From: an uncultured Acidobacteriota bacterium
GTDB lineage: Bacteria; Acidobacteriota; Vicinamibacteria; Vicinamibacterales; CAVVIG01
Length of the DNA stretch: 64,000 nucleotides
Direction of reading: 5' to 3'
Assembly (NCBI GenBank): GCA_963757655.1
Contig: CAVWSQ010000001.1
Location: forward strand, 1,520,961 to 1,584,960
Shown: positions 1 through 64,000 of the stretch, in pieces
Position numbering within the stretch: the stretch's first letter is position 1
Layout of the letters: each line of letters opens with the position of its first letter
Made by a program: the position numbers and the translations under genes
The notes under the pieces: model-generated
Databases searched by the model: none
The model's input: only the letters and a program-made list of their open reading frames with translations
Told to the model about the DNA's origin: nothing

Positions 1-1466
1 GCCATCCTGCCGATCACGAGCGGCGTCAGCCGCCGTCGCTTCAACGGGTACCAATACGGTCCGATCGACCAACTGGCGCCGCTCTTTTCCGCCAACGGCG
101 TGATCCGGAAATGTTCCCAGCCGTTGACGATGGCGTGACAGGCGGCGCCGCTCTTGCGGGCAGCGTGCAGCACCTCGAAGGTCATGCGTTCGAGACCTCC
201 TGCAATCACCATCTGGCCGCAGCAGGCGACGATGCGGCAGGAGGCCGACTTCCAGTCGGGCTCCGGTCCGGGGGAGCGCGGCATCACCGATCGGGCGGCG
301 CGCACCACGCCAGCGGTCATCGAGTCGAAGCTGTAGGCCGCAATGAGCGCACGGCACGCCGGCCCCCAATCGTGTCCTTCGGCCTTACGATGGCGTACTT
401 TCGCGAGCGTCATCGCCAGCGCCTCGATGTCGTCCAGCGGATAGACGTAGCCGGTCTCGCCGTCGCGAATCAGATCGGGCGCGCAGCCGACGGCGTTGCT
501 GACCACGCATGGCAGCCCTGTCGCCAGCGCCTCATTGACGACCAGGCCCCAGGTTTCCGGAAAGTCACTGGGCAGCGTCAGGCAGTCTGCGAGCGCATAG
601 GGTTCGCCGAGCTGACTCTGATTGAGGAAGCCGACCATCTTCAGCGACACGCCGAGCCGCGCCGACTCCTCGCGCACTGCGCGCTCGAGCGGACCCGAGC
701 CGACGACCAGAAGGGTTGAGCCCGGCGCCAGCCGCGCCAGCGCGCGAACCACGTTCACCGGCCGCTTGGAGGCGATCAGCTTGCCGACAAACAAGGCCAC
801 GAACGCGCCGGGGTCGATGCCCCAGCGTCGACGCGCGGCGACACGAACGTCCCGCCGCTGGTAGGGCGCCGCCGCCGTCGCGAACGCGTCATTGTCTATG
901 GCGTGCGGCACCTTGAACACCCGGTAGTCGGGCGCGCCGTACCAGCGCAGGTAGTCGCTGACACGGACCCCAGGCGACAGGAACCCGTCGAACTGGCGCA
1001 GCAGGAAATGCGTCTTGAGGGCCCAGATCGAGCGTTTCCATCCCCGCGGACCGCTGAGGAGGTGCGAGTCGCCGCGATACAGCGTCGGCACGCCCATCCG
1101 GCGGCAGGCGTACAGCGCGCGGACCAGGGTCACCGAATACCAGCCGGTGATCATCACCACATCCGGAGAGGTGTCGGCGATCGCGCGGCCGATCTGCGGG
1201 ACGTCCAACCCGGTGAACGAGCCGCTGTCGATCCGATCGTGCTGGTTGGACGGCCGTACGACGATCGATCGATAGCCGTCGGTCAGCGGAACGTCCCATT
1301 CGAACGCGTGATCGAAACCGACGCCCTGCTGTGCCGGCGTCGGCTCGGTCGCGTGCACGACCGTCAGCGCCAGTTCGGGCGCGGACGCCTGGATGCGCCG
1401 GAACCAGGGCGCGTAGTACTGAATCGGATGCGTGAGCACGGCGGTGAGCCGAATCGGCGTAGTCAT
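1..1466 (-). CDS. Glycosyltransferase, GT-B fold (GT4-like), 3' end beyond window start; two GT-like modules in one open frame
   Basis: Not in the ORF track because there is no stop inside the window. My own translation of the minus strand from ATG 1466 reads MTTPIRLTAVLTHPIQYYAPWF...DVVMITGWYS...LFVGKLIASKRP...FPETWGLVVNEALATGLPCVVS. The frame stays open to nt 1. From about nt 240 downward it reads a second GT-type N-terminus (RIVACCGQMVIAGGLERMTFEVL). ATGA overlap with the upstream stop (1463-1466). Confidence 0.75.
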   Translation of the reverse strand, partial: MTTPIRLTAVLTHPIQYYAPWFRRIQASAPELALTVVHATEPTPAQQGVGFDHAFEWDVPLTDGYRSIVVRPSNQHDRIDSGSFTGLDVPQIGRAIADTSPDVVMITGWYSVTLVRALYACRRMGVPTLYRGDSHLLSGPRGWKRSIWALKTHFLLRQFDGFLSPGVRVSDYLRWYGAPDYRVFKVPHAIDNDAFATAAAPYQRRDVRVAARRRWGIDPGAFVALFVGKLIASKRPVNVVRALARLAPGSTLLVVGSGPLERAVREESARLGVSLKMVGFLNQSQLGEPYALADCLTLPSDFPETWGLVVNEALATGLPCVVSNAVGCAPDLIRDGETGYVYPLDDIEALAMTLAKVRHRKAEGHDWGPACRALIAAYSFDSMTAGVVRAARSVMPRSPGPEPDWKSASCRIVACCGQMVIAGGLERMTFEVLHAARKSGAACHAIVNGWEHFRITPLAEKSGASWSIGPYWYPLKRRRLTPLVIGRM

Positions 1467-2767
1467 ACCGCGACCCGATCGAAAACGACCGCCAGTTGAT
1501 GGGCAAGGTGGCGTGCCGACACGTCGGCGACGCGCGCGAGATGGACGTCTCGCTCGTCGTAGGCTGCCGCCGCTGCCAGCGCGCGCAGACCGCAGGCAAC
1601 GTCGTCCACCCGTTGGTCGCCTGCATCGCCGTCGCCGTACGTCAATACGCGGACCGTCGGTTCCGTCGCGGCGGCCCGCAGGATCGAGACGACGCTGCTC
1701 GCCTCGTGAAAGAGCGCAAGAATCGGCCGCTTGGCCAGGAGCGCAGGAAACAGCTTGCTGGCGGTGTAGTGACGCTCCGAACTGCCGAGCAGCAGGATCG
1801 CAGAGGCGTCGACCAGAGCGCCCAGCGCATCCAGATAGTCGATCCGGCCCGGCACTTCGGTGACGACATCGGCGACGCTGTATTCGCGCGCGATCGGCAA
1901 CACGCGCTGCAGCGTCGACTCGGACTGATTGCTGGTCCCGAAAAAGTGCAGGCGCAGCCGCGTCGCGCTCGCGTCTGCTGCGCGCGCGCGCGCGAGCCCG
2001 CGCAGCAGCAGGCGCAGCGTAGTGATGCCCTTGGGAAGAAGCGTGCCCACGTAACACAGGTGGACGAGGCCGTCGTTGGCCGGGACGCGGCGTTCGCTCT
2101 GGGGTCGGTGGCGGAGCGCCGCGAAATCGGCCGCCTCGAATCCAAGCGGGATGACGCTGTGCGGCAGCCGCGCCGCCGCTGGAATGCGTTCGACGATGCC
2201 GTCGATCGTACCTTGCGAGACAGCCACGATGGCGTCCGCCGCGTTGACCGCCCTGGGTTCGAGCCACCTGCCGAGCCGCCGCGATGCCCGGCTCTTCCGG
2301 TCTGGCGTGCCGTCCGGACCGCCGCCCACTGACTCGCCCCACGCACCCACCCAGGGATCCTGGTAGTCGAGCACGAACGGCACGCGGAACGTCGACTTCA
2401 GTCCCGCGCCGAGGAGCGCGGGATACACCGGATACACGGTGATGAACAATGCGTCGAAGCGCTCGGCCGACAGCAGCGCGCGGCAGGTACGGCGCAGACC
2501 GCTCATGGCGCGCAGGCCCAGATCGCCCAGGCCGACGCGGCGCGTCGCCGCGGCACGCCACGCCGGCGCACGTACCACGCGCAGCGAAGGCGGCACCAGC
2601 CCCTCGAGGGCGGGGTCGAGGCGCCCCTCATACGCCGAACGCTCGAGCGTGACCACGGTGGGCGACCATCCTGCTTCTTCCAGATACGGTGCGAGCAGGC
2701 GCACACGATGCGACGCCGCGCTCGAATCGGGCGGAAAATGCGGGCTCACCATCAGCACCCGTCGCAT
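1463..2767 (-). CDS. Glycosyltransferase family 4-like
   Basis: ORF 1463..3064 trimmed to internal Met100, giving MRRVLMVSPHFPPDSSAASHRVRLLAPYLEEAGW, a typical GT4 N-terminus. The 99 upstream codons are Arg-rich read-through overlapping the next gene. The C-terminal half shows a GT-B pattern (LHFFGTS...LLLGSSERHYTASKLFPALLAKRPILAL). Confidence 0.8.
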   Translation of the reverse strand: MRRVLMVSPHFPPDSSAASHRVRLLAPYLEEAGWSPTVVTLERSAYEGRLDPALEGLVPPSLRVVRAPAWRAAATRRVGLGDLGLRAMSGLRRTCRALLSAERFDALFITVYPVYPALLGAGLKSTFRVPFVLDYQDPWVGAWGESVGGGPDGTPDRKSRASRRLGRWLEPRAVNAADAIVAVSQGTIDGIVERIPAAARLPHSVIPLGFEAADFAALRHRPQSERRVPANDGLVHLCYVGTLLPKGITTLRLLLRGLARARAADASATRLRLHFFGTSNQSESTLQRVLPIAREYSVADVVTEVPGRIDYLDALGALVDASAILLLGSSERHYTASKLFPALLAKRPILALFHEASSVVSILRAAATEPTVRVLTYGDGDAGDQRVDDVACGLRALAAAAAYDERDVHLARVADVSARHLAHQLAVVFDRVAV

Positions 2768-2769
2768 CG

Positions 2770-3834
2770 CTAGGTCGCCGCCTCGACGCTGACATCGGGA
2801 GCGGCCGAAAGGTGGCGATACAACCGCTCGTATTCGCCGGCAACGGCGCTGTCCGAGAAGCGCCGTTCGGCGTCTGCACGCACGGCCGCGCGATCCAGTT
2901 CTGGCAGCCGCGACACCAGCGCCGCCATCTCGTCGACGGTGTCGCACAGAAAGCCGGTGCGGCCATGATCGATCCCTTCGGGCACGCCGCCGCGCCGGAA
3001 TGCAATCAACGGCGTACCGCACAGCATCGACTCGGGCAGGACGACCGGAAAGGGCTCTTCCCATTCGATCGGCAGCAGCATCGCCGCGGCGCCGCCGAGG
3101 AGGGTCTGCTTGGCGGCGTCGCCCACCGGTCCGATGTAGCTCACGAGATCGCCGTCGATGTGCGGTTTGATCGCGGCGTCGAAGTAGGCCTGCTCATGGG
3201 CGAGCGGCGAGATATTGCCGGCGACGATCAAGCGGCGCCGCAGCCGCTGCGCCACCGCGATGGCGTGATGGACCCCTTTGCAGCGATCGAGTCGGCCGAG
3301 AAACACCAGTGGCGCCGTGGCTGGATCGGTTCCCCCCGCGAACACGTAGCGTTCCGGCACCGCGCAGTTGTAAATCACCGACCAGTCCCCGCCGCCGGGT
3401 CGTCCGGTATCTCGAATCGCGGCGCTGACAGCGGTGTAATGCAGACGTCTGGCGCCCAGCCGCCGGGCCGTCGCCATGTTGTTGGGGTCGACCGTCCGCA
3501 TGTAGGTCTGCACCTTGGGCACGTCGCGCGCCAACACCGGCATGAGATACGCGAGGCGGCCGAAGTTGTGAATGACGTCGAAGCGTCGCGGCCCGCGCAG
3601 AAACCGGCCCGCGAGCGTCATGGTGTTGCGGATGTTGCTCCAGCGCGTCCACTCCCCCTCCCGGCCGAACGGCTCGACCGTGCCGTTGATCTGGGAACCA
3701 GGCGCCGCCCACAACGTGACATCGTGGCCGAACCAGGTGAGCCGATCGGCCAGATCGGCAACCACCCGCTCGATGCCGCCATAGTGATCGGGCGGAACCT
3801 TGATGAAGGGGTCCATCAACAGCAGAATTCTCAC
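2770..3834 (-). CDS. Glycosyltransferase family 4-like
   Basis: 354-aa ORF: MRILLLMDPFIKVPPDHYGGIERVVADLADRL...EPFPVVLPESMLCGTPLIAFRRGGVPEGI (E-x7-E-type region). GTG start overlapping the upstream stop (GTGA, 3831-3834). Confidence 0.85.
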   Translation of the reverse strand: MRILLLMDPFIKVPPDHYGGIERVVADLADRLTWFGHDVTLWAAPGSQINGTVEPFGREGEWTRWSNIRNTMTLAGRFLRGPRRFDVIHNFGRLAYLMPVLARDVPKVQTYMRTVDPNNMATARRLGARRLHYTAVSAAIRDTGRPGGGDWSVIYNCAVPERYVFAGGTDPATAPLVFLGRLDRCKGVHHAIAVAQRLRRRLIVAGNISPLAHEQAYFDAAIKPHIDGDLVSYIGPVGDAAKQTLLGGAAAMLLPIEWEEPFPVVLPESMLCGTPLIAFRRGGVPEGIDHGRTGFLCDTVDEMAALVSRLPELDRAAVRADAERRFSDSAVAGEYERLYRHLSAAPDVSVEAAT

Positions 3835-5084
3835 GCCAGCGCCTCATCGACGAGCGCCAGGAGGCGTCCGCGCTCCAACTCGTGCTCCCAGTGCCACCGT
3901 CGCGTTGCGGCGGTCCAGGCCGTCCGCTTCGCGCAATCGAGCTCCGCCGGATCGCCGGCCCATCGCGCAAACGCGGCCGCGAGAGCGTCGACGTCTCCGG
4001 GCCGCACCAATGCGGCGGCGCGGCCCAGGTCAATCCCCAGGGCGTGCTGCCCTGGCGTGTCGGTGACGGCGACCGCCACGCCGGCGAGGATGTAGGTGAA
4101 CGCCTTGTTGGTCAGGCAAATCTGCCGGTTGGTTGGCGTCATTTGCTCGAGCGCCAGCCCCACGTCGTAGCCGCGCGCGCAATCCACCATCGCATCGGGA
4201 GGCGCGGGCGGCAGATGGACCAGCTCCGTGCGAGGCGCCCGCGATGCTGCCAGCGACCTGAGCGCCTCGAAGTAGCCAGGCTGGGCGCGGCCCCGCAGCG
4301 CCAGGTGGGCGGAGACGCTGGCGCGCCCGAGCGCGAGAATCGCGTCCTCGAGCCCGCGGCCCGGTCCGATGGTCTGGCTGAACCAGTACACCCGCAGCCG
4401 CGCGGGATCGACGCGCCCGACATCCGGAAGCCGCACTGGAAGGGGAAAGGTGTTGGTGATGACGGTTGGGCTGATTCCGTCACGCGTTCGATAGGCTGAC
4501 GCGATCGCCTCACTCGAGGTGGTCACGAATGCCGCGCCGCTCATCACCGCGCCTTCCACGCGAGCCGAGAGGGAATCGACCAGCGGCGCCTCTGCACCGG
4601 ATGTTTCCCCGCTGTGAAAATCCTCGAGGTCGATACCGTAGGGCGTCCGCGATCGCCGCGCCCCTTCGGCGATCGCCGCCAGCGCCCCGGTCGTGCCGCC
4701 GTAGATGAGATCGCCGGGGTTATCGACGATGGCGCGCACGAGCTCGGTGTGGACGCGGCCGAAGCCACGCGCCACCAGCGGCAGCGGAAGATGCGCGGCG
4801 CCGACGGTCCGGGCCACGGCCCGCGCGGCACGAAAACGGGCGCCGGTCCACCAGTAGGTTGCGCCGGACGCGCCGCGACGGTAGTCGATGATGTCGGCCT
4901 GCCAGGCGCGCCTCAACGCCACGTCACGGTCGGTCTCGACTGCCCATGGTTCGTGGCGGGTGGCGATCACCCGCACGTCGTAACCGTCGGCCGCCAGCGC
5001 GTCAGCGCTCTTCAACATCCGTGGACAGGTGGACAAATGGCCAGAGGTGACAACCGTAACGCGCGCGCGGCGCTGTGCACTCAC
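3831..5084 (-). CDS. GT-B fold glycosyltransferase-like protein
   Basis: 417-aa ORF: VTVVTSGHLSTCPRMLKSADALAADGYDVRVIA...CLTNKAFTYILAGVAVAVTDTPGQ. Two-Rossmann-domain appearance. GTGA overlap at 5081-5084. Confidence 0.7.
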   Translation of the reverse strand: MSAQRRARVTVVTSGHLSTCPRMLKSADALAADGYDVRVIATRHEPWAVETDRDVALRRAWQADIIDYRRGASGATYWWTGARFRAARAVARTVGAAHLPLPLVARGFGRVHTELVRAIVDNPGDLIYGGTTGALAAIAEGARRSRTPYGIDLEDFHSGETSGAEAPLVDSLSARVEGAVMSGAAFVTTSSEAIASAYRTRDGISPTVITNTFPLPVRLPDVGRVDPARLRVYWFSQTIGPGRGLEDAILALGRASVSAHLALRGRAQPGYFEALRSLAASRAPRTELVHLPPAPPDAMVDCARGYDVGLALEQMTPTNRQICLTNKAFTYILAGVAVAVTDTPGQHALGIDLGRAAALVRPGDVDALAAAFARWAGDPAELDCAKRTAWTAATRRWHWEHELERGRLLALVDEALA

Positions 5085-6406
5085 GCCGCGTACATCGTCA
5101 GGTAATCGCGCGCGATGTCGTCCATGCTCCGCACTGGCTTGAGGCCGCGGCGCCAGACGTCGATCGTGGTTTCAGGGCTGGTGGCCGCTTCGAGCATCGC
5201 CGCCGAGAGTTCCCCAACGCTGCCGGCCTCGACCAGCCGGCCGTTGACGCCGTCCTGGATCAGCTCTGCCTGGTTGCCGACCCTGGTGGCGATGATCGGA
5301 GTGCCGACAGCCATCGCCTCGAGCGCGACGGTTGGCCCGTTTTCAAACCAGAGTGAAGGCGACAGCAGCACGTCGAGCTCGGTCAGTACCGCTGGGATGG
5401 CGTCCGAGATCACCGCCGGCTCGAACCGGATACGGGTATCGCCGCCCGCCAGGCGGCGCAGCTCGACCTCAATCGCGCGCGCACCCGCGTCCAGCACCGG
5501 CGCGCGGATGTCGACTCGGAAATCGATGTCGCGCGCGATGGCCCGCGCGGCGCGCACGATCTCTACGACCCCCTTGGCCGAGTGCAGGCGTCCAGCGAAA
5601 CCAAAGCGCACGGGCCTGGTCGTCGGTCGCTGGTCTGGTCCGGGTTTGCGCCTGATTCCGACCTGGCTCAAGCCGAGGCGGTTGATCGCGAGTTTCTCAG
5701 CCGGCGAGCCGTCGGCGACGAGCATGCGGTAGGCCGTGTCGTTGAGCACGACGAAACGCTCGACGACCTGGAACAGCTCTCGTTGCATCCTCTGATACTC
5801 GACCACCAATGCGCTCATGCCGAGAACCGTTCCGACCTTGCCCGGAAGGATGCGCAGCGCGCTGCCGATCGCCGGCGGAATCGCGCCGGCGAGCCGCGAT
5901 GCCGCCGGGGAAACGCCGACGTGCGTCAGGCTGCACGCGGCGCATTTGGCCGGCCAGACGACGCCATCGCACGGATGCTCGCCGCCCTCCATCAACTCGC
6001 CTGTCCGGCACAGGTAGCCGAGACTTGGCAAATGGCAGGTGGCGATGATTCGGATGCCGAGACGGCGCGCTTCCCGGAATTCAGGAAGGCCGACACCAGT
6101 CTTGACGCTGTGGACGTGCAGAATGTCCGGCCGTTGGTCGGCAAGCCATCGGAACAGGTGTGCGGTGCCCGGCATCGCCACCCGGTGATAGGCCTCGTCG
6201 CGCGTCGGTCGATCGGTGATGGGATAGCGGAACACTGGTACGCCGTGATAGTCGTACGCCGCTGGCGACGTCCGCTTCGAATCTGGCGCGGCGATCAGCA
6301 CCTGATGTCCCGCCTCCTGCAGCCGCCGGCACAGCCCTTCGACGTACACTTCCGTGCCGCCGACGCTGTCGGGAAAGTACCAGCCGAGCAGGTGCACGAT
6401 CTTCAT
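5081..6406 (-). CDS. Glycosyltransferase family 4-like
   Basis: ORF 5081..6574 trimmed to Met57: MKIVHLLGWYFPDSVGGTEVYVEGLCRRLQEAGHQVLIAAPD. C-terminal part reads ...LLSPSLWFENGPTVALEAMAVGTPIIATRVGNQAELI. ATGA overlap 6403-6406. Confidence 0.85.
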   Translation of the reverse strand: MKIVHLLGWYFPDSVGGTEVYVEGLCRRLQEAGHQVLIAAPDSKRTSPAAYDYHGVPVFRYPITDRPTRDEAYHRVAMPGTAHLFRWLADQRPDILHVHSVKTGVGLPEFREARRLGIRIIATCHLPSLGYLCRTGELMEGGEHPCDGVVWPAKCAACSLTHVGVSPAASRLAGAIPPAIGSALRILPGKVGTVLGMSALVVEYQRMQRELFQVVERFVVLNDTAYRMLVADGSPAEKLAINRLGLSQVGIRRKPGPDQRPTTRPVRFGFAGRLHSAKGVVEIVRAARAIARDIDFRVDIRAPVLDAGARAIEVELRRLAGGDTRIRFEPAVISDAIPAVLTELDVLLSPSLWFENGPTVALEAMAVGTPIIATRVGNQAELIQDGVNGRLVEAGSVGELSAAMLEAATSPETTIDVWRRGLKPVRSMDDIARDYLTMYAA

Positions 6407-7533
6407 GCGCGGGCCGCCGCGGCGTCGCTTACGAGCGCATAGATCGCTTCGAGCCGCAGCGCCACCTGGGCGATGTCGTGGTGGGCGATGACGTGGGCGG
6501 AGCTCGATGCCGTCTTCTGCTGCAGCGCGGCAACCAGTGCTCCGCCGAGGGCGGCGACGTCGTGCTCCTCGCACAGCCAGACGCCAGGGCCGGCCGGCAC
6601 GACGTGCGGGATGTCGGCGTGTCTCGTCGTCACGATCGGCGTACCGATGGCTTGTGCCTCGAGCAGGATGGTGGGCGCGCCGCCTTCCGAATCGCCGTCG
6701 GCCGCGGTCACGCTCGGATGAATGAAGGCCGCGGCCGTGGCCAGCCGCCTGATGACGTCGTCATGCGGCCGCATTCCGACGAATTCGACCGCGGTGTCGA
6801 GGCCCAACTGCGAGGTCAACGCACGCGCCTCGTCTTCCGCAGCGCCGCCCCCGACAATCGCCAGGCGCGCTGCCGGCAGGCTGGCGCGAGCCTGCCCGAA
6901 CGCCGCAATCGCGTCGAGGAGACCCTTCTTCTCGACGAAGCGGCCGACAAACAGCACCGTTACGTCGCCGTCCGGCGACCAGCGTGGATACTTCTTCAGG
7001 TCGAGAGCGATGGGGTGAATGAGGGTGCGGTCCGGTGCAGCCCCCGCGGCAATGACCTTCGCGCGCATCTCCGGGCCCTCGGCAAGGAAGAAGTCACCGT
7101 CACGAAACAGGCGGGCGTAGCGATCGCGCCACTGCGGCAGGTAGGGCAGGACGGCCGCGTCGACCCCGTAGAGGCTCGTCACCAACGGCAGCCCCAGCGC
7201 CTTGGTGATTGCCACCATCTCGCAGCCGATCGGCCCGAAGTGCGCGTGCACGACTGCAGGCCTGATTCGCGCCAGCGCCGCTTCGACCCCGCGCCGCCAC
7301 GGCGAGCGCCCGGTCGCACGTTCGATCGACGCCGCCAGCCACCACTCCGCACTCAGCCTCGTCGCTGGCTGCGCCTGGACGTGGATTCGTGGAAACGGAA
7401 ATTCGGCGGCATTTTCGACACCGTGGCAGAGCACCGACGCCTCGAACCGCTGATGGCCCGCCACGATGGTGTAGACAAACGTCTCGCTGCGGGTGAGGAA
7501 GCGATCGACAGCGTGAACAACGCGCGGCGTCAT
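6403..7533 (-). CDS. Glycosyltransferase family 4-like
   Basis: ORF 6403..7689 trimmed to Met53 (MTPRVVHAVDRFLTRSETFVY...). C-terminal part reads FIHPSVTAADGDSEGGAPTILLEAQAIGTPIVTTRHADIPHVV. ATGA overlap 7530-7533. Confidence 0.8.
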   Translation of the reverse strand: MTPRVVHAVDRFLTRSETFVYTIVAGHQRFEASVLCHGVENAAEFPFPRIHVQAQPATRLSAEWWLAASIERATGRSPWRRGVEAALARIRPAVVHAHFGPIGCEMVAITKALGLPLVTSLYGVDAAVLPYLPQWRDRYARLFRDGDFFLAEGPEMRAKVIAAGAAPDRTLIHPIALDLKKYPRWSPDGDVTVLFVGRFVEKKGLLDAIAAFGQARASLPAARLAIVGGGAAEDEARALTSQLGLDTAVEFVGMRPHDDVIRRLATAAAFIHPSVTAADGDSEGGAPTILLEAQAIGTPIVTTRHADIPHVVPAGPGVWLCEEHDVAALGGALVAALQQKTASSSAHVIAHHDIAQVALRLEAIYALVSDAAAARA

Positions 7534-8690
7534 GCGTCGTAGGCCGGCACCGCCACGACGCGGTTGGTGCGGTACGACTCGACGCCGGCGAGGCAGGCCA
7601 GCACAGTGCGGCCGGCTTCCTCGATCGAGCACAGCGGCTGCCGTCGGTCGCGAATCGCGCTGACGAAGTCTTGGATGGCGGCGACGCACGCGAGCGAATG
7701 CTCGTAGAGGCGAACCGGATAACCGGCGGCGCCGTACTCGGCATTGGGCCGGCGCGCGAGAATCCGCAACATCTCGACCGTCCGCGCCATGAGGTAGGGC
7801 GGTAGATTGGTGCGCAGCTGGCGATACAGGCTCTGGCCGCCGCTCTTCCCCGGTCCCTTCAACAACGCCCGCTGCACGATCATCGGCCGGTGCAGCACTT
7901 CGCCGAGACGGTCGTCGTTGCGGTAGAGCAGGTTGCCGCGCACGGAGGCTTTGCGGCCGGACACCCGCACGGTGTGATCCTGCGGTCCGGGCTCACCAAA
8001 AGCGACGACGACCTTGCCGACGGCGCCAGACGCGAACCGGAGCGTCACCAGGTTGAGGTCCGATTCCGGATACTCCGGAAAGGCGCGATGCCCAGCGGCG
8101 GCAAACACTTCGACAATCTCCTCGCCGGCGAACCAGCGCAGCAGGTCGACGAAGTGGCAGCCGGAATAGACGAGCGGCGTCGCATTCTGCTCCTCGCGCC
8201 AGCGATCGTTGGCGAAGGCACGCTCCCTCAGGTCGTGCACGTAGTAACCCTCGAGGTACGAGAGGGCTCCCAGGCTCCCCGCCTCGATCAGCGCCTTGAT
8301 CCGGCGGTGCAGCGGAACGAAGCGCATCTGGTGGACAACGGCTACGGTCTGCGCCGTCGCCGCCGCGGCGGCGACGCGTATGGCGCGCAGACCCTCGATC
8401 GAATCGGTCAGCGGTTTTTCCACCAGCACGTGCAGGCCGCGGTCGAGTGCGGTCACGATGTATCGGGCGTGGCTGCCGTCCGGGGTGCAGATCACGACCG
8501 CGTCGAGATCGGGCCAGAAGCGCTCTTCGTCGGCGCACAAGATGTCGCCCGCTCCGCGCCCGGCCGCCCGGATCGCGGCCGCGGGCTTGGGATCAAAAAT
8601 CTTCGTCACGCGGCAGCCGGCGACACACGAGAAATAGAAATGGTGCGCCTGGCCCGCACCCCCGAAGCCGATGATCCCGACACGCAGCAT
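7530..8690 (-). CDS. Gfo/Idh/MocA family NAD(P)-dependent sugar oxidoreductase (WbpB-like role plausible)
   Basis: 386 aa. N-terminal Rossmann motif MLRVGIIGFGGAGQAHHFYF, followed by ...VVICTPDGSHARYIVTALDRGLHVLVEKPL, typical of this family. Confidence 0.85.
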   Translation of the reverse strand: MLRVGIIGFGGAGQAHHFYFSCVAGCRVTKIFDPKPAAAIRAAGRGAGDILCADEERFWPDLDAVVICTPDGSHARYIVTALDRGLHVLVEKPLTDSIEGLRAIRVAAAAATAQTVAVVHQMRFVPLHRRIKALIEAGSLGALSYLEGYYVHDLRERAFANDRWREEQNATPLVYSGCHFVDLLRWFAGEEIVEVFAAAGHRAFPEYPESDLNLVTLRFASGAVGKVVVAFGEPGPQDHTVRVSGRKASVRGNLLYRNDDRLGEVLHRPMIVQRALLKGPGKSGGQSLYRQLRTNLPPYLMARTVEMLRILARRPNAEYGAAGYPVRLYEHSLACVAAIQDFVSAIRDRRQPLCSIEEAGRTVLACLAGVESYRTNRVVAVPAYDA

Positions 8691-9478
8691 CAGGTGTGTC
8701 GCAGCGTTAGTAGACTCATGCGCGAATCGATGCCGGCCGATGCCGGCTGCGGCACGCGCATGCCCAGCGCCGCTCGATCCATCGCATACAGCGCTCGCGG
8801 TCCCAACCGCGTCAGCCCGTAGCGCACATACTTGTTGGCGGGCCCACCCGAGGGTAGCCAGTAGTACATCGGCCGCCGGTCGGCGACGCGTAGACTCAGT
8901 GAGTTGATCGCCGCATTCCAGAACTGCCGACTGCGATAGCGCAGATAGTCGGATCGCTGCTCTGTTCGTTCGGGCAGCGCCGCCGTGACCAGCAGCGCGC
9001 CACCTGGAGCCATCAGTCGCGCCAGGTTGGCCAGCGCACGAACCATCGCGCTGTCGTCTTGAATCAGATGCAGGACCTCCATGCTCTGGACGACGTCGAA
9101 TGTCCGGCCGTCCTGGTCATCATCGGCCGGCGCGGCGAGGTCCCCGACCCGAAATTCGGCGTCGGGAATCGTCCGCTGCAGAAAGGCCACCGCCCGGTCG
9201 GAAATGTCGAGCCCGACATACGAGGCCAGTGGAAATTCTGCGCGGTAAAAGCGCGCAAAGTGGCCCTGCCCGCAGCCGCCGTCGAGCACCGACCAGCGCC
9301 GATCGGCGGTCAGGCCGAGCCTGCGGAGAGCCTTGCGAAGCGCCGCCTGTTTGCAGGCATAGATGTATTCGTTGAGGCCTTCACCCGCACCAGCCCAGCC
9401 CGACTCCGACAGGGTGAACCGTTCGTAACGGCGGTTCCAGAATTCCCGGAGCCGTACCGCGTCAGTGTTCTTCGTCAC
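8690..9478 (-). CDS. Class I SAM-dependent methyltransferase
   Basis: ORF 8690..9643 trimmed to an internal GTG that forms a GTGA overlap with the upstream stop (9475-9478). Motif I VLDGGCGQGHFARFY; post-I LDISDRAV; FDVVQSMEVLHL. Confidence 0.75.
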   Translation of the reverse strand: MTKNTDAVRLREFWNRRYERFTLSESGWAGAGEGLNEYIYACKQAALRKALRRLGLTADRRWSVLDGGCGQGHFARFYRAEFPLASYVGLDISDRAVAFLQRTIPDAEFRVGDLAAPADDDQDGRTFDVVQSMEVLHLIQDDSAMVRALANLARLMAPGGALLVTAALPERTEQRSDYLRYRSRQFWNAAINSLSLRVADRRPMYYWLPSGGPANKYVRYGLTRLGPRALYAMDRAALGMRVPQPASAGIDSRMSLLTLRHT

Positions 9479-10395
9479 AGTTTGCGCGCCAGCAGTGCGA
9501 AGCCGCTGAAATAGGGTCCCCGCCAACTCCAGTGATCCTCCCGCCCGATGTTCGCGGTCTCGAACTGAATGCCTGCGACGAGTTCGCACTCCCGAGCAGC
9601 CACGTACTCGTAAAACAGCCGCGAAACGTCCTGCACCGGCCACGCCCCCGAGAGGGCGGGACCCTCTTCATGGTAGTAGGCGGGCTTCCATCGATCCATC
9701 GTGGCCCGCTGGAAATCGCAGCATTCCGACGTGACATAGATGAATCCGCGACGCTTCACAACCCTGATCATCTCGTCGAGCACACGGGCCAGCCGCCGCT
9801 GCTGCTCCTCGTACGGCACGAAGGTCCGGGCCGGCAGATCGGTGTCCAGATGTTCGACCACCGACAATGACGTGACCAGACCGAAGCTGGCATCCGCAAA
9901 GGGCAGGTCGCGCATCGAGCCCGCGACTGGAAACATCGGGTCGCCGCTCCCGGTAACCATCCGGTTGACGCGCTCTTTGAAGCCGCCCCAACTCCGCTCG
10001 GCAGGCGTCGACAAATCGAACGGCGTCACCACCGCGCCTTGGCGGCTCATCCATCTGGGCAGCGTGCTGCGTCCGGTGCCGACGTCGAGCACTCGCAGAC
10101 CCGACCAGCCGTCGATCTGGTGCAGAAGGGTGCCGTACTCGAACACGATCTGGCCCTCGAGCCGCGGCGAATTCATCACGTCGTAAAGATAGAGATCGAA
10201 GCGCTCCAGCACCGATCGCTCGTGCCCCAGCGCCTCAGGCAGCGCCGAGTTGAACATCACATTGGCTGGCAGCGCATGGGCTCCTCTCGGGCACGCGAGG
10301 GGACGCGCTCGCGCCGAGAGGACGCCGGCGGCCTGGCGGATGACGCGCCAGCCGTGGTCGAGGCGCTCTCTCGTCGTTGGCCTGGCGAGGGTCAC
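9475..10395 (-). CDS. Class I SAM-dependent methyltransferase
   Basis: ORF 9475..10452 trimmed to a GTG forming a GTGA overlap (10392-10395). Motif I VLDVGTGRSTLPRWM; FGLVTSLSVVEHL. Start is uncertain; an alternative is the downstream Met (MFNSALPE). Confidence 0.7.
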   Translation of the reverse strand: MTLARPTTRERLDHGWRVIRQAAGVLSARARPLACPRGAHALPANVMFNSALPEALGHERSVLERFDLYLYDVMNSPRLEGQIVFEYGTLLHQIDGWSGLRVLDVGTGRSTLPRWMSRQGAVVTPFDLSTPAERSWGGFKERVNRMVTGSGDPMFPVAGSMRDLPFADASFGLVTSLSVVEHLDTDLPARTFVPYEEQQRRLARVLDEMIRVVKRRGFIYVTSECCDFQRATMDRWKPAYYHEEGPALSGAWPVQDVSRLFYEYVAARECELVAGIQFETANIGREDHWSWRGPYFSGFALLARKL

Positions 10396-11588
10396 GCGTT
10401 GACCGCCATTTGTGCGAATACTCGAACACACGCCGTGACGACGTCCTCGCACTCAGCTTCACTGAACGCCGCCGAGATCGGGAGACGAACCAGCGACGCG
10501 GCGACCCGATCGGTGACCGGCAGTTCGACTGCGTCGATGTCGACGGCCTGCCTCGCGTACGGCGCGGAGTGCAACGGAACGTAGTGGAAGGCCGCCGCGA
10601 TGCCTTCGGCCTTCAACGCGCGGATGACCCAGTCGCGCCGTGCCGGTTCGACGAGCACCGCGAAGACGTGCCAGTTCGGGCGGCAGCCGGCAGGCACCGT
10701 CGGCAGCCGCACGACGCCGCGATACGGCGCGAGCGCGGCGAGCAGGCGCTCGGCTTGCGCGGTCTTGCGCCTGGCAATCTCCGGGAGCTTGAGGAACTGC
10801 TCGACCGCGACCGCCCCCAGCAGTTCCGACAGCACATAGCTGCTGCCAACGCCAACCCAGGTGTACTTGTCGAGCTCGCCGCGAAGGAAGGCCGTTCGGT
10901 CGGTGCCCTTCTCGCGCAGAATTTCGGCGGCGTGCAAGTAGGCGTCGTCGTCGCGAATCAGCAGCGCACCGCCCTCGCCGCAGACCAGATCCTTGGTCTC
11001 ATGAAACGACCAGGCGCCGAGCGCACCGATCGCGCCGAGCGCCCTGCCGTGAGAAGCGGCGTTGACACCGTGAGCGGCATCTTCGATGACGATCAGCCGG
11101 TTCGGCGCCGCAATCGCCTCGAGCGCCGCCATATCGCACGACATGCCGGCGTAGTGCATCGGGATGATCGCGCGTGTCCGTGCCGTCACGCGCCGCGCCA
11201 CGTCCTGCGGGTCGAGTCCAAGCGAGGTCGGGTCGATGTCGGCGAAGACAGGACGAGCGCCGGCCTTGACAACGGCGTTGGCGGTCGAGACGAAGGTGAA
11301 ACTGGGCAGAATCACTTCATCGCCCGGGCCGAGTCCGGCGACCGCCATGGCGATTTCCAGCGCCGCCGTGCACGAATTGAGCACCAGCACGCCGCGCGCG
11401 CCGGTCGCGTCCTTGATCAGGCGCTCCAGCTCGCGCCCTTTGGCGCCGTCGCCCGCCACGTGGGTGCCGGCCAGGACGTCGAGCATGGCCTGTTGTTCGC
11501 GCCCGTCGAACCACGGTTTGTGCAGCGGCACGCGCGCCGTCCGCACCGGGACGCCGCCGGCGACGGCCAGCAGATCCGACGAGATCAT
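10392..11588 (-). CDS. DegT/DnrJ/EryC1/StrS family PLP-dependent sugar aminotransferase (WbpE-like role plausible)
   Basis: HKPWFDGREQQAMLDVLAGTHVAGDGAKGRELERLI...NSCTAALEIAMAVAGLGPGDEVILPSFTFVSTANAV...WSFHETKDLVCGEGGALL. Start taken at Met4 (ATGA overlap 11585-11588). Confidence 0.9.
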   Translation of the reverse strand: MISSDLLAVAGGVPVRTARVPLHKPWFDGREQQAMLDVLAGTHVAGDGAKGRELERLIKDATGARGVLVLNSCTAALEIAMAVAGLGPGDEVILPSFTFVSTANAVVKAGARPVFADIDPTSLGLDPQDVARRVTARTRAIIPMHYAGMSCDMAALEAIAAPNRLIVIEDAAHGVNAASHGRALGAIGALGAWSFHETKDLVCGEGGALLIRDDDAYLHAAEILREKGTDRTAFLRGELDKYTWVGVGSSYVLSELLGAVAVEQFLKLPEIARRKTAQAERLLAALAPYRGVVRLPTVPAGCRPNWHVFAVLVEPARRDWVIRALKAEGIAAAFHYVPLHSAPYARQAVDIDAVELPVTDRVAASLVRLPISAAFSEAECEDVVTACVRVFAQMAVNA

Positions 11589-12508
11589 CGCGGCCACTCC
11601 CCCGCGTCGTGCGGCGTGCCGGCAGTCGTGACTCGCCTCGGCGGCCGGAGGTAGGACACCCAGTCGCCCAGGCTCAACCCAACATGACGGCCGGTGATGG
11701 CGGCGGCGCCGACACGGCCGGCCCTGATATGACGGCAGATGCCGCGCGCCTGGGTAAACACGAAGTTGCGCTTACTTCGTTCGAGGGCCTGGCCGGAGAG
11801 CGGGCACTCCGGGGAGTTCAGGACACGCCAGGCTTCGGCCGCGCTGCGGGCATAGGCGGCGATGCTTGCACCCTTGGCGAGTTCCTGCCCGGAGTGGACG
11901 CGATAGTAAAAGAGATCGCCCGGAACGAGCAGCACGTTGGCCGTCTGGCACGCACGAAGCCAGAACAGGTAGTCGCCGGCGTAGTCGATCGCGGGGAATC
12001 CGCCAAGCTCGCGGAACACGCCGGCGCGGAACAGCGCGGACGCCGGACCCTGTTGGAAGAGGCCGGCGCCGAGAAACTCGCGTTCGTAGGCCAGGCGAGG
12101 CGTCAACAGCATCGGACAGGGACCGCCGGGCCAGCTGCGCGAACCCGACAGGGCGAACGCGGCGCGGGGTTCCGCCTCGAGCGGTTCGACCATCGCCTGA
12201 AGGCAGTGCCGATACATCACATCGTCGGAGTCGTGGTACTTGAGATAGCGGCCACGGGCCAGAGCCGCGACATGGCGCCGGTTGGCGTAGTCGCCGAGGT
12301 TACCGGAATTAATCGAGACGCGGATCCGCGGGTCGCGGCGCGCATAGTCGTTGATGATGCCGACGGTGCCGTCAGAGGACTGGTCGTCGCAGATGACCAG
12401 CTCGAAGTCGCTGAGCGTCTGCGCGAGCACACTCTCGATCGATTCCGCAATGTAGCGCTCGCGGTTGTACGAGGTGAGCAGGACGCTGACGAGGGGTTGG
12501 CTGGGCAT
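11585..12508 (-). CDS. Glycosyltransferase family 2
   Basis: VSVLLTSYNRERYIAESIESVLAQTLSDFELVICDDQSSDGT...YLKYHDSDDVMY (DxD-type) is a classic GT2 N-terminal domain. Confidence 0.9.
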   Translation of the reverse strand: MPSQPLVSVLLTSYNRERYIAESIESVLAQTLSDFELVICDDQSSDGTVGIINDYARRDPRIRVSINSGNLGDYANRRHVAALARGRYLKYHDSDDVMYRHCLQAMVEPLEAEPRAAFALSGSRSWPGGPCPMLLTPRLAYEREFLGAGLFQQGPASALFRAGVFRELGGFPAIDYAGDYLFWLRACQTANVLLVPGDLFYYRVHSGQELAKGASIAAYARSAAEAWRVLNSPECPLSGQALERSKRNFVFTQARGICRHIRAGRVGAAAITGRHVGLSLGDWVSYLRPPRRVTTAGTPHDAGEWPR

Positions 12509-12524
12509 TGTCGATCGTGAGCTT

Positions 12525-13436
12525 TCAGCGCGGCCAGGCGTAGGCGATGCGATGCGCGAGCTCGGCTGCTGTCACGGCGGCGAGCACCATGAACCGGGAT
12601 TGCTCGAGCGCCGGCTCGGTCGTGCGTGCGAAGTCGTTCCGCGTGGTGAAGCCGGAGGTAAAACCAAGCCCGGCCGCAATCGCGACTGTTTTCTCGCTGT
12701 AGTCCGCTCGAGGAGCGCCAAACGGATAGGCCAGCGTCCCGACGTGCTGCCCGGTCCACGATTCGAGCGCCGAGCGGCACGACTCGAGCTCATGACGCTG
12801 GACCTCGGCTGACGCCTGCGCGAGCGGTGCGTGAGACGCCGTGTGGACACCGATCGCGAATCCCTCGTCCGCGAGCTGGCTCACTTGGGATGCGGTCATC
12901 GGCGCCAGCGCCGGCACGAGTTCCGCCGGCGTGTCGTGCTCGTCAGCGGCGGTGCGCCACACCTCGTCCGGCATGGCGCGAAGCGTTTCGACGGCGTGCG
13001 CTCCCAACGCACGCGCCACCGCGTCGAACCAGAACAGACGCTGACGGCGAACCGGTTCGGAGCAGACGAACACGACCGCGGGAATCCGGTAGTGGCGCAG
13101 GATCGGGCGTGCCAGCTCGAACACGTTGCGATAGCCATCATCGAAGGTGACGAGCACCGGCCGTTCTGGCAGCTCGCGCCCGCTGACCCGGGCCTCGCAG
13201 AATGTCTGGAGATCGATTGGGTGACAGGTCTCGGCGATGACCCGGCAGTGGGCGGCGAAGGTCGCCGCGACGACATGCAGGTTCGCGAACGGGATGCCGT
13301 CCTCCGCCGCGGACGCGCGAATCCCGTGATAGCAGAGCGCGAGCACGCCTGGAAACCTGTCACGCCCAAGGCGCTTCGCGTACCAGCCAGATGCCAGTAG
13401 TCCGGTCTTCACCGAGTCGATGAACGGCGGCGTCAT
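12525..13436 (-). CDS. Polysaccharide deacetylase (CE4 family)
   Basis: ORF 12525..13622 trimmed to Met63 (ATGA overlap 13433-13436). VLALCYHGI...VLVTFDDGYRNVFELARPILRHYRIPAVVFV...IGVHTASHAPL matches NodB-homology motifs. Confidence 0.85.
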   Translation of the reverse strand: MTPPFIDSVKTGLLASGWYAKRLGRDRFPGVLALCYHGIRASAAEDGIPFANLHVVAATFAAHCRVIAETCHPIDLQTFCEARVSGRELPERPVLVTFDDGYRNVFELARPILRHYRIPAVVFVCSEPVRRQRLFWFDAVARALGAHAVETLRAMPDEVWRTAADEHDTPAELVPALAPMTASQVSQLADEGFAIGVHTASHAPLAQASAEVQRHELESCRSALESWTGQHVGTLAYPFGAPRADYSEKTVAIAAGLGFTSGFTTRNDFARTTEPALEQSRFMVLAAVTAAELAHRIAYAWPR

Positions 13437-14137
13437 CGTTGCGGCAGGCGGCAGGCGATGGTCGTCAACACCGGAAACCTCGGGTCGTGCGCATCGAGCT
13501 CGGCCTCCGTCAGCTCTTCGAGCGCCAGGCCAAGCTGTGCCGCGATCGCCGAGAGGCAGTTGCCATGGCCGATGACCTCGAGCATCGTCTCGGGCCATGC
13601 CGCGCCAAGTTTCTGCCGCCATCCGTCCGGCGTCAGTCGCCAGTACTCGACCGCGTCTCCCGTAAGCGGCAGCAGACCTGCGGCGGACGCCAGGATCGTC
13701 CCGCCCGGCCTGACAACGCGGGCGGCACTGGCGAGGCAGAGATCGAGCTCACGAAAATGCGGCAGGGTGTTGGGCAGCAGCAGACAGTCGTACGCGCTGC
13801 TCGGGATGATTTCTGCGCAGCGCGCGAAATCGCACAGATGGGTCGGTTCGAACTGAGGGTCGATGTCGAACGAGTCGATGCGCGTGAGATCGTGCCCGTA
13901 GCGCACCGTGTAGCTGGTGCATTGAGTCTCGAGCACGTCGCCGGTGATGAGATCGCGATGTCTCGTGAGAAACGCGTGCAGGTAGTGGCGATCGACGGGT
14001 TGACCGCGCTCGAAACCGTAGCTCGACGAGAACGGCGTCGTCCTCCTGAGATTGCCCCAGCGAGGCAGTTCGTAACCGCGCAACAGGCAGCGCGCCTTGA
14101 CGGTCATCGCCGGCCCGGCCAGTTGCTTTGGCGACAA
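13433..14137 (-). CDS. Methyltransferase-like protein with divergent motif I
   Basis: 234-aa ORF: DRHYLHAFLTRHRDLITGDVLETQCTSYT...YDCLLLPNTLPHFRELDLCLASAARVVRPGGTILASAAG. It has a class-I-MTase-like layout, but the GxGxG motif is replaced. Start is uncertain (TTG 14137 or ATG 14107). Confidence 0.5.
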   Translation of the reverse strand: MSPKQLAGPAMTVKARCLLRGYELPRWGNLRRTTPFSSSYGFERGQPVDRHYLHAFLTRHRDLITGDVLETQCTSYTVRYGHDLTRIDSFDIDPQFEPTHLCDFARCAEIIPSSAYDCLLLPNTLPHFRELDLCLASAARVVRPGGTILASAAGLLPLTGDAVEYWRLTPDGWRQKLGAAWPETMLEVIGHGNCLSAIAAQLGLALEELTEAELDAHDPRFPVLTTIACRLPQR

Positions 14138-14164
14138 CCGAGGCGCGCCGGCTCGCCTTTTCCA

Positions 14165-15355
14165 TCATGGCGACGACCGGATCGCCGATCGCACCAGGCG
14201 AACCACCGGATTGGGAATCCACCACTGATCGAGACGACTCCCGTACTGTAGGTGCGATCCGTCGGCGAGCGGGCGATAGAGTTCCTGCCAGCGGGCGTAG
14301 ATCGCCTGATAGTCGGCCACGCGGTTGCGGATGTCGAACCGGTCCGCGACGGTGAGGCGGGCCGCCGCGCTCATCGCCTCGAGACCGGACCGATTGCGAT
14401 CGAGGCCGGCGATCACTGCGGCAAAGGCGCGCACGTCGCCGATCGGCAGGCGCTCGCCGTTGACGCCCGGGTCCACGATCTCAGGCACACCGCTGGGAAT
14501 GTCGCTGACGACGGCGGGGAGCCCCGCGGACATCGCCTCGACCAGCGCGACGGGAAAGCCCTCGAAGCGTGTTGGCAGCACGAAGACATCCTGCTGCGCG
14601 TACAGTTCCTGCAGCGCGGCGTTGGTCAACCCGCCGGTCCAGCGCACGCCGCCGTTAAACGACCACCGGCGCTTCAGCTCGGCTTCGTCGGGACCGGTTC
14701 CCGCCAGCGTCCACGCCACCTCTACGCCCATCGCCTGCAGGGCGCGATCGATTTCCGCCAGATCGAAGACGCCTTTCTGCTCCTGCTCGAATCGTCCGGC
14801 GTAGATCACTCGGAGCGGGCCATCAGCCCGCTGCCGAACCCGCGTCGGCAACGGAATGCCGTAAGGCAGGTGGAAGATCGAGTCGGCCCGGTGCGGCAGC
14901 CGCGCGATGAGCTCATCGTACATCCGCCGCGAGTAGGCGACGAACGCGTGCACGATCGGGTCGTGCCGGACCGCGAGGTCGTAGTAGTACTCGGTGTCAC
15001 CGTGCAGCATGTAGATCACGGCACGCCCGAAGTCGTGTAACGACGCGACCGCGAGGTCGAGCAGATCGCCGGCGACGTACACGCCGCCGCCGGAGGGGAC
15101 GGCACGAGCCACGCGGCGCATCACCGCGTGCAGATTCTCGATCGGGAGCGTGTATTCGACCGTGGTCTGCGAGTCGGCGGCGAGGGCCTGACGATATCGC
15201 GTGTCCACGTGCCGATGATTGTGGGTGAGGATCGCGTGATAGCTGAACCCATCGGGCTGCCGGTAGGACAGCAGATTGGCGATGATGTTGGTCATCCCGC
15301 CCATCTTGTCGGGCAGGACGTAGACAACACTCGGCCGAGCGCTCAGGGCTGCCAT
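14165..15355 (-). CDS. Glycosyltransferase family 4-like
   Basis: ORF 14165..15994 trimmed to ATG 15355 (MAALSARPSVVYVLPDKMGGMTNIIANLL). An alternative ATG at 15376 has AAGG upstream. C-terminal part reads FVLPTRFEGFPVALVEAMSAGLPAVVSDIPSGVPEIV. The long Arg-rich 5' extension overlaps the upstream gene. Confidence 0.85.
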   Translation of the reverse strand: MAALSARPSVVYVLPDKMGGMTNIIANLLSYRQPDGFSYHAILTHNHRHVDTRYRQALAADSQTTVEYTLPIENLHAVMRRVARAVPSGGGVYVAGDLLDLAVASLHDFGRAVIYMLHGDTEYYYDLAVRHDPIVHAFVAYSRRMYDELIARLPHRADSIFHLPYGIPLPTRVRQRADGPLRVIYAGRFEQEQKGVFDLAEIDRALQAMGVEVAWTLAGTGPDEAELKRRWSFNGGVRWTGGLTNAALQELYAQQDVFVLPTRFEGFPVALVEAMSAGLPAVVSDIPSGVPEIVDPGVNGERLPIGDVRAFAAVIAGLDRNRSGLEAMSAAARLTVADRFDIRNRVADYQAIYARWQELYRPLADGSHLQYGSRLDQWWIPNPVVRLVRSAIRSSP

Positions 15356-16179
15356 GCGCGCACCGTCATCGCCCATTGCAGCGCCTTGCCCGGAAACGGC
15401 GTGTCGTCGCCCGCAGCCGGCTGGCGCGACGGCAGCGGGACGAATTCGTCGATCGCGTAGGAGAAGCCGGCGCGGGCGAGGAGGTCGAGCACGCGCGGCG
15501 CCTGTCGGACCGATGGATCGAACTCGTGCAGGTCCATGACGATCGCCTTGACCTGGTGCAGCAGGGTCTCGCAATCGACCAGGACCGCTTCCTCGGCGCC
15601 TTCGATGTCGAGTTTGAGCAGATCGATCGGTTCTCCGGCCAGAACATCGCGCAGCCGTAGGCTTGGCACCGTCGTTGCCCGGCCATCGACGGCGCCAGGC
15701 AGGCTGCCGACCATCCCCGAATCGCTGCCTTCGCAGTGAAACGTCAGCGTGCCGGTCGAGGTCCAGAGCGCCGCATGCCGGCATGCGACGTCGGCCGCGC
15801 CATTGGCGCGCAGGTTCGTCTCGAGCATCGCGAACAGCGCCGGATCGGCCTCGAATGCAGTGATCCGGGCCTGGGGATAGGCCCGACGGAAGAACAAGCT
15901 CGCCAGGCCCAGGTTGGCGCCGCAATCGAGAATGCGCGGCGACGGCGACGAGGTCGTAAACGCGAGCGTGCGCTTCACGAAGATGTCGTCCCACTGCGGA
16001 CAGAGCGTCAGCAGGTCGGCGTAGCCCAGGTCGAGATCCATGAGGCGGATGCGGCCCGGTGTGAATCGCGGAGTCACGTCGGCCTGCGCACAGGCCAGCC
16101 GCCAGGCCGCCTTCTCGGGGGGCTCGAAAATGCGGCGGCGGAAGGCGCCCAGTGTCCGGATTGCGCGCGGCCTCTTCAT
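15343..16179 (-). CDS. FkbM family methyltransferase
   Basis: ORF 15343..16746 trimmed to Met190 (MKRPRAIRTL; ATGA overlap 16176-16179). ILDCGANLGLASLFFRRAYPQARITAFEADPALFAMLETNL...IDLLKLDIEGAEEAVL is the FkbM signature. Confidence 0.85.
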   Translation of the reverse strand: MKRPRAIRTLGAFRRRIFEPPEKAAWRLACAQADVTPRFTPGRIRLMDLDLGYADLLTLCPQWDDIFVKRTLAFTTSSPSPRILDCGANLGLASLFFRRAYPQARITAFEADPALFAMLETNLRANGAADVACRHAALWTSTGTLTFHCEGSDSGMVGSLPGAVDGRATTVPSLRLRDVLAGEPIDLLKLDIEGAEEAVLVDCETLLHQVKAIVMDLHEFDPSVRQAPRVLDLLARAGFSYAIDEFVPLPSRQPAAGDDTPFPGKALQWAMTVRAWQP

Positions 16180-16910
16180 AGCGCCCTCAGCACCGCGCCG
16201 TTGCTCAAATAGCAATGGGAATTGATGCTGATCCCCCGCGAGAGCCGGTTGGATCCGAGCAATCGAACCGTCGCGGCCGCTGCCAGACGCAGCAGCCCAA
16301 CTTTCGCCTTTGCCGAGAGCGACGGCGAGCTGGGAAGGATCGAAGCGTCCTCGATGAGAGTGGCGAGCACATCGGAAAAGCCACCGAGCGGCGCGGACTG
16401 CTCGACGGCAAAACCATGATCCGCTGCGAGGCGCTGAACCCCGTGCGAGGTGAGGCGGCGGAAATCGAACGGCTCCATGTGAAGCGGGAAGATGAAAGGC
16501 ACCGTCAGCACCACAGCGCCGCCGGGCGACACCAGCCGCCGGAGCCCGGCAAAGGCGGCGTCGATGTCGCCCACATGCTCCAGCACTTCGGTGCACAGCA
16601 GCACCGGATACGCCGGCATCGGTGTCGGCGCATCTTCGAGCCTGCTGATGATGTCCACCGTGCGCGCGCGGTTCTGCACGACGTCCATGCCGACATATTG
16701 CAGGCCGCTCGATTCGATGAGCGGGCGGAACGGCTGTTCGGCGCATCCGACGTCGAGTACGGCCCTGGACCCGAAGGGCACCGCGAGGAGCGGCGGCAGT
16801 GCCGCACGGACCCAGTCGTTCACCACGCGCACCGTCCAGCGATCACGGCCGGCCACGTCGGCGTAGTCGCGGCGATGCGAGAAGGACGACAGCGCCACCG
16901 CGTCGATCAC
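16176..16910 (-). CDS. Class I SAM-dependent methyltransferase
   Basis: ORF 16176..17021 trimmed to a GTG forming a GTGA overlap with the asnB stop (16907-16910). Motif I VLDVGCAEQPF; LLCTEVLEHVGD; LVSPGGAVVLTVPF. Confidence 0.75.
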   Translation of the reverse strand: MIDAVALSSFSHRRDYADVAGRDRWTVRVVNDWVRAALPPLLAVPFGSRAVLDVGCAEQPFRPLIESSGLQYVGMDVVQNRARTVDIISRLEDAPTPMPAYPVLLCTEVLEHVGDIDAAFAGLRRLVSPGGAVVLTVPFIFPLHMEPFDFRRLTSHGVQRLAADHGFAVEQSAPLGGFSDVLATLIEDASILPSSPSLSAKAKVGLLRLAAAATVRLLGSNRLSRGISINSHCYLSNGAVLRAL

Positions 16911-18769
16911 AGGTTCCTCAGGAATTCTCCGAGCATGCCCAGCGCCCATGGACGGCTCCAGTGTGCGGCGCCGCGCTGCCATGCGCCCCAGGTCGCGTCG
17001 GGTGCGCCAGGTGCAATCCATCCCGAGTCAACGAGGTGCGCCATGCCCGAGCGGACAAACGGCTGGAGATCGCCGGCCATCCATTGCGCAAATGGCAGCG
17101 TGAACCCCTGCTTCGGTCGATTCACTGCCGCAGACGGCAGCGGCCGCTCGAGCGTTTCGTGCAGCAGGCGCTTGTTGCGCATCAACGACGGGTGCGCGCC
17201 GAGATCGGGCCACACCGCGTCGAGCAGCTCGTGATCGACGAACGGCACGCGGACCTCGAGGCCGTGCGCCATCGACATCACGTCCAGATCCCGGAGCAGC
17301 TGCGAGCCGAGGTAGATGCGTGTCTCGAGCCGTGCCACCTGCCCCGCGAGGGTCGTCGCGTCGCCGTCGAACAAGGCATTCTCGACCTCCGCGACGCGCG
17401 CCGTCGTGGTAGACCAGCGATCGAGGAGGGCCGGACCGGCAAGCCGTTCGACTTCGGCTGGCATGAACAGGCCGCGCTGAGTGCGGTAGGCGGAATTCAT
17501 GAGGCCGTTTCCCGTCATGAAATGCTGCCAGCGCTCAGTGAGACGTTCCGGCAGCACGGCAGCCACGATCGGCGTCATCGCCGGTGCCAGCGGCCGGACG
17601 CGCTTCTTCCAGCGCATCGCCGCTGGCAGGCGACGGAATGACGGATAGCCGCCGAACATTTCGTCGCCGCCGGCGCCCGACAGCACAGCCTTGATACCGG
17701 TTTCGGCCACCGCCGCCGACACGTAGTAGGAGTTCACGGCGTCGAGCGTCGGCTGATCGAGCCTCGCCACAATGCGCGGCAGGTCGCCCACGACCCGCGA
17801 CGGATCGAGCACGAGCTCATGGTGAGTCGTGCCGAACGTCGAGGCCACCAGCCTGGCGTACTCGTGCTCGGATGAGCCGCCATCGAAGCGGACGGTGTAG
17901 GTGTTGAGCCTCGGCGCACCGGCGTCGCAGGCGGCCGACAGAATCGCCGACGAGTCGATGCCTCCCGAGAGAAAAACCCCGACGGGTACATCAGCGACCA
18001 GGTGCGCCGTCACGCTCTGTTGGACGGCGGCGCCGGCTCGCTCGCGCAAGTCCGACTCGGTGCGGGCGGAGTGGGGACGCGCATAAACGCTGGCGACATC
18101 CGCATACGCCTGGCGGGTACGCGGACCCGCCTGCGACCAGCGGGTCCACGAGCCTGGCGACACGCTTTCCACGCCGGCAACATAGGTCAGCGGAGGCGGC
18201 ACCGTGCCCCACGAGAGAAAACCGAGCACGCCGGCGGGATCGATCGCGCGCTCGACGAGACCGGAAGATACCAGGGCATGAATCTCTGAAGCGAAGGCGA
18301 CCGACCGATCGGTGGCCGCCACATAGAGCGGCTTGATGCCGAAGCGGTCGCGCGCGAGTATCAGCGCTCGCGCCTCTGCGTCCCACCAGGCGAGCGCGAA
18401 CATGCCGCGAAGCCGCGCGAGCGCCGCGGGACCATCGCACGCCAGCAGTCGCAGCAAAACTTCCGTGTCGCTGCCGGTGGCGAACCGCTCGCCGCGCGCT
18501 TCGAGCGATCGCCGCAGTTCGCGGTAGTTGTAGATTTCGCCGTTGAACACGAGGCGATGGCGGCCATCGACGCTTGCCATCGGCTGCGCGCCGGACGGGC
18601 CGGGATCGATGATTGCCAGCCGGGTGTGGACGAAAACGACGTCCTGCACCGGCGAGCGCCACACCCCGCAGCCGTCGGGCCCCCGGTGCGCCAGCGCGGC
18701 GGCGAGCGCCGCGGCGGAATCCGGCGCGATCGCGCCGTCCAGGCGCACCACGCCGGCAATGCCGCACAT
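16907..18769 (-). CDS. asnB: Asparagine synthase (glutamine-hydrolysing) family amidotransferase
   Basis: 620 aa. N-terminal MCGIAG (Cys2 Ntn glutaminase), ...FNGEIYNY..., and PP-loop VGVFLSGGIDSSAI. Paralogues of this type are common in polysaccharide loci. Confidence 0.9.
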   Translation of the reverse strand: MCGIAGVVRLDGAIAPDSAAALAAALAHRGPDGCGVWRSPVQDVVFVHTRLAIIDPGPSGAQPMASVDGRHRLVFNGEIYNYRELRRSLEARGERFATGSDTEVLLRLLACDGPAALARLRGMFALAWWDAEARALILARDRFGIKPLYVAATDRSVAFASEIHALVSSGLVERAIDPAGVLGFLSWGTVPPPLTYVAGVESVSPGSWTRWSQAGPRTRQAYADVASVYARPHSARTESDLRERAGAAVQQSVTAHLVADVPVGVFLSGGIDSSAILSAACDAGAPRLNTYTVRFDGGSSEHEYARLVASTFGTTHHELVLDPSRVVGDLPRIVARLDQPTLDAVNSYYVSAAVAETGIKAVLSGAGGDEMFGGYPSFRRLPAAMRWKKRVRPLAPAMTPIVAAVLPERLTERWQHFMTGNGLMNSAYRTQRGLFMPAEVERLAGPALLDRWSTTTARVAEVENALFDGDATTLAGQVARLETRIYLGSQLLRDLDVMSMAHGLEVRVPFVDHELLDAVWPDLGAHPSLMRNKRLLHETLERPLPSAAVNRPKQGFTLPFAQWMAGDLQPFVRSGMAHLVDSGWIAPGAPDATWGAWQRGAAHWSRPWALGMLGEFLRNL

Positions 18770-19716
18770 CAGAAGAACCGGGATTTCACTTTGATTTCGT
18801 CGTTGGGCTGCACTTTGTCTTCGAGCTTCACCGAAACCTCGGACGGCTTGCCGTCCACCGAGCGGATGACGGTCAGCCGCCGATCCGATCCACGGTCGGT
18901 CAGTCCCCCGGCGAGGATGATCGCCTGACCCACCGTGGTACCGGTGTCGAGCACGAACGACCCGGGGTTCTTGATGAAGCCCGAGATGTAGAACCGTTTC
19001 GCAACCGGCACGTTGACGATGTCGCCGTCGAGCAAGACGAGATCGCGGCCAACCCGCCCGAGCTCGAGATCCTTGCGATTCACCTCGATCGGCTCGGGCG
19101 CCTTTTCGCCCGGCTTCGGTGGATGCATGACCAGCACGTCGTTGCTGGCGTTCTGCGTCGGCGAGCCGGCCAGCGCCAGCGCCTCGAGCAGCGACATGGT
19201 GGTGCCGAGCAGCGGCACCTTGCCCGGGGTGCGAACCTCGCCCGTCACCAGAATGCTGCGCGCCTTGAACTGATCGACCTCGACGCGCACCTGCGGATTG
19301 CGAAGGAAGCCGGCCTTCAGCAGCGCGGTGATCTTGTCCTGTGCTTCAGCCAGCGAAAGTCCGGCCAGCGGGACGCGGCTCAGATACGGCATCGAGATCG
19401 TGCCGTCGGTGTCGACGCGATACTTGCCCGTCAATTCCGTTTCATCCGAGACGATGATCGACAGGTTGTCCTGCGGGCCGATGACATACCCTTCGGTCGG
19501 CGTACCGGGCGTCGCGGGTTCACCTTTCGGCTGGCCGCCTCCGTCCGTCTTCGGAATCTCGAAGTCGGGTTTGTACGGCGGGGCTGGAGTCGGCGGCTGT
19601 GCCGGGGCTGTGGCCGGCGGTTGCGCTGGAGGCGGTGTCTGTGGTGTCTGGGCGGCAAGCGAACCGCCGGCAATCAAGACGAGGGCAAAGGCTGCGATAC
19701 ACGGGTTCTTGCGCAT
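18769..19716 (-). CDS. Polysaccharide export protein (Wza-like; Poly_export plus SLBB domains)
   Basis: Signal peptide MRKNPCIAAFALVLIAGGSLAAQ, a Pro-rich linker, then YVIGPQDNLSIIVSDETELTGKYRVDTDGTISMPYLSRVPLAGLSLAEAQDKI...VTGEVRTPGKVPL...LLEALALAGSPT. Confidence 0.85.
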   Translation of the reverse strand: MRKNPCIAAFALVLIAGGSLAAQTPQTPPPAQPPATAPAQPPTPAPPYKPDFEIPKTDGGGQPKGEPATPGTPTEGYVIGPQDNLSIIVSDETELTGKYRVDTDGTISMPYLSRVPLAGLSLAEAQDKITALLKAGFLRNPQVRVEVDQFKARSILVTGEVRTPGKVPLLGTTMSLLEALALAGSPTQNASNDVLVMHPPKPGEKAPEPIEVNRKDLELGRVGRDLVLLDGDIVNVPVAKRFYISGFIKNPGSFVLDTGTTVGQAIILAGGLTDRGSDRRLTVIRSVDGKPSEVSVKLEDKVQPNDEIKVKSRFF

Positions 19717-19731
19717 GATGACGTTCCGTTG

Positions 19732-20748
19732 CTATTCCGAGACCCTGACGAGTGGAATCCCCAGCTGTCGAGCCTTCCGATACAGATTTGGGCGCTGAAT
19801 ACCGAGTGCCTGGGCAGCGGGCGCCATCCGCCACTCATGGTGCTGCAGCACCGATGCGATGTAGTCGCGTTCGAAACGCTGACGTGCTTCCTTGAGAGTG
19901 CCCGACGGCACGAATGGGGCGTGCACACGATGGAGTTGCAGTACGGGCAGAATCTGTTCGATCTGCACCACCTCTTCGACCCCCTCGGCGACCACGCGCT
20001 CGACCGCGGTGCGCAATTCCGCCAGATTGCCAGGCCAGGTGAGCGCGCCGAACAGCGCGAGCGCCGCCTGCGTGAACGTCCTCGGCGGACGCGCGATCGC
20101 CGCGCACGCTTCTTCCATCAACCGCACCGCGAGCGCCGGGACGTCGCCAGGCCGATCACGCAGCGGCGGCAGGTCGATGCGGACCGCCGACAACCGGCGA
20201 TAGAGGTCGCCGCGAAAGCGGTGCGCGTGCACGTCGGCGTCGATGCCCGGCTGCGCGCTGGCGATCAAGCGCACCGCCGTGGCCATTGGCGCACCGCCGA
20301 TGCGGACCTCGCCGTCGCGGGCGATGCGCGCCAGCTGCGCCTGCGCCGATGCGCGCAATTCGGTGACACCGCGCAGATACAACGTCCCGCCGCGCGCCGT
20401 GGCCACCCCGCTGTTGGCGGCAACCGACTCGAGGTCGGTCGCTGCGCCAAGCGCCGGTTGACCGAACAACAGCCGGTCGACGCTGGCCGAGTCGCCGGCA
20501 TCGCAGTGAACAGTCACGAACGGCGCGGCAGCGGATTGGCCACGTTGATGGAGCTCGCGCGCGACGCTTTCGACGTCGGCGCCCACTTCCGCGGTGATGA
20601 GCGAGCCGCCGTCGACCAACGCCGCGCGTCGAACCAGCTCCTGAACACGCATGATTGCCGGAGAACGGCCAAAGAGCTCGATGGCCCCCTGGTCGGGTCG
20701 GACAAAGCGGGCTGGTCCAGCATCTGCCAGCATAAGAGGATCTGCCAT
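19732..20748 (-). CDS. Sigma-54-activator (bEBP)-like transcription regulator with degenerate AAA+ motifs and intact C-terminal HTH
   Basis: ORF 19732..20835 trimmed to Met30. It aligns by eye with the canonical bEBP at 60257-61678. Walker A LITGESGTGKE becomes LITAEVGADVE, GAFTGA becomes ALGAATD, and Walker B LFLDEIG becomes LYLRGVT. WPGNLAELR and the Fis-type HTH (MAPAAQALGIQRPNLYRKARQLGI) are retained. There is no receiver domain. Confidence 0.75.
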   Translation of the reverse strand: MADPLMLADAGPARFVRPDQGAIELFGRSPAIMRVQELVRRAALVDGGSLITAEVGADVESVARELHQRGQSAAAPFVTVHCDAGDSASVDRLLFGQPALGAATDLESVAANSGVATARGGTLYLRGVTELRASAQAQLARIARDGEVRIGGAPMATAVRLIASAQPGIDADVHAHRFRGDLYRRLSAVRIDLPPLRDRPGDVPALAVRLMEEACAAIARPPRTFTQAALALFGALTWPGNLAELRTAVERVVAEGVEEVVQIEQILPVLQLHRVHAPFVPSGTLKEARQRFERDYIASVLQHHEWRMAPAAQALGIQRPNLYRKARQLGIPLVRVSE

Positions 20749-21069
20749 GTGGTGAACTCTTGATTTGAGTCTGTGGTACAGCTTCGCCCCGTCAATTACA
20801 GAAACTGACGAGGCTGCCGAAATGGGCCATGCCAACTGACGACAATTAATGACTCAATATGACACTAACGACATATCGTGTCAACTGCGATACGGCAGCC
20901 GAGCACGACAGATACAGCCGGATCCTCTGCAGCGGCGGTATTTTGTCGTAAGCGTTGTTGTTACAGGTCTTTATGCGAGACGGGTCGTAGAACCCATCAT
21001 GTGATGTATCGGCGGGCCGCGTTGTATCTATATGGAGTGGAGGATGTATCTCGACGGAAACTTGCGCTC
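20749..21069 (-). promoter_or_regulatory. AT-rich control region upstream of the glycan operon
   Basis: 320-bp non-coding stretch visibly poorer in G+C than its flanks. It contains the inverted repeat TGACAC-N12-GTGTCA (20860-20883). (A)TGTATC occurs at 21004, 21023 and 21044, and the opposite orientation GATAC(A) at 20889 and 20911. No promoter hexamers could be assigned with confidence. Confidence 0.45.
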
Positions 21070-21537
21070 CTAGTCGTGCCTTGGCGACTCCGGGGTGATC
21101 GGACCGGAGGCGGCCGATCGCGGCGGTGCGGGAACGTAGACGTCGCCGGGATGATCGAACAGGCTGTTGATGAAGAACGCCAGCCCCATGATGACGAAGA
21201 AGCCGCCGACGCCGATGCCCTCGTTCATGCTGCCGCCGGCGACACCAATCAGCATGACCAGGCCGAAGCCAACGCCCATCAGCGTGACGCCGGCTCGGCG
21301 GTGGCGCCCGGGTGCGCGGTGGCGCAGCCGCTCGTAGCTCTGCATCGCCCGATCGAAGCCGCGCGGATCCACTTCGGGAGGCGGCACCAGCCCTCGCTCG
21401 ATCATCGCAATGCGTTCACGGACTTCGAGCTCACGGACACGCGCCTTGCTCAGCGTGAGCACGATGATGTAGGCGAAGGTGCAGATCGTTCCGACGATCG
21501 GGATGAGAAAAGGCCACGCCATTTGCAGGTCGTCCAT
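21070..21537 (-). CDS. Small integral membrane protein (DUF6249-like, IAMIERG motif), divergent from the ECF sigma gene
   Basis: ORF 21070..21621 trimmed to Met29, which is preceded by GGAGG. MDDLQMAWPFLIPIVGTICTFAYIIVLTLSKARVRELEVRERIAMIERGL, followed by two more hydrophobic helices. The family assignment is from memory only. Confidence 0.65.
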   Translation of the reverse strand: MDDLQMAWPFLIPIVGTICTFAYIIVLTLSKARVRELEVRERIAMIERGLVPPPEVDPRGFDRAMQSYERLRHRAPGRHRRAGVTLMGVGFGLVMLIGVAGGSMNEGIGVGGFFVIMGLAFFINSLFDHPGDVYVPAPPRSAASGPITPESPRHD

Positions 21538-21585
21538 TCCACCTCCAGGACACGCGCTCGAACCAGTTAGACTGGAACAGTTCGT

Positions 21586-21618
21586 GAATTGTTTCAGCCC
21601 GGCTACCTGAAACAATTC
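21586..21618. repeat. Perfect 12-bp inverted repeat GAATTGTTTCAG-N9-CTGAAACAATTC in the divergent promoter region
   Basis: Read directly and cross-checked against the ORF 21070..21621 translation (MELFQVAGLKQF). Confidence 0.8.
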
Positions 21619-21648
21619 CATCGTGCGCGTGCTCTAATACGATAACGG

Positions 21649-22194
21649 ATGGAAGATGTCCACGAGCGCGAGCTCGTCGAGCGCTGCCGTTCCGGAGATG
21701 AGCACGCGTTTCAGGAACTGGTCGATCGCTACAAAGATCAGGTGTTTGCGATGATCGCGCGGACGGTTCAAGATCGATCGCGCGCCGAGGACCTGGCGCA
21801 GGACGTTTTCCTGCGCATCCACCGCGGGCTCCCCTATTTTCGCGGCGAGGCTCGTCTCGCCACCTGGATCTATCGCATCGTCGCCAACGTCTGTCTGCAG
21901 GACCACGGTCGGTCTGCGGCGACGGTGTCGCTCGACGATGAGCGGACAGCGGCCACGGTGATGCCGTCGGGGCCCGATCGGCAGTTCGGCGATCTCGAGT
22001 TGCGCGATCGTCTCGAGAAAGCGATCGCCCGACTGCCGGCGAACTACCGCCTGCTCATCGCCGCGCACTATCTGAACGGCGTGCGGTACGAGGGGCTGGC
22101 CGAAGCGCTGCAGCTGCCGCTGGGCACGGTGAAGACGCAGTTGTATCGGGCGAAGCGGCAGCTGCGGCGAATGCTCGAAACCGATCTCAAGTGA
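21649..22194 (+). CDS. ECF-type RNA polymerase sigma factor (sigma-70 family, group 4)
   Basis: 181 aa. ELVERCRSGDEHAFQELVDRYKDQVFAMIARTV...AEDLAQDVFLRIHRGL (region 2) and ...LPANYRLLIAAHYLNGVRYEGLAEALQLPLGTVKTQLYRAKRQLR (region 4). Confidence 0.9.
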   Translation: MEDVHERELVERCRSGDEHAFQELVDRYKDQVFAMIARTVQDRSRAEDLAQDVFLRIHRGLPYFRGEARLATWIYRIVANVCLQDHGRSAATVSLDDERTAATVMPSGPDRQFGDLELRDRLEKAIARLPANYRLLIAAHYLNGVRYEGLAEALQLPLGTVKTQLYRAKRQLRRMLETDLK

Positions 22195-22215
22195 ACCGTC
22201 GGCAGCGCACTACTT

Positions 22216-22695
22216 ATGTTTTGCGACGAAGCGCTCGACACCGTTGAACCGATCGCCGCCGGAGACCTCATACCGGACGGCCGCGTCGCCGCGCACCTGG
22301 CCAGCTGCCCGAACTGCGCCCTCGCGCTGACCCGCGCCCGTCAGCTCGAGGCGTCGCTGCGCCAGCGTGCGGTTCCAGTTGCGCCGGCGCAATTCACATC
22401 GCGGACCCTGGCCCGGATCCGCCGCGCCCGGTGGCGCAGCGATCAGTTCCTCGACGTCGGCTTCAATCTGGCGATCGGTTTGATCGTATTTGCCGTGGTG
22501 GGCGGCGTGTGGATGCTGTTGCACCGGACCGGTCTGGCCGCGGTCAGCGGCGATGCGGTCAACCTCTTTGGCAGCGGTTTCGTCTCGCTCGCCAAGCGCG
22601 TGGCGCCGGCGCTGCCGCTCTACGCTGGCGCGGCCGCGCTGCTCGTCAGCGCGCTCGGCATCTGGTGGTGGGCGGAACGGGACGCCGCGCTATGA
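22216..22695 (+). CDS. Anti-sigma factor (zf-HC2 type), membrane-anchored
   Basis: Lies immediately downstream of the ECF sigma gene. HLASCPNCALAL zinc-finger motif (H-x3-C-x2-C) plus hydrophobic helices (FNLAIGLIVFAVVGGVWMLL; LPLYAGAAALLVSALGIWWW). Confidence 0.8.
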   Translation: MFCDEALDTVEPIAAGDLIPDGRVAAHLASCPNCALALTRARQLEASLRQRAVPVAPAQFTSRTLARIRRARWRSDQFLDVGFNLAIGLIVFAVVGGVWMLLHRTGLAAVSGDAVNLFGSGFVSLAKRVAPALPLYAGAAALLVSALGIWWWAERDAAL

Positions 22696-23012
22696 GCACT
22701 ATGAAGGGCAGCTAACGGCAGCTTCTTCCGCACCTGCGTCGCTTCTATCCGGCGGCGTTCAACCGTTACATCGAGCCGTTCTTCGCCAGCGGCGCGGTGT
22801 TCTTCGATCTCCATGGCGTCGGGCAGCTCGGCGATCGCGACATGCTGCTGATCGATTCGAACCCCGATGTGATCGGCTGCTATCAGACGGTTCGCGCCCG
22901 GCCCGACGAACACAGTGCCGAAGCGCGCTCGGCCGGGCTGCGCGCGATCCGCGCGCCGGCGCGGCGCGCCACCAACCGCAAACCGGTGCGGCGCGGCGTG
23001 GTCGACGAGTAG
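22692..23012 (+). pseudogene. Remnant of a Dam-like (D12 class) N6-adenine DNA methyltransferase
   Basis: The frame reads MSTMKGS-TAA(22713)-RQLLPHLRRFYPAAFNRYIEPFFASGAVFFDLHGV...LLIDSNPDVIGCYQTVRARPDE. This matches the Dam N-terminus (K/RQLLP...YxEPFxGGGAVFF...DxNxxLIxxY). There is an in-frame stop at codon 8. After about 75 aa the family similarity ends and no DPPY motif is found in any frame before the tRNA. Confidence 0.6.
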
Positions 23013-23159
23013 CTCATCTCGAACATCGCATCTGCCACCGGCGCGCTGTGACCTCATGCCGGTGATTCGAAATCGCCGGACACGGCAGTTGACGCATTGA
23101 CGCCCGACTCCGCCGCAACCCGGAAGCGGCGCCGTGCTACTCTCACACTCTGCACGGAT

Positions 23160-23245
23160 GCGAAAGTGGCGGAATTGGCAGACGCGCCGGACTTAGGATC
23201 CGGTGGTTAACAGCCATGCGGGTTCGACTCCCGCCTTTCGCACCA
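23160..23245 (+). tRNA. tRNA-Leu, anticodon UAG, CCA encoded
   Basis: Folded by hand. Acceptor GCGAAAG/CTTTCGC; anticodon stem CCGGA/TCCGG with loop CTTAGGA (anticodon TAG); long variable arm; T arm GCGGG-TTCGACT-CCCGC; discriminator A plus CCA. Confidence 0.95.
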
Positions 23246-23564
23246 CTGCCCCGTCAGTCCCTGGCACGCAGGTCCGAAGCGAGCACGGCACGAAGGAATT
23301 GGCAGAGCGGGTTCCGGCCCGCTGTCGTCGTCGATCGCGGCACCAACCGCGGGCAATGGTTGGCATTGCATCCTCGGTGTTCGCCGACGGGGAATGCGCC
23401 ATCTGATTGAAGCCGAGCGCGAATGCTGGCCGTCTCTCGAGGACGCGGCCGCCCGACGAGGACGAACGCAGGTGGCCGCCCGGTGGAGCGTTGTCAAGCG
23501 CACACCCGGAATGCTAGGCTGGTTCATCCCCTCTCTCTACTGCTCATAGGTCAGGCTAACTCGC

Positions 23565-24839
23565 ATGAAATTCGATGTCGTCGACGTCAACGCGACGCGC
23601 AAGAACGTGCGCGTCGAGATTCCCACTGATGTAGTCAACGCCGAGATCGAACGCATCGCGCGCGACTATTCGCGCAAGGCGCGCGTTCCCGGCTTCCGCC
23701 CGGGCAAGACGCCACCGCGAGTCATCAAGCAGCGCTTCAAGGATCAAATCCTCCACGATGTCGCCCACGATCTGATTCCGCGCGCCGTCGACGATGCGCT
23801 GCGCGAGCAGGGACTGGAAGCGGTCGACACACCCGATGTGCGCGAAGTCACGATCGAAGAGGGGCAACCACTCACGTTCACCGCGTCGTTCGACACCGTG
23901 CCGGAATTCGATCCGGGCGACCTCGCCACCATCACCTTCACCCGCGCGTCGGCGGCGATCAACGACGAAGCGCTCGAGCTCGCGCTGCAACGCCTCCGCG
24001 ATCGCAGCGCGCGCAACGAGCCGGTGGAAGGGCGCGGCGTCGCGCCTGGCGATACCGTCACGCTCGATCTCGAGCGCCGGGACGCCGGCGGCCCGCCCGA
24101 CACCCACAAGGACGTCAACATCGAGCTGGGCGCCAAGGCGAACCCTCCCGGCTTCGACGACCAGCTGCTCGGCCTCGAGGCCGGTACGCAGAAGGCTTTC
24201 ACCCTGCACTATCCGGCCGACTACCCGATTGGGGAGCTCGCCAACGCCGACGTCTCGTATACAGTGGCGGTGAAGGCGATCAAGCGGCGGGTGCTTCCCG
24301 AGCTCGACGACGAGTTCGCGAAGGATCTCGGCGTCGACTCGCTCGATGCCCTCAAGAGCCGGGTCCGCGAAGACCTCGAGCACGAAGCCAGGCACGCGGC
24401 GGAGCGCGAGGACCGATCCGAGCTCATGAAGCAACTGGCGACGCGCGTGCCGTTCGAAGTGCCAGCCTCGATGATCGACCGGGAAGTCGATCGTCGGGTC
24501 GAGGATTTTGCCCGCCGGTTGATCGATCAGAACGTCGATCCGCGTGAGGCCGGAATCGATTGGAAAGCGTTTCGCGAGAGCCAGCTCGGGGTCTCCCGCG
24601 AGGCGGTCGCGGCGGCGCTGGTGCTCGACGAAGTGACGCGGCGGGAGACGCTGGACGTCGGCGATGCCGAGGTCGAGGCCGAAGTGGTCAAGTATGCCGA
24701 GCGCAGCGGCCGCACGCCGCAGGCCGTGCGCGCGGCGCTCGAGAAGGAAGGCGGCTTGTCCCGTATTTACGCGGGGTTACGGCGAGAGAAGGCAATTGAC
24801 TTCGTCATGTCGCATGCTACAATCACGAGGAACTCGTAA
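23565..24839 (+). CDS. tig: Trigger factor
   Basis: 424 aa. [58 protein letters not shown]. Conserved tig-clpP-clpX order. Confidence 0.95.
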
Positions 24840-24888
24840 GGCGCCCCACTCACGAATCCCTCGACCAATCAGCAGCCCGTATCTCCAT

Positions 24889-25500
24889 ATGCAATATCCG
24901 TTTGATGCCCAGAATCAGCTGGTCCCGATGGTCGTCGAGCAGACCAATCGCGGCGAGCGCGCGTACGACATCTTTTCTCGTCTTCTCAAGGACAGCATCA
25001 TCTTCATCGGCACGCCGATTGACGATCAGATAGCGAACCTGGCCATCGCCCAGATGCTGTTCCTCGAAGCCGAAGACCCCGACAAGGACATCCAGCTGTA
25101 TATCAACAGCCCGGGCGGATCGATTACTGCAGGGTTGGCCATCTACGACACGATGCAGTTCATCAAGCCCGACGTCCAGACCATCTGTATTGGCCAGGCG
25201 GCCTCGATGGCGGCCGTGCTGCTGGCAGCCGGCGCCAAAGGAAAGCGCTTTTCTCTGCCGAATTCGCGAATTGTGATCCACCAACCATTGATGTCTGGTT
25301 TGGGGGGCCAAGCGACCGATATTGATATTGCGGCGCGCGAAATCCTGCGGATGCGGGAGCGGCTCAACGACATCCTGGTCCATCACACGGGTCAGAGCGT
25401 CAAGCGCATTCAGGACGACACCGAGCGTGACTACATCATGTCGGCAGACCAGGGTAAGGAATACGGTATCATTGACGATGTCATCCGCAAGAGGGCCTAG
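24889..25500 (+). CDS. clpP: ATP-dependent Clp protease proteolytic subunit
   Basis: ORF 24664..25500 trimmed to Met76: [41 protein letters not shown]...[42 protein letters not shown]...IHQP. Closely parallels E. coli ClpP. Confidence 0.95.
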
Positions 25501-25527
25501 GTTGCTGGAGCTAATTGCTTCAAGGCG

Positions 25528-25559
25528 AAGGGCTAAGGGCTGAGGGCAAAGGGCTAAAG
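25528..25559. repeat. Heptamer array AAGGGCT AAGGGCT GAGGGCA AAGGGCT AAAG ending at the clpX ATG
   Basis: Read directly. The register is confirmed from the ORF 25515 translation ([15 protein letters not shown]). Confidence 0.85.
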
Positions 25560-26807
<1,248 letters not shown>

Positions 26808-26820
26808 GCGCGAGGAATTT

Positions 26821-26971
26821 CAGAGTGCAGATTTCAGAGTTCAGATTGCGGGTTTCAGATTGCAGATTGCAAAGGCTGCAATCCAATCTGAACTCCGAAC
26901 TCTGACATCAGAACTCTGAAAGAACTCTGACATCAGAACTCTGAAATCTGAACTCTGAAATCTGAAATCTC
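26821..26971. repeat. Heptamer-phased array forming a long imperfect palindrome in the clpX-lon spacer
   Basis: 22 consecutive 7-mers run from 26821 to the lon ATG. The left arm is CAGAGTG CAGATTT CAGAGTT CAGATTG CGGGTTT CAGATTG CAGATTG, the centre is TTGCAAAGGCTGCAA, and the right arm is CAATCTG AACTCCG AACTCTG and so on. An exact 25-bp tandem duplication lies at 26897-26921 and 26922-26946. Confidence 0.85.
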
Positions 26972-29371
<2,400 letters not shown>

Positions 29372-29462
29372 TGTTACGGGCACGACAGGCACGATAGGTA
29401 GGAACGGCGGAAGGGGAACGGCTTCCCGCCCGCCAACCCACCGGTCCCGCCCATCCAGCCCT

Positions 29463-30137
29463 GTGAAAATCGACGCGAGCTTTGTTCGAAGCGCTGCCAG
29501 CGCGAGCGATCTCCCCGGCGACGGCTCAGCGGAACTGGCCCTGGTCGGACGTTCGAACGTGGGCAAGTCGAGCCTGATCAACGCGCTGGTCCGCCAGCGC
29601 CTGGCGCGCACGAGCGCCGCCCCCGGCAAGACGCGGCTCGCCAACGTCTATCGAGTTGTGCGCGGCGGCGGCCCGCCGCTGCACCTGCTGGACCTGCCGG
29701 GTTACGGTTACGCGCGGGCGACCAGGGGATCGCGCGCCACCGGGAGTCCTGATACAGCCCGCCGCGCCAGCCGCGAGGAGTTCGAGGCGATCGTGCGCGC
29801 CGTGTTCGCGCGCGCCCCGGCCGCGCTCCTGCTGGTGGACGCGCGGCACCCGGGCCTCGAACGCGACGGGGCGGCCTGGGAATGGATCCGCACGATGGCC
29901 GGGCAATCGGCCGTAGTAGCGACCAAGATTGACAAGCTGGGACACGGCGAACGGATCCGCGCCCGGCGAACATTCGAATCCGTGTTGGCAACTTCCGTGC
30001 TGCCGGTCTCGGCGGTCACGGGCGAAGGACTGGACGAACTGTGGAAACTGATCGACCGACTACTGAACAACAACCACCCGCACAGCCGGCCGCCGCTCCC
30101 AAAAGCAACGGAGCCCCCCCGCCGCCGGAAAAACTAG
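29463..30137 (+). CDS. engB: Ribosome biogenesis GTP-binding protein YsxC/EngB
   Basis: 224 aa, GTG start. G1 motif [16 protein letters not shown]; [10 protein letters not shown]; ATKIDKL. The last 25 or so codons overlap the proposed rho start. Confidence 0.85.
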
Positions 30138-31393
30138 AGCTGTCGACCCTGAAGGATATGAGCGTCGGCGCACTGACCAAGATCGCCAAGGGGCTCGATG
30201 TACCCGGCGCGACCGGTATGCGCAAGCAGGAACTCATCTTCGAAATCCTGAAGGCGCGAGCGGAAAAGAGCGGCCTGATCTTCTCGGAGGGTGTTCTGGA
30301 AGTGCTGCCGGACGGCTTCGGGTTCCTGCGCGCGCCGGACTACAACTACCTGCCCGGTCCCGACGACATCTACGTGTCGCCGTCGCAAATCCGCAAGTTC
30401 GACCTGCACACCGGCGACACCGTCTCGGGCCAGATCCGGCCGCCCAAGGACGGCGAGCGCTACTTCGCGTTGATCAAGGTCGAAGCGGTCAACTTCGAAC
30501 CGCCGGAACGGGCGCGCGAGAAGGTGTTCTTCGAGAACCTGACGCCGCTGTATCCGCAGCAGAAGATCGCCCTGGAGACCGATGGCGAGAACCTCTCCGC
30601 GCGCGTGCTCGACATGATGGTCCCGATCGGCAAGGGCCAGCGCGGCCTGATCGTCGCACCACCGCGGACCGGCAAGACGATGCTGCTGCAGAACATTGCC
30701 AACAGCATCACCCACAACCATCCCGAGGTCTACCTCATCGTCCTGCTGATCGACGAGCGGCCGGAAGAGGTCACCGACATGCAGCGCTCCGTCCGCGGCG
30801 AGGTCATCTCATCGACCTTCGACGAACCGGCGCAGCGCCATGTCCAGGTCGCTGAAATGGTGATCGAGAAGGCGAAGCGGCTGGTCGAGCACAAGAAGGA
30901 CGTCGTGATTCTGCTCGACTCGATCACGCGCCTGGCGCGCGCCTACAACACGATCGTGCCGCCGTCGGGCAAGGTGCTGTCGGGCGGCGTCGACAGCAAC
31001 GCGCTGCAGCGGCCGAAGCGCTTCTTCGGCGCGGCGCGAAACATCGAAGAAGGCGGATCGCTGACGATCATTTCCACCGCGCTCGTCGACACCGGCTCGC
31101 GCATGGACGAAGTGATCTTCGAGGAGTTCAAGGGCACCGGCAACCTCGAAATCCACCTCGATCGAAAACTGACCGACCGCCGCGTTTTCCCGTCGATCGA
31201 TATCCAGAAGAGCGGCACGCGCAAAGAGGAGCTGCTGATTCCGAAGGAAGACCTCAATCGCGTGTGGGTGCTGCGCAAGGTGCTGACGCCGCTCTCCCCG
31301 GTGGAGGCGATGGAGCTACTGCTCTCACGCATGTCGAAGACGAAGACCAACCAGGACTTCCTGGCGTCGATGAGCAACGGGACAAAGGCTTAG
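30041..31393 (+). CDS. rho: Transcription termination factor Rho (with short Pro/Gln-rich N-terminal extension)
   Basis: 450 aa. [37 protein letters not shown] parallels the E. coli N-terminus. FGFLR; Walker [21 protein letters not shown] 30041 is the only in-frame ATG/GTG/TTG upstream of the conserved N-terminal helix. Confidence 0.9.
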
Positions 31394-31448
31394 TGAGGAA
31401 GTTGGAAGTGAGAACTTTCAAGCGGGCCTGTTACCCGCCGTCGCGGCG

Positions 31449-32978
31449 TCACCGGCGCAGGAACAGGTTGCAGAACGGCTCGACGTGCGACGGAAGCTCC
31501 GGAAAGCCCAGCCGGCGGATGTTGTTGCGAACGGCTTCGTGCCGACGCGACTCTCCGCACGAGACGATGGCGCCGATGCGGCCGCCGGCGGCGGCCAGCC
31601 GATCGAGCGTCAACCGGATGGCGGGATCGTCGATGCTGCGGTCCTCGCGGTCCATGATCGCCCGGCGGCCAGCGGCGTACGGCAGTGCCGGGGAGTAGTT
31701 GAGGCCGTAGATCAGCATCACCTCGTCCGACACCGTGTGGACGCGGGTGATTTCAGCGATGGTCATCGGCGCGAGGTCGCCGGCATCCTGATCGACGAAA
31801 TAGCCGGCAAGGTAGTTGGTCGACATCGCGGTCAACGCAGCGGCAAATAGCGCGACCCCCGCCCAGCGCAGCAGGCCCGGCGCCTCCAGGCAGGCGACGA
31901 TGCCGCAGCCGGCAATGACCGCGAGCAGCAGGCCATTCTCGTACGCGTAGTAGACGTGGACGACGAACAGGCGATTGAAGATCGCGATCGGCAGGAAGTA
32001 CAGAGCCAGACAGGCGGCGGCCAGCCAGCGGCGGCGCCGCCGGAACGTCGCCGCGAGCGCGAGCCCGAAGACCGCGGCGCTGCCGACCACGGTGTGCCGG
32101 GTGCGGCCGAGGATGGCGTTCGCAGGTACGGCATACCACGAGCGCGCCTGGAAGCGGTCGGCCAGCGACCCGAACCGTTGCTCGCGCTCGGCGGCGAAGT
32201 CGATTTCTGCGGCCAGCGGGCTCTGTCTTTTCAGGTAATCCGCAAACGCCAGCCAGGCCCCGGTCGCCACCATCGGTGCCGCGAGGGCGAGGACCAGCGC
32301 CGCGGCCACCGCGCGGCCCGGCAAGCCGGCCCGCCGCAATCTGGCCAGCACGAGCGCCGCTCCAGCGGCGTAGAACGTGGCATACGCCGTGATCTTGACT
32401 GCCCCTGCCAGCGCACCGGTCAGCGCCGCCGCTATCAGCAGCGCGGTGGACGCGCCGCGGCGAGTCGGCTCGGTTGCACGGTGCACGAGGGCCAGGTACG
32501 CAATCGACAGGCACATCGCGGTCGATTCGATCATGAACGTCCGCGACCAGAAGATGTAGAGCGGGCTCGCCCATATCATCGCCAGCACCACCGGACGATG
32601 CCGGGGTGCGATGTCGCAAAGCTCGAGCACGATCCATCCCGGCCAGAACGCCGCCACGTAGAAGAGAATCGAGACGGCACGGCCGGCGCGTTCGAGATCG
32701 AGCGGAAGATGCAGGGTCACCTGCGCCGTCAACCACTGGTAGAGCGGGAGTTCGAGGGGCCATTCCCACGGCGGTCCGAAGATCGGCGTCCGATAGGTCC
32801 AGAATGGACCGTGGCGGAAGACCATCTCGTAGACCGAGATTGCCGTATGCGATTGGCGCCAGGCGTGGACGTCAAGGATGCCGTGCGACCAGCCGACGCT
32901 CAGACCCCACGCGCCGAAGGCGCACGCGGCGGCGCACAGCAGCCACGCGGCGATCTCGGCGCCGCTGGTCTTCGACAC
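31449..32978 (-). CDS. Polytopic membrane protein, GT-C-fold glycosyltransferase-like (ArnT/PMT-type resemblance)
   Basis: 509 aa with about 11 or more hydrophobic helices, followed by a soluble C-terminal domain. The N-terminal loop reads HAWRQSHTAISVYEM...PWEWPLELPLYQW. The assignment is by architecture only. Confidence 0.55.
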   Translation of the reverse strand: MSKTSGAEIAAWLLCAAACAFGAWGLSVGWSHGILDVHAWRQSHTAISVYEMVFRHGPFWTYRTPIFGPPWEWPLELPLYQWLTAQVTLHLPLDLERAGRAVSILFYVAAFWPGWIVLELCDIAPRHRPVVLAMIWASPLYIFWSRTFMIESTAMCLSIAYLALVHRATEPTRRGASTALLIAAALTGALAGAVKITAYATFYAAGAALVLARLRRAGLPGRAVAAALVLALAAPMVATGAWLAFADYLKRQSPLAAEIDFAAEREQRFGSLADRFQARSWYAVPANAILGRTRHTVVGSAAVFGLALAATFRRRRRWLAAACLALYFLPIAIFNRLFVVHVYYAYENGLLLAVIAGCGIVACLEAPGLLRWAGVALFAAALTAMSTNYLAGYFVDQDAGDLAPMTIAEITRVHTVSDEVMLIYGLNYSPALPYAAGRRAIMDREDRSIDDPAIRLTLDRLAAAGGRIGAIVSCGESRRHEAVRNNIRRLGFPELPSHVEPFCNLFLRR

Positions 32979-33242
32979 GCGCCGATTCTATCCCTCGGAC
33001 GTGCCACGCGACCTGGTGTCAAAATAACGAATGCACACACGTGCCTTCGGACAGAGCGGCTGGCAGGTCTCTGAAATCAGTGACAGCATGTGGGGGATCG
33101 GCGGGTGGACCGGGAGACGCTGAAATCCCATCGCTGAGAACGCACCCCAGAAGGCCACGCCGTAGCCGAGGCGGGACGCGGGCAGGGCGGACGGTCGGGC
33201 AGGAACAGGCAGGACGGAGACACCGGGAGCGCTGAAGTGTCC

Positions 33243-33251
33243 TGCTATAAT
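33243..33251 (+). promoter_or_regulatory. Candidate extended -10 promoter element TGcTATAAT for rpmE
   Basis: TGCTATAAT lies 33 nt upstream of GTG 33284. AAGGAG at 33272-33277 sits 6 nt before the start. No good -35 element was seen. Confidence 0.45.
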
Positions 33252-33283
33252 GGTGGTTTCCCGGACTGGGCAAGGAGCACGTT

Positions 33284-33544
33284 GTGAAGGAAGCCATTCA
33301 CCCGAAGTACTTCGACGTCGAGGCCCGCTGCGCGTGCGGCACGACATGGAAGACCCGTTCGACCAAACCTGAGCTGCACTTGGAAATCTGCTCGAGCTGT
33401 CATCCGTTCTTCACAGGCAAACAGAAGCTGCTGGACACGGAAGGCCGCGTGGAGCGGTTCACCAAGAAGTACGGCGCGCAGACGTCAGAAAGCCGTAAGA
33501 AAGCGGCAAAGAGCAAGAAGGAAGCGGCGCCCGCCGCTCGATAG
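33284..33544 (+). CDS. rpmE: 50S ribosomal protein L31 (Cys-containing, Zn-binding type) with Lys-rich tail
   Basis: [67 protein letters not shown] start with an AAGGAG Shine-Dalgarno sequence. Confidence 0.95.
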
Positions 33545-33545
33545 C

Positions 33546-34907
33546 CTAGTCCAGTAACTGCCCGTTCCGCGCCGATTCACTGATCTTGCGCTCGAGCCGG
33601 GCGAGGCGATGCTGGACTGCCTGCGCGAGCGACGGTCGCGGTTCATCGCGCAGCGCCGCCAGGCTGCCCAGCGCAAATCGCCTCGCCAGCGGAAGATCGC
33701 GCACCCGGTGCTCGTGGTGGATGGCGAGCGCTTGGGTGGCTTCACGCACCATCGCGGCCGGGCAGCCGCGCATGTCCGCCAGCTCGCGCCATGCCGTGGC
33801 CGCTTCGTCGTGCCGCCGCGCGCGGCGGCAGGCAAACGCCAGCGCGCGCAGGCCGTCCACTCTGACGGGATCGTAGGCGCCGCGCGGCGAGCGGCAGCGG
33901 TCGAGGGCCCGGCGGAAGCTTGCGCGTGCCCGCTCGTCGTGGCCGCCGCGCGCGTAGACATGGCCTAGGGCGAGCGCCTCCCGCGCGTCGGCGATCGCAT
34001 CGGGACCGCTGCGCGCCAGGTTGAGCAAGCGCGCCGTCAGCGCCGCCAGCGTCAGCAAGTCGAGCCGATTGTGCTCGAGCACCGGCTCGAGCGGGCCGGG
34101 ATCGCCGCTGCGAACGAACTGGAAGTAGCGTCCTGGAATCTCGAAGCCAGGCACGTCGCCGTGCCGCCGCGCGCCGATGATCTGGCGTTCGAGCGTCTGA
34201 AGCGAGCAACCCTCCCCGGCTCGGCCGGTGTTGAAGGCCGGCGCGGCGATTGGACGGCTTTCGCGCATCCCGGGCGCGCTGCGATCGCGCGGCTTCCAGA
34301 AGCGCCGGGCGGAATGGATGACATCGACGTGAGGCATGTCGCGGCCATTCCAGGCGATGCGGTGGAACAGGTAGCGTCCCTCGAGCAGTGGCGCGTCGAA
34401 CGACTTGCCGTTGAAACTGACGAGCGCGCCGGCGCGCGCCAACTCCCCGGCTACAGCTTCGAGCAGCACCCGCTCGTCAGCGTGGCGCGCGAGCAGGAAC
34501 TGACGCGTGATGAATGAGCCGTCACGGTCGAACCAGCCGCAGCCGACCAGGAACGCCAGCGTTCCCGCGCCACCGCTGAGACCCGTGGTCTCGAGGTCGA
34601 AGAAGATGAAAGGCGGCCGCGCCGATGAGCCGGGCGCAAATAGCGGCGCCTCGCCCGCCGCGCGGTCGAGCCGGTCCGCCAGCGCGCTGATCCGTTCGCG
34701 ACCGTGGAGCGCCGAAGGCTGCCAGCGCCGATCGACGACGAAGCAGCGCCCGTCGTTGCCTGCCCGCCAGGCGCCGCCCAGAACCTCGGAGATGTCGCCG
34801 AGGGCCGACGCCGGCTCAGACACCCCGCCGGTCTGATCGGGTGAGGACCGTTGCGGACCCGGCGTCGCCTGAACGATCCCGCGGATCCGATCGGCGAGAG
34901 CGCTCAA
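33546..34907 (-). CDS. RNase H-like/DEDD exonuclease with C-terminal TPR-like region (YprB/MrfB-like)
   Basis: ORF 33546..35303 trimmed to TTG 34907, which overlaps the helicase stop (TTGA). PFIFFDLETTGLSGGAGTLAFLVGCGWF...LVSFNGKSFDAPLLEGRY...HVDVIHSARRFW. The C-terminal part has helical repeats (ALALGHVYARGGHDERARASFRRAL...). Confidence 0.75.
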   Translation of the reverse strand: MSALADRIRGIVQATPGPQRSSPDQTGGVSEPASALGDISEVLGGAWRAGNDGRCFVVDRRWQPSALHGRERISALADRLDRAAGEAPLFAPGSSARPPFIFFDLETTGLSGGAGTLAFLVGCGWFDRDGSFITRQFLLARHADERVLLEAVAGELARAGALVSFNGKSFDAPLLEGRYLFHRIAWNGRDMPHVDVIHSARRFWKPRDRSAPGMRESRPIAAPAFNTGRAGEGCSLQTLERQIIGARRHGDVPGFEIPGRYFQFVRSGDPGPLEPVLEHNRLDLLTLAALTARLLNLARSGPDAIADAREALALGHVYARGGHDERARASFRRALDRCRSPRGAYDPVRVDGLRALAFACRRARRHDEAATAWRELADMRGCPAAMVREATQALAIHHEHRVRDLPLARRFALGSLAALRDEPRPSLAQAVQHRLARLERKISESARNGQLLD

Positions 34908-37384
34908 AACGGGATGACCTCCGCATCGCCGGCAGGCGGTGGATTCAATCCGTCGGGCTGGTCGACTGTCTTTCGGAAACGGGCGGCTTCTGAACACGAC
35001 GCCAAAGTCTCGCTCTCCGCCAGCAGATCGAGCATCCGCAACGCCGCGACCTTTGCGAGCGCACCGGTGTGGCCGATCGGGCCGACGCAGCCGGGGCATC
35101 CGCTCTCGCACCCGCATTCCGCGATCAGGCGCCGGGTGGCGTCGAGCAGCTCGTCGTGCCTTTCGAACAGCGGCGCGCTGAAGCCGATGCCGCCCGGGTA
35201 ATTGTCGTAGACGAAAATCGTTTGCGGGTTCGTCGCGGACGCGAGGCTGGCAGCCGCCGCTTCGCCGCTGTCGATCGAAGTGCCGATATCGTGACCGTCG
35301 CACATCAGCAGCAGCTGCGCCACCTGCTTCAGCGCGAACGCCAGCCCGACGACGCCGTCGCGCCGATCGTCGGACGCGTAAGGCAGCGCCGCCATCACAG
35401 TGGAGGGAACGGTCAGCCAGTACGACGTCGTGTGCATCTGCTGCTCTGGCAGATCCAGCTCACCCGAGCCGACGTTCTCGTTGGTGTAGAACTTGATCTT
35501 CTTGAAGCCGACCACTCGTGACACGACGTGCACCTCGCCGTGCGACGCGGACATGGCGTACGGCTTGTTGGCCTCGGCTCCTTCGTCGGACCGGCGGCTC
35601 TGCCCCTTTTGCGCAAACGTGTCGATCCGCGTCACCTTCGCATAGCTGATCGCGGTGGTGTAGTAGTCGCAGTCGATCGACCGGACGAACGCCTTCCGCC
35701 CCTCGAAGTCGAACCGTTCCACCTGAAACAGCCGTCCCTCGACGATGTAGATTGCTTTCGGATGGAGCGTCGACGGTCCGCTGGTGAAATCGGTTTCGCC
35801 GATCACCCGGGTCTCGTCCGTGATGTCGACGACGACGAAGTTGTCCGAGGAGACCGACCGCAGGCTGACGGCGTCAGCCGGATACGATTCATTGGTCCAG
35901 GTCCAGGGCGCATCCTCCCCCGCCCGGTGCACCAGCCCCTGCTCCGAGAGGATACCCAGGATTTCCTGCGCGTCAGGCCGCCCGAACGTCTCGGTGGCGT
36001 GGAACGGCAGCTCGAAGGCCGCGCACTTGACGTGATCGACGAGAATGTGGAGGTTGTCCGGATCGATCAACGCTCGCTCCGGCGATGCATCGAAGAAGTA
36101 CGACGGATTGCGCACGACGAACTGATCGAGCGGCGCGCTGCTGGCGACCATCACCGCGGCGGATCGGCCGTTACGCCGGCCGGCGCGCCCGGCCCGCTGC
36201 CAGGTCGCGGCAATCGTGCCCGGATAGCCCGCCATGATCGAGACATCGAGCGCGCCGATGTCGATGCCGAGCTCGAGCGCGTTGGTCGAAACCACCGCGC
36301 GCACCGCTCCTTCGCGCAGTCCCTTCTCGATCTCACGGCGCCGGTTCGGCAGATAGCCCCCGCGGTATCCGCGGATCCTCTCTGCGGCGCCGGGTATCCC
36401 CTCGAAGTCGTCCTTGAGATAGGTGGTCAGAATTTCGGTCGAGAGCCGGCTCTGCGCGAACACGATCAGCTGCAGGTTGCGCTTGAGGAATTCCGACGCG
36501 ACCCGACGTGTCTCGCCCAGATACGACCGGCGGATACCGAGCTGCTGGTTCACGACCGGCGGATTCACGAAGACGAAGAACTTCTCGCCACGTGGCGCCC
36601 CGCTTCTGTCGATCAGCTCGAAGGCCTGCTCGGTGAGCCGCTCCGCCAGCTCACGCGGATTCTGAATCGTCGCCGACGAGCAGAGAAACACCGGGTTCGA
36701 GCCGTAGTGCCTGCAGATTCGCCTCAGGCGTCGCAGCACGTTGCACAGGTGGCTGCCGAAAACACCCCGGTAGGCGTGCAGCTCGTCGATGATCACGTAA
36801 CGCAGGTTCTCGAACAGCTTCGCCCAGCGCGGATGGTGCGGCAGGATTCCTGAATGCACCATGTCCGGATTGCTGAGCACGATGTGGGCGCGCGATCGGA
36901 TGGTGCGCCGCGCGTCCTGCGGCGTGTCGCCGTCGTAGGTGAAGACGGCGATGCCGGTCAGCGCTTCGCACATCGCGTGCAGCTCGGCGAGCTGATCCTG
37001 CGCCAGCGCCTTGGTCGGGAACAGGTAGAGCGCGCGGCTGGAGGGATCCTTGAGGATCGCGTCGAGCACCGGGGCGTTGTAGCAGAGCGTTTTGCCCGAC
37101 GCCGTGGGCGTGACGACCACTGTGTGGCGCCCGGCCAGCGCGTGCTCGATCGCTTCCGCCTGGTGCGTGTAGAGCTCTTCCACACCGCGCGCCTGCAACG
37201 CTGATTTCAGGCGCGGATCGAGCGACTCAGGGAACGCTTCCAGCTGCGCGGGGACCGCCGGCAGTCGACGCACCGCAGTGACATGAAGGTCTGGAGTATC
37301 GGGACGATCGCCGTCGCGGCCGCCTATGCGTTCCAGCGCCGCATCGAGCGCGCCATCGCTGCGGGATCGGGTCGCGGGAAGCAT
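34904..37384 (-). CDS. DEAD/DEAH-box helicase with C-terminal DUF1998/4-Cys domain (YprA/MrfA-like)
   Basis: ORF 34904..37513 trimmed to Met44; the upstream codons derive from REP repeats. Motif I VVVTPTASGKTLCYNAPVL; motif II VIIDELHAY; SSAT. C-terminal part reads CGCESGCPGCVGPIGH. Confidence 0.85.
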   Translation of the reverse strand: MLPATRSRSDGALDAALERIGGRDGDRPDTPDLHVTAVRRLPAVPAQLEAFPESLDPRLKSALQARGVEELYTHQAEAIEHALAGRHTVVVTPTASGKTLCYNAPVLDAILKDPSSRALYLFPTKALAQDQLAELHAMCEALTGIAVFTYDGDTPQDARRTIRSRAHIVLSNPDMVHSGILPHHPRWAKLFENLRYVIIDELHAYRGVFGSHLCNVLRRLRRICRHYGSNPVFLCSSATIQNPRELAERLTEQAFELIDRSGAPRGEKFFVFVNPPVVNQQLGIRRSYLGETRRVASEFLKRNLQLIVFAQSRLSTEILTTYLKDDFEGIPGAAERIRGYRGGYLPNRRREIEKGLREGAVRAVVSTNALELGIDIGALDVSIMAGYPGTIAATWQRAGRAGRRNGRSAAVMVASSAPLDQFVVRNPSYFFDASPERALIDPDNLHILVDHVKCAAFELPFHATETFGRPDAQEILGILSEQGLVHRAGEDAPWTWTNESYPADAVSLRSVSSDNFVVVDITDETRVIGETDFTSGPSTLHPKAIYIVEGRLFQVERFDFEGRKAFVRSIDCDYYTTAISYAKVTRIDTFAQKGQSRRSDEGAEANKPYAMSASHGEVHVVSRVVGFKKIKFYTNENVGSGELDLPEQQMHTTSYWLTVPSTVMAALPYASDDRRDGVVGLAFALKQVAQLLLMCDGHDIGTSIDSGEAAAASLASATNPQTIFVYDNYPGGIGFSAPLFERHDELLDATRRLIAECGCESGCPGCVGPIGHTGALAKVAALRMLDLLAESETLASCSEAARFRKTVDQPDGLNPPPAGDAEVIPF

Positions 37385-37487
37385 GGCGCTGCATCGTACC
37401 AGTGAGGCGAACAAATGGCAAAGGGATCCGTGGGTGGCCTGCACAAAACGACAGTCACGAATCGGGGCTCGAGTCCTCGCGCTTCTC

Positions 37488-37620
37488 GAGGTCCGGCTAA
37501 AGCCGGGCACCACCGAACTGGCCCCCCATCAGAGGTCCGGCTGAAGCCGGACACTACCGATCATGCGCCTCCATCAAGAGATCCGGCTGTCGCCGGACAT
37601 TACCGAAATGGCCCCACAAA
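37488..37620. repeat. Three tandem REP-like units of about 45 bp, each with a GC-rich hairpin (GTCCGGC-TGAA-GCCGGAC)
   Basis: Copies start at 37488, 37532 and 37578: GAGGTCCGGCTAAAGCCGGGCACCACCGAA, GAGGTCCGGCTGAAGCCGGACACTACCGA and GAGATCCGGCTGTCGCCGGACATTACCGAA. They lie between divergent genes. Confidence 0.85.
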
Positions 37621-37668
37621 TGGAGTCAGGAACAGCTGACCCTCCCGTGCTAGGCTTCCGCCGACCTC

Positions 37669-39015
37669 ATGAACGCAACCGGCCGAGCGTCGGAACCTCT
37701 CCCCCGCACGCTTGGCCTCTGGAGCTCGGTCGCGCTCGTGATCGGCATCACCATCGGGTCGGGAATTTTCCGATCGCCAGCCGGCATCGCGCAGAAGGTC
37801 CCGAGCCCGACGCTGATGCTGGCGCTGTGGGTCGTGGGCGGCCTGGTGACGTTGTGCGGCGCGCTGTCTCTGGCGGAGCTCGCCGCGGCGCTCCCGGAGA
37901 CCGGCGGTTTCTACGCCTACATTCGCGAAGGCTGGGGACGGCAGTGGGCGTTCTGCTTCGGCTGGTCCGAACTGGTGCTGATTCGCGCCTCGGCGCTCGG
38001 CGGCATCGCCGTGGTCTTCGGCGAGTACCTGCTGCGAAGCCTCGGCGTCGATCCGGTCGAGCATTACATCACCGCCCGCGCGCTCTCAGCGGGCGCCATC
38101 GCCTTTGCCGCCTGCGCCAACATCGTGGGCGCCAATGTCGGGGCGGCTATTGTCGGCGTCTCGACCGCGGCCAAGTTCTCGGCGCTGGTGATCCTGGTCG
38201 GTGCGTCGCTGGTGCTCGGCGCCGGCCACGGCGCGAGCGTGTCGCACCTGACCGCGGCCGCGCCGGGACCGATCGGAACCGGTGCGATGGGCCTGGCGCT
38301 TGTGAGCGTGCTGTGGGCGTATGACGGCTGGGGCGACCTGTCGTTCGCGGCCGGCGAGGTGAAGGATCCACAGCGCACTCTGCCGCGCGCCATCATCCTG
38401 GGCACGCTGGCGCTGATCGCGATCTACGTCCTCACCAATGTCGCGTACCTCTACGTGATCCCGATCACAGAAATCGCCAACCCGGCCACTCCGCTGGTCG
38501 CCGCCGACACCATGATGGCGCTGTTCGGCCGGGCCGGGGTGGTGCTGGTCTCGGTTTTCGTCATGATTTCCTCGTTCAGCTCGCTGAACGGCAGCATGCT
38601 GGCCTCGCCTCGCGTCTTCTTCGCGATGGCCGACGATGGCATGTTCTTCGAGACGATCGCGAAGGTCCACCCGCGCTTCAAAACGCCATACGTCGCGATT
38701 CTGCTGGCGGCGGTGCTGGGGATGGCGCTGGTGATGAGCCGAAGCTTCGAGGCACTCACCGAGACGTTCGTGCTGGCGATCTGGCCGTTCTATGCGCTGG
38801 GCATCGCGGCGATCTACCGCCTGCGCCGGCTGCGGCCGGCGATGCCTCGGCCGTACCGAGCCATCGGCTATCCAGTGGTGCCCGCCATCTTCATCGTGTC
38901 GGTCGCGGCGTTCGTCGTGAACGCGCTCATCCACGAACCGCTTCCGACCACGATCACCTTCGCGCTGATCCTCGCCGGCCTGCCGGTCTATCAGCTCGCG
39001 TTCGCGCGACGCTGA
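37669..39015 (+). CDS. APC family amino acid permease
   Basis: 448 aa with 12 hydrophobic segments. LGLWSSVALVIGITIGSGIFRSPAGIA...LSLAELAAALPETGGFYAYIREGWG. Confidence 0.9.
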   Translation: MNATGRASEPLPRTLGLWSSVALVIGITIGSGIFRSPAGIAQKVPSPTLMLALWVVGGLVTLCGALSLAELAAALPETGGFYAYIREGWGRQWAFCFGWSELVLIRASALGGIAVVFGEYLLRSLGVDPVEHYITARALSAGAIAFAACANIVGANVGAAIVGVSTAAKFSALVILVGASLVLGAGHGASVSHLTAAAPGPIGTGAMGLALVSVLWAYDGWGDLSFAAGEVKDPQRTLPRAIILGTLALIAIYVLTNVAYLYVIPITEIANPATPLVAADTMMALFGRAGVVLVSVFVMISSFSSLNGSMLASPRVFFAMADDGMFFETIAKVHPRFKTPYVAILLAAVLGMALVMSRSFEALTETFVLAIWPFYALGIAAIYRLRRLRPAMPRPYRAIGYPVVPAIFIVSVAAFVVNALIHEPLPTTITFALILAGLPVYQLAFARR

Positions 39016-39112
39016 TCATTTCTCGACCTTTTCGGTTTTTTTTCTTGATCCCCGGCGCGGTACTGTTACTCTTTTTTCTTGTGTCGATACTTTCACCAAG
39101 GAGTCATTGAAG

Positions 39113-39388
39113 ATGGTTGCACACCAGCCGCAACTGCGGCGCCGAGGCTTCTTCCTGCACTCGTCTGAAGGTGGCGAACCGGACACCGGCGAACACGAAA
39201 ACCCGGAAGGGTTCATCGTCCGCGTCCGATTCCCTGGGCATCCGGTCCCGCGAAAGATGGTCAGCGCGCGCGGCGTCTCCGGCGGCGGCCGGTCGCACCG
39301 CACCGATACGGACCTCGTCGAAGGGATGCCGGCGATCAGATCAGGGAGCGTGACTGGCAGCCGTCAACGGTCACACTTGCCCCGCTGA
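39113..39388 (+). CDS. Candidate small protein (91 aa), very uncertain
   Basis: AAGGAG (39098-39103) lies 9 nt before ATG 39113 and follows a T-rich island. I recognise no family. The 3' end overlaps the convergent SDR gene by 53 nt. GC3 is only moderately high and comparable to the antisense frame. Confidence 0.2.
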   Translation: MVAHQPQLRRRGFFLHSSEGGEPDTGEHENPEGFIVRVRFPGHPVPRKMVSARGVSGGGRSHRTDTDLVEGMPAIRSGSVTGSRQRSHLPR

Positions 39389-40121
39389 TCCAGCTCGCTC
39401 GGGCCGAGACCAGGAACGCGACGACCGCCCCGACCTCTTCGGGGCGGCCAAACCGCCCGAACGGCAGCTCTCTCCGCACGAAATCATCCATTGCGTCGGG
39501 ATCGTCCTGAACACGGCGGTCCCACGATCCCCCCGGAAAGCGAATCGAGCCAGGCGCCACGCTGTTGACGCGGATGTTGTCGCGCGCCAGTTGCTGGGCC
39601 ATCGCCTTGGCGAGACTGATTTCGGCTGCCTTTACCGCGTTGTAGGTCATCCGACCGCCCGATTCGCGGCCCCAGATCGATGCGATCATCACGATCGCGC
39701 CGCCGCCGCGGCGCCGCATCAGCGGCACCGCCAGACGCGAAGCCCGGATGGCGGGAAAAAGCGTCTGGTCGAACGACGCCAGCCACTCGGCGTCGCTGGT
39801 GTCGATGATGCCGGCGCCCTTGGCCACACCGACGTTGTTGACCAGGATATCGAGCCCGCCGAACGTCTCGACGGTCCTGGCGACCACGGCTTCGACCCCG
39901 GCCGTCGTGGAGAGATCGGCCGCGATTGCCAACACGCCACTCCCGCCATGGACGCTGCCGATCGTTTTCAGCGAATCAGCTGCCTCGGCGAGCGCCGCTT
40001 CGCCGCGGGCGCAGATGGTCACGCGGCATCCTTCGGCGACGAGCGCGCGAGCACTGGCCAGGCCAAGGCCCTTGCTCGAACCGGTGACGATGGCCACCTT
40101 CTGTTGGAGTCCTAGATCCAT
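39336..40121 (-). CDS. SDR family oxidoreductase (FabG-like)
   Basis: 261 aa. KVAIVTGSSKGLGLASARAL (TGxxxGxG), NNVG, and catalytic YNAVKAA. Confidence 0.9.
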   Translation of the reverse strand: MDLGLQQKVAIVTGSSKGLGLASARALVAEGCRVTICARGEAALAEAADSLKTIGSVHGGSGVLAIAADLSTTAGVEAVVARTVETFGGLDILVNNVGVAKGAGIIDTSDAEWLASFDQTLFPAIRASRLAVPLMRRRGGGAIVMIASIWGRESGGRMTYNAVKAAEISLAKAMAQQLARDNIRVNSVAPGSIRFPGGSWDRRVQDDPDAMDDFVRRELPFGRFGRPEEVGAVVAFLVSARASWISGASVTVDGCQSRSLI

Positions 40122-40140
40122 ACCTGGATGGCAAGCACGA

Positions 40141-40968
40141 TCAACGGCCGCCGCGGCCGGTCAAGTCGTTCAGGGTCCAGTCGAACGGCGTATAAACGAC
40201 CTGAAACGTGTTGCCCGCGATGAACTCTTTCTCTGTGGTCAACAGCTTGGGCATCACGAAGGCGATGACGGCCCGCTCGATGGGGCTGCGACTGGCGAGG
40301 CTCGCCGGCGCCTTGTCGGCATAGCCGTCCGCAAATTCCTTGGACCGCCACGAGAAAATCGAGCTGGCGCCGACCTTGCCGTTCGTGCGATCAATCGTGA
40401 TGCACTGCGCACGCGTGACGCATTCAGCGGCGACGTCGGCGAGCTGCTCTTCAAGACGGGCCGCGGTGAACGCTTCACTGCGCAGACGGCCGCTGCCGAC
40501 TGCGCCGCGGCCAAGCGCAAAATAGACCCGCGGATCGTGGAAGGTCGGCAGGATCGTCTGCTCGATCTGGTCGAGGGTGAGCGTGCGTCCGGCCACGCGA
40601 TGCGTCAGACGCTCGAACGCCCCGGAAATCTGGCGGATGCTTTTGGCCGGGTACTCCGGCGAGTGCCCCTGGATGGGATAGTGGTCCGCCACCGTCCGAA
40701 GTACCAGCGCGTTGTAGGCATTGAGCCAGAACGCCAGCTGTTCGTCGCGCGAGAGCTTGTCGATCGTTACGGTAGCCAGCGCCCCGGTATAGCCGTCGAG
40801 CTTGGCGCGCTCCGATTTGATGGCCCGATAGTAGACGTCGCCATTTCGGACGTAGAGATCGAGCAATTGATCGAATGTCCTGGTGCGCGCCGTCTCGCCG
40901 GTTTCCTGCGCCACCGGGGAGATCGCCACGATCAGCGCCAACACCACCGAAATCATCGCCACGCGCAT
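40141..40968 (-). CDS. DUF547 domain-containing secreted protein
   Basis: Signal peptide MRVAMISVVLALIVAISPVAQE. EQLAFWLNAYNALVLRTVADHYPI...HDPRVYFALGRGAVGSGRL matches the DUF547 pattern as I remember it. Confidence 0.7.
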   Translation of the reverse strand: MRVAMISVVLALIVAISPVAQETGETARTRTFDQLLDLYVRNGDVYYRAIKSERAKLDGYTGALATVTIDKLSRDEQLAFWLNAYNALVLRTVADHYPIQGHSPEYPAKSIRQISGAFERLTHRVAGRTLTLDQIEQTILPTFHDPRVYFALGRGAVGSGRLRSEAFTAARLEEQLADVAAECVTRAQCITIDRTNGKVGASSIFSWRSKEFADGYADKAPASLASRSPIERAVIAFVMPKLLTTEKEFIAGNTFQVVYTPFDWTLNDLTGRGGR

Positions 40969-40978
40969 GATGCTTCGA

Positions 40979-41779
40979 CTATACCCGATGGTCGAGGAAG
41001 GCCGCGAGCGCCGCGTTGAACATGCCTGGCTGCTCGAGATTTGATAGATGTCCGGCGCCAGGAATACGCACCAATTCGGAGCCGGCGATCACCCGATGCA
41101 TCTCTTCCGAGGCCGCTGGCGGCGTCACGATGTCCTCATCGCCGACGACAATCAACGTTGGCACATGAATGGACGCGAGCAGCGGCGTCGAGACGGGTCG
41201 CGTCATGAGCGCGCGGATCGCGCCGGCGATCGCCTCCGTCGAGCTTGCCAGCGCCAGCGATCGCACGTGTTCCACAATCGCCGGTTTGGTGTTGCGCGTC
41301 GTTTCGCCCAGCAGCTTCGGCATCATTTCATCGGCCACCGCCGATGGGCCCTGGTCCTGGACGAGCTGCAGCATCCTGACGCGACCGGCTGTTCCTTCGG
41401 GTGTGTCCGCTTGCGAGCTCGTGTCGGCGAGGATGAGACCTTGCACGTATCGTGCGGCGAGTCGGAGCAGCGCAAAGGCGACGTAGCCCCCCAGTGACAG
41501 TCCGCCGACCACCACCTGTTTGACGTGGAGCGTGTCGAGCAGGTCGATGACATCGCCGGCGTAGTCGTCTACTGACGCCGCGGCCGGATCGCCGTGCCCG
41601 CCGTCGAAGCCGCGCAGTTGAGGGGCGATGACATGCCAACCGCGGTCGGCGAGCACGAGCTGCTTCTCCCACATGCGGGCGTTGAGGGGAAAGGCGTGAA
41701 GGAGGAGCAGCGTCCCTCGGGGACGGTCGTCAGCGCTGGGTGACGCATCGAGATAGCGCAATCGTCCAATGGTGGGCAC
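40979..41779 (-). CDS. Alpha/beta hydrolase
   Basis: 266 aa. LLLLHAFPLNARMW; nucleophile elbow GLSLGGYVA; C-terminal part IPGAGHLSNLEQP. Confidence 0.85.
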   Translation of the reverse strand: MPTIGRLRYLDASPSADDRPRGTLLLLHAFPLNARMWEKQLVLADRGWHVIAPQLRGFDGGHGDPAAASVDDYAGDVIDLLDTLHVKQVVVGGLSLGGYVAFALLRLAARYVQGLILADTSSQADTPEGTAGRVRMLQLVQDQGPSAVADEMMPKLLGETTRNTKPAIVEHVRSLALASSTEAIAGAIRALMTRPVSTPLLASIHVPTLIVVGDEDIVTPPAASEEMHRVIAGSELVRIPGAGHLSNLEQPGMFNAALAAFLDHRV

Positions 41780-41825
41780 GGACCATTGTAGATAATCGCG
41801 AGTAGATCGATGCGCGGCGGCTTTT

Positions 41826-44618
41826 CTAGCGACGCTCTGCCTTCACCAGTGCCGCCAGCACTCTGTTCTGATCGTGACTCGACCTGATCCGTTCGGCCGC
41901 CGACACGAACGCCGGCCGGCTCGCGGGGTCTACCCCAGGCGCGAAGGTGAGCAGCACTTCGGCGCGATCGTAGTCCGACGTCATGTCGGCGACGGCGCCG
42001 AACACCGCGTCCTGAACGTCGCGGCCGGTCGCCCCCTTCCTGGCGAGGTGCGTCAGGACCGCCCGCCGATCGTAGTTCGAGGAGATGGCGCGGACGGCGG
42101 CAAAGAACGGATCCCGCACCGCCGGCTCGACGCCAAAACGATCGAGGAATGCGGTCAGCACCTGCCGCCGGTCGTAGTCCGATCGCATTTCAACGACGGC
42201 CGCCAGGACGGTGCGCTTGGCCTCGACGCTCAACGTCCCGCGCGCGAGGATCTCCTGGAGGACGATCCGCTTGTCGTAGGTCGATTTCATGTGCGCGAGC
42301 GCCGGCAGCAGCGTGTCGCCGTCGACGGCCGGCCCAGTGCTCTTGGTCAGCGCCGACAGCGCCTGCCGCTGATCGTAGTCCGACGTCATCGTCGTCATCG
42401 CCTGCACGTAGGCGGCGGCGCCGGGCCGGTCCAGCATCACCCGCGCGGCGATCAGCTCCAGCACCACGCGGCGGTCGTAGTTGCTCTCGATGATCCGGCC
42501 AACCCGATCGAGCACTGGCCGGATTGAGGTCGAGTCGAACCGCGCGATGTCGATGAGCGCGACCAGGTACAGCCGCCGCGCGTAGTCGCCGCCCAGCAGA
42601 TCGATTTCCGCCAGTACACCGTTCGCCCCACGGCGTTCGAAGATGGTTTTGACGCGCGACTCAGCGCCGAGACCCGAGCGCCGGACGAGGAGCGGCAGCT
42701 GCACCGCCAGGAAGCGCTTCGCGTCCTCGTCCCATGGCCGTTTCATGCCGGCAACAAAATAGCTGCGCGTCAGCACGCCGTTGGACGACGCGATCTCCAC
42801 CGTGTGCGGCACCACACCGCGCCAGTCGCGAAGCGTCAGCAAGCCGCCGTCGGACAGCGTCTGCACATCTGTCAGGTCGTCAGTAAACGTGATGGTGCCG
42901 TGCAGCCGGACATCGAAGCGCTGCGAGCCGTCGCTCCACTGCATGCGCCATTCGCTGCCGGAGGATCTCGACTCTGCCGCTGCAGGGGGGGCCGGTGGCG
43001 CAGGTGGTGCGGCCGGCGCGGGTGGTGCGGGCGGCGCGGGTGGTGCCGGCGGCGCGGGTGGTGCCGGCGGCGCGGGTGGTGCCGGGGGTGCCGGGGGTGC
43101 CGGTGGCGCCGGGGGTGCCGGCGGCGCAGGCGGTGCCGACGGCGTGTATGGCGCGGGCGCGGCTGGAGGAGCCGGCGGTTCCTGTGGCGCCGGTGGGTCT
43201 GGCGGCGCCGGTGGTTCCGGCGGCGCCGGCGGCTCGTTGGCGACGCCGAACTCACGAAGCAACCGCTCGTACGCGCGCCTGCCGCTCGTCCACCCCTGCT
43301 CGGTGTCGAGCGCGGCGCGCAAGTCGCCTTCGTGCGGGCGCGCGTCAGCCTCGAGCGCGCGGGTCTCCGCTTCCGCCGCCCGCTTCTGGCGTTGATCGGC
43401 GCGCGTCCGCTCCTCGTCCGTCTGCGTGCTGTCGAACGCGCTGTTCGTCGGTGCTGTCTCCGAGGATGGCGGCTGCGGAATCACTGGATCGCCTGCGGCC
43501 GCGCGAGCGCCGCCCCGCGCGATCGCCCATGGCAAATGGTCGATCGCTCCGGCGCCGGCGGTCAGGAGCACCGTCAAGACGAGAGTGACCACCCAGCTTG
43601 GGGATCGCGGCTCGTCGGCAATCGACACGCGGAGAATCCGTCGAACCCGCTCGAGCAGCGATCCACCAGTCGCCGCCATCGCCATTCCTGTCGAAGAAGA
43701 CCGCCAGGTTTCGAGCTCGGCGAGCGCGTGCGCGTAGCCGACGGCATCGCCGCAGACCGCGATCGCGATGTCATCGCAGCAATGCTCGCGCTCGATACGG
43801 ACGCGGCCGGAAAGCCACCAGACGGCAGGGTGATAGAACAGAAGCGTCTCGACGATGCTCTGGAGCACGTTGACGGCGTAGTCGTGGCGGCGGATGTGCG
43901 CCAGCTCGTGGGCGAGGATCGCCTCGACCTGGGACGGCGTCAGCGACGACAACGCGGCAATCGGAAGCAGGATCGCCGGACGGAGCCAACCGACCACGGT
44001 CGGCACGTCGACGAGCGCCGACTCGATCACGTGCGCGGCAGCGGGCAGACCTAGGCGGTAGGCCAGCTGGCGGCACGACGTCTGCCAGCGCGATGAACTG
44101 GTGGCAAGCGCGAGCAGATGCAATCGGCGGACGCGCCACCATCCGCCTGCCACCCGCGCGAGCAAAAAGACGACGCCGACGAGCCAGGCAATCGTCACCG
44201 CCGGCAGGAGGCGCTCCAGACGATCGACGCCCGCGCGCCGCAGCAGAGTCTGCGGAACAGCGGCGATGCCCAACACGCCGGACGGGTCGCCCGCCCGCAA
44301 CGCAGCGCGAGCGCGAATCGCTCGGAGGCCGTCGGCGGACGAAGCCGTCGCAGCATCTTCAATCGCCTGCGCCTGCATCGCTGCTGCGCCGGAAGACCAT
44401 TCGCCCGGCCCCGACTGTGCAGCCGTCCACATCAGCCGCGCAGTCACCGCCGGAGCGGCGAGCATGGCGGCGAGGCCGGCGCACGCGATGCCATAGCGAA
44501 CGCCTGCCGACCGCCGCAAGGTAAGCGTCAGCAGGGCGGATGTCACGGCGGCGATCGCCGCGCCCTGCCAGAGGAAATGGATCAGCGCCCACCCCGCCGT
44601 CTGAAGAAACGCCGTCAT
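41826..44618 (-). CDS. BlaR1-like M56 family membrane metalloprotease/sensor with atypical repeat-rich C-terminal region
   Basis: 930 aa. N-terminal part MTAFLQTAGWALIHFLWQGAAIA; HExxH ILAHELAHIRRHDY...FYHPAVWWL. This is followed by another TM segment, a charged coil, an (APP)n tract, a beta-rich segment, and eight helical repeats of about 34 aa with an S-[DN]-Y-D-[RK]-R-x-V-L signature. Confidence 0.85.
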   Translation of the reverse strand: MTAFLQTAGWALIHFLWQGAAIAAVTSALLTLTLRRSAGVRYGIACAGLAAMLAAPAVTARLMWTAAQSGPGEWSSGAAAMQAQAIEDAATASSADGLRAIRARAALRAGDPSGVLGIAAVPQTLLRRAGVDRLERLLPAVTIAWLVGVVFLLARVAGGWWRVRRLHLLALATSSSRWQTSCRQLAYRLGLPAAAHVIESALVDVPTVVGWLRPAILLPIAALSSLTPSQVEAILAHELAHIRRHDYAVNVLQSIVETLLFYHPAVWWLSGRVRIEREHCCDDIAIAVCGDAVGYAHALAELETWRSSSTGMAMAATGGSLLERVRRILRVSIADEPRSPSWVVTLVLTVLLTAGAGAIDHLPWAIARGGARAAAGDPVIPQPPSSETAPTNSAFDSTQTDEERTRADQRQKRAAEAETRALEADARPHEGDLRAALDTEQGWTSGRRAYERLLREFGVANEPPAPPEPPAPPDPPAPQEPPAPPAAPAPYTPSAPPAPPAPPAPPAPPAPPAPPAPPAPPAPPAPPAPPAPPAPAAPPAPPAPPAAAESRSSGSEWRMQWSDGSQRFDVRLHGTITFTDDLTDVQTLSDGGLLTLRDWRGVVPHTVEIASSNGVLTRSYFVAGMKRPWDEDAKRFLAVQLPLLVRRSGLGAESRVKTIFERRGANGVLAEIDLLGGDYARRLYLVALIDIARFDSTSIRPVLDRVGRIIESNYDRRVVLELIAARVMLDRPGAAAYVQAMTTMTSDYDQRQALSALTKSTGPAVDGDTLLPALAHMKSTYDKRIVLQEILARGTLSVEAKRTVLAAVVEMRSDYDRRQVLTAFLDRFGVEPAVRDPFFAAVRAISSNYDRRAVLTHLARKGATGRDVQDAVFGAVADMTSDYDRAEVLLTFAPGVDPASRPAFVSAAERIRSSHDQNRVLAALVKAERR
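42997..43140. repeat. Coding 9-bp tandem repeat GGYGCNGGN x16, giving (A-P-P)n in the BlaR1-like protein
   Basis: Read directly. The register is confirmed with the ORF 42995 translation. A degenerate continuation runs to about 43236. Confidence 0.85.
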
Positions 44619-45022
44619 CGCGATCCTCCTGGCTTCTGGTCACTTGCCGCCGGAGTCGACGCCCCGCGCAGCAGCTTCCTGATTTCGGCGAGCTCGTCGG
44701 CCGACGCCTTGCCGGTCGCCAGCGCCTGCAGGACGAGCTTGGCCGCCGACCCGTCGAACGCCCGCGCGAGCAAATCGGCGACCAGCTGGCGCTGGGTCTG
44801 ATCCTGTGTAAACGCCGCCTCGTAGACGTGGGTTCTCGCGCCTTCGTCGCGGATGACGAGACGCTTTTCGGTCATGATCTGCAGCAGCTTGAGGATCGTC
44901 GTGTAGCCGGCCTCGCGGCCCATCGCCTCGGCAATTTGACGGACGGTGCTCGGACCGCGCGACCACAGAACGGAGAGAATGCCGAGCTCGGCGTCGGTTG
45001 GTTTGCGGCGCGGACCCTTCAT
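44615..45022 (-). CDS. BlaI/MecI/CopY family transcriptional repressor
   Basis: 135 aa. ELGILSVLWSRGPSTVRQIAEAMGREAGYTTILKLLQIMTEKRLV (winged helix). ATGA-type overlap with the downstream M56 gene. Confidence 0.9.
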   Translation of the reverse strand: MKGPRRKPTDAELGILSVLWSRGPSTVRQIAEAMGREAGYTTILKLLQIMTEKRLVIRDEGARTHVYEAAFTQDQTQRQLVADLLARAFDGSAAKLVLQALATGKASADELAEIRKLLRGASTPAASDQKPGGSR

Positions 45023-45029
45023 GGATCGG

Positions 45030-45076
45030 ATTATCTACGACGTTTTTCGTAGATGTCAATACGAATGTTTTCGTAG
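45030..45076 (-). promoter_or_regulatory. Candidate blaI promoter (-35 TTGACA, 18-nt spacer, -10 GATAAT) with two 18-bp operators yTACGA-N6-TCGTAG
   Basis: Operator 1 is CTACGACGTTTTTCGTAG at 45035-45052, inside the spacer. Operator 2 is ATACGAATGTTTTCGTAG at 45059-45076. On the minus strand the -10 is at 45035-45030 and the -35 at 45059-45054. Only 7 nt separate the -10 from the ATG at 45022. Confidence 0.6.
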
Positions 45077-45129
45077 CACGGCCGACGATGGAAAAACTCG
45101 AGGCGATCGCCAAGAGCGCTGAGCACCTG

Positions 45130-46341
45130 TTACTTCTCCCGGCTCAGGACCGACGCCAACATCAAGGTGCCGGTAACGTTCGCCGTCGTCCGGAACATGT
45201 CGGGAATCGCGTCGACCGCCAGCAGGATCCCGATCCCTTCAATCGGCAGGTTCGCCGCCGCCAGGACCGGCACCATCGCGATGATGCTGCCGCCAGGAAT
45301 GCCCGGCACGGCAAACGCGCTCAGGACCGAAGTGACAGCGACCGACACGAGTTGCGCTGGGGTCAAGACGATGGCATACAGGCGCGCCAGGAACAGCGCG
45401 CCGACCGGCATCGCCACGGCGCCGCCAACCCTGAACACCGAGGCGGCGAGCGGCAGGATGAACCCGGTCACCATGGGCGGCATCCGCGCGCGCTCGGCGC
45501 TCTCGACCATCGCCGGCAGCGCGGCGAGCGACGACCGCGATGCGAACGCCACCGCCTGCGCCGGGGCGCACAGGGTGACGAACGCGCCGGGAGACAGCGA
45601 ACCGATGACGATGCCCATCGGATACACCAGCACCGCGCAGACCAGCACGGTCAGCACCACCACGACGACGATGTAGGAGAGGACCGCGCCGGCAGCCGAC
45701 AACCCGAGCTTCGCCGCCAGCGGCACGGCGAGCGCGAAGACGCCGACCGGTGCGAGGACGAGAATGCCGGCGACCAGCCGCTGCATGGCGTCGGCGATGC
45801 CCTCGGCGACGCGAAGGACAGCCTGCCGCGGGGCATCGGCCACCCGTGCCAGCGCCAGCCCGAAGAGCACCGCGAACACGATGATGGTCAGCATCGTCCC
45901 ATCCGCTGCCGCCTTGAAGACATTCTGTGGAACGAGATCGACGAACCATTGCGACAGCGTCGGCGCCGCTGCGGCTGACGGTGCCCCCGGCCCGCGAAGC
46001 GCCAGCGCCGCCGCTTGATCGATCGCGACCCGGGCAAGCAGGGGCTGGGCGAGGAGCACTGTCAGTGCGGCGGTGACGAGCAGGAGCAGAATCGCCAGCA
46101 GCGCCGCCCGCACGCCCGTACGCCCAAGCGCCGCCGACGCCCCTGTCGCTCCGACGCTGGCGACGAGCATCGACACGACCAGTGGGATCACGGTCATCCG
46201 AATGAGGTTGATGAAGATCGCGCCGATCGGCGTCACCAGGGCGATGACCGGATCGGCCACTGCAGCGGCAATGTTGGTCAATGCCAGGCCGACGAGGAAT
46301 CCGGCGACCAGGCCAAGCAGCACGCGGGTTGTGAGGGACAT
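45130..46341 (-). CDS. Dicarboxylate/amino acid:cation symporter (DAACS, GltP-like)
   Basis: 403 aa. MSLTTRVLLGLVAGFLVGLAL...PIGAIFINLIRMTVIPLVVSMLV...AFASRSSLAALP. Confidence 0.9.
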   Translation of the reverse strand: MSLTTRVLLGLVAGFLVGLALTNIAAAVADPVIALVTPIGAIFINLIRMTVIPLVVSMLVASVGATGASAALGRTGVRAALLAILLLLVTAALTVLLAQPLLARVAIDQAAALALRGPGAPSAAAAPTLSQWFVDLVPQNVFKAAADGTMLTIIVFAVLFGLALARVADAPRQAVLRVAEGIADAMQRLVAGILVLAPVGVFALAVPLAAKLGLSAAGAVLSYIVVVVVLTVLVCAVLVYPMGIVIGSLSPGAFVTLCAPAQAVAFASRSSLAALPAMVESAERARMPPMVTGFILPLAASVFRVGGAVAMPVGALFLARLYAIVLTPAQLVSVAVTSVLSAFAVPGIPGGSIIAMVPVLAAANLPIEGIGILLAVDAIPDMFRTTANVTGTLMLASVLSREK

Positions 46342-46453
46342 CTGAACTGAGAACTTAGAACCAATAACTCAGAACTCAAAGTTCAAAGTTCCAAGTTCCA
46401 AGTCCAAATTCCGGGTTCCAAGTTCTAAGGTCTGAGTTCTGAGTCCTAAGTCC
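46342..46453. repeat. 16 consecutive in-register heptamers (nnGAACT x5, then nAAGTTC-type x11)
   Basis: CTGAACT GAGAACT TAGAACC AATAACT CAGAACT CAAAGTT CAAAGTT CCAAGTT CCAAGTC CAAATTC CGGGTTC CAAGTTC TAAGGTC TGAGTTC TGAGTCC TAAGTCC. The array fills the spacer from the DAACS start codon to, and overlapping, the ADOP stop. Confidence 0.9.
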
Positions 46454-49142
46454 CCCGCAGCGCAGCGAGCGGATCGATGCGCGTGGCGCGCGAGGAGGGG
46501 ACCGCGACCGCCAGCAGCGCCACGAGCGCCAGCAGCAGCGACATCGACACGTAGACCAGTGGATCCGCGGCGCTGATCCCGAACAGCATCGTCGCCATGA
46601 ACCTGGTCAACGCGAGCCCGCCGGCGACGCCGATGCCAATCCCCAGCAGCGTCATCGATCCCGCCTCGCGCAGCATCAGCGTCAGCACTTGTTTCCGCGA
46701 CGCGCCGAGCGCCATTCGAACGCCGATCTCGCGGGTCCGCTGGGTCACCAGATAGGCCATCACCCCGTAGAGGCCGGCAGCGGTCAACGCCAGGGCGACG
46801 AGGGCAAACGCCGAGACGAGCACGAAATTGAGACGACGCGGCGCAATCGAGTCGCCGATGAGATCGTCCATGTTGCGGACGAGCCCGACGGGAACCTGCC
46901 GGTCAACGTGGGACACCGCGGCACGCAAGAGCGGCGTCACCGAGGCGGCATCGCCGGTTGTGCGAATGACCAGCGTCATCGCCCGCTCGAAACCGAAGCC
47001 CAGGGAGTCGAATGCCTGGCGCTGCGGGAGATACGCCGCCGGCTCGGTTTCAGCGTCGAGCCCTTCGTGGCGCGTGTCGCCCACGATGCCGACAATCTCG
47101 CGCCATTGGTCGACAGCGCCGATGCTGATCCGCTGCCCTATCGGATCGTCGTTCTGCCAATAACGACGAGCCGCTGCTTCGTTCAGGATGACGACGCGAC
47201 CAGACGTCTCGACGTCGTGAGCGGTGAATTCCCGTCCGCGCCTCAGGGGAATGCCCAGGGTCTGAAAGTAACCGGTCGAGACAAGGCGCGGGTGCAGGCG
47301 AACCGGAATCGGCGACTCCGCCGTGCGGTGTTCGATCGTCAGGTTGAGGCGCGAGTCGGCGCCATCAAACGGCAACGACGTCGTCACGCCAACGCGTTGG
47401 ACTTCCGGCGCCGCAGCAAGCTGTTCGGACAACGCATCGAAGAACCCAACCACGCGGGCGTGTTCACCATATCGGGTCGAGGGCAGGGTCACGCGCGCGA
47501 TGACCAGCTGCGCCGGCTGGAACCCGGGCGACACGTTGAGCAGGTTGTTGAAGCTGATGACGAGCAGCGACGCACCGGAGAGCAGGACGAGCGACAGGGC
47601 GAGTTCCGCGACCACCAGCGCGGCGCGGAGACGCTTCGCCCTCGCGCTGCCGCTGCCGCCGCGCGATTCCTCGTTCAACGACACCGCCAGGCGTTGATCC
47701 GACGCCGCGAGCGCCGGCAGCACGCCGAACAGGAGACCCGTGATCAGCGACACGACCGCCGACGCCGTCAGCACGCGCACGTCGATGCCGAGTTGATCGA
47801 GACCGGGCAAGCCGGCGAACCGCGCCGGGAGCAGCGCACGGAGGGCCGACAAGCTCCAGGCGGCGAAGAGCACGCCGGCGGCTCCCCCGACGGCGGCGAT
47901 CACCAGGCTTTCGGTCAGCATCTGCTGGACGAGCCGCCGTCTCGATGCACCGACCGCCGTGCGGATTGAGATTTCCTTCTGTCGCGCCGCCGCGCGTGCG
48001 AGCAGGAGTGTGGCGACGTTCGCGCAGGCGATCAGCAGCACGAAACCAACCGCACCGAGCACCACCAGCAGCATCGTCTCGACGTCGCCGACGAAGGCGG
48101 CGCGCAGCGGCCGGAGGTTGGGCGCATGGTTGGCGTTTTCCTCGGGGAATTCGCGGGCGAGCCTCGTCCCGATGAGGCGAAGCTCTTCCCGCGCGCCTTC
48201 CACCGCTACGCCATCAGCGAGCCGGCCGATCGCCTCGAGGAAGTGCGCTGCCCTCAATGTGCGGTCGTGATCGTCCAGCGCGAGCGGCACGACAATGTCG
48301 GGCCGCGACGGCCACCAGAATCGCGCCGGCAGCACACCGATGATCTCGAAGGTCTTGCCGTCGAAGGCCACGGTTCGGCCCACGGCCGATGGGTCGGCGC
48401 CAAAACGGCGGCGCCAGAGCGTGTCGCTGAGCAGGACGACGCGATGACGGCCGACCGTTTCTTCTTCGGCGCGGAAATCACGTCCGAGCGCCGGCCTGAC
48501 GCCGATGACGTTCAGGAATTGCGGGGTCACTTCGAGCGGCCGCACGCGTTCGGGTTCGCCGTCACCGGTCAGGTTGTACGCGCCTGACGGCGAGAGAATC
48601 GTGTACGCCGCCATCGCCGAGAACGAGCGGCTGTCGCGCTGCCAATCGAAGTAGTCGGCAGGGGCGATCGGACCGAACCAGCGGCTCTCGCGCGGCCGCT
48701 GTTCGGCGAGCGACATCACGCGATCGGCGTGCGGATACGGCAGCGGCCGCCACAACACGGCGTCGACGACGCTGAAGATGGCGGTGGTGGCGCCGATGCC
48801 GAGGACGAGCGCGAAAACGGCGACGGCGGTGAATCCCGGCTGCCGTTGCAGCATCCGAACACCGAAGACGATGTCCTGTCGAAGGCCGTCCCACATATGT
48901 CCGAACCCTCTCAATTCGTCCGCAATCGGCGGCAGCGGCCGGCCGTGCGCCGCCCGTTCCCATCTGAACGTGAGCGCCAGCCGCAGCGATTGCCACCACA
49001 GCCAGGCGCCCGCGAACCGGCGGCCGCCGCGAGCTCGCCTCGCGAGATATTCTTCGTGGAGGTCGCCGGCAATCGGATCGCGGAGATCCCCGGGCACGAA
49101 CCGCGCAAACAGCCGCAGGCTGAACGGCAGGCGTTCGGACAT
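46446..49142 (-). CDS. ADOP family duplicated ABC-type permease (two MacB/FtsX-like halves)
   Basis: 898 aa. The N-terminal FARFVPGDLRDPIAGDLHEEY is typical of ADOP proteins. There are two FtsX-type 4-TM modules, and a PadR gene lies directly upstream. Confidence 0.85.
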   Translation of the reverse strand: MSERLPFSLRLFARFVPGDLRDPIAGDLHEEYLARRARGGRRFAGAWLWWQSLRLALTFRWERAAHGRPLPPIADELRGFGHMWDGLRQDIVFGVRMLQRQPGFTAVAVFALVLGIGATTAIFSVVDAVLWRPLPYPHADRVMSLAEQRPRESRWFGPIAPADYFDWQRDSRSFSAMAAYTILSPSGAYNLTGDGEPERVRPLEVTPQFLNVIGVRPALGRDFRAEEETVGRHRVVLLSDTLWRRRFGADPSAVGRTVAFDGKTFEIIGVLPARFWWPSRPDIVVPLALDDHDRTLRAAHFLEAIGRLADGVAVEGAREELRLIGTRLAREFPEENANHAPNLRPLRAAFVGDVETMLLVVLGAVGFVLLIACANVATLLLARAAARQKEISIRTAVGASRRRLVQQMLTESLVIAAVGGAAGVLFAAWSLSALRALLPARFAGLPGLDQLGIDVRVLTASAVVSLITGLLFGVLPALAASDQRLAVSLNEESRGGSGSARAKRLRAALVVAELALSLVLLSGASLLVISFNNLLNVSPGFQPAQLVIARVTLPSTRYGEHARVVGFFDALSEQLAAAPEVQRVGVTTSLPFDGADSRLNLTIEHRTAESPIPVRLHPRLVSTGYFQTLGIPLRRGREFTAHDVETSGRVVILNEAAARRYWQNDDPIGQRISIGAVDQWREIVGIVGDTRHEGLDAETEPAAYLPQRQAFDSLGFGFERAMTLVIRTTGDAASVTPLLRAAVSHVDRQVPVGLVRNMDDLIGDSIAPRRLNFVLVSAFALVALALTAAGLYGVMAYLVTQRTREIGVRMALGASRKQVLTLMLREAGSMTLLGIGIGVAGGLALTRFMATMLFGISAADPLVYVSMSLLLALVALLAVAVPSSRATRIDPLAALRGT

Positions 49143-49146
49143 GACC

Positions 49147-49479
49147 TCAGCCGAGCGCAGACTCGAGGCCGCGCCACAACGCGACGAGCGCGCGCCGGCT
49201 GTCCTTCAGTGCGCTGACGGCTCGAGGCCGCAACGCGTAGTAACGTTTGGCGCGCCCGCCGCGTTCTGGCGTCGGATCGGCCAGTCGCGAGCGCAGAAAC
49301 CCTTTGGTCTCCAGACGGTCGAGCGTAATGTAGATCGACCCACGGGAGACGTCGCGGCCCGTGCAGCGCGCGATCTCGTCGCGCACCGGCACGGCGTAGG
49401 CGTCGTCACCCAGCCGCATGATCGCCAGCAGCACCATGTGCTCGAATTCGCCGAGGTTCACCGCATCCGGAACACTCAT
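49147..49479 (-). CDS. PadR family transcriptional regulator
   Basis: ORF 49147..49488 trimmed to ATG: MSVPDAVNLGEFEHMVLLAIMRLGDDAYAVPVRDEIARCTGRDVSRGSIYITLDRLETKGFLRS. Confidence 0.9.
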   Translation of the reverse strand: MSVPDAVNLGEFEHMVLLAIMRLGDDAYAVPVRDEIARCTGRDVSRGSIYITLDRLETKGFLRSRLADPTPERGGRAKRYYALRPRAVSALKDSRRALVALWRGLESALG

Positions 49480-49515
49480 GCGATCCAAATGCTGACATAG
49501 TAAGCAATATAAGTC

Positions 49516-49544
49516 AAAAAAAGCGGGCCGCCGAAGCCGCCCGC
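49516..49544 (-). terminator. Intrinsic terminator downstream of the DinB-like gene
   Basis: Minus strand: GCGGGCGGC-UUCG-GCGGCCCGC (9-bp stem with one mismatch, UUCG loop) followed by U7. Confidence 0.75.
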
Positions 49545-49567
49545 CCTTCGTACTTCAGACTTCTAGT

Positions 49568-50080
49568 CTAGAGGCCCCGGCCGCGCCCCCGCATCGCACC
49601 TGCGCGCTCGGTGGACGGAGGCACCATGCCCTTGGTGCGCAGATAGGCATAGGCGGTGCCGGCGATTTCATTGCCGTGCACGATGACGCCATAGAGTGCC
49701 GCCGCGCGTGTCTGCTCGTTCTGTCCCGCCTTGACGAACTCGGTTGCGTTCGCGTCGGTGACCGCTGCGAATGCCTTGTCGCACAGCGCATACGATTCGG
49801 CCAGGGCCTTGGTGAGCTCGGCTTTTGTCTTCAGTTCCTGTTCGAGGTTCTTCCCGGCCATCGGATTGGGCACGCCGGTCAGGCCGGAACACTGGCCGAA
49901 CTGCGCCTGGGCGATGTGGGCGATGAGCTGCCCGTAGGTGCGCGCTTCGGGCATCGATCCGACCTTGAAGGTGTAGTCGGCCTCAGGCATCTTCTCGGCG
50001 GCGCCGGTGAAGTTCGCCTTGATGCCGGCATAACCGCGCTGCAGGCTGGTGGCGAGGCCGATCTTCTGGCCGGCGGGCAT
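49568..50080 (-). CDS. DinB family protein (possible frameshifted or longer secreted form starting at 50147)
   Basis: 170 aa. YGQLIAHIAQAQFGQCS...LYGVIVHGNEIAGTAYAYL shows the DinB four-helix His pattern. An SD-preceded signal-peptide-like ORF (MKRVMYLASAVVLLVAPAVYLS) lies just upstream in another frame. Confidence 0.75.
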   Translation of the reverse strand: MPAGQKIGLATSLQRGYAGIKANFTGAAEKMPEADYTFKVGSMPEARTYGQLIAHIAQAQFGQCSGLTGVPNPMAGKNLEQELKTKAELTKALAESYALCDKAFAAVTDANATEFVKAGQNEQTRAAALYGVIVHGNEIAGTAYAYLRTKGMVPPSTERAGAMRGRGRGL

Positions 50081-50274
50081 CTGAGAGGTACACGGCGGGA
50101 GCGACGAGGAGGACGACGGCCGACGCGAGATACATGACGCGCTTCATCAGAGACTCCTTGAAGAAAAACGACTATCTGCAGCCGACAAGTGTATGTCGCC
50201 TGACCAGGGCGTTCAAGCCGTGCAGCGCTCACCCTGACCCACGTCCGGCTGGATCATCGGGAGTTCGCCACTCA

Positions 50275-51696
50275 TCAAGGCGGCGATGACGGCCGGGCGC
50301 TGATCGATGGCGGGCGGTCCACCGGGGCTGCGCCGGCGCGTACGGCGCGCGCAGCGGGCGCTGTGGCTCGCGCGGCTCGCCGCGGCGACTGTGGACGACC
50401 CCAGAGATAGTACGCGGGCACGCCGAGACCGACCAGCGCGAGTCCGGCCAGGCTGTCCATCGGCTCGGAGACGAGGCGGTTGATCACAATCGTCGCCGAC
50501 GCGACGACGAACACGCCCGGCACCCACGGATAGCCCCAGACGCGGTAGGCCGGCGCATAGTCGGGCCGGCGTCTCAACACGAAGAGGCCGCCGGCCATCA
50601 GCGCGAAGAAGATCCACTCCGTGAAGATCACGCGCGTGAACAGCTGCCGGTAGGTGCCGGACCAGACCAGCGCCGAGGCCCAGATCGCCTGTAACACGAT
50701 GGCGCGATGAGGCGTGCGGAATCGCGGATGCACGTCGCCCATCCACCTGAAGATCATCCCGTCGCGGGCCATCGCGAAGTAAACGCGCGGCGCTGCCAGC
50801 ATGCTGCCGGTCATCGCGCCGAAGACCGAGAACATCACCAGGCCAGAGACCGCCGCGCCTCCCGGCGCACCGAGCAGGGTGGTGGCGACATCCGCCGCAA
50901 CGCGAGTCGACGTCTCCACCCGTTCGAGCGGCAGCACGTAGAAATACACCGCGTTGAGGGCCACGTAGCACGCCGTGACCACGACGATGCCGAGCGCCAG
51001 CGCCCGGGGGATGGTGCGCTCCGGCTGGACCGTCTCTTCCGCCGTATAGGTCACGACGTGCCAGCCGCCGAAGGCAAACAGGCCGGCGATGAGCGCGAGA
51101 AGAAAGTTGTGCGGGCGCACCGTGACTGCCAGCGTCGCGGCGTCCTGCTGAAAGTGATCCGGCAGGCGCGCGCCGACGACGAAGCCGATGGCGACGATCA
51201 GCGCCACGGCACCGACTTTGGCGATGGTGAACGCGGTCTGCACCGCGCTACCCCGCTTCACCCCGACGTAGTTGAGTGCCGAGATGCCGAGAATGGCCGC
51301 CACCGCGACGGCGCGGATGCCACGGTCGCTCAGCGGAACGAAGAACGCCGCATAGCGGCCGAACACCGTCGCCATCGCCGCGATGATGCCCGAGTGCATC
51401 ACCCAGAACATCGCCCAACCCCACAGGAAGCCGGCGACCGGGGCATAGGTTTCGTTCAAGAAGACATAGACGCCGCCGGTACGGGGAAACGCGGACGCCA
51501 GCTCGGCGCAGGCCAGCGCCCCGAACAGCGTCAACGCGCCCGAGACGCCCCAGGCGAGCAGGACCGCCCAGATCCGCGGAACGTGCTCGGTCAGCTCCGA
51601 GGCCTGGACGAACACCGACGCGCCCATGATGGTGCCGACGACGAGCGCGGTCGCCTGCGGCAGCTCGAGCGATCGGATCAGACCTGGTTCAGTCAA
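50275..51696 (-). CDS. APC family amino acid permease
   Basis: 473 aa, TTG start. LELPQATALVVGTIMGASVFVQ...ELASAFPRTGGVYVFLNETY. 12 or more hydrophobic segments. Confidence 0.9.
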   Translation of the reverse strand: MTEPGLIRSLELPQATALVVGTIMGASVFVQASELTEHVPRIWAVLLAWGVSGALTLFGALACAELASAFPRTGGVYVFLNETYAPVAGFLWGWAMFWVMHSGIIAAMATVFGRYAAFFVPLSDRGIRAVAVAAILGISALNYVGVKRGSAVQTAFTIAKVGAVALIVAIGFVVGARLPDHFQQDAATLAVTVRPHNFLLALIAGLFAFGGWHVVTYTAEETVQPERTIPRALALGIVVVTACYVALNAVYFYVLPLERVETSTRVAADVATTLLGAPGGAAVSGLVMFSVFGAMTGSMLAAPRVYFAMARDGMIFRWMGDVHPRFRTPHRAIVLQAIWASALVWSGTYRQLFTRVIFTEWIFFALMAGGLFVLRRRPDYAPAYRVWGYPWVPGVFVVASATIVINRLVSEPMDSLAGLALVGLGVPAYYLWGRPQSPRRAARATAPAARAVRAGAAPVDRPPSISARPSSPP

Positions 51697-51739
51697 GGAA
51701 CCCGCATAGTATGCGCCCTTTGTTCGTGGTGCTTTCGTG

Positions 51740-51862
51740 CTTGGTCCGTGGTCCGTGGTCCTGGGTCCGTCCTTTGGTCCTGGATCCGCGAATCAGGTAC
51801 CCAGGATCAACCCGGACCAAGGACCAAGAACCAAGTACGGACCGCGGGCCAAGAACCAGGAA
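51740..51862. repeat. Heptamer arrays with opposed arms (CTTGGTC CGTGGTC CGTGGTC CTGGGTC ... GGACCAA GGACCAA GAACCAA)
   Basis: Read directly in the divergent spacer between the APC permease and amidohydrolase genes. The register was checked with the ORF 51711 translation. Confidence 0.8.
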
Positions 51863-51882
51863 GCATGGACTAGAATCCGCGC

Positions 51883-52890
51883 ATGAAGATCGACGTGTTC
51901 GCCCACGTACTGCCGCCGCGTTACCTGGAAGAGAGGAATAAACGCGCCGGCAACCGGCTCGCCACACAGTACGGCAAATATTTCCACGCCAACCCCGGAC
52001 TCACCGATCTGGACGTCCGCTTCCGCGCGATGGACAAGTACCCCGACATCGTCCAGCTGCTGACGATCGCCGGTCCGAATCTGGAGAGCGTGCTGGAACC
52101 GGAGGACGCGGCGGAATGCGCCCGTGTCGCCAACGACGAGATGGCGGAGCTGGTGGCGAAGCACCCGCATCGCTTCTGCGGCGCCTGCGCCGCGCTGCCG
52201 ATGAATGACGTCGACGCGGCGCTCCGGGAAGCCGATCGCGCGATCAGGGATCTGCGATTTCGCGGCGTCGAGATCTTCACCGACCACAACGGCCGCCCGG
52301 TGGACGCGCCAGAGATCTTCCCGCTCTACGAAAAGATGGCGGCCTACAACCTGCCGATCCTGCTCCACCCGCGCCGCACCAATACGACCGCGGACTACCA
52401 GGGCGAGGCGAGTTCGAAGTACCTGATCTACACGAACTTCGGCTGGCCCTACGAGACCTCGCTCGCCATGGCGCGCCTCGCGTTCGGCGGTCCGCTCGAG
52501 AAATATCCGAACCTCAAGATCGTCACGCACCATGCCGGCGGCATGGTTCCGTACTTCCACAAGCGGGTGCAGCTGTCGTGGGACTTCAACGAGATGCGCA
52601 TGGGTTACCAGCACGACGGTCAGACCCTCACCAAGGCGCCTGTCGATTACTACCGGATGTTCTACTGCGACACCGCGATCCAGGGGAACACACCGGCGCT
52701 GATGTGCGCCTACGAATTCTTCGGAGGGGATCACATGGTGTTCGCCACCGATACGCCGTACGACAACCAGCTTGGCGAGCGCGTGACGCGCGAGACGATC
52801 GAGGGGGTCGAGGCGATGCCGATCGATGCGGCGGCGAGACAGAAGATCTACGCAGACAACGCGCGCCGGCTGTTCAGACTGCCGGTATAG
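51883..52890 (+). CDS. Amidohydrolase-2 family protein (ACMSD-like metal-dependent hydrolase/decarboxylase)
   Basis: 335 aa. MKIDVFAHVLPPRYL...; ...ILLHP...; ...IVTHHAGGMVPY...; ...MVFATDTPYD. The TIM-barrel metal-ligand pattern (H-x-H...H...D) is plausible. Confidence 0.75.
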   Translation: MKIDVFAHVLPPRYLEERNKRAGNRLATQYGKYFHANPGLTDLDVRFRAMDKYPDIVQLLTIAGPNLESVLEPEDAAECARVANDEMAELVAKHPHRFCGACAALPMNDVDAALREADRAIRDLRFRGVEIFTDHNGRPVDAPEIFPLYEKMAAYNLPILLHPRRTNTTADYQGEASSKYLIYTNFGWPYETSLAMARLAFGGPLEKYPNLKIVTHHAGGMVPYFHKRVQLSWDFNEMRMGYQHDGQTLTKAPVDYYRMFYCDTAIQGNTPALMCAYEFFGGDHMVFATDTPYDNQLGERVTRETIEGVEAMPIDAAARQKIYADNARRLFRLPV

Positions 52891-52946
52891 CCGGGGGCTG
52901 GGAGCCCTGGGCCCAGAGAATAGGCTAGGGTTGTTCGAGAACACCG

Positions 52947-53243
52947 ATGACGCTCGAGAGATTCAAGGCCACGCTGCAGGACGGCTCGCCTCCTCTGTTA
53001 CCGCCGCTGTTGCTCGCGCTGTGGCACGACGCGCGCGGAGAATGGGACGAGGCGCATCGCGTCGCACAGGAGGTCGACGATCGAAACGGCGCCTGGGTGC
53101 ATGCCTACTTGCATCGCAAGGAAGGCGATCTCGGCAATGCGGCGTACTGGTATGGTCGCGCCGATCAGCCGATCACGAACGAAGCGCTCGCCGTCGAATG
53201 GGAACGGATTGCGGCGGCGGTGCTCGGCGGCACGTCAGGTTGA
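52947..53243 (+). CDS. Conserved hypothetical small protein
   Basis: 98 aa. ...LWHDARGEWDEAHRVAQEVDDRNGAWVHAYLHRKEGDLGNAAYWYGRA. I recall this motif as a widespread uncharacterised family. Coding-like composition. Confidence 0.6.
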   Translation: MTLERFKATLQDGSPPLLPPLLLALWHDARGEWDEAHRVAQEVDDRNGAWVHAYLHRKEGDLGNAAYWYGRADQPITNEALAVEWERIAAAVLGGTSG

Positions 53244-53247
53244 AGGG

Positions 53248-53778
53248 ATGATGAAGAAATCGCGCAAGAGGAGAAAGCAGGGGGATATGCCCGCTCCGCG
53301 AGCGGCAGGGCCAAGAGCGTCGCGGCCCCGCATGCCCGGCTACGGCATGCCGACCGGTGCGAAAGGGTTGTTGTCGTGGGCCTGGGCCGAGCAGCGCCTC
53401 CGCAAGTCGCACAACTACTACCTGATGACCGTGCGGCCCGACGCCAGGCCGCACGCGATGCCGGTATGGGGTATCTGGGTGGACCAGCGCTTCTACTTCA
53501 GCACCGGCGCGCAGTCGGTCAAGGCGCGCAATCTCGCCGGCAACACCTCGTGCGTGATCTGCACCGACAAGGCCGCCGAAGCCGTCGTCGTCGAAGGCAC
53601 GGCGTCGCCGGTCGTCGACGCGGCACGAATCGCCACGCTCTCATCTTCCTACGCGAAGAAGTACAAATCGTTCGAGCTGGATCCGAAGCTGGGGCCGATC
53701 TTCGAGCTGCGCCCGAAAGTCGCGTTCGGGCTGCGCGAGAAGACGTTCAAGGCGATGACTCGTTGGACATTTTCCTGA
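53248..53778 (+). CDS. Pyridoxamine 5'-phosphate oxidase family protein
   Basis: ORF 53101..53778 trimmed to Met50. ...SHNYYLMTVRPDARPHAMPVWGIWVDQRFYFSTG...VVVEGTA is the split-barrel PNPOx-like pattern. Confidence 0.75.
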   Translation: MMKKSRKRRKQGDMPAPRAAGPRASRPRMPGYGMPTGAKGLLSWAWAEQRLRKSHNYYLMTVRPDARPHAMPVWGIWVDQRFYFSTGAQSVKARNLAGNTSCVICTDKAAEAVVVEGTASPVVDAARIATLSSSYAKKYKSFELDPKLGPIFELRPKVAFGLREKTFKAMTRWTFS

Positions 53779-53888
53779 GGCGATCGCTGAGCGCCAAGGC
53801 GGGGCCTGTCCGCGAACAGCTCGCCGCCATTGGTCACCCCATCGGTGCGTCGGCATCGCGTTGTCTCCGGCATCACCCGACGACTACA

Positions 53889-53973
53889 GCGTTTTTCAGA
53901 TGTGCGTAGGCGACGGGCTTCAGCCCGTCGCTCGGCCGGCCTGAAGGCCGGCCGCTACGAGGATCTGAAACGC
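53889..53973. repeat. Compound REP-like palindrome: outer arms enclosing two GC hairpins with TTCA/TGAA loops
   Basis: GCGTTTTTCAGAT gtg CGTAGGC GACGGGC-TTCA-GCCCGTC gctc GGCCGGCC-TGAA-GGCCGGCC GCTACG agg ATCTGAAACGC. Outer arm pairs are GCGTTT(TT)CAGAT/ATCTGAAACGC and GTAGgCG/CGcTAC. Confidence 0.8.
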
Positions 53974-54164
53974 GCCCTAACGACTTCGTACTAACGACTC
54001 TCGACTCGAGACCGATATGAAGGGAAATGCTTCCTCGCTCCGCCCAACTTCCGGCTTCGCACTGGCGCGGCACGCCCAGAAGTCGGCGCCCGAGCAAATG
54101 AGAAACCACATGCGCGAGCTCGGCTCGATTCTCGCCGGGAGCTTTCATCGGGTGCTGGCTCGAG

Positions 54165-54437
54165 TTGGGGAACGCCGCGCTGATGCTGCAGGAGTACTGG
54201 CGAGACGGACGGCCAGCGGGCGCGCCGGAGGGCGTGCTTGGCCTGGGCGTGTCGGTGTGCTTCATGTGCGCCGATGCGCTGACCATCTACAACGACGTCA
54301 CCTCGCGAGGTGTTCGGGCGTCGAAGCCGTTCGTCGGCAATGGGCTCTGGGATCTGGCGCTGCGGGATCCTGATGGCTACCACATTCATTTCGAGAGCCC
54401 GACGGACGTGCCGGAGGACACCATCTACTCAGGGTGA
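54165..54437 (+). CDS. VOC (glyoxalase/bleomycin-resistance) family protein, probably 5'-truncated fragment
   Basis: 90 aa from TTG. NAALMLQEY...GLGVSVCFMCADALTIYNDVTSRGVRASKPFVGNGLWDLALRDPDGYHIHFES corresponds to the second half of a VOC domain. The frame is closed by a stop at 54099, and no convincing first beta-alpha-beta module is found upstream. Confidence 0.5.
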   Translation: MGNAALMLQEYWRDGRPAGAPEGVLGLGVSVCFMCADALTIYNDVTSRGVRASKPFVGNGLWDLALRDPDGYHIHFESPTDVPEDTIYSG

Positions 54438-54508
54438 AACGGCGCAGTTGGTGAGTTGGTGACTCGATTGCGGCGCGGTCCAGGCGGACCGCACCCACGA
54501 CACCAGGT

Positions 54509-54541
54509 CAAACAAGAAAGGCGGGTCCCGAAGGACCCGCC
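54509..54541 (-). terminator. Intrinsic terminator downstream of nrdJ
   Basis: Minus strand: GGCGGGUCC-UUCG-GGACCCGCC (perfect 9-bp stem) followed by UUUCUUGUUUG. Lies 55 nt after the nrdJ stop. Confidence 0.8.
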
Positions 54542-54595
54542 TGGTGTTGCTCGTCGAAACTAGATGTTTAGTCCCCAGTCCCTAGCCGCCGGTTC

Positions 54596-57445
<2,850 letters not shown>

Positions 57446-57608
57446 TCCGGGGGGTCTCCCGGATCGCGGCGATCGCCCTCCCGCCCCAGGGGGTGACCGT
57501 CGTGGCTGTATTGGAAAACAGTGGCCGCTCAGAAAACCTGGAAACCTGCTGCGCACTCACGGGAAGCTGGGAGCCCCCGTTCGTATGCTCTGTCTCGCTC
57601 GGCGGACC

Positions 57609-57661
57609 AATATGCGCTTGGCTAGAAGGTTTGTCAAGCGTGTAAACACCACATATTGTGC
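57609..57661 (-). promoter_or_regulatory. Candidate nrdJ promoter (-35 TTGACA, 17 nt, -10 CATATT) with an upstream NrdR-box-like palindrome
   Basis: On the minus strand the -35 is at 57637-57632 and the -10 at 57614-57609. The 16-mer ACACCACATATTGTGC (57646-57661, plus strand) matches the remembered NrdR box acaCwAtATaTwGtgt at 13 of 16 positions. Only a half-site (CCAATAT) overlaps the -10. Confidence 0.5.
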
Positions 57662-57713
57662 ATCTGTTTTAGGTCACTCGCAAGATGTGGACGTGGTTGG
57701 CAGGATCTGGTCT

Positions 57714-58280
57714 TCAGCGTCCCGCCAGTTGAGCCGCGATGGTCGCGGCCTTATCGGCCACCGTCTTCGCGAAGACCAGATTCTTCGTGCGGATATTTTC
57801 TTCCGCCGTCTGCACGAATCGCTTGGCCATGTCGTATTGCGTCCGGGCGTCGGTATTGAGGGCGCGATAGTCGATACGGTTGAGATCGACCGTTGCGCGC
57901 TGAAGCGAGGCCCTAATACCGCGCTCGACTTCCCCCTCCGCGGTCGCTGGCGTCGTTTGCAGCGTGATCAGCGGTTTCGGCGCTTCTTCGGCCGCCTTGG
58001 GCGGCTCGACCGGAGCCTGCTCTGGCTTGGGCGGCTCGGTTTTGGCCGGCTCCGCCTTGGCCGGCGGCGCCGGCCGCAGACGCTCGGGCGGGTTGTGCGC
58101 CGGCTCGGTCACCAGCGGCAGCGGCGGAGGCGCCTCGACTTCGGTTGGCTGAACGTCGCGCGGCGGCGGCGCCGGCATCTCGAGCGGAGGCAGCTCGAGC
58201 GCCGTTTTCGCCTGGGCGTGCGTACACCCGGCCGCCAGCGGCGCGATCAGGAACAGGAGCCACAACTTCTTTGACATCAT
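57714..58280 (-). CDS. Lipoprotein with Pro-rich linker and C-terminal helical domain
   Basis: 188 aa. Lipobox LIAPLAAGC, a (P/E/A/K)-rich spacer, and a helical C-terminus (DARTQYDMAKRFVQTAEENIRTKNLVFAKTVADKA). Last gene of the RR-HK operon (1-nt overlap with the HK stop). Confidence 0.75.
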   Translation of the reverse strand: MMSKKLWLLFLIAPLAAGCTHAQAKTALELPPLEMPAPPPRDVQPTEVEAPPPLPLVTEPAHNPPERLRPAPPAKAEPAKTEPPKPEQAPVEPPKAAEEAPKPLITLQTTPATAEGEVERGIRASLQRATVDLNRIDYRALNTDARTQYDMAKRFVQTAEENIRTKNLVFAKTVADKAATIAAQLAGR

Positions 58281-60166
58281 CAGGCCTGCGGCAGCAGCAG
58301 ACGGAACGTCGTGCCCGCGCCGGGCGTCGACTGCACTTCGATTTCACCATCATGCATCTGCACCGTCCGGTACACCATGGACAGACCGATGCCGCTGCCC
58401 TTTTCCCTGGTCGTGAAATACAGATCGAAGATGCGCTGCAGATTGGCCGGCGCGATGCCGATGCCGGTGTCGGTGAAGACCACCGCGACGCGGCGGCCGC
58501 GCGCCGACTCGCAGCGAATGCGCAGGGTACCGCCGCTCGGCATCGCCTGGCAGGCATTCAAGGCGAGGTTGAGGAACGCCTGGCGCAGCATGGCCGGATC
58601 GCCGTTGACATCGGGCGCGGCATCGCAGTCCACCGTCAGCTGCACCCGCGCGCGATCGGCCTCGGGACGCACGATCGGCACGATTTCGTCGAGCAGCGCG
58701 CGTACTGCGACTGGCTGCAGCTTCAAGTCCTCGGGCCGCGTGAACTTGAGGAAGCCCTGCACGACCTCGTCGAGGCGCCTGATCTCGTGCGCGATGACGT
58801 CGACGTGCTGAATCGCTTCGATGCGATCCATCGGCGGATCGACCACCACGGTCGCTCGCGGGTCGCCCGACGGGCCGTGGGCAGACAGCGCCCGCGCCGC
58901 CACCGACGATCCGCGCCCCAGGCCGGGCGATGGCCGCGGCGGGCTGACCTGCTGGCGCAACAGCTCGAGGTGAATCATCATCGCATTCAGCGGGTTCTTG
59001 ACTTCGTGCGCCACACCGGCCGACAGGCGGCCGAGCGCGGCGAGCTTGCGCGAGTATCGCACCGTCGATTGCACTTCGCTCAGATACTCGACGTTGCGGG
59101 CAATCAGCATCACGCCGACCAGGTCGCCCTTGGGATCGCTGATCGCGTGGGTCATCACCAGGCGTTCGCTGTCGCCGAATGGCGCCGACAGCGGCCCGCG
59201 CGACTGCCGGCTGACGAAGGTCTGCTCCGAGAGGCGTCGGAGCGGGTGCTCGGCCGGCAAAATGTCGTCGAGCGACGCCCCGGGTGAGGCATTCGGCAGC
59301 AGGGCGCGCATCGCCGGGTTCGCAAACAGCAGCTGGCCGCGCGCGCTGACGATGGCGACCGCGTCCTCCAGCTGCTCGACGGCCGACTCGAGGTTGGCCA
59401 CCTGCCCGGCCATCTGGGTGCGATCGGCCGACAGCTGCTCGCTGACCGTGTTGAAGAAGGTGCCGAGCTCGCCGAACTCGTCCCTCTGATTCAGATCGAG
59501 CTGGACGCCGAACTCGCCTTTGCCCAGCCGGGTCAGGCCACTGCGGATCACGTGGATGGGCCGCAGAAACAGCTGCGAGAGCAGCGTCGCCACCAGGACC
59601 GAGACCCCCAGCGCGGCCAGCGCCGTCACCAGCGATGGCCGCAGCGACTGACCCAGATCCTGACGAATCAGAAGCGTCGACACGCCGATGCGCGTCGATC
59701 CGATCTCGGTATCGCCCAGCAGCAGCGGCCCGCGAAACTCGAGGTTCTGCCCCTGGCTCGAATAAATCGCGAGCAGCTGCGACAGCGGCGACTGCTCGAG
59801 CAGCTTGCCCAGATCGCCGACCGGCGGCAGCGGCCGACCCTCGAGCGATCGATCGGCGTGGGCGACCGCGACGCCATGGACGTCCACCAACGCCGCGTAC
59901 ATCACGTTCTTCGAATACAGGCTCGACTCGAGAATCGAGCGCAGTCCCGGATCGGCGCGCAGCGCGGCGAGCGGGTCGGCGCCGTCGACGACCACCTGCT
60001 GCGCGCGATGGTAGATTGCGTTCGCGAGCAGTTCCGCGCGCGCGCTGCTTTCATCGAGGCTGACGCTGGCCAGCCGCGCCAGTTGCAGCACGCTGAGCAC
60101 CACCACGACGGTGACCACGATCGAGGTCACGCCGAGGACCTGCTTGCCTTTGATGCCTAAACGCAT
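58280..60166 (-). CDS. Sensor histidine kinase (TM-HAMP-PAS-HisKA-HATPase)
   Basis: ORF 58280..60235 trimmed to Met24; the upstream codons derive from the heptamer array. H-box LGRLSAGVAHEVKNPLNAM; N/G boxes LNLALNACQAM...DTGIGI...GSGIGLS. Confidence 0.9.
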   Translation of the reverse strand: MRLGIKGKQVLGVTSIVVTVVVVLSVLQLARLASVSLDESSARAELLANAIYHRAQQVVVDGADPLAALRADPGLRSILESSLYSKNVMYAALVDVHGVAVAHADRSLEGRPLPPVGDLGKLLEQSPLSQLLAIYSSQGQNLEFRGPLLLGDTEIGSTRIGVSTLLIRQDLGQSLRPSLVTALAALGVSVLVATLLSQLFLRPIHVIRSGLTRLGKGEFGVQLDLNQRDEFGELGTFFNTVSEQLSADRTQMAGQVANLESAVEQLEDAVAIVSARGQLLFANPAMRALLPNASPGASLDDILPAEHPLRRLSEQTFVSRQSRGPLSAPFGDSERLVMTHAISDPKGDLVGVMLIARNVEYLSEVQSTVRYSRKLAALGRLSAGVAHEVKNPLNAMMIHLELLRQQVSPPRPSPGLGRGSSVAARALSAHGPSGDPRATVVVDPPMDRIEAIQHVDVIAHEIRRLDEVVQGFLKFTRPEDLKLQPVAVRALLDEIVPIVRPEADRARVQLTVDCDAAPDVNGDPAMLRQAFLNLALNACQAMPSGGTLRIRCESARGRRVAVVFTDTGIGIAPANLQRIFDLYFTTREKGSGIGLSMVYRTVQMHDGEIEVQSTPGAGTTFRLLLPQA

Positions 60167-60167
60167 G

Positions 60168-60251
60168 TCATGGCTGATGGCTGAGGGCTGATGGCACCGG
60201 GACCATGGCCCCATCGACCATGAGCCATCAGCCACGAGCCGTCAGCCATGA
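60168..60251. repeat. 12 in-register heptamers forming a hairpin with a 28-bp stem (about 24/28 paired) between RR and HK genes
   Basis: TCATGGC TGATGGC TGAGGGC TGATGGC ACCGGGA CCATGGC CCCATCG ACCATGA GCCATCA GCCACGA GCCGTCA GCCATGA. The left arm (60168-60195) is complementary to the right arm (60224-60251). Confidence 0.9.
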
Positions 60252-60256
60252 ATTGC

Positions 60257-61678
60257 CTATTCCGTCTTCTTGGGCCTGAGCCTCAACTTGTTGAGCTTAT
60301 TGTGCAGCGTTTTCAGGCTGATGCCTAGAATTTCGGCGGCGCGTGTCTTGTTGTCGCGGGTGTGCGCCAGCGTCATCACAATCAGCCGCCGCTCCGCCTC
60401 CTCGACCGTCGTGCCCGGCGCCAGCGCCAGCTGCGGCTGCTGCGGTACAGGCGGCTCATCGGTCAGCGCCGGCGGGAGGTGCCTGGTCTCGATGAACGGA
60501 CCGGGCGCCAGGATCGTCGCCCGCTCGATCACGTTGCGCAGCTCGCGAACGTTGCCGGGCCAGGCGTAATGCTCCAGCATGCGCATCGCCGCCTGATCCA
60601 CGCCGGCAATCGACTTCTGGTTGCGGGTGTTGAACTCGGCAATGAACGCCTGCACGAGCAGCGGCAGGTCCTCCTTGCGCTCGCGTAGCGTCGGCAGCCG
60701 AAGCGAGAACACGTTCAGCCGGTAGTAAAGATCCTCGCGCAGCTTGCCCTGTTGGACCGCCGTCGCCGGATCGATGTTGGTCGCCGCAATCACGCGCACG
60801 TCGACGCTCTGCTCGGCGCGGCCGCCGAGACGGCGGAAACTGCGTTCCTGGAGCACGCGCAGCAGCTTGACCTGCGTTGCCGGCGTCATCTCGCCGATCT
60901 CGTCGAGAAACAGCGTGCCGCGGTCCGCCAGTTCGAAGCAGCCCTGCCGTCGATCGGCGGCGCCGGTGAACGCGCCTTTCTCGTGCCCGAAGATCTCGCT
61001 CTCGAGCAGCGTTTCCGGAATCGCCGCGCAGTTGATGGCGATGAACGGAAATCCCGCGCGCGGGCTGAGCTGGTGAATCGTCTGCGCGATCAGCTCCTTG
61101 CCGGTGCCCGATTCGCCGGTGATGAGCACCGACGCCGCGGTGGGCGCCGCCTGCTCGACCACCTGATAGATCTTGCGCATCTCCGGGCTGTTGCCGATGA
61201 GCGAGCCGAAGGTGCCGTGCTCGCGCAGCTGTCGGCGTAGCGCCTTGACCTCGCGCATCGTCTCGAGCCGCTCGACGATTTTGTCGAGCAGGATCTTCAG
61301 GCGCTGGATGTCGACCGGCTTGGTCAGGTAGTCGTAGGCGCCTTCCTTCATCGCCTCGACTGCCGTGTCGACCGTGCCCTGCGCCGTCAGCAACAGCGTC
61401 GTCACGTCGGCGCCGACCTGCGGCAGCGCGCGCAACAGGGCGAGCCCGTCCATGCGCGGCATGACCATATCCGTGATCACGATCGCGGGACGAAATGACG
61501 TGACTTTCTCGAGCGCCTCTTCTCCGTCGCTCGCGGAATCGGCTATGAAGCCCCAGCTCCTGACGAGTTGTTCCAGCCCGATTCGCGCCGACGCGTCGTC
61601 CTCGACGATCAGCACCCGCTCGGCTGCGATTTTTGGATCGGCTTCGACAATTTCGGGAGTGCCTGCTGTAATCATCAA
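60257..61678 (-). CDS. Sigma-54-dependent response regulator (NtrC family: REC-AAA+-HTH)
   Basis: 473 aa. REC domain VLIVEDDASARIGL...AIVITDMVMPRMDG; Walker A VLITGESGTGKELIA; GAFTGA present; LFLDEIGE; C-terminal HTH RAAEILGISLKTLHNKL. Confidence 0.95.
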   Translation of the reverse strand: MMITAGTPEIVEADPKIAAERVLIVEDDASARIGLEQLVRSWGFIADSASDGEEALEKVTSFRPAIVITDMVMPRMDGLALLRALPQVGADVTTLLLTAQGTVDTAVEAMKEGAYDYLTKPVDIQRLKILLDKIVERLETMREVKALRRQLREHGTFGSLIGNSPEMRKIYQVVEQAAPTAASVLITGESGTGKELIAQTIHQLSPRAGFPFIAINCAAIPETLLESEIFGHEKGAFTGAADRRQGCFELADRGTLFLDEIGEMTPATQVKLLRVLQERSFRRLGGRAEQSVDVRVIAATNIDPATAVQQGKLREDLYYRLNVFSLRLPTLRERKEDLPLLVQAFIAEFNTRNQKSIAGVDQAAMRMLEHYAWPGNVRELRNVIERATILAPGPFIETRHLPPALTDEPPVPQQPQLALAPGTTVEEAERRLIVMTLAHTRDNKTRAAEILGISLKTLHNKLNKLRLRPKKTE

Positions 61679-61769
61679 TCTTCAGCCCTCGACCATGTCA
61701 TTTTTACATTCTGGTCGCCGAGCGCAGCCGATGCAAGCAGAACGTTACATGGGTGAGACCTCAACCGTT

Positions 61770-61785
61770 TGGCGATGACTTTGCA
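61770..61785 (+). promoter_or_regulatory. Sigma-54 (-24/-12) promoter TGGCGA-TGACT-TTGCA upstream of the lipoprotein gene
   Basis: GG and GC are spaced exactly as in the consensus TGGCAC-N5-TTGCW. It lies 22 nt upstream of ATG 61807, with GGAGG at 61797-61801. The gene is divergent from a bEBP gene. Confidence 0.75.
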
Positions 61786-61806
61786 CGTTGCGGCGCGGAG
61801 GCGGAA

Positions 61807-62508
61807 ATGCGAGTGACGGTGCTCAGTGTTCTGGTGGCGGGAACCGTGCTGGTGGGGTGCAACCGATCCGAAGCGACGATTACGGGCCACGCTGTGGCAA
61901 ACCCGGTCAGTGCCGCCCGCGAACCAGACGCCGCGCCGGTGGCGAGGGCGGGCCGCAAGGCAGGGTCGGAGCCGGCGCCGGAAGGAGAAAGAGAAATCAT
62001 CATCCCGTTGGGCACTCTGCTCCGCATCACGCTCGACACCCCCGTCGGGTCCGACACGAGCCGGGTGGAAGAATCGGTCACCGCGCACCTCGCCCGACCG
62101 GTTCGCGTACAGGGACGGACGGTGCTGGCGGCCGGCACCCGCGTGAGCGGAGTCGTCACGCTCGCGACGCGATCGGGGAAGATCAAGGGCCGCGCGCACG
62201 TTGCGATGCGCTTCAATTCCCTCACGCACGGCGACGAGGAATATGCGATCCGCACCGCGGGCGTGGGACGCACGGCGCAGGGCACGAAACAGAAGGACAC
62301 ATTGGAAATCGGTGCGCCGGCGGTCGGCGGCGCCATCATCGGCGCGCTGGTCGGCGGCAAAAAGGGTGCGCTGGTTGGCACGGCGGTGGGCGGCGGCGCC
62401 GGCACCGCAGCGGTCTTGTCGACTCGCGGCAAGGAAGTCCGCATCGGCAAGGGTGCGGCGTTGACGATCCGGCTGACCGCGCCGTTGACGGTGCACGTCA
62501 GGGACTGA
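61807..62508 (+). CDS. Lipoprotein with C-terminal glycine-zipper segment
   Basis: ORF 61753..62508 trimmed to Met19. MRVTVLSVLVAGTVLVGCN lipobox; IIIPLGTLLRITLDTPVGSDTSRV...; glycine zipper IGAPAVGGAIIGALVGGKKGALVGTAVGGGAGTAAV. Confidence 0.75.
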   Translation: MRVTVLSVLVAGTVLVGCNRSEATITGHAVANPVSAAREPDAAPVARAGRKAGSEPAPEGEREIIIPLGTLLRITLDTPVGSDTSRVEESVTAHLARPVRVQGRTVLAAGTRVSGVVTLATRSGKIKGRAHVAMRFNSLTHGDEEYAIRTAGVGRTAQGTKQKDTLEIGAPAVGGAIIGALVGGKKGALVGTAVGGGAGTAAVLSTRGKEVRIGKGAALTIRLTAPLTVHVRD

Positions 62509-62705
62509 GGGAGGCTGCAGTCAGGGCCGAGGGCTCGAGCGTCAGAGATCTAGGGTCAGGGATCAGGGCTGACGTCGATGGCTATGGTCAACGGCTTGTG
62601 GCACGATCGCGGCGTTGAACGATCAACTTCCTTCCAACAACGGGAACCGCTACGGCCCATCCGACCATAGCCCTCAGCCCTCCGCCCCTCGCCGTGACCC
62701 TGGCG
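62498..62705. repeat. Two opposed heptamer-type arms (TCAGGG/TGAGGG/CGAGGG units versus CCCTCAG CCCTCCG CCCCTCG CCGTGAC CCTGGCG)
   Basis: The left arm (62498-62590) has some phase slips. The right arm (62671-62705) is in perfect register. The unit vocabulary is the same as at 25528 and 60168. Confidence 0.7.
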
Positions 62706-63412
62706 GCCCGCCGCCGCTCGCGGCGCGCGCGGTGGCGGTGATCGAGGTACTGCTCTGTTCCGATGTGGTCACACAACTGGCGATCGGCGGGACGCTCACC
62801 GCGCTCGGGTACAAAGCGAAAACGCCTGGCGGCCAGCTCAGCATCGGCTACATCGTCGCGCTGTCACTGGGCGATGCGGTGCTGCTGATTGGCCTCATCC
62901 TGGCGCTGCTCTACGCGCACGGCGAGCAGCCCGGCGATGTTTTCTTCGGCCGGCGACCGGTTTTCTCGGAGGCGGTTTTCGGTCTCTGGCTGATTCCGCT
63001 CGCGTTCGGCGTCGCGGCCGCGGTGATCCTCACGGTCCGCCGATTCGTGCCGTCGCTGCACAACGTCGAACACAATCCGTTGCAGGGATTGCTGGGATCG
63101 CCGCGCGACGCGTGGTGGTTCGCGCTCGTGGTCGTCGTCGCTGGCGGCGTGCGCGAAGAAATCCAGCGCGCATTTCTGCTGCACCGCTTCGATGTGTGGC
63201 TGGGTGGCCGCATGACGGGCCTGATCGTGACGAGCGTCGCATTCGGCGCCGGTCACTTCGACGTGCAGGGCATCGACGCCGGCATCGCCACCGGCCTGCT
63301 CGGACTGTTCTGGGGCGTGGTGTATCTGCGGCGGCGATCGGCCGTCGCACCAATGGTCAGCCACGCCGGATTCGACCTGTTGCAGATCGTGCCGTTCCTC
63401 GGGCTGACGTGA
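62615..63412 (+). CDS. CPBP family intramembrane glutamic endopeptidase (CAAX protease/Abi-like)
   Basis: GVREEIQRAFLLHRF (EExxxR), SVAFGAGHF (FxxxH) and VSHAGFDLL (HxxxD/N). The true start is probably downstream (GTG 62732 or 62738), because codons 1-35 are the heptamer arm. Confidence 0.8.
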   Translation: MNDQLPSNNGNRYGPSDHSPQPSAPRRDPGGPPPLAARAVAVIEVLLCSDVVTQLAIGGTLTALGYKAKTPGGQLSIGYIVALSLGDAVLLIGLILALLYAHGEQPGDVFFGRRPVFSEAVFGLWLIPLAFGVAAAVILTVRRFVPSLHNVEHNPLQGLLGSPRDAWWFALVVVVAGGVREEIQRAFLLHRFDVWLGGRMTGLIVTSVAFGAGHFDVQGIDAGIATGLLGLFWGVVYLRRRSAVAPMVSHAGFDLLQIVPFLGLT

Positions 63413-63447
63413 CCGGACGCGGCATCGCGGCTCGGCCCGCAGCCTCG

Positions 63448-63939
63448 TCAGCGTCCGGCGAGGTAGAGATCGATCACCTCACCCCGACGCCGCAGGCCGG
63501 TCACCCATTCCTTGACGGCGGCGACGCGCTGGTCCGCTGATGTGCTGAATCGCTGATCGAGATACGCCTGCATGCGCAGATCCTGGCGCAGCGTCTCGCG
63601 CAGGTGGCGCTCATCGATTCCCGAACGCGCCAGGGCGGCGTCGAACGCAGACGGCGACGGGAAGCGCCGCCGCACCTTCTCGACCTCGCGGTCCACGGCG
63701 TCGGCGGTCGGCTCGGCCGGGGCATAGCGATCGACTTCCGCCAGGACTAGCTCGCGATCGATCAGTTTGTCGAGGACGGCGCGCACCGGATCGGTGGCGT
63801 TGCCAGGCGTCTGCAGCCCCAGGTCGGTCGCCGCCGCCACGTCGCTCAAGGTGATCAACTGTCCGGCGACCAGGGCGAGCACACGGTCGATGGTCTCGGC
63901 GCGCGCACCGTTCACCGCGAGCGCGCAGACGACCAGCAT
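63448..63939 (-). CDS. SurA N-terminal domain-like periplasmic chaperone
   Basis: ORF 63448..63999 trimmed to Met21. Signal peptide MLVVCALAVNGARA; DRVLALVAGQLITLSDV...LDKLIDRELVLAEV...; no PPIase domain. Assignment is moderate. Confidence 0.6.
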   Translation of the reverse strand: MLVVCALAVNGARAETIDRVLALVAGQLITLSDVAAATDLGLQTPGNATDPVRAVLDKLIDRELVLAEVDRYAPAEPTADAVDREVEKVRRRFPSPSAFDAALARSGIDERHLRETLRQDLRMQAYLDQRFSTSADQRVAAVKEWVTGLRRRGEVIDLYLAGR

Positions 63940-63962
63940 CAATCCGACGCGACCGGTGCCGC

Positions 63963-63997
63963 CACTCGGCACTCTGCACTCTGCACTCTGCACTCTC
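63963..63997. repeat. Heptamer array CACTCGG CACTCTG x3 CACTCTC (CAGAGTG on the minus strand) upstream of the SurA-like gene; may continue beyond the window
   Basis: Read directly. Same unit as the first unit of the clpX-lon array (CAGAGTG). Confidence 0.85.
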
Positions 63998-64000
63998 ATC

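Follow-up and report, generated by a model that had tools for sequence, protein, structure and literature searches.

The REG gene and its exopolysaccharide neighbourhood

The window, a stretch of 64,000 nucleotides from an uncultured Acidobacteriota bacterium, contains an open reading frame for a protein of 338 aa, here called REG (19732..20748, ATG at 20748, TAG at 19734-19732; this and all features below lie on the minus strand unless stated otherwise), defined by the ORF itself, Pfam, a structure model and orthologues. REG is derived from bEBPs and consists of an AAA+ domain of the sigma-54-interaction type (Sigma54_activat, PF00158, residues 26-191, E 4e-23), a lid (AAA_lid_14, residues 197-271, E 2e-12) and a Fis-type HTH (HTH_8, residues 291-327; 19768..19878), with no receiver or sensor domain. 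Residues 1-25 (MADPLMLADA...) have no Pfam match and are predicted to be disordered (pLDDT 35-43 in the AF2 model), and the VpsR-type N-terminal domain PF20161 is absent from REG according to Pfam. A preliminary description, made from the letters of the sequence, had proposed this layout, and Pfam bears it out. The AF2 model as a whole (pLDDT 86, pTM 0.72) has a conserved AAA+ fold, which allows the comparison with NtrC1 and PspF proposed there. Its top Foldseek matches are NtrX (5m7p, E 1.7e-22), NtrC1, ZraR and VpsR (7v2b), and target-normalised TM-scores against NtrC1, PspF and ZraR are about 0.8. The best NCBIfam match is also NtrX (NF051870), at 171.3 bits against a curated cutoff of 600 bits, and none of the NCBIfam equivalog cutoffs is reached. 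Public pipelines name REG-type proteins 'sigma-54-dependent transcriptional regulator' or 'NtrX'. The public version of the REG protein (P0001) is 306 aa long.

The gene described earlier as Wza-like, 15 nt downstream of REG, is indeed an EpsE/Wza-type OPX gene (18769..19716, ATG at 19716). The gap reads caacggaacgtcatc, and NCBIfam matches the product to EpsE (TIGR03028) at 150 bits, under the cutoff of 262.65 bits. The rest of the co-directional exopolysaccharide (EPS) gene string (1463..18769) is a predicted operon by NCBIfam content and by synteny in orthologous loci. After the OPX gene it encodes, again by NCBIfam, an AsnB-type amidotransferase, methyltransferases, and GT4 and GT2 glycosyltransferases, and it further holds a polysaccharide deacetylase, a WecE-like aminotransferase and a GFO-type oxidoreductase. 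REG lies directly upstream of OPX and glycosyltransferase genes in 13 of the 14 other loci examined; this order is found in all seven Vicinamibacterales-type genomes and in six of seven more distant members (46-65% identity). The exception is family member P0123, at locus L020, which has no adjoining EPS genes. The membrane protein and the ECF/anti-sigma pair encoded upstream of REG are missing from several family loci. In two assemblies the REG ORF runs in frame into the OPX signal peptide. The literature yielded no characterised regulator of EPS loci in Vicinamibacteria or related Acidobacteriota.

Degenerate motifs and their conservation

To place the motifs, REG was aligned by BLASTP with the bEBP encoded in the same window (60257-61678, minus strand, the plus-strand translation having stops), to which it is 29% identical (E 2e-31), and by HMMER with NifA, NtrX and ZraR. 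Walker A, GESGTGKE in canonical proteins, is AEVGADVE in REG (residues 53-60; 20569..20592), with Val in place of the P-loop Lys and Asp in place of the third Gly; both methods agree on this loss, and the segment is conserved in orthologues and across the clade. At GAFTGA the alignments put the L1 loop QPALGAATDLE (residues 97-107; 20428..20460), a variable loop of unchanged length with a conserved (D)LE end. Walker B, GTLFLDEI, reads GTLYLRGV, with DE replaced by RG in the segment TLYLRGVT (residues 122-129; 20362..20385). Sensor I has changed from AATN to ASAQ, replacing Asn with Gln, and the sensor II segment WPGNLAELRT (residues 238-247; 20008..20037) has GNLAELRT where GNVRELRN is expected, the conserved Arg being lost to Ala. 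The R-finger segment RFRGDLYRRL (residues 177-186; 20191..20220) is retained with R179 and R185, as is the HTH. [quoted passage not shown] The alignments place the motifs where that reading had them, with no intact copy overlooked, and together with Pfam and the model they support a conserved fold with dead catalytic and sigma-54-contact signatures. Having no P-loop Lys, Walker B acids, sensor I or II residues or GAFTGA, REG is very probably unable to hydrolyse ATP and probably also unable to bind it, and it is predicted to be a protein that cannot remodel the sigma-54 holoenzyme.

The same motifs are dead in relatives. At 60-85% identity, orthologues match REG in length and in the substitutions, and more than 100 homologues at 70-85% identity keep an intact ORF of equal length. 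The Walker A consensus is TAExGxxVE, with K in none of 26 orthologues at 70-85% identity, although close orthologues are non-independent samples. The preliminary description named canonical motifs in orthologues as the finding that would speak against it; the orthologues share the degenerate ones, and its reading is therefore not refuted by this test. It had also proposed looking for purifying selection on the degenerate motifs. Across seven genomes (NG86, dS about 1), dN/dS for REG is 0.12-0.27. By part it is 0.04 for the HTH, 0.20 for AAA+ and 0.22 for the N-terminal 25 residues; the HTH is the most constrained part and is nearly invariant down to 45% overall protein identity. The REG gene is not decaying.

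We sampled the wider clade as the best 150 of 1.84 billion 50%-identity cluster representatives. At least 109 of these 150 nearest clusters lack the Walker A Lys, the DE and GAFTGA, and canonical activators come up no closer than about 29-36% identity to REG. At the Walker A Lys position, 53 of the best 150 have Arg and 55 have no basic residue at all, and every one of these is without GAFTGA and DE. Among the 109 clade representatives, that position is R (61), A, V or P and never K, the D of Walker B is R, E, Q or A, its E is N, H, D or G, and G(A/S)(F/Y)T occurs in none. R179 and R185 are kept in 91 and 95 of the 109, respectively, as in canonical bEBPs. Position 107 in the L1 loop is occupied by E in 84 of the 109 and by D in nine, and it is not conserved in canonical bEBPs. 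R144, D145 and E107 are clade-specific conserved residues, H67, W238 and N241 are kept, and the motif ARDGE is, like the L1-loop Glu, newly common to the clade. Clade cousins of about 460 aa have a degenerate receiver or VpsR-like N-terminal domain, with weak matches to the Pfam VpsR domain. Judged by homology and by what has been lost, REG descends from NtrC-type sigma-54 activators and has ceased to function as one.

Promoter and upstream elements

A sigma-70/sigmaA-type promoter, TTGACA-17 nt-(TG)tCATATT (20856..20884), is predicted upstream of REG from a promoter scan, in which it scores 10/12 with an extended -10 TG, and from conservation. TTGACA and GTCATATTnAGTC are invariant in eight orthologous loci, and TTGACAC is still present at 47% protein identity. 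The -35 is consensus and the -10 fair, a combination that fits repression as well as activation. Within 20749-21069 there is no match to TGGCAC-N5-TTGCW at two mismatches or fewer, and the preliminary description was right to report no sigma-54 promoter upstream of the operon. A TGGCAT at 20834-20829 was considered as a hidden sigma-54 promoter and dismissed, having no GC at -12. We predict that the REG operon is transcribed from the housekeeping sigma promoter.

Immediately upstream of the -35 lies a pair of (T)GTATC repeats spaced 22 nt apart (20889..20915), a candidate operator by its conservation and fixed spacing. The proximal repeat is 4 nt upstream of the -35, and in 12 of 15 loci the pair has the same place relative to TTGACA, at -31 and -9. 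A distal cluster of three GATAC(A) repeats (21006..21050), recognised as invariant blocks in an eight-locus alignment, is a candidate distal operator; its repeats point the other way from the proximal pair, with spacings of 18-22 nt, and read GTATC on the plus strand at 21006, 21024 and 21046. Phased GTATC pairs occur in the 64-kb window only upstream of REG (2 found against 0.11 expected). An unbiased 5-mer scan of 15 upstream regions of the REG family ranked ATACA/TGTAT at the top (47 observed, 3.2 expected) and GATAC/GTATC second (62 observed, 5.8 expected; at least two copies in 14 of the 15 regions). The two overlap and belong to the same extended half-site. At the non-EPS locus L020 the GTATC/GATAC repeats and the leader motif described below are present and the TTGACA -35 is absent.

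We also scanned metagenomes for the pattern GTATC-N17/18-GTATC-N4-TTGACA. Among the matches listed, at least 20 loci are followed on the same strand, after 115-252 nt, by a gene for a REG homologue (46-71% identity), and at least nine more are truncated REG-type promoters. REG-linked matches thus make up 29 of the 35 listed on contigs of at least 58% G+C, and those listed on low-GC contigs are mostly chance. The high-GC matches listed include no convincing non-REG target that could be a further regulon member. We infer from this arrangement that REG would bind the GTATC repeats. Alternatively, the repeats may serve a different regulator that this lineage also conserves, and they have competing operator candidates in the leader motif and in a set of GTCAT repeats around the -10.

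That leader motif, CTGTAATTGACGGGGCGAAGCTGTA (20777..20801), lies in the predicted 5'UTR. All 15 family loci have it, and how far it lies from the start codon varies. A coding N-terminal extension was dismissed, since the spacing to the ATG differs between loci by numbers of nucleotides that are not divisible by 3. It has no match in Rfam, JUMPstart included, and no consensus structure emerges from RNAalifold (-0.5 kcal/mol, with compensatory pairs absent). Hairpins and pseudoknots drawn by hand failed across loci. With an ops/RfaH-like antitermination in mind, tblastn was run for a NusG/RfaH paralogue, and none is encoded in the 64-kb window.

Atypical EBPs and the proposed mode of action of REG

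The preliminary description knew of no characterised regulator of this type controlling polysaccharide synthesis. The novelty that this implied does not hold, as 'atypical EBPs' are a recognised class that includes TyrR, PhhR, HupR, HsfA, NtrX and VpsR, the last of which controls the vps operons (PMC6158489). REG shares with that class its EBP homology, the loss of GAFTGA and, in silico, a -35/-10 promoter with no -24/-12 element at its own operon; an N-terminal receiver or sensory domain, also typical of the class, is missing. VpsR of Vibrio cholerae has no GAFTGA, no Walker B DE and no detected ATPase activity, and, from a site just upstream of the -35 of PvpsL, it activates this sigma-70 promoter without ATP hydrolysis (PMC6158489). 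Its V. vulnificus homologue BrpR is described as having no GAFTGA and a non-catalytic Walker B (PMC6158489; PMC8268162). VpsR and REG are alike in being bEBP homologues that have lost GAFTGA and Walker B, in their polysaccharide context and as structural neighbours (7v2b). However, VpsR has a receiver-like N-terminal (VpsR) domain and REG has none, and VpsR is listed as degenerate in GAFTGA and Walker B only (PMC6158489), whereas in REG the Walker A Lys and both sensors, I and II, are gone as well. The two are distant as well, VpsR aligning at 87.9 bits compared with 119 for NifA and NtrX and ranking below NifA, NtrX, ZraR and others. VpsR is not known to head an operon under its own control.

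NtrX (Brucella abortus, Caulobacter), which is both the best NCBIfam and the best structural match of REG, has no GAFTGA, works at sigma-70-type promoters and is a repressor at its own promoter (PMC6158489). According to the HMMER alignment it keeps Walker A (GPSGAGKE) and the Walker B DE (LYLDEV), both of which REG has lost, and unlike REG it has a receiver domain; ATP and ADP are bound in its crystals, according to the titles of structures 5m7n and 5m7p. TyrR/PhhR, HupR, HsfA and the NtrC proteins of R. capsulatus and Caulobacter have no functional GAFTGA and act with the sigma-70 holoenzyme, some with non-consensus Walker motifs (PMC6158489; bioRxiv 10.1101/2023.06.06.543975), and the two NtrCs still need ATP binding or hydrolysis (bioRxiv 10.1101/2023.06.06.543975). 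All of these have N-terminal sensory or receiver domains, which REG does not, and none is described as the dedicated first gene of an EPS operon, whereas REG heads one.

FleQ of Pseudomonas aeruginosa exerts sigma-70-dependent control of pel from two promoter sites, as repressor and activator (PMC12564702). Like REG it is an EBP tied to EPS operons. Matsuyama et al. in 2016 reportedly assigned its c-di-GMP contacts to R144 (LFRS), R185/N186 (after Walker A) and E330/R334 (ExxxR). In our alignment, R144 has no counterpart in REG, N186 corresponds to E65, and E330/R334 are charge-swapped to R209/E213; R185 is kept as R64, an Arg also common in canonical bEBPs. FleQ-style c-di-GMP binding by REG was rejected because these contact residues are not conserved. 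PspF of E. coli has the same bare layout of AAA+ and HTH as REG, with no cis-acting regulatory domain. As a sigma-54 activator it is catalytically active and is controlled in trans by PspA, whereas REG is predicted to be dead. EpsI/Nla24 of Myxococcus xanthus is an NtrC-like protein that binds c-di-GMP and is linked with EPS production and with the eps locus (PMC4877007); it is likened to REG by description and is described as an activator with a receiver domain, which REG lacks. As far as its sequences tell, the REG clade is a more extreme branch of the 'atypical EBPs'.

We consider it fairly probable that REG is a sigma-54-independent, ATP-independent DNA-binding regulator of the EPS operon, and probably an autoregulatory one. 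It would act as an oligomeric transcription factor of the 'atypical EBP' kind exemplified by VpsR, NtrX and TyrR, and its Fis-type HTH is predicted to bind DNA sequence-specifically. Its sites would be the phased (T)GTATC/GATAC(A) repeats, that is, the pair abutting the -35 and the inverted cluster about 120-160 bp further upstream, at the sigma-70/sigmaA-type promoter of its own gene. From there REG would control the long OPX-type exopolysaccharide operon and, as the product of its first gene, would autoregulate. The AAA+ module, though dead, would have been kept as a scaffold for oligomerisation and signal input. What we say of the sign of regulation and of the nature of the input signal, we infer. 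The R-finger arginines and the constrained AAA+ domain may leave room for a phosphate-bearing ligand. Repurposing as a conventional DNA-binding regulator, one of the options raised at the outset, is the best-supported reading because the HTH is the most constrained part of REG and the sigma-70-type promoter and phased repeats are conserved upstream.

That every catalytic motif is substituted, and that one orthologue (L008) carries a frameshift, could point to a functionless relic of a true sigma-54 activator. L008, however, comes from a metagenome-assembled genome in which neighbouring genes also show split matches, so the frameshift looks like an assembly error. The intact, equal-length ORFs of the more than 100 homologues at 70-85% identity speak against a relic, and pseudogene decay is ruled out by dN/dS (0.12-0.27 at dS of about 1) and by degenerate positions common to at least 109 of the 50%-identity clusters along with newly conserved motifs. 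Nearly as implausible is a REG that still activates sigma-54 through non-canonical motifs. The Pfam Sigma54_activat match and the NCBI name 'sigma-54-dependent transcriptional regulator' would favor it, and the bona fide bEBP in the window suggests that the genome has sigma-54. Against this stand the missing P-loop Lys, Walker B DE, GAFTGA and sensor II Arg, the failure to reach any NCBIfam equivalog cutoff (NtrX is best, at 171 of 600 bits), and a conserved -35/-10 promoter where a -24/-12 element is absent. REG might instead work mainly by protein contacts, joining or poisoning active bEBP rings or supplying R-fingers in mixed oligomers. Mixed rings exist in the superfamily, as in HrpR/HrpS, and REG keeps the R-finger arginines and the oligomerisation scaffold despite its dead nucleotide site. 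We regard this as improbable: the phased repeats upstream of REG are conserved and travel with the gene, and the suggestion of the preliminary description that REG is a partner or antagonist of active bEBPs is disfavored because REG is syntenic with OPX/EPS genes and not with any bEBP, and because its own DNA-binding domain is its best-conserved part (dN/dS 0.04).

Two further ideas concern what REG might sense. The dead AAA+ domain could be the receptor that senses a nucleotide second messenger (c-di-GMP, for example, as in VpsR, FleQ and EpsI/Nla24), the ligand switching REG at the EPS promoter; this extends the DNA-binding reading and does not exclude it. We think it a tentative possibility worth entertaining. 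The AAA+ domain is under purifying selection (dN/dS 0.20), charged residues near the former nucleotide site are conserved (R64, H67, R144, D145, R179 and R185), c-di-GMP is bound by known EBP-type proteins that control EPS (PMC6158489, PMC12564702, PMC4877007), and the receiver-bearing clade cousins weakly match the Pfam VpsR domain, but the c-di-GMP residues of FleQ are not conserved in REG and REG itself has no VpsR-type N-terminal domain. Control in trans by a partner, as for PspF, would suit a protein made of AAA+ and HTH with no sensor. Docking might then be on the N-terminal peptide, whose 25 residues are conserved (dN/dS 0.22) yet predicted to be disordered, or on the L1 'DLE' tip with its conserved Glu. 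No consistently linked partner candidate was found among the family loci examined, however, and we see this as rather unlikely. On the favored DNA-binding reading, L1 could have been re-targeted: the acidic (D)LE tip (93 of 109 clusters), in place of GAFTGA, and the 'ARDGE' gained by helix 4 would let a nucleotide-free oligomer at the -35-adjacent GTATC sites contact the housekeeping sigma or alpha-CTD. This is a speculation to which we give little weight. If true, an Acidobacteria-wide family would preserve the switch of an activator from the sigma-54 to the sigma-70 holoenzyme, and it would act as the master switch for the OPX-type exopolysaccharide operons of bacteria that abound in soil.

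In soil, Vicinamibacteria and related Acidobacteriota rank among the most abundant bacteria; they are hard to grow, and the exopolysaccharides they make matter for soil aggregation and survival. The public names 'sigma-54-dependent transcriptional regulator' and 'NtrX' are very probably wrong for REG-type proteins and would mislead regulon predictions. The clade enlarges the small set of 'atypical EBPs' by a large group in which the nucleotide site is fully dismantled, and it provides a natural test of what an AAA+ scaffold does once it is no longer a motor. The locus itself offers testable items in its predicted promoter, its predicted operator of phased GTATC repeats and its conserved leader motif. 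REG is a conserved, operon-leading candidate for the master regulator of EPS loci in these bacteria.

Degenerate motifs in a conserved bEBP fold

The first gene of the exopolysaccharide (EPS) operon, here called REG, runs on the minus strand from an ATG at 20748 to a TAG at 19734–19732 and encodes 338 residues. Pfam recognizes Sigma54_activat (residues 26–191, E 4e-23), AAA_lid_14 (197–271) and HTH_8 (291–327) and nothing else, which agrees with the preliminary description of a sigma-54-interaction AAA+ layout with a Fis-type HTH and no receiver or sensor domain. The 25 residues before the AAA+ domain have no Pfam match. REG reaches no NCBIfam equivalog cutoff, and the top model, NtrX, scores 171 of the 600 bits required. 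[quoted passage not shown] Walker A reads AEVGADVE in place of GESGTGKE, QPALGAATDLE replaces the GAFTGA loop (L1) with its length unchanged, and RG stands where bEBPs carry the DE of Walker B; the same three substitutions had been reported from the sequence alone. The sensor I Asn is Gln (ASAQ) and the sensor II Arg is Ala (GNLAELR), while the R-finger segment RFRGDLYRRL is unbroken. A canonical two-component pair lies at 58280–61678 (minus strand), consisting of a HAMP/PAS-type histidine kinase ORF of 651 aa and an NtrC-type response regulator of 473 aa in which GESGTGKE, GAFTGA and DE are all intact. The presence of this pair implies that the organism uses sigma-54.

An AlphaFold2 model of REG, computed from a 57-sequence family alignment, has a mean pLDDT of 86 and a pTM of 0.72, and disorder is limited to the N-terminal 18 residues, the linker 275–282 and the last three residues. 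Foldseek against the PDB ranks NtrX on top (5m7p, E 1.7e-22), followed by NtrC1, ZraR, VpsR, FleQ, DmpR and PspF. As modelled, REG has a bEBP fold.

Lost motifs could mean that the gene is simply decaying, and the preliminary description had held that canonical motifs in orthologues would point to this. A homology search gave 1831 matches, the best 120 of which are 70–85% identical, about 338 aa long and identical in domain layout. All 26 aligned orthologues are as degenerate as REG, with TAExGxxVE, L(Y/F)L(H/Q/R)(N/G/S/D)V and a variable L1 loop with a TDLE end in common. Seven orthologous loci were retrieved from Acidobacteriota and Vicinamibacterales genomes, and Nei-Gojobori dN/dS was calculated for the window and six of them; the seventh, L008, was excluded because it is frameshifted. 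Whole-gene ratios are 0.12–0.27, with 0.20 for the AAA+ domain, 0.26 for the lid and 0.04 for the HTH, and since dS is about 1, these values are, if anything, too high. Decay is thus ruled out by purifying selection together with the shared degenerate motifs, and the feature first observed is real and conserved. In the L008 orthologue (8001–9015, MAG MFD03975.bin.2.34), split matches also occur in several adjacent genes, and the regulator frameshift is most likely an assembly error rather than a pseudogene.

REG belongs to a large clade of such proteins. We searched 1.84 billion 50%-identity representatives exhaustively with HMMER, obtained 3113 matches below 1e-30 and classified the best 150 of the 3113. 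In 55, the place of the Walker A Lys is without a basic residue and both GAFTGA and DE are absent; 53 carry Arg for this Lys (GE(R/P)G(T/S)GR), again without GAFTGA and DE; 19 are fully canonical, 17 are partial sequences and six have mixed motif patterns. The canonical proteins among these 150 are merely 29–36% identical to REG. A looser criterion, absence of GAFTGA and DE, yields 109 dead representatives among the same 150. Their catalytic positions are variable and other, new positions are conserved: R144 in 97 and D145 in 96 of the 109 (ARDGE versus LQExE in canonical proteins), and the L1 terminal residue E107, which is Glu in 84 and Asp in nine further. The scaffold residues R179, R185, R199, H67, W238 and N241 are retained in this set. 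A degenerate receiver domain is present in clade members of about 460 aa, some with a weak Pfam VpsR-domain match, which makes REG look like a branch without a receiver in a clade derived from response regulators.

Linkage to EPS genes

Downstream of REG, a 15-nt gap precedes an EpsE/Wza-type outer-membrane polysaccharide export (OPX) gene, in accordance with the earlier placement of REG directly before a Wza-like gene. A long co-directional string follows, with an AsnB-type amidotransferase, methyltransferases, GT4 and GT2 glycosyltransferases, a deacetylase and a WecE-like aminotransferase. In this string, the mechanical ORF list has overlapping long ORFs of 281, 467 and 609 aa at 14165–17021 (minus strand). 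In the GT4 ORF of 609 aa, the N-terminal ~215 residues are far less conserved than the rest in a comparison with the orthologous locus L003 (47% versus 76%) and are therefore probably an alternative-frame shadow in high-GC DNA; the ORFs listed are likely longer than the true genes for the FkbM-type methyltransferase and the GT4 protein.

Gene order is kept in seven of seven orthologous genomes: trigger factor, a divergent ECF sigma/anti-sigma pair, a small membrane protein, REG, OPX, the AsnB-type amidotransferase, then methyltransferases, glycosyltransferases and further EPS genes. In the window, the region upstream of REG (21070–22695) contains the predicted membrane protein (183 aa, same strand as REG), the ECF sigma factor (21649–22194, divergent from REG) and the putative anti-sigma factor that pairs with it (22216–22695). 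The counterpart of the membrane protein in one relative matches DUF6249. This neighbourhood is kept in the close orthologues and at one distant locus, L025, and is missing from other family loci.

Seven more distant members, 46–65% identical to REG, were sampled. In six, a Poly_export/SLBB gene comes directly after the regulator, with GT4 and methyltransferase genes behind it, and the seventh (P0123, locus L020) has an unrelated context. At two of the six loci (L022 and L024, ~47% identity), a gene for a BBP2_2 beta-barrel porin (PF10082) lies between regulator and OPX. This family is linked with PEP-CTERM/exosortase-type EPS systems. In two metagenome homologues of 629 aa from independent assemblies, P0271 and P0274, the regulator ORF has no stop, and its frame stays open through the signal peptide and into the body of an EpsE-type OPX (...KARQLGIPIKSLLTALLLVATLASALSAQ...). 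A genuine fusion, which would join a cytoplasmic regulator to a secreted lipoprotein, is unlikely, and these are probably read-through or overlapping-gene calls rather than functional fusions; the in-frame run-on indicates that the regulator–OPX junction is very tight.

A conserved predicted promoter, repeats and leader motif

The 321-nt intergenic region 20749–21069 is higher in AT than its surroundings. A consensus scan gave a single predicted sigma-70-type promoter, TTGACA (20884–20879), 17 nt and TG-t-CATATT ending at 20856, which scores 10/12 with 0.3 expected by chance. Allowing two mismatches, we found no sigma-54 -24/-12 element in this region, as had been stated before for the operon. 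Alignment of eight orthologous upstream regions leaves a few invariant blocks in poorly conserved DNA: three GATAC(A) repeats and two (T)GTATC repeats in opposite orientation, TTGACA, GTCATATTnAGTC and the leader block GTGACGGGGCGAAGCTGTA. The upstream DNA of ~47%-identity members is unalignable apart from the arrangement GTATC-N17-GTATC-N4-TTGACAC, which is retained at L023 and L024, and one repeat is left at L022. L020, outside the EPS context, retains the GTATC/GATAC repeats and leader motif without TTGACA. In an unbiased count over 15 upstream regions, the top 5-mer is ATACA/TGTAT (47 observed, 3.2 expected) and GATAC/GTATC, with two or more copies in 14 of the 15 regions, comes second (62 observed, 5.8 expected). 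These 5-mers overlap and fall within one half-site, (T)GTATC/GATAC(A). The proximal (T)GTATC pair has fixed positions, -31 and -9 relative to the -35 hexamer, and phased GTATC pairs in the 64-kb window occur upstream of REG only (two found, 0.11 expected).

A metagenome scan with a 16-base repeat-promoter pattern gave at least 120 matches, and most of those listed are chance occurrences on low-GC contigs. Of the matches listed, 35 lie on contigs whose G+C content is 58% or higher. For 20 of these, a REG homologue in the same orientation (46–71% identity) starts 115–252 nt downstream, and another nine are REG-type promoters ending at a contig edge. The promoter-repeat module is therefore a hallmark of the REG family.

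A leader motif, CTGTAA(G/C)TGAn(G/A)GGGCG(A/G)AGC(TGT), follows the predicted promoter and precedes the start codon, at 20777–20801 (minus strand). It is present in the upstream regions of all 15 family loci, 6 to 116 nt from the start codon, and the reading frame is not kept. Neither an Rfam match nor a consensus RNA fold was obtained for it. The motif bears a loose resemblance to the ops/JUMPstart element (GGCGGTAG) found in polysaccharide operons that depend on RfaH; the 64-kb window contains no NusG paralogue.

A candidate atypical EBP for EPS control

Atypical EBPs are a recognized class of bEBP homologues without GAFTGA that act together with sigma-70, with TyrR, HupR, HsfA, PhhR and NtrX listed and VpsR characterized (PMC6158489); a Caulobacter study adds R. 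capsulatus NtrC and Caulobacter NtrC (bioRxiv 10.1101/2023.06.06.543975). Conceptually, REG would not surprise a specialist. VpsR has no GAFTGA, an ND Walker B and no detected ATPase, forms open complexes without ATP, and binds just upstream of the -35 at Vibrio polysaccharide operons (PMC6158489). The preliminary description knew of no characterized polysaccharide regulator of this type, and in this it was wrong. VpsR is the closest functional analogue of REG, which has the sequence-testable features of an atypical EBP, the N-terminal domain excepted. REG differs from characterized members in lacking a receiver or sensor domain, in the additional loss of Walker A and of sensors I and II, in its clade-specific new motifs and in being the first gene of its operon. 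NtrX, which matches REG best in both sequence and structure, retains GPSGAGKE and DE, whereas REG has neither. By sequence, REG does not qualify as a bEBP proper, an NtrX equivalog or a VpsR orthologue.

The sequence features fit a DNA-binding regulator that is independent of both sigma-54 and ATP. REG would bind the phased (T)GTATC/GATAC(A) half-sites beside the -35 of a housekeeping-type promoter, presumably read by sigmaA, and its own transcription and the EPS operon behind it would come under its control. We infer that REG, rather than another factor, is the binder of the repeats. Assuming a start ~7 nt past the -10, candidate repeat centres fall at about -42 and -64, and at about -159, -177 and -199. 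For the sign of regulation, the candidate sites at -42 and -64 suggest activation, but repression by looping would also be in keeping with the consensus -35 and the inverted distal cluster. As to the nature of the input signal, residue comparison shows that the FleQ c-di-GMP site is not conserved in REG; it is plausible that a second messenger or partner protein acts on the constrained AAA+ scaffold.

Public names for the family are very probably misleading. NCBI calls P0385 (MGH9144471.1), a near-identical 338-aa protein on another contig and in the same 90%-identity cluster, a 'sigma-54-dependent transcriptional regulator', and JGI names relatives 'NtrX' or 'HydG'. The NCBI and ENA entry P0001, 100% identical to REG, starts at Met33 (306 aa); the conserved peptide at the N-terminus is lost with this start, as is the first helix region of the AAA+ domain. 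REG, which comes from a Vicinamibacterales MAG, matters because its clade is large and uncharacterized, because it is tightly linked to EPS loci in soil bacteria that are abundant, and because it offers concrete promoter and operator predictions.

Follow-up and report, generated by a model that had tools for sequence, protein, structure and literature searches.

In the window analysed here, a 64,000-nucleotide stretch of an uncultured soil bacterium, the non-coding DNA carries tandem arrays of degenerate 7-nt units, usually arranged as inverted pairs that can fold into long hairpins between the stop codon of one gene and the start codon of the next. The same architecture is found across Vicinamibacterales. 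The arrays are probably STRR-type heptanucleotide microsatellites that arise by slippage and inverted copying and are tolerated where they can fold out of operon spacers. An earlier note, made from the letters alone, had drawn attention to these spacers in what it called an Acidobacteria-like genome; the genome does belong to the Acidobacteriota (Vicinamibacterales), with a GC content of 66%.

Period-7 signal in non-coding DNA

TRF and shuffling confirmed period-7 arrays in 7 of the ~36 window spacers of at least 30 nt, i.e., about one gap in five, each of the seven loci exceeding 1000 dinucleotide shuffles even when compared with the best of lags 4–12 (p<0.001). When the window was scanned in 42-nt sliding windows at a threshold of at least 70% self-identity per lag, lag 7 passed and otherwise only lags 14, 9 and 15; lag 14 is twice 7, lag 9 comes from a coding Gly-rich repeat (42.99–43.23 kb), and lag 15 amounts to four windows. 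The earlier note had counted at least eight heptamer spacers, and its seven main loci stand, but two short runs, at 31394–31414 and 54568–54588, are at chance level: their 9/14 lag-7 matches are a score that 609 windows of the 64 kb also attain, their p values against the best lag are 0.14 and 0.05, respectively, and they fold no better than shuffles. Describing the units as in strict register was too strong as well, since the right arm at 26887–26970 slips in phase by 3/4 nt and contains a higher-order repeat of 25 nt, 46342–46453 includes one 6-nt unit, and the centres of 51740–51862 and 62498–62705 are loops without periodicity.

The idea that period 7 is a non-coding signature was borne out by the distribution of arrays between non-coding and coding DNA. 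Across 1.60 Mb (window plus relatives), of which 18.5% is non-coding, 111 of 117 period-7 arrays are non-coding and six are coding, the next commonest periods being 8 (14 arrays) and 9 (12 arrays); an independent set of metagenome loci (0.43 Mb) gave 32 non-coding versus 4 coding arrays, and the Acidiferrales outgroup gave none. The window itself reaches ~10 arrays per 10 kb of non-coding sequence, and co-directional, convergent and divergent spacers bear arrays at rates of 9.3%, 9.2% and 6.8%. A unit consists of a conserved core of 4–5 nt and 2–3 variable positions.

Arrays and hairpins between stop and start codons

Two arrays lie in the clpP-clpX-lon cluster (flanking genes by Pfam). Array A (25524..25557, + strand; TRF, lag-7 identity 0.80, p<0.001), in the clpP-clpX spacer, is a direct array of ~4.9 AAGGGCT/GAGGGCA units whose inverted partner is absent, and the fold of 25501–25575 contains no hairpin (z 0.05); its last unit supplies the AAGG found 7 nt upstream of the clpX ATG (25560). 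Array B, on the same strand in the clpX-lon spacer, begins 10 nt past the clpX stop codon with a 5′ arm of CAGAGTG/CAGATTT/CAGATTG units (26817..26871; TRF 26817–26868) and continues in a 3′ arm of ~12 TCTGAAC/TCTGAAA units (26887..26970; TRF) that runs up to an ATG at 26972; its arms are unequal (7 versus 12 units), and the region 26800–26995 folds at −79.4 kcal/mol (z −6.9). An alternative lon start, TTG at 26987 with GGAG at 26974–26977, is the one used in array-free relatives; in L081, L082 and L086 the spacer is empty (10–14 nt), with (A/T)GGAG and TTG.

Arrays D and G, identified by TRF, folding and Pfam, are both read on the − strand. The 5′ arm of array D (46379..46451; AAGTTCC-type units on the + strand) extends into the stop codon (46446–46448) of a MacB-like permease gene, and its 3′ arm (46342..46378; GAACT-type units) stops 0–3 nt ahead of the ATG (46341) of an SDF/DAACS symporter gene (Pfam SDF); TRF delimits the array at 46344–46451, and the fold of 46330–46460 has a z of −3.6. 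In array G, the 5′ arm (60218..60251; sense-strand TGATGGC/TGACGGC) begins ~5 nt past the stop codon (60257–60259) of a sigma-54 response regulator, and the 3′ arm (60170..60195; sense-strand GCCATCA) stops 1–4 nt ahead of a histidine-kinase ATG (60166), a start confirmed by a 100%-identical database protein of 628 aa; the z of the fold (60155–60270) is −4.8.

Array E, to which no strand is assigned, occupies a divergent spacer between an amino-acid permease gene (−) and an amidohydrolase_2 gene (+) (Pfam): GGTCCGT units in the left arm (51740..51786; TRF 51742–51770) face their reverse complement, GGACCAA, in the right arm (51806..51853; TRF 51814–51835), and 51697–51890 folds at −94.2 kcal/mol (z −5.8). 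Array H (+ strand; lag-7 identity of the whole locus 0.41, p<0.001) is looser, with a left part of TCAGGGA/TGAGGGC-type units (62498..62568; TRF 62521–62568) that overlaps the stop codon (62506–62508) of an unknown + strand gene (61813–62508, supported by annotation in L161–L163), and a right part made of their reverse complement, GCCCTCA/GCCCTCC (62662..62690; TRF 62669–62687, fold), upstream of a CAAX-protease gene (62732); its hairpin is weak (62490–62740, z −2.1). Array I (63963..63996, − strand), truncated by the window end, comprises 4.9 near-perfect CAGAGTG units (TRF 96% matches, lag-7 identity 0.93) upstream of a SurA_N/Skp-like gene (start ~63942). The reported ability of most loci to form hairpins is supported: four spacers (B, D, E and G) fold strongly as RNA, with z from −3.6 to −6.9, and H weakly; A does not.

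This architecture is not peculiar to the window. Palindromes of at least 14 pairs occur in 34 of 50 array-bearing co-directional spacers versus 42 of 169 array-free ones, and among 33 pairs of adjacent arrays, 14 match as reverse complements (unit distance ≤1) and none as direct copies. Medians of 5.5 nt separate the hairpins from the upstream stop codon and 12.5 nt from the start that follows, which means that they fill the spacer (to ~80%). The earlier note had stressed start codons; arrays do lie 0–20 nt from five of them (clpX, lon, the SDF symporter, the histidine kinase and the SurA_N-like gene), but upstream stop codons are abutted just as closely.

Turnover, vocabularies and origin

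Orthologous spacers switch between filled and empty at ~90% nucleotide identity. At that distance, the clpP-clpX array varies from 1 to 5 units, and the clpX-lon arms have 5–7 versus 6–12 units; L001 has the array B vocabulary with fewer units, and L085 and L087 have different units in the clpX-lon spacer. The array H site holds a clean TGATGGC/TGAGGGC hairpin in L162 and none in L161 or L163. Other hairpins are retained: both the clpX-lon and the response regulator-kinase hairpins keep recognisably related units across species at 84–92% protein identity, the latter with hairpin and units in L161 and L163 and with the 3′ arm only in L162. Units at one site drift stepwise across species (TTGCAGA, TTGCTGA, TTGGTGA).

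Unit families recur between window loci as the earlier note described. Units differ between genomes, yet distant loci of a given genome share them: 17.7% of within-genome unit pairs lie at a distance ≤1 versus 4.4% of between-genome pairs (permutation p<0.0005). The CAGAKTK family, for example, is found in the clpX-lon and BamA-skp spacers of the window and again in L161, whose orthologous spacer between BamA and a small gene holds CAGATTG/CAGATTT units. In L031, a composite array of four modules (GCCGATA-CAGTAG-GAAGCAA-GGGGCAT) is present at three loci, two of the copies flanking an aminotransferase gene in inverted orientation.

The reading that we favour, with moderate confidence, is that non-coding tandem arrays gain, lose and drift in 7-nt steps through strand slippage, and that the inverted copy which usually adjoins an array arose, most simply, by intrastrand template switching (fold-back copying), turning the whole spacer into a long imperfect palindrome. 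Arrays would accumulate, with fast turnover, wherever non-coding DNA tolerates them, their chief niche being tightly packed operons, in the few nucleotides that separate a stop codon from the ribosome-binding region of the next gene. Once transcribed, such a palindrome would form a hairpin of ~30–50 bp that loops the insert out and brings the upstream stop and downstream start back within ~20 nt of each other; this may be why hairpin-forming inserts are those that persist, and any influence on mRNA stability or on how the flanking genes are translated would be secondary. The 7-nt (sometimes 8-nt) step is left without explanation by slippage. Local slippage alone also leaves unexplained the sharing of units within a genome and the L031 composite; some copying between loci, e.g., gene conversion or transposition-like dispersal, must therefore also act.

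One could instead see the hairpins as selected intercistronic RNA elements acting like REP/BIME, with slippage only the way in which stems evolve; they would protect upstream mRNA 3′ ends, serve as processing sites for RNase III or other enzymes, damp translation of the upstream gene (hairpin ≤15 nt from the stop) or couple it to the downstream gene, as has been suggested for cyanobacterial STRR hairpins (PMC2670836). The folds are indeed very stable (−46 to −94 kcal/mol), both arms change in concert between genomes, and the median distance after the stop falls in the range where translation in E. coli is lowered by REPs that stall ribosomes at termination (Liang et al. 2015, as cited in PMC12306157). 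The clpX-lon hairpin is present in 17 of the 43 relatives whose spacer is at least 25 nt long, against arrays in ~9% of co-directional spacers, and the persistence of this hairpin and of the response regulator-kinase hairpin could reflect selection. However, genomes at ~90% nucleotide identity do without any hairpin, the spacer is shorter than 25 nt in the other 22 of 65 relatives, arm lengths are unequal, and arrays also occur in divergent spacers such as that of array E, where there is no 3′ end to protect or gene to couple. No U-tract follows the array stems, unlike the canonical terminator at 54542–54519 in the same genome. Finally, sense-strand stem mismatches comprise 50 G:U, 77 A:C and 134 transversions; this lack of a G:U excess, in a test of modest power, argues against selection on RNA pairing. 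We regard this explanation as rather unlikely.

Genome-specific vocabularies common to distant loci, the inverted L031 copies, the distribution of CAGAKTK and the filled or empty state of orthologous sites would also suit non-autonomous mobile or actively dispersed DNA (REPIN/MITE-like), which an enzyme encoded in the genome, e.g., a RAYT-type Y1 transposase or a nickase, would spread and slippage would then remodel at each site. Yet the window loci have nothing conserved in common beyond the heptamer, the comparison of filled with empty sites revealed neither target-site duplications nor defined termini, the arrays adjoin housekeeping genes and no transposase, and the gradual drift of units fits evolution in place; we deem this improbable. 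Least credible is that the arrays are binding sites for a protein or structure-specific factor regulating transcription or translation of adjacent genes, be it cold-shock/S1-domain proteins on RNA at one site per 7 nt, as CspB binds heptamer repeats with one protein per unit (reviewed in PMC4679880), or G-quadruplexes, for which G-rich heptamers have been studied as regulators (PMC4692102) and whose G3N4 ×4 pattern array A matches in the clpX 5′ region: the core-plus-variable unit structure would suit such sites, but cores differ within one genome (CAGA, GAAC, GGTCC, TGATGGC) and between genomes, so that they match no one sequence-specific factor, array A does not keep its G4-capable copy number in relatives (1–5 units), and most units are not G-rich.

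Relation to known heptamer and palindrome systems

The arrays are of one kind with the STRR-type repeats long known from cyanobacteria, Xanthomonas and other bacteria, here in a new phylum. The earlier note rightly chose STRR for comparison, but the arrangement for which it knew of no description has precedents in cyanobacteria, Xanthomonas and Beggiatoaceae; for Acidobacteriota, we found no description in the literature. STRR (Mazel et al. 1990, as discussed in PMC2670836 and PMC4692102) share with our arrays 7-nt tandem units in a few to ~20 copies, an exclusively non-coding location, several unit families per genome, each at many loci, and hairpin-capable arrays between co-transcribed genes, such as hupS-hupL (PMC2670836), with transcript stability or translational coupling suggested as a putative role. 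Here, the host is a 66% GC member of Vicinamibacterales, arrays are more degenerate, unit sequences are unrelated (except for GGGGATT in L031, identical to a Nostoc unit), and inverted pairs, occasional in STRR, are the rule (~2/3 of array-bearing operon spacers).

Many bacteria have an excess of heptanucleotide SSRs, for which an origin by polymerase slippage has been proposed (Mrazek 2007, as summarised in PMC4692102 and PMC4679880). The Xanthomonas GGGAATC and Nostoc GGGGAYT LSSRs (Mrazek 2007; Rehm et al. 2015, PMC4692102) resemble our arrays in their intergenic period-7 excess, in this proposed origin, in their conservation between the same gene pairs of related species with variable length and sequence, in some inverted pairs and in lying often <50 nt from start or stop codons; one G-rich unit dominates there, with a focus on G-quadruplexes, whereas here units are many and unrelated, mostly not G-rich, and hairpin-forming pairs dominate. 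REP/BIME/REPIN sequences of Enterobacteria and Pseudomonas (PMC12306157) are likewise intergenic imperfect palindromes, often directly past operon stop codons, in hundreds of copies per genome and genome-specific families, with documented effects on mRNA stability and, at ≤15 nt from the stop, on translation. They are, however, fixed sequences of 20–40 nt that show no tandem periodicity inside and are moved by RAYT transposases; in our arrays, only the 7-nt unit is shared, stems are built of tandem units and there is no known transposase link.

Beggiatoaceae and Nostoc are on record as having heptamer arrays immediately before start codons (PMC4679880; bioRxiv 10.1101/2022.06.06.494920). The intergenic TAACTGA tandems of marine Beggiatoaceae, some cyanobacteria and Bacteroidetes (MacGregor 2015, PMC4679880) mostly lie only a few nucleotides from a start codon, in lineages that, as here, make little use of Shine-Dalgarno sequences; they consist of one fixed unit in 2–6 nearly always direct copies (1 of 170 sets inverted), whereas our arrays are longer, diverse in units, mostly inverted pairs and tied to the upstream stop codon no less tightly than to the start. 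The lack of Shine-Dalgarno sequences in most array-adjacent genes, pointed out in the earlier note, is not specific to them: a core 4-mer precedes 10 of 55 window genes and, across relatives, 25% of genes versus 11% of random positions. We thus take it as a trait of the lineage and see no support for the arrays as a stand-in for the missing sequence.

Heptamer arrays in the window and in related genomes

Besides two short runs, period-7 arrays had been claimed at seven places in the window, and TRF found all seven; each of them exceeded 1000 dinucleotide shuffles (p<0.001), with the shuffles free to use their best lag between 4 and 12. The window has a GC content of 66%, and its Lon and ClpX are 80-99% identical to proteins of MAGs labelled Vicinamibacterales/Acidobacteriota. 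On a gene map built from codon usage and checked by Pfam, the arrays lie in the following spacers: clpP to clpX (array A, 25501-25559); clpX to lon (array B, 26808-26971); MacB-like permease to SDF symporter on the minus strand (array D, 46342-46445); the divergent spacer between an amino-acid permease (−) and an amidohydrolase_2 gene (+) (array E, 51697-51882); sigma-54 response regulator to histidine kinase on the minus strand (array G, 60167-60256); a gene of unknown function to a CAAX protease (array H, 62509-62731); and the spacer upstream of a SurA_N/Skp-like gene (array I, 63943-64000), which corresponds in relatives to the spacer between BamA and a small gene. The window has about 36 spacers that measure 30 nt or more, and seven of them are built from arrays, with the units CAGAKTK, GAACTNA, GGTCCGT, TGATGGC/TGAGGGC and AAGGGCT.

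In a 42-nt sliding scan, 7 was the sole non-trivial lag to reach at least 70% self-identity, the rest being 14 (twice 7), 15 (in four windows of the scan) and 9. The lag of 9, the sole non-heptamer signal, comes from a coding, Gly/Ala-rich repeat of 9/18/27 nt (GCCGGCGGCGCGGGTGGT, about 8.6 copies) at 42991-43233, within the long minus-strand ORF 41826-44618. “Strict register”, as the earlier note had put it, is too strong a description, given that the phase slips in places, that one unit has 6 nt, that a 25-nt higher-order repeat is present and that there are central loops with no periodicity; most of the arrays are degenerate (68-81% matches by TRF), and 63963-63996 alone is near perfect (96%). 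Two short runs that had been counted in the family, 31394-31414 and 54568-54588, had to be discarded, since they are at chance level both by the shuffle test and by folding, and are equalled or beaten by 609 windows in the 64 kb. No heptamer arrays were found in two long spacers, neither in the low-GC (54%) one at 20620-21069 (450 nt), which has no Rfam match, nor in 23013-23564 (552 nt), which has none beyond its tRNA-Leu. The divergent spacer 37274-37737 holds a repeat of a different kind, a 44-nt tandem repeat at 37488-37615 (2.8 copies, 77% matches) with a GC-rich hairpin (GTCCGGCTGAAGCCGGAC) in each copy.

We compared the window with lon and its surroundings in 80 species-level genomes (1.54 Mb in total, loci L001-L080, 22-64 kb per genome), where lag-7 arrays number 64, and lags 4, 5, 8, 10, 11 and 13 give 0-11 each. 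By TRF (at least three copies, score of at least 40; window and lon loci together), 111 period-7 arrays are non-coding and six coding, with 18.5% of the DNA being non-coding, so that period 7 does behave as the non-coding signature it had been taken for; the next periods by count are 8 and 9, with 14 and 12 non-coding arrays. An independent set of metagenome contigs around clpX (0.43 Mb) gave 32 non-coding and four coding period-7 arrays, and 12 non-coding ones of period 8. The feature is real, statistically solid and lineage-wide. Array density is uneven and limited by clade: in 10 kb of non-coding DNA, we counted about 10 arrays in the window, 9.4 in loci L011-L022, 1.8 in distant Vicinamibacterales and none in seven loci from Acidiferrales.

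The step is not exclusively 7 nt, since period-8 arrays (e.g., ATTGGGTA/ATCTGGTA) also occur, in the clpX-lon spacer of contig L087 and at 26 further loci in non-coding DNA; they take the same inverted-pair form at about one-fifth of the frequency of period 7.

Hairpins, gene borders and start codons

Most arrays had been described as two halves of reverse-complementary units able to fold into a long hairpin. An array followed by its reverse complement is indeed present at five loci, with predicted RNA folds of −79.4 kcal/mol for array B (z-score against shuffles −6.9), −94.2 for E (z −5.8), −59.3 for G (z −4.8), −46.1 for D (z −3.6) and −122.4 for H, the weak case (z −2.1); array A, a direct array, lacks an inverted partner (z 0.05), and array I is cut by the end of the window. 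Among co-directional spacers, a palindrome of at least 14 pairs was found in 34 of 50 with arrays, as against 42 of 169 without. One has to ask at which level this complementarity is maintained. A stem kept by selection as RNA should tolerate G:U and not A:C pairs; when the arms in co-directional spacers were aligned in a way that favours no mismatch type, the sense strand showed 994 Watson-Crick pairs, 50 G:U, 77 A:C and 134 transversion mismatches, and the excess of G:U expected from selection on RNA pairing is therefore absent. Each arm has the look of a decaying DNA copy of the other.

Units built on short palindromes (CAGCTG, GGATCC, etc.), which would make an array self-complementary, are not enriched: eight units match their own reverse complement with at most one mismatch, where shuffled units gave 15.3 ± 3.0. 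The spacers match no structured RNA family of Rfam 15 at the gathering score, the sole match in the window being the tRNA-Leu at 23160-23242. Nor are the stems intrinsic terminators, as no U-tract follows them; a scan with the terminator consensus gave a single weak match within the arrays, inside array D (tail ATTGGTTCTA). That ordinary terminators are in use in this genome is shown by a canonical one at 54542-54519 on the minus strand, 3' of a ribonucleotide reductase (RNR) gene, with a 10-bp GC stem, a TTCG loop and a T-rich tail; the discarded short run 54568-54588 falls between the stop codon of the RNR gene and the terminator. At its other end, this class II RNR gene (54596-57445, minus strand) is preceded by a leader of about 270 nt (57446-57713), with a promoter-like TTGACA-17-CATATT and an NrdR-box-like CACAATATGTGGTG; the leader is highly conserved in three relatives (L161-L163) and has no Rfam match at the gathering score.

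The arrays had also been said to abut start codons. They do lie close to starts, but upstream stop codons are abutted at least as tightly: in the 34 array-bearing co-directional spacers with a palindrome, the hairpin begins at a median of 5.5 nt past the upstream stop and ends, again in the median, 12.5 nt short of the downstream start; it has about 34 pairs and takes up about 80% of the spacer, and about 10 of 38 arrays supply or run into the upstream stop codon themselves. A “stop-codon trap”, with units that carry sense-strand stops, is not enriched (11 of 38 arrays on the sense strand and 10 of 38 on the antisense, with 9.6 expected). By spacer type, the share with arrays is 9.3% for co-directional, 9.2% for convergent and 6.8% for divergent ones.

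As for the lack of Shine-Dalgarno (SD) sequences at array-adjacent starts, SD is scarce there, but this is not specific to arrays. A core (AGGA, GGAG or GAGG at −18 to −4) precedes 10 of 55 genes in the window and 25% of about 1160 genes in the relatives' lon loci, against 11% of random positions; well-defined array-free starts (tig, clpP) also do without it. With SD use low in all genes, we rejected the idea that arrays replace SD. Cyanobacteria and Bacteroidetes, other heptamer-rich lineages, are likewise low in SD, and the two traits may be linked. The clpX ATG has an AAGG 7 nt upstream, contributed by the final unit of array A.

The start of the kinase gene (60166) is confirmed by a 100% identical database protein of 628 aa. 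For lon, there are two candidates: ATG 26972, which abuts array B, and TTG 26987, with a GGAG 9 nt upstream; an (A/T)GGAG-N-TTG lon start is kept by array-free relatives, and L006 requires the ATG. The SurA_N-like ORF as listed is extended in frame over 63943-63999, through array I, to ATG 63999, and, since the equivalent ATG of L161 is out of frame with the gene, array I most likely belongs to the 5' UTR and the extended ORF is an artefact. In practice, arrays inflate spacers and give false ORF extensions and ambiguous starts, as here for lon and the SurA_N-like gene, and they are likely to be assembly-sensitive sites in MAGs.

Turnover of units between species and between loci

Of 65 relatives, 22 have fewer than 25 nt between clpX and lon; among the other 43, 17 carry an array hairpin there (lag-7 identity of at least 0.43 and z of −2 or below), mostly in the clade nearest to the window. 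The units in this spacer vary by genome, with both arms changing together: TTCAGAG/TTGCAGA in the window and L001, TTGCTGA in L003, L009 and L013, TTTCCAG in L010, CCATCAG in L011, GGGACCA in L016, GGCTCCA in L020 and L068, and GGATTCG in L022. Contigs whose clpX DNA is about 90% identical to that of the window differ as well, the spacer being empty (10-14 nt) in L081, L082 and L086, a TTGGTGA hairpin in L085, an 8-nt TTGGGTA hairpin in L087 and, in L001, the window's units in fewer copies. The AAGGGCT array between clpP and clpX has one to five units among such contigs, so copy number varies between species, the comparison being at species level. The TGATGGC/GCCATCA hairpin between response regulator and kinase is kept in L161 and L163, with its 3' arm only in L162; in the spacer before the CAAX protease, arrays are present in the window and L162 and absent from L161 and L163.

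The recurrence of unit vocabularies at distant loci could be verified. We compared consensus units, in any rotation and on either strand, of loci more than 500 nt apart in one genome: pairs with at most one mismatch make up 17.7% within genomes and 4.4% between genomes (permutation p<0.0005). CAGAKTK, for example, occurs in the window in both the clpX-lon and the BamA-skp spacer, and in the latter also in L161. Loci of the window share heptamer units only; the sole longer shared element seen is a composite of four modules in constant order (GCCGATA/CAGTAG/GAAGCAA/GGGGCAT), found three times within 4 kb of L031 (2731-2867, 4102-4314 and 6334-6535), which is evidence that whole arrays have been copied from one locus to another. 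Two of the three stand in inverted orientation on either side of a gene; this is a class I/II aminotransferase and not a transposase. Local slippage alone does not account for the shared vocabularies and this composite, and some inter-locus copying is needed.

Relation to known repeats and possible origin

The arrays resemble the STRRs (short tandemly repeated repetitive sequences) of cyanobacteria and other heptanucleotide long simple sequence repeats in that at least three 7-nt units stand head to tail over a length beyond chance (TRF, lag scan, shuffles), in that the arrays of the window and its relatives are confined to non-coding DNA, and in that unit families are dispersed over loci within a genome (22-64 kb per genome). 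They are not STRRs in the strict sense, as the host belongs to the Vicinamibacterales and the units of the window are not those of STRR1-3, reportedly CCCCAGT, TTGGTCA and CAACAGT in Mazel's description of 1990. Unlike REP/REPIN elements, the loci of the window have no common palindrome of 20-40 nt, only heptamer units. In phase-variation (contingency) SSRs, a near-perfect tract switches gene expression through its copy number; among the present arrays, 63963-63996 is the one near-perfect tract, and the copy-number differences observed are between species. Downstream of lon, L010 carries another intergenic palindromic repeat family, several tandem copies of a REP-like hairpin (GCTTCCGCCTTTAGGCGGAAGC) at about 60-nt spacing (about 5660-5960).

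We found no report of heptamer arrays in Acidobacteriota (searched with Acidobacteria, Vicinamibacter and Luteitalea); PMC4060949 mentions Acidobacteria only in a phylum table. The novelty suggested earlier stands to that extent, but hairpin-forming and start-adjacent heptamers are already known elsewhere. Cyanobacterial STRRs are non-coding 7-bp tandem repeats that form hairpins between hupS and hupL, for which transcript stabilisation or translational coupling was suggested (PMC2670836); GGGAATC arrays in Xanthomonas and GGGGAYT arrays in Nostoc lie between the same gene pairs in related species, with variable length and sequence, and some are inverted pairs (PMC4692102); TAACTGA repeats of Beggiatoaceae lie directly upstream of start codons (PMC4679880); and near-start heptamers of Nostoc alter reporter expression (bioRxiv 10.1101/2022.06.06.494920). 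Heptanucleotides are the most over-represented class of long SSRs in many bacteria, with polymerase slippage proposed as their origin (Mrazek 2007, as cited in PMC4692102 and PMC4679880).

On the best reading, the arrays form a heptanucleotide microsatellite system of the STRR type, here in a phylum new for it. They would be generated by slippage and inverted copying, plus some copying between loci, and operon spacers would tolerate them since the palindrome is able to fold out. Some hairpins, such as those of clpX-lon and response regulator-kinase, possibly have a REP-like function, REP hairpins no more than 15 nt away from a stop codon being said to stall ribosomes (Liang 2015, as cited in PMC12306157); neither the wobble test nor the existence of array-free close relatives supports this. 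We consider it rather improbable that an active, as yet unrecognised DNA-level process (candidates being a dedicated enzyme, a mobile element of the non-autonomous kind and biased gene conversion) writes genome-specific inverted arrays into the stop-to-start gaps of operons, with slippage-tunable hairpins that set operon polarity and translational coupling in the manner of evolvable rheostats; what keeps the idea alive is the vocabularies shared by distant loci, the L031 composite at three loci, and the persistence of the clpX-lon and response regulator-kinase hairpins across species.

Heptanucleotide repeats have been known since 1990, and as the top over-represented long SSR class in bacteria since 2007. 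The Vicinamibacterales offer a second array-rich lineage, remote from cyanobacteria and with many sequenced relatives, in which the arrays are mostly palindromic and occupy defined positions in conserved operons, with sites that are filled in one genome and empty in another at about 90% nucleotide identity; this makes a useful comparative system for asking how arrays originate, what lets those that form hairpins persist and whether operon expression is tuned by them. At four further places in L031 (3995-4064, 12383-12442, 14546-14643 and 15905-15995), the unit is TTGGGGA/TTAGGGA, i.e., GGGGATT, identical to the G-quadruplex-forming heptamer of Nostoc PCC 7120 (PMC4692102), an identity that could be due to convergence or to a shared bias.
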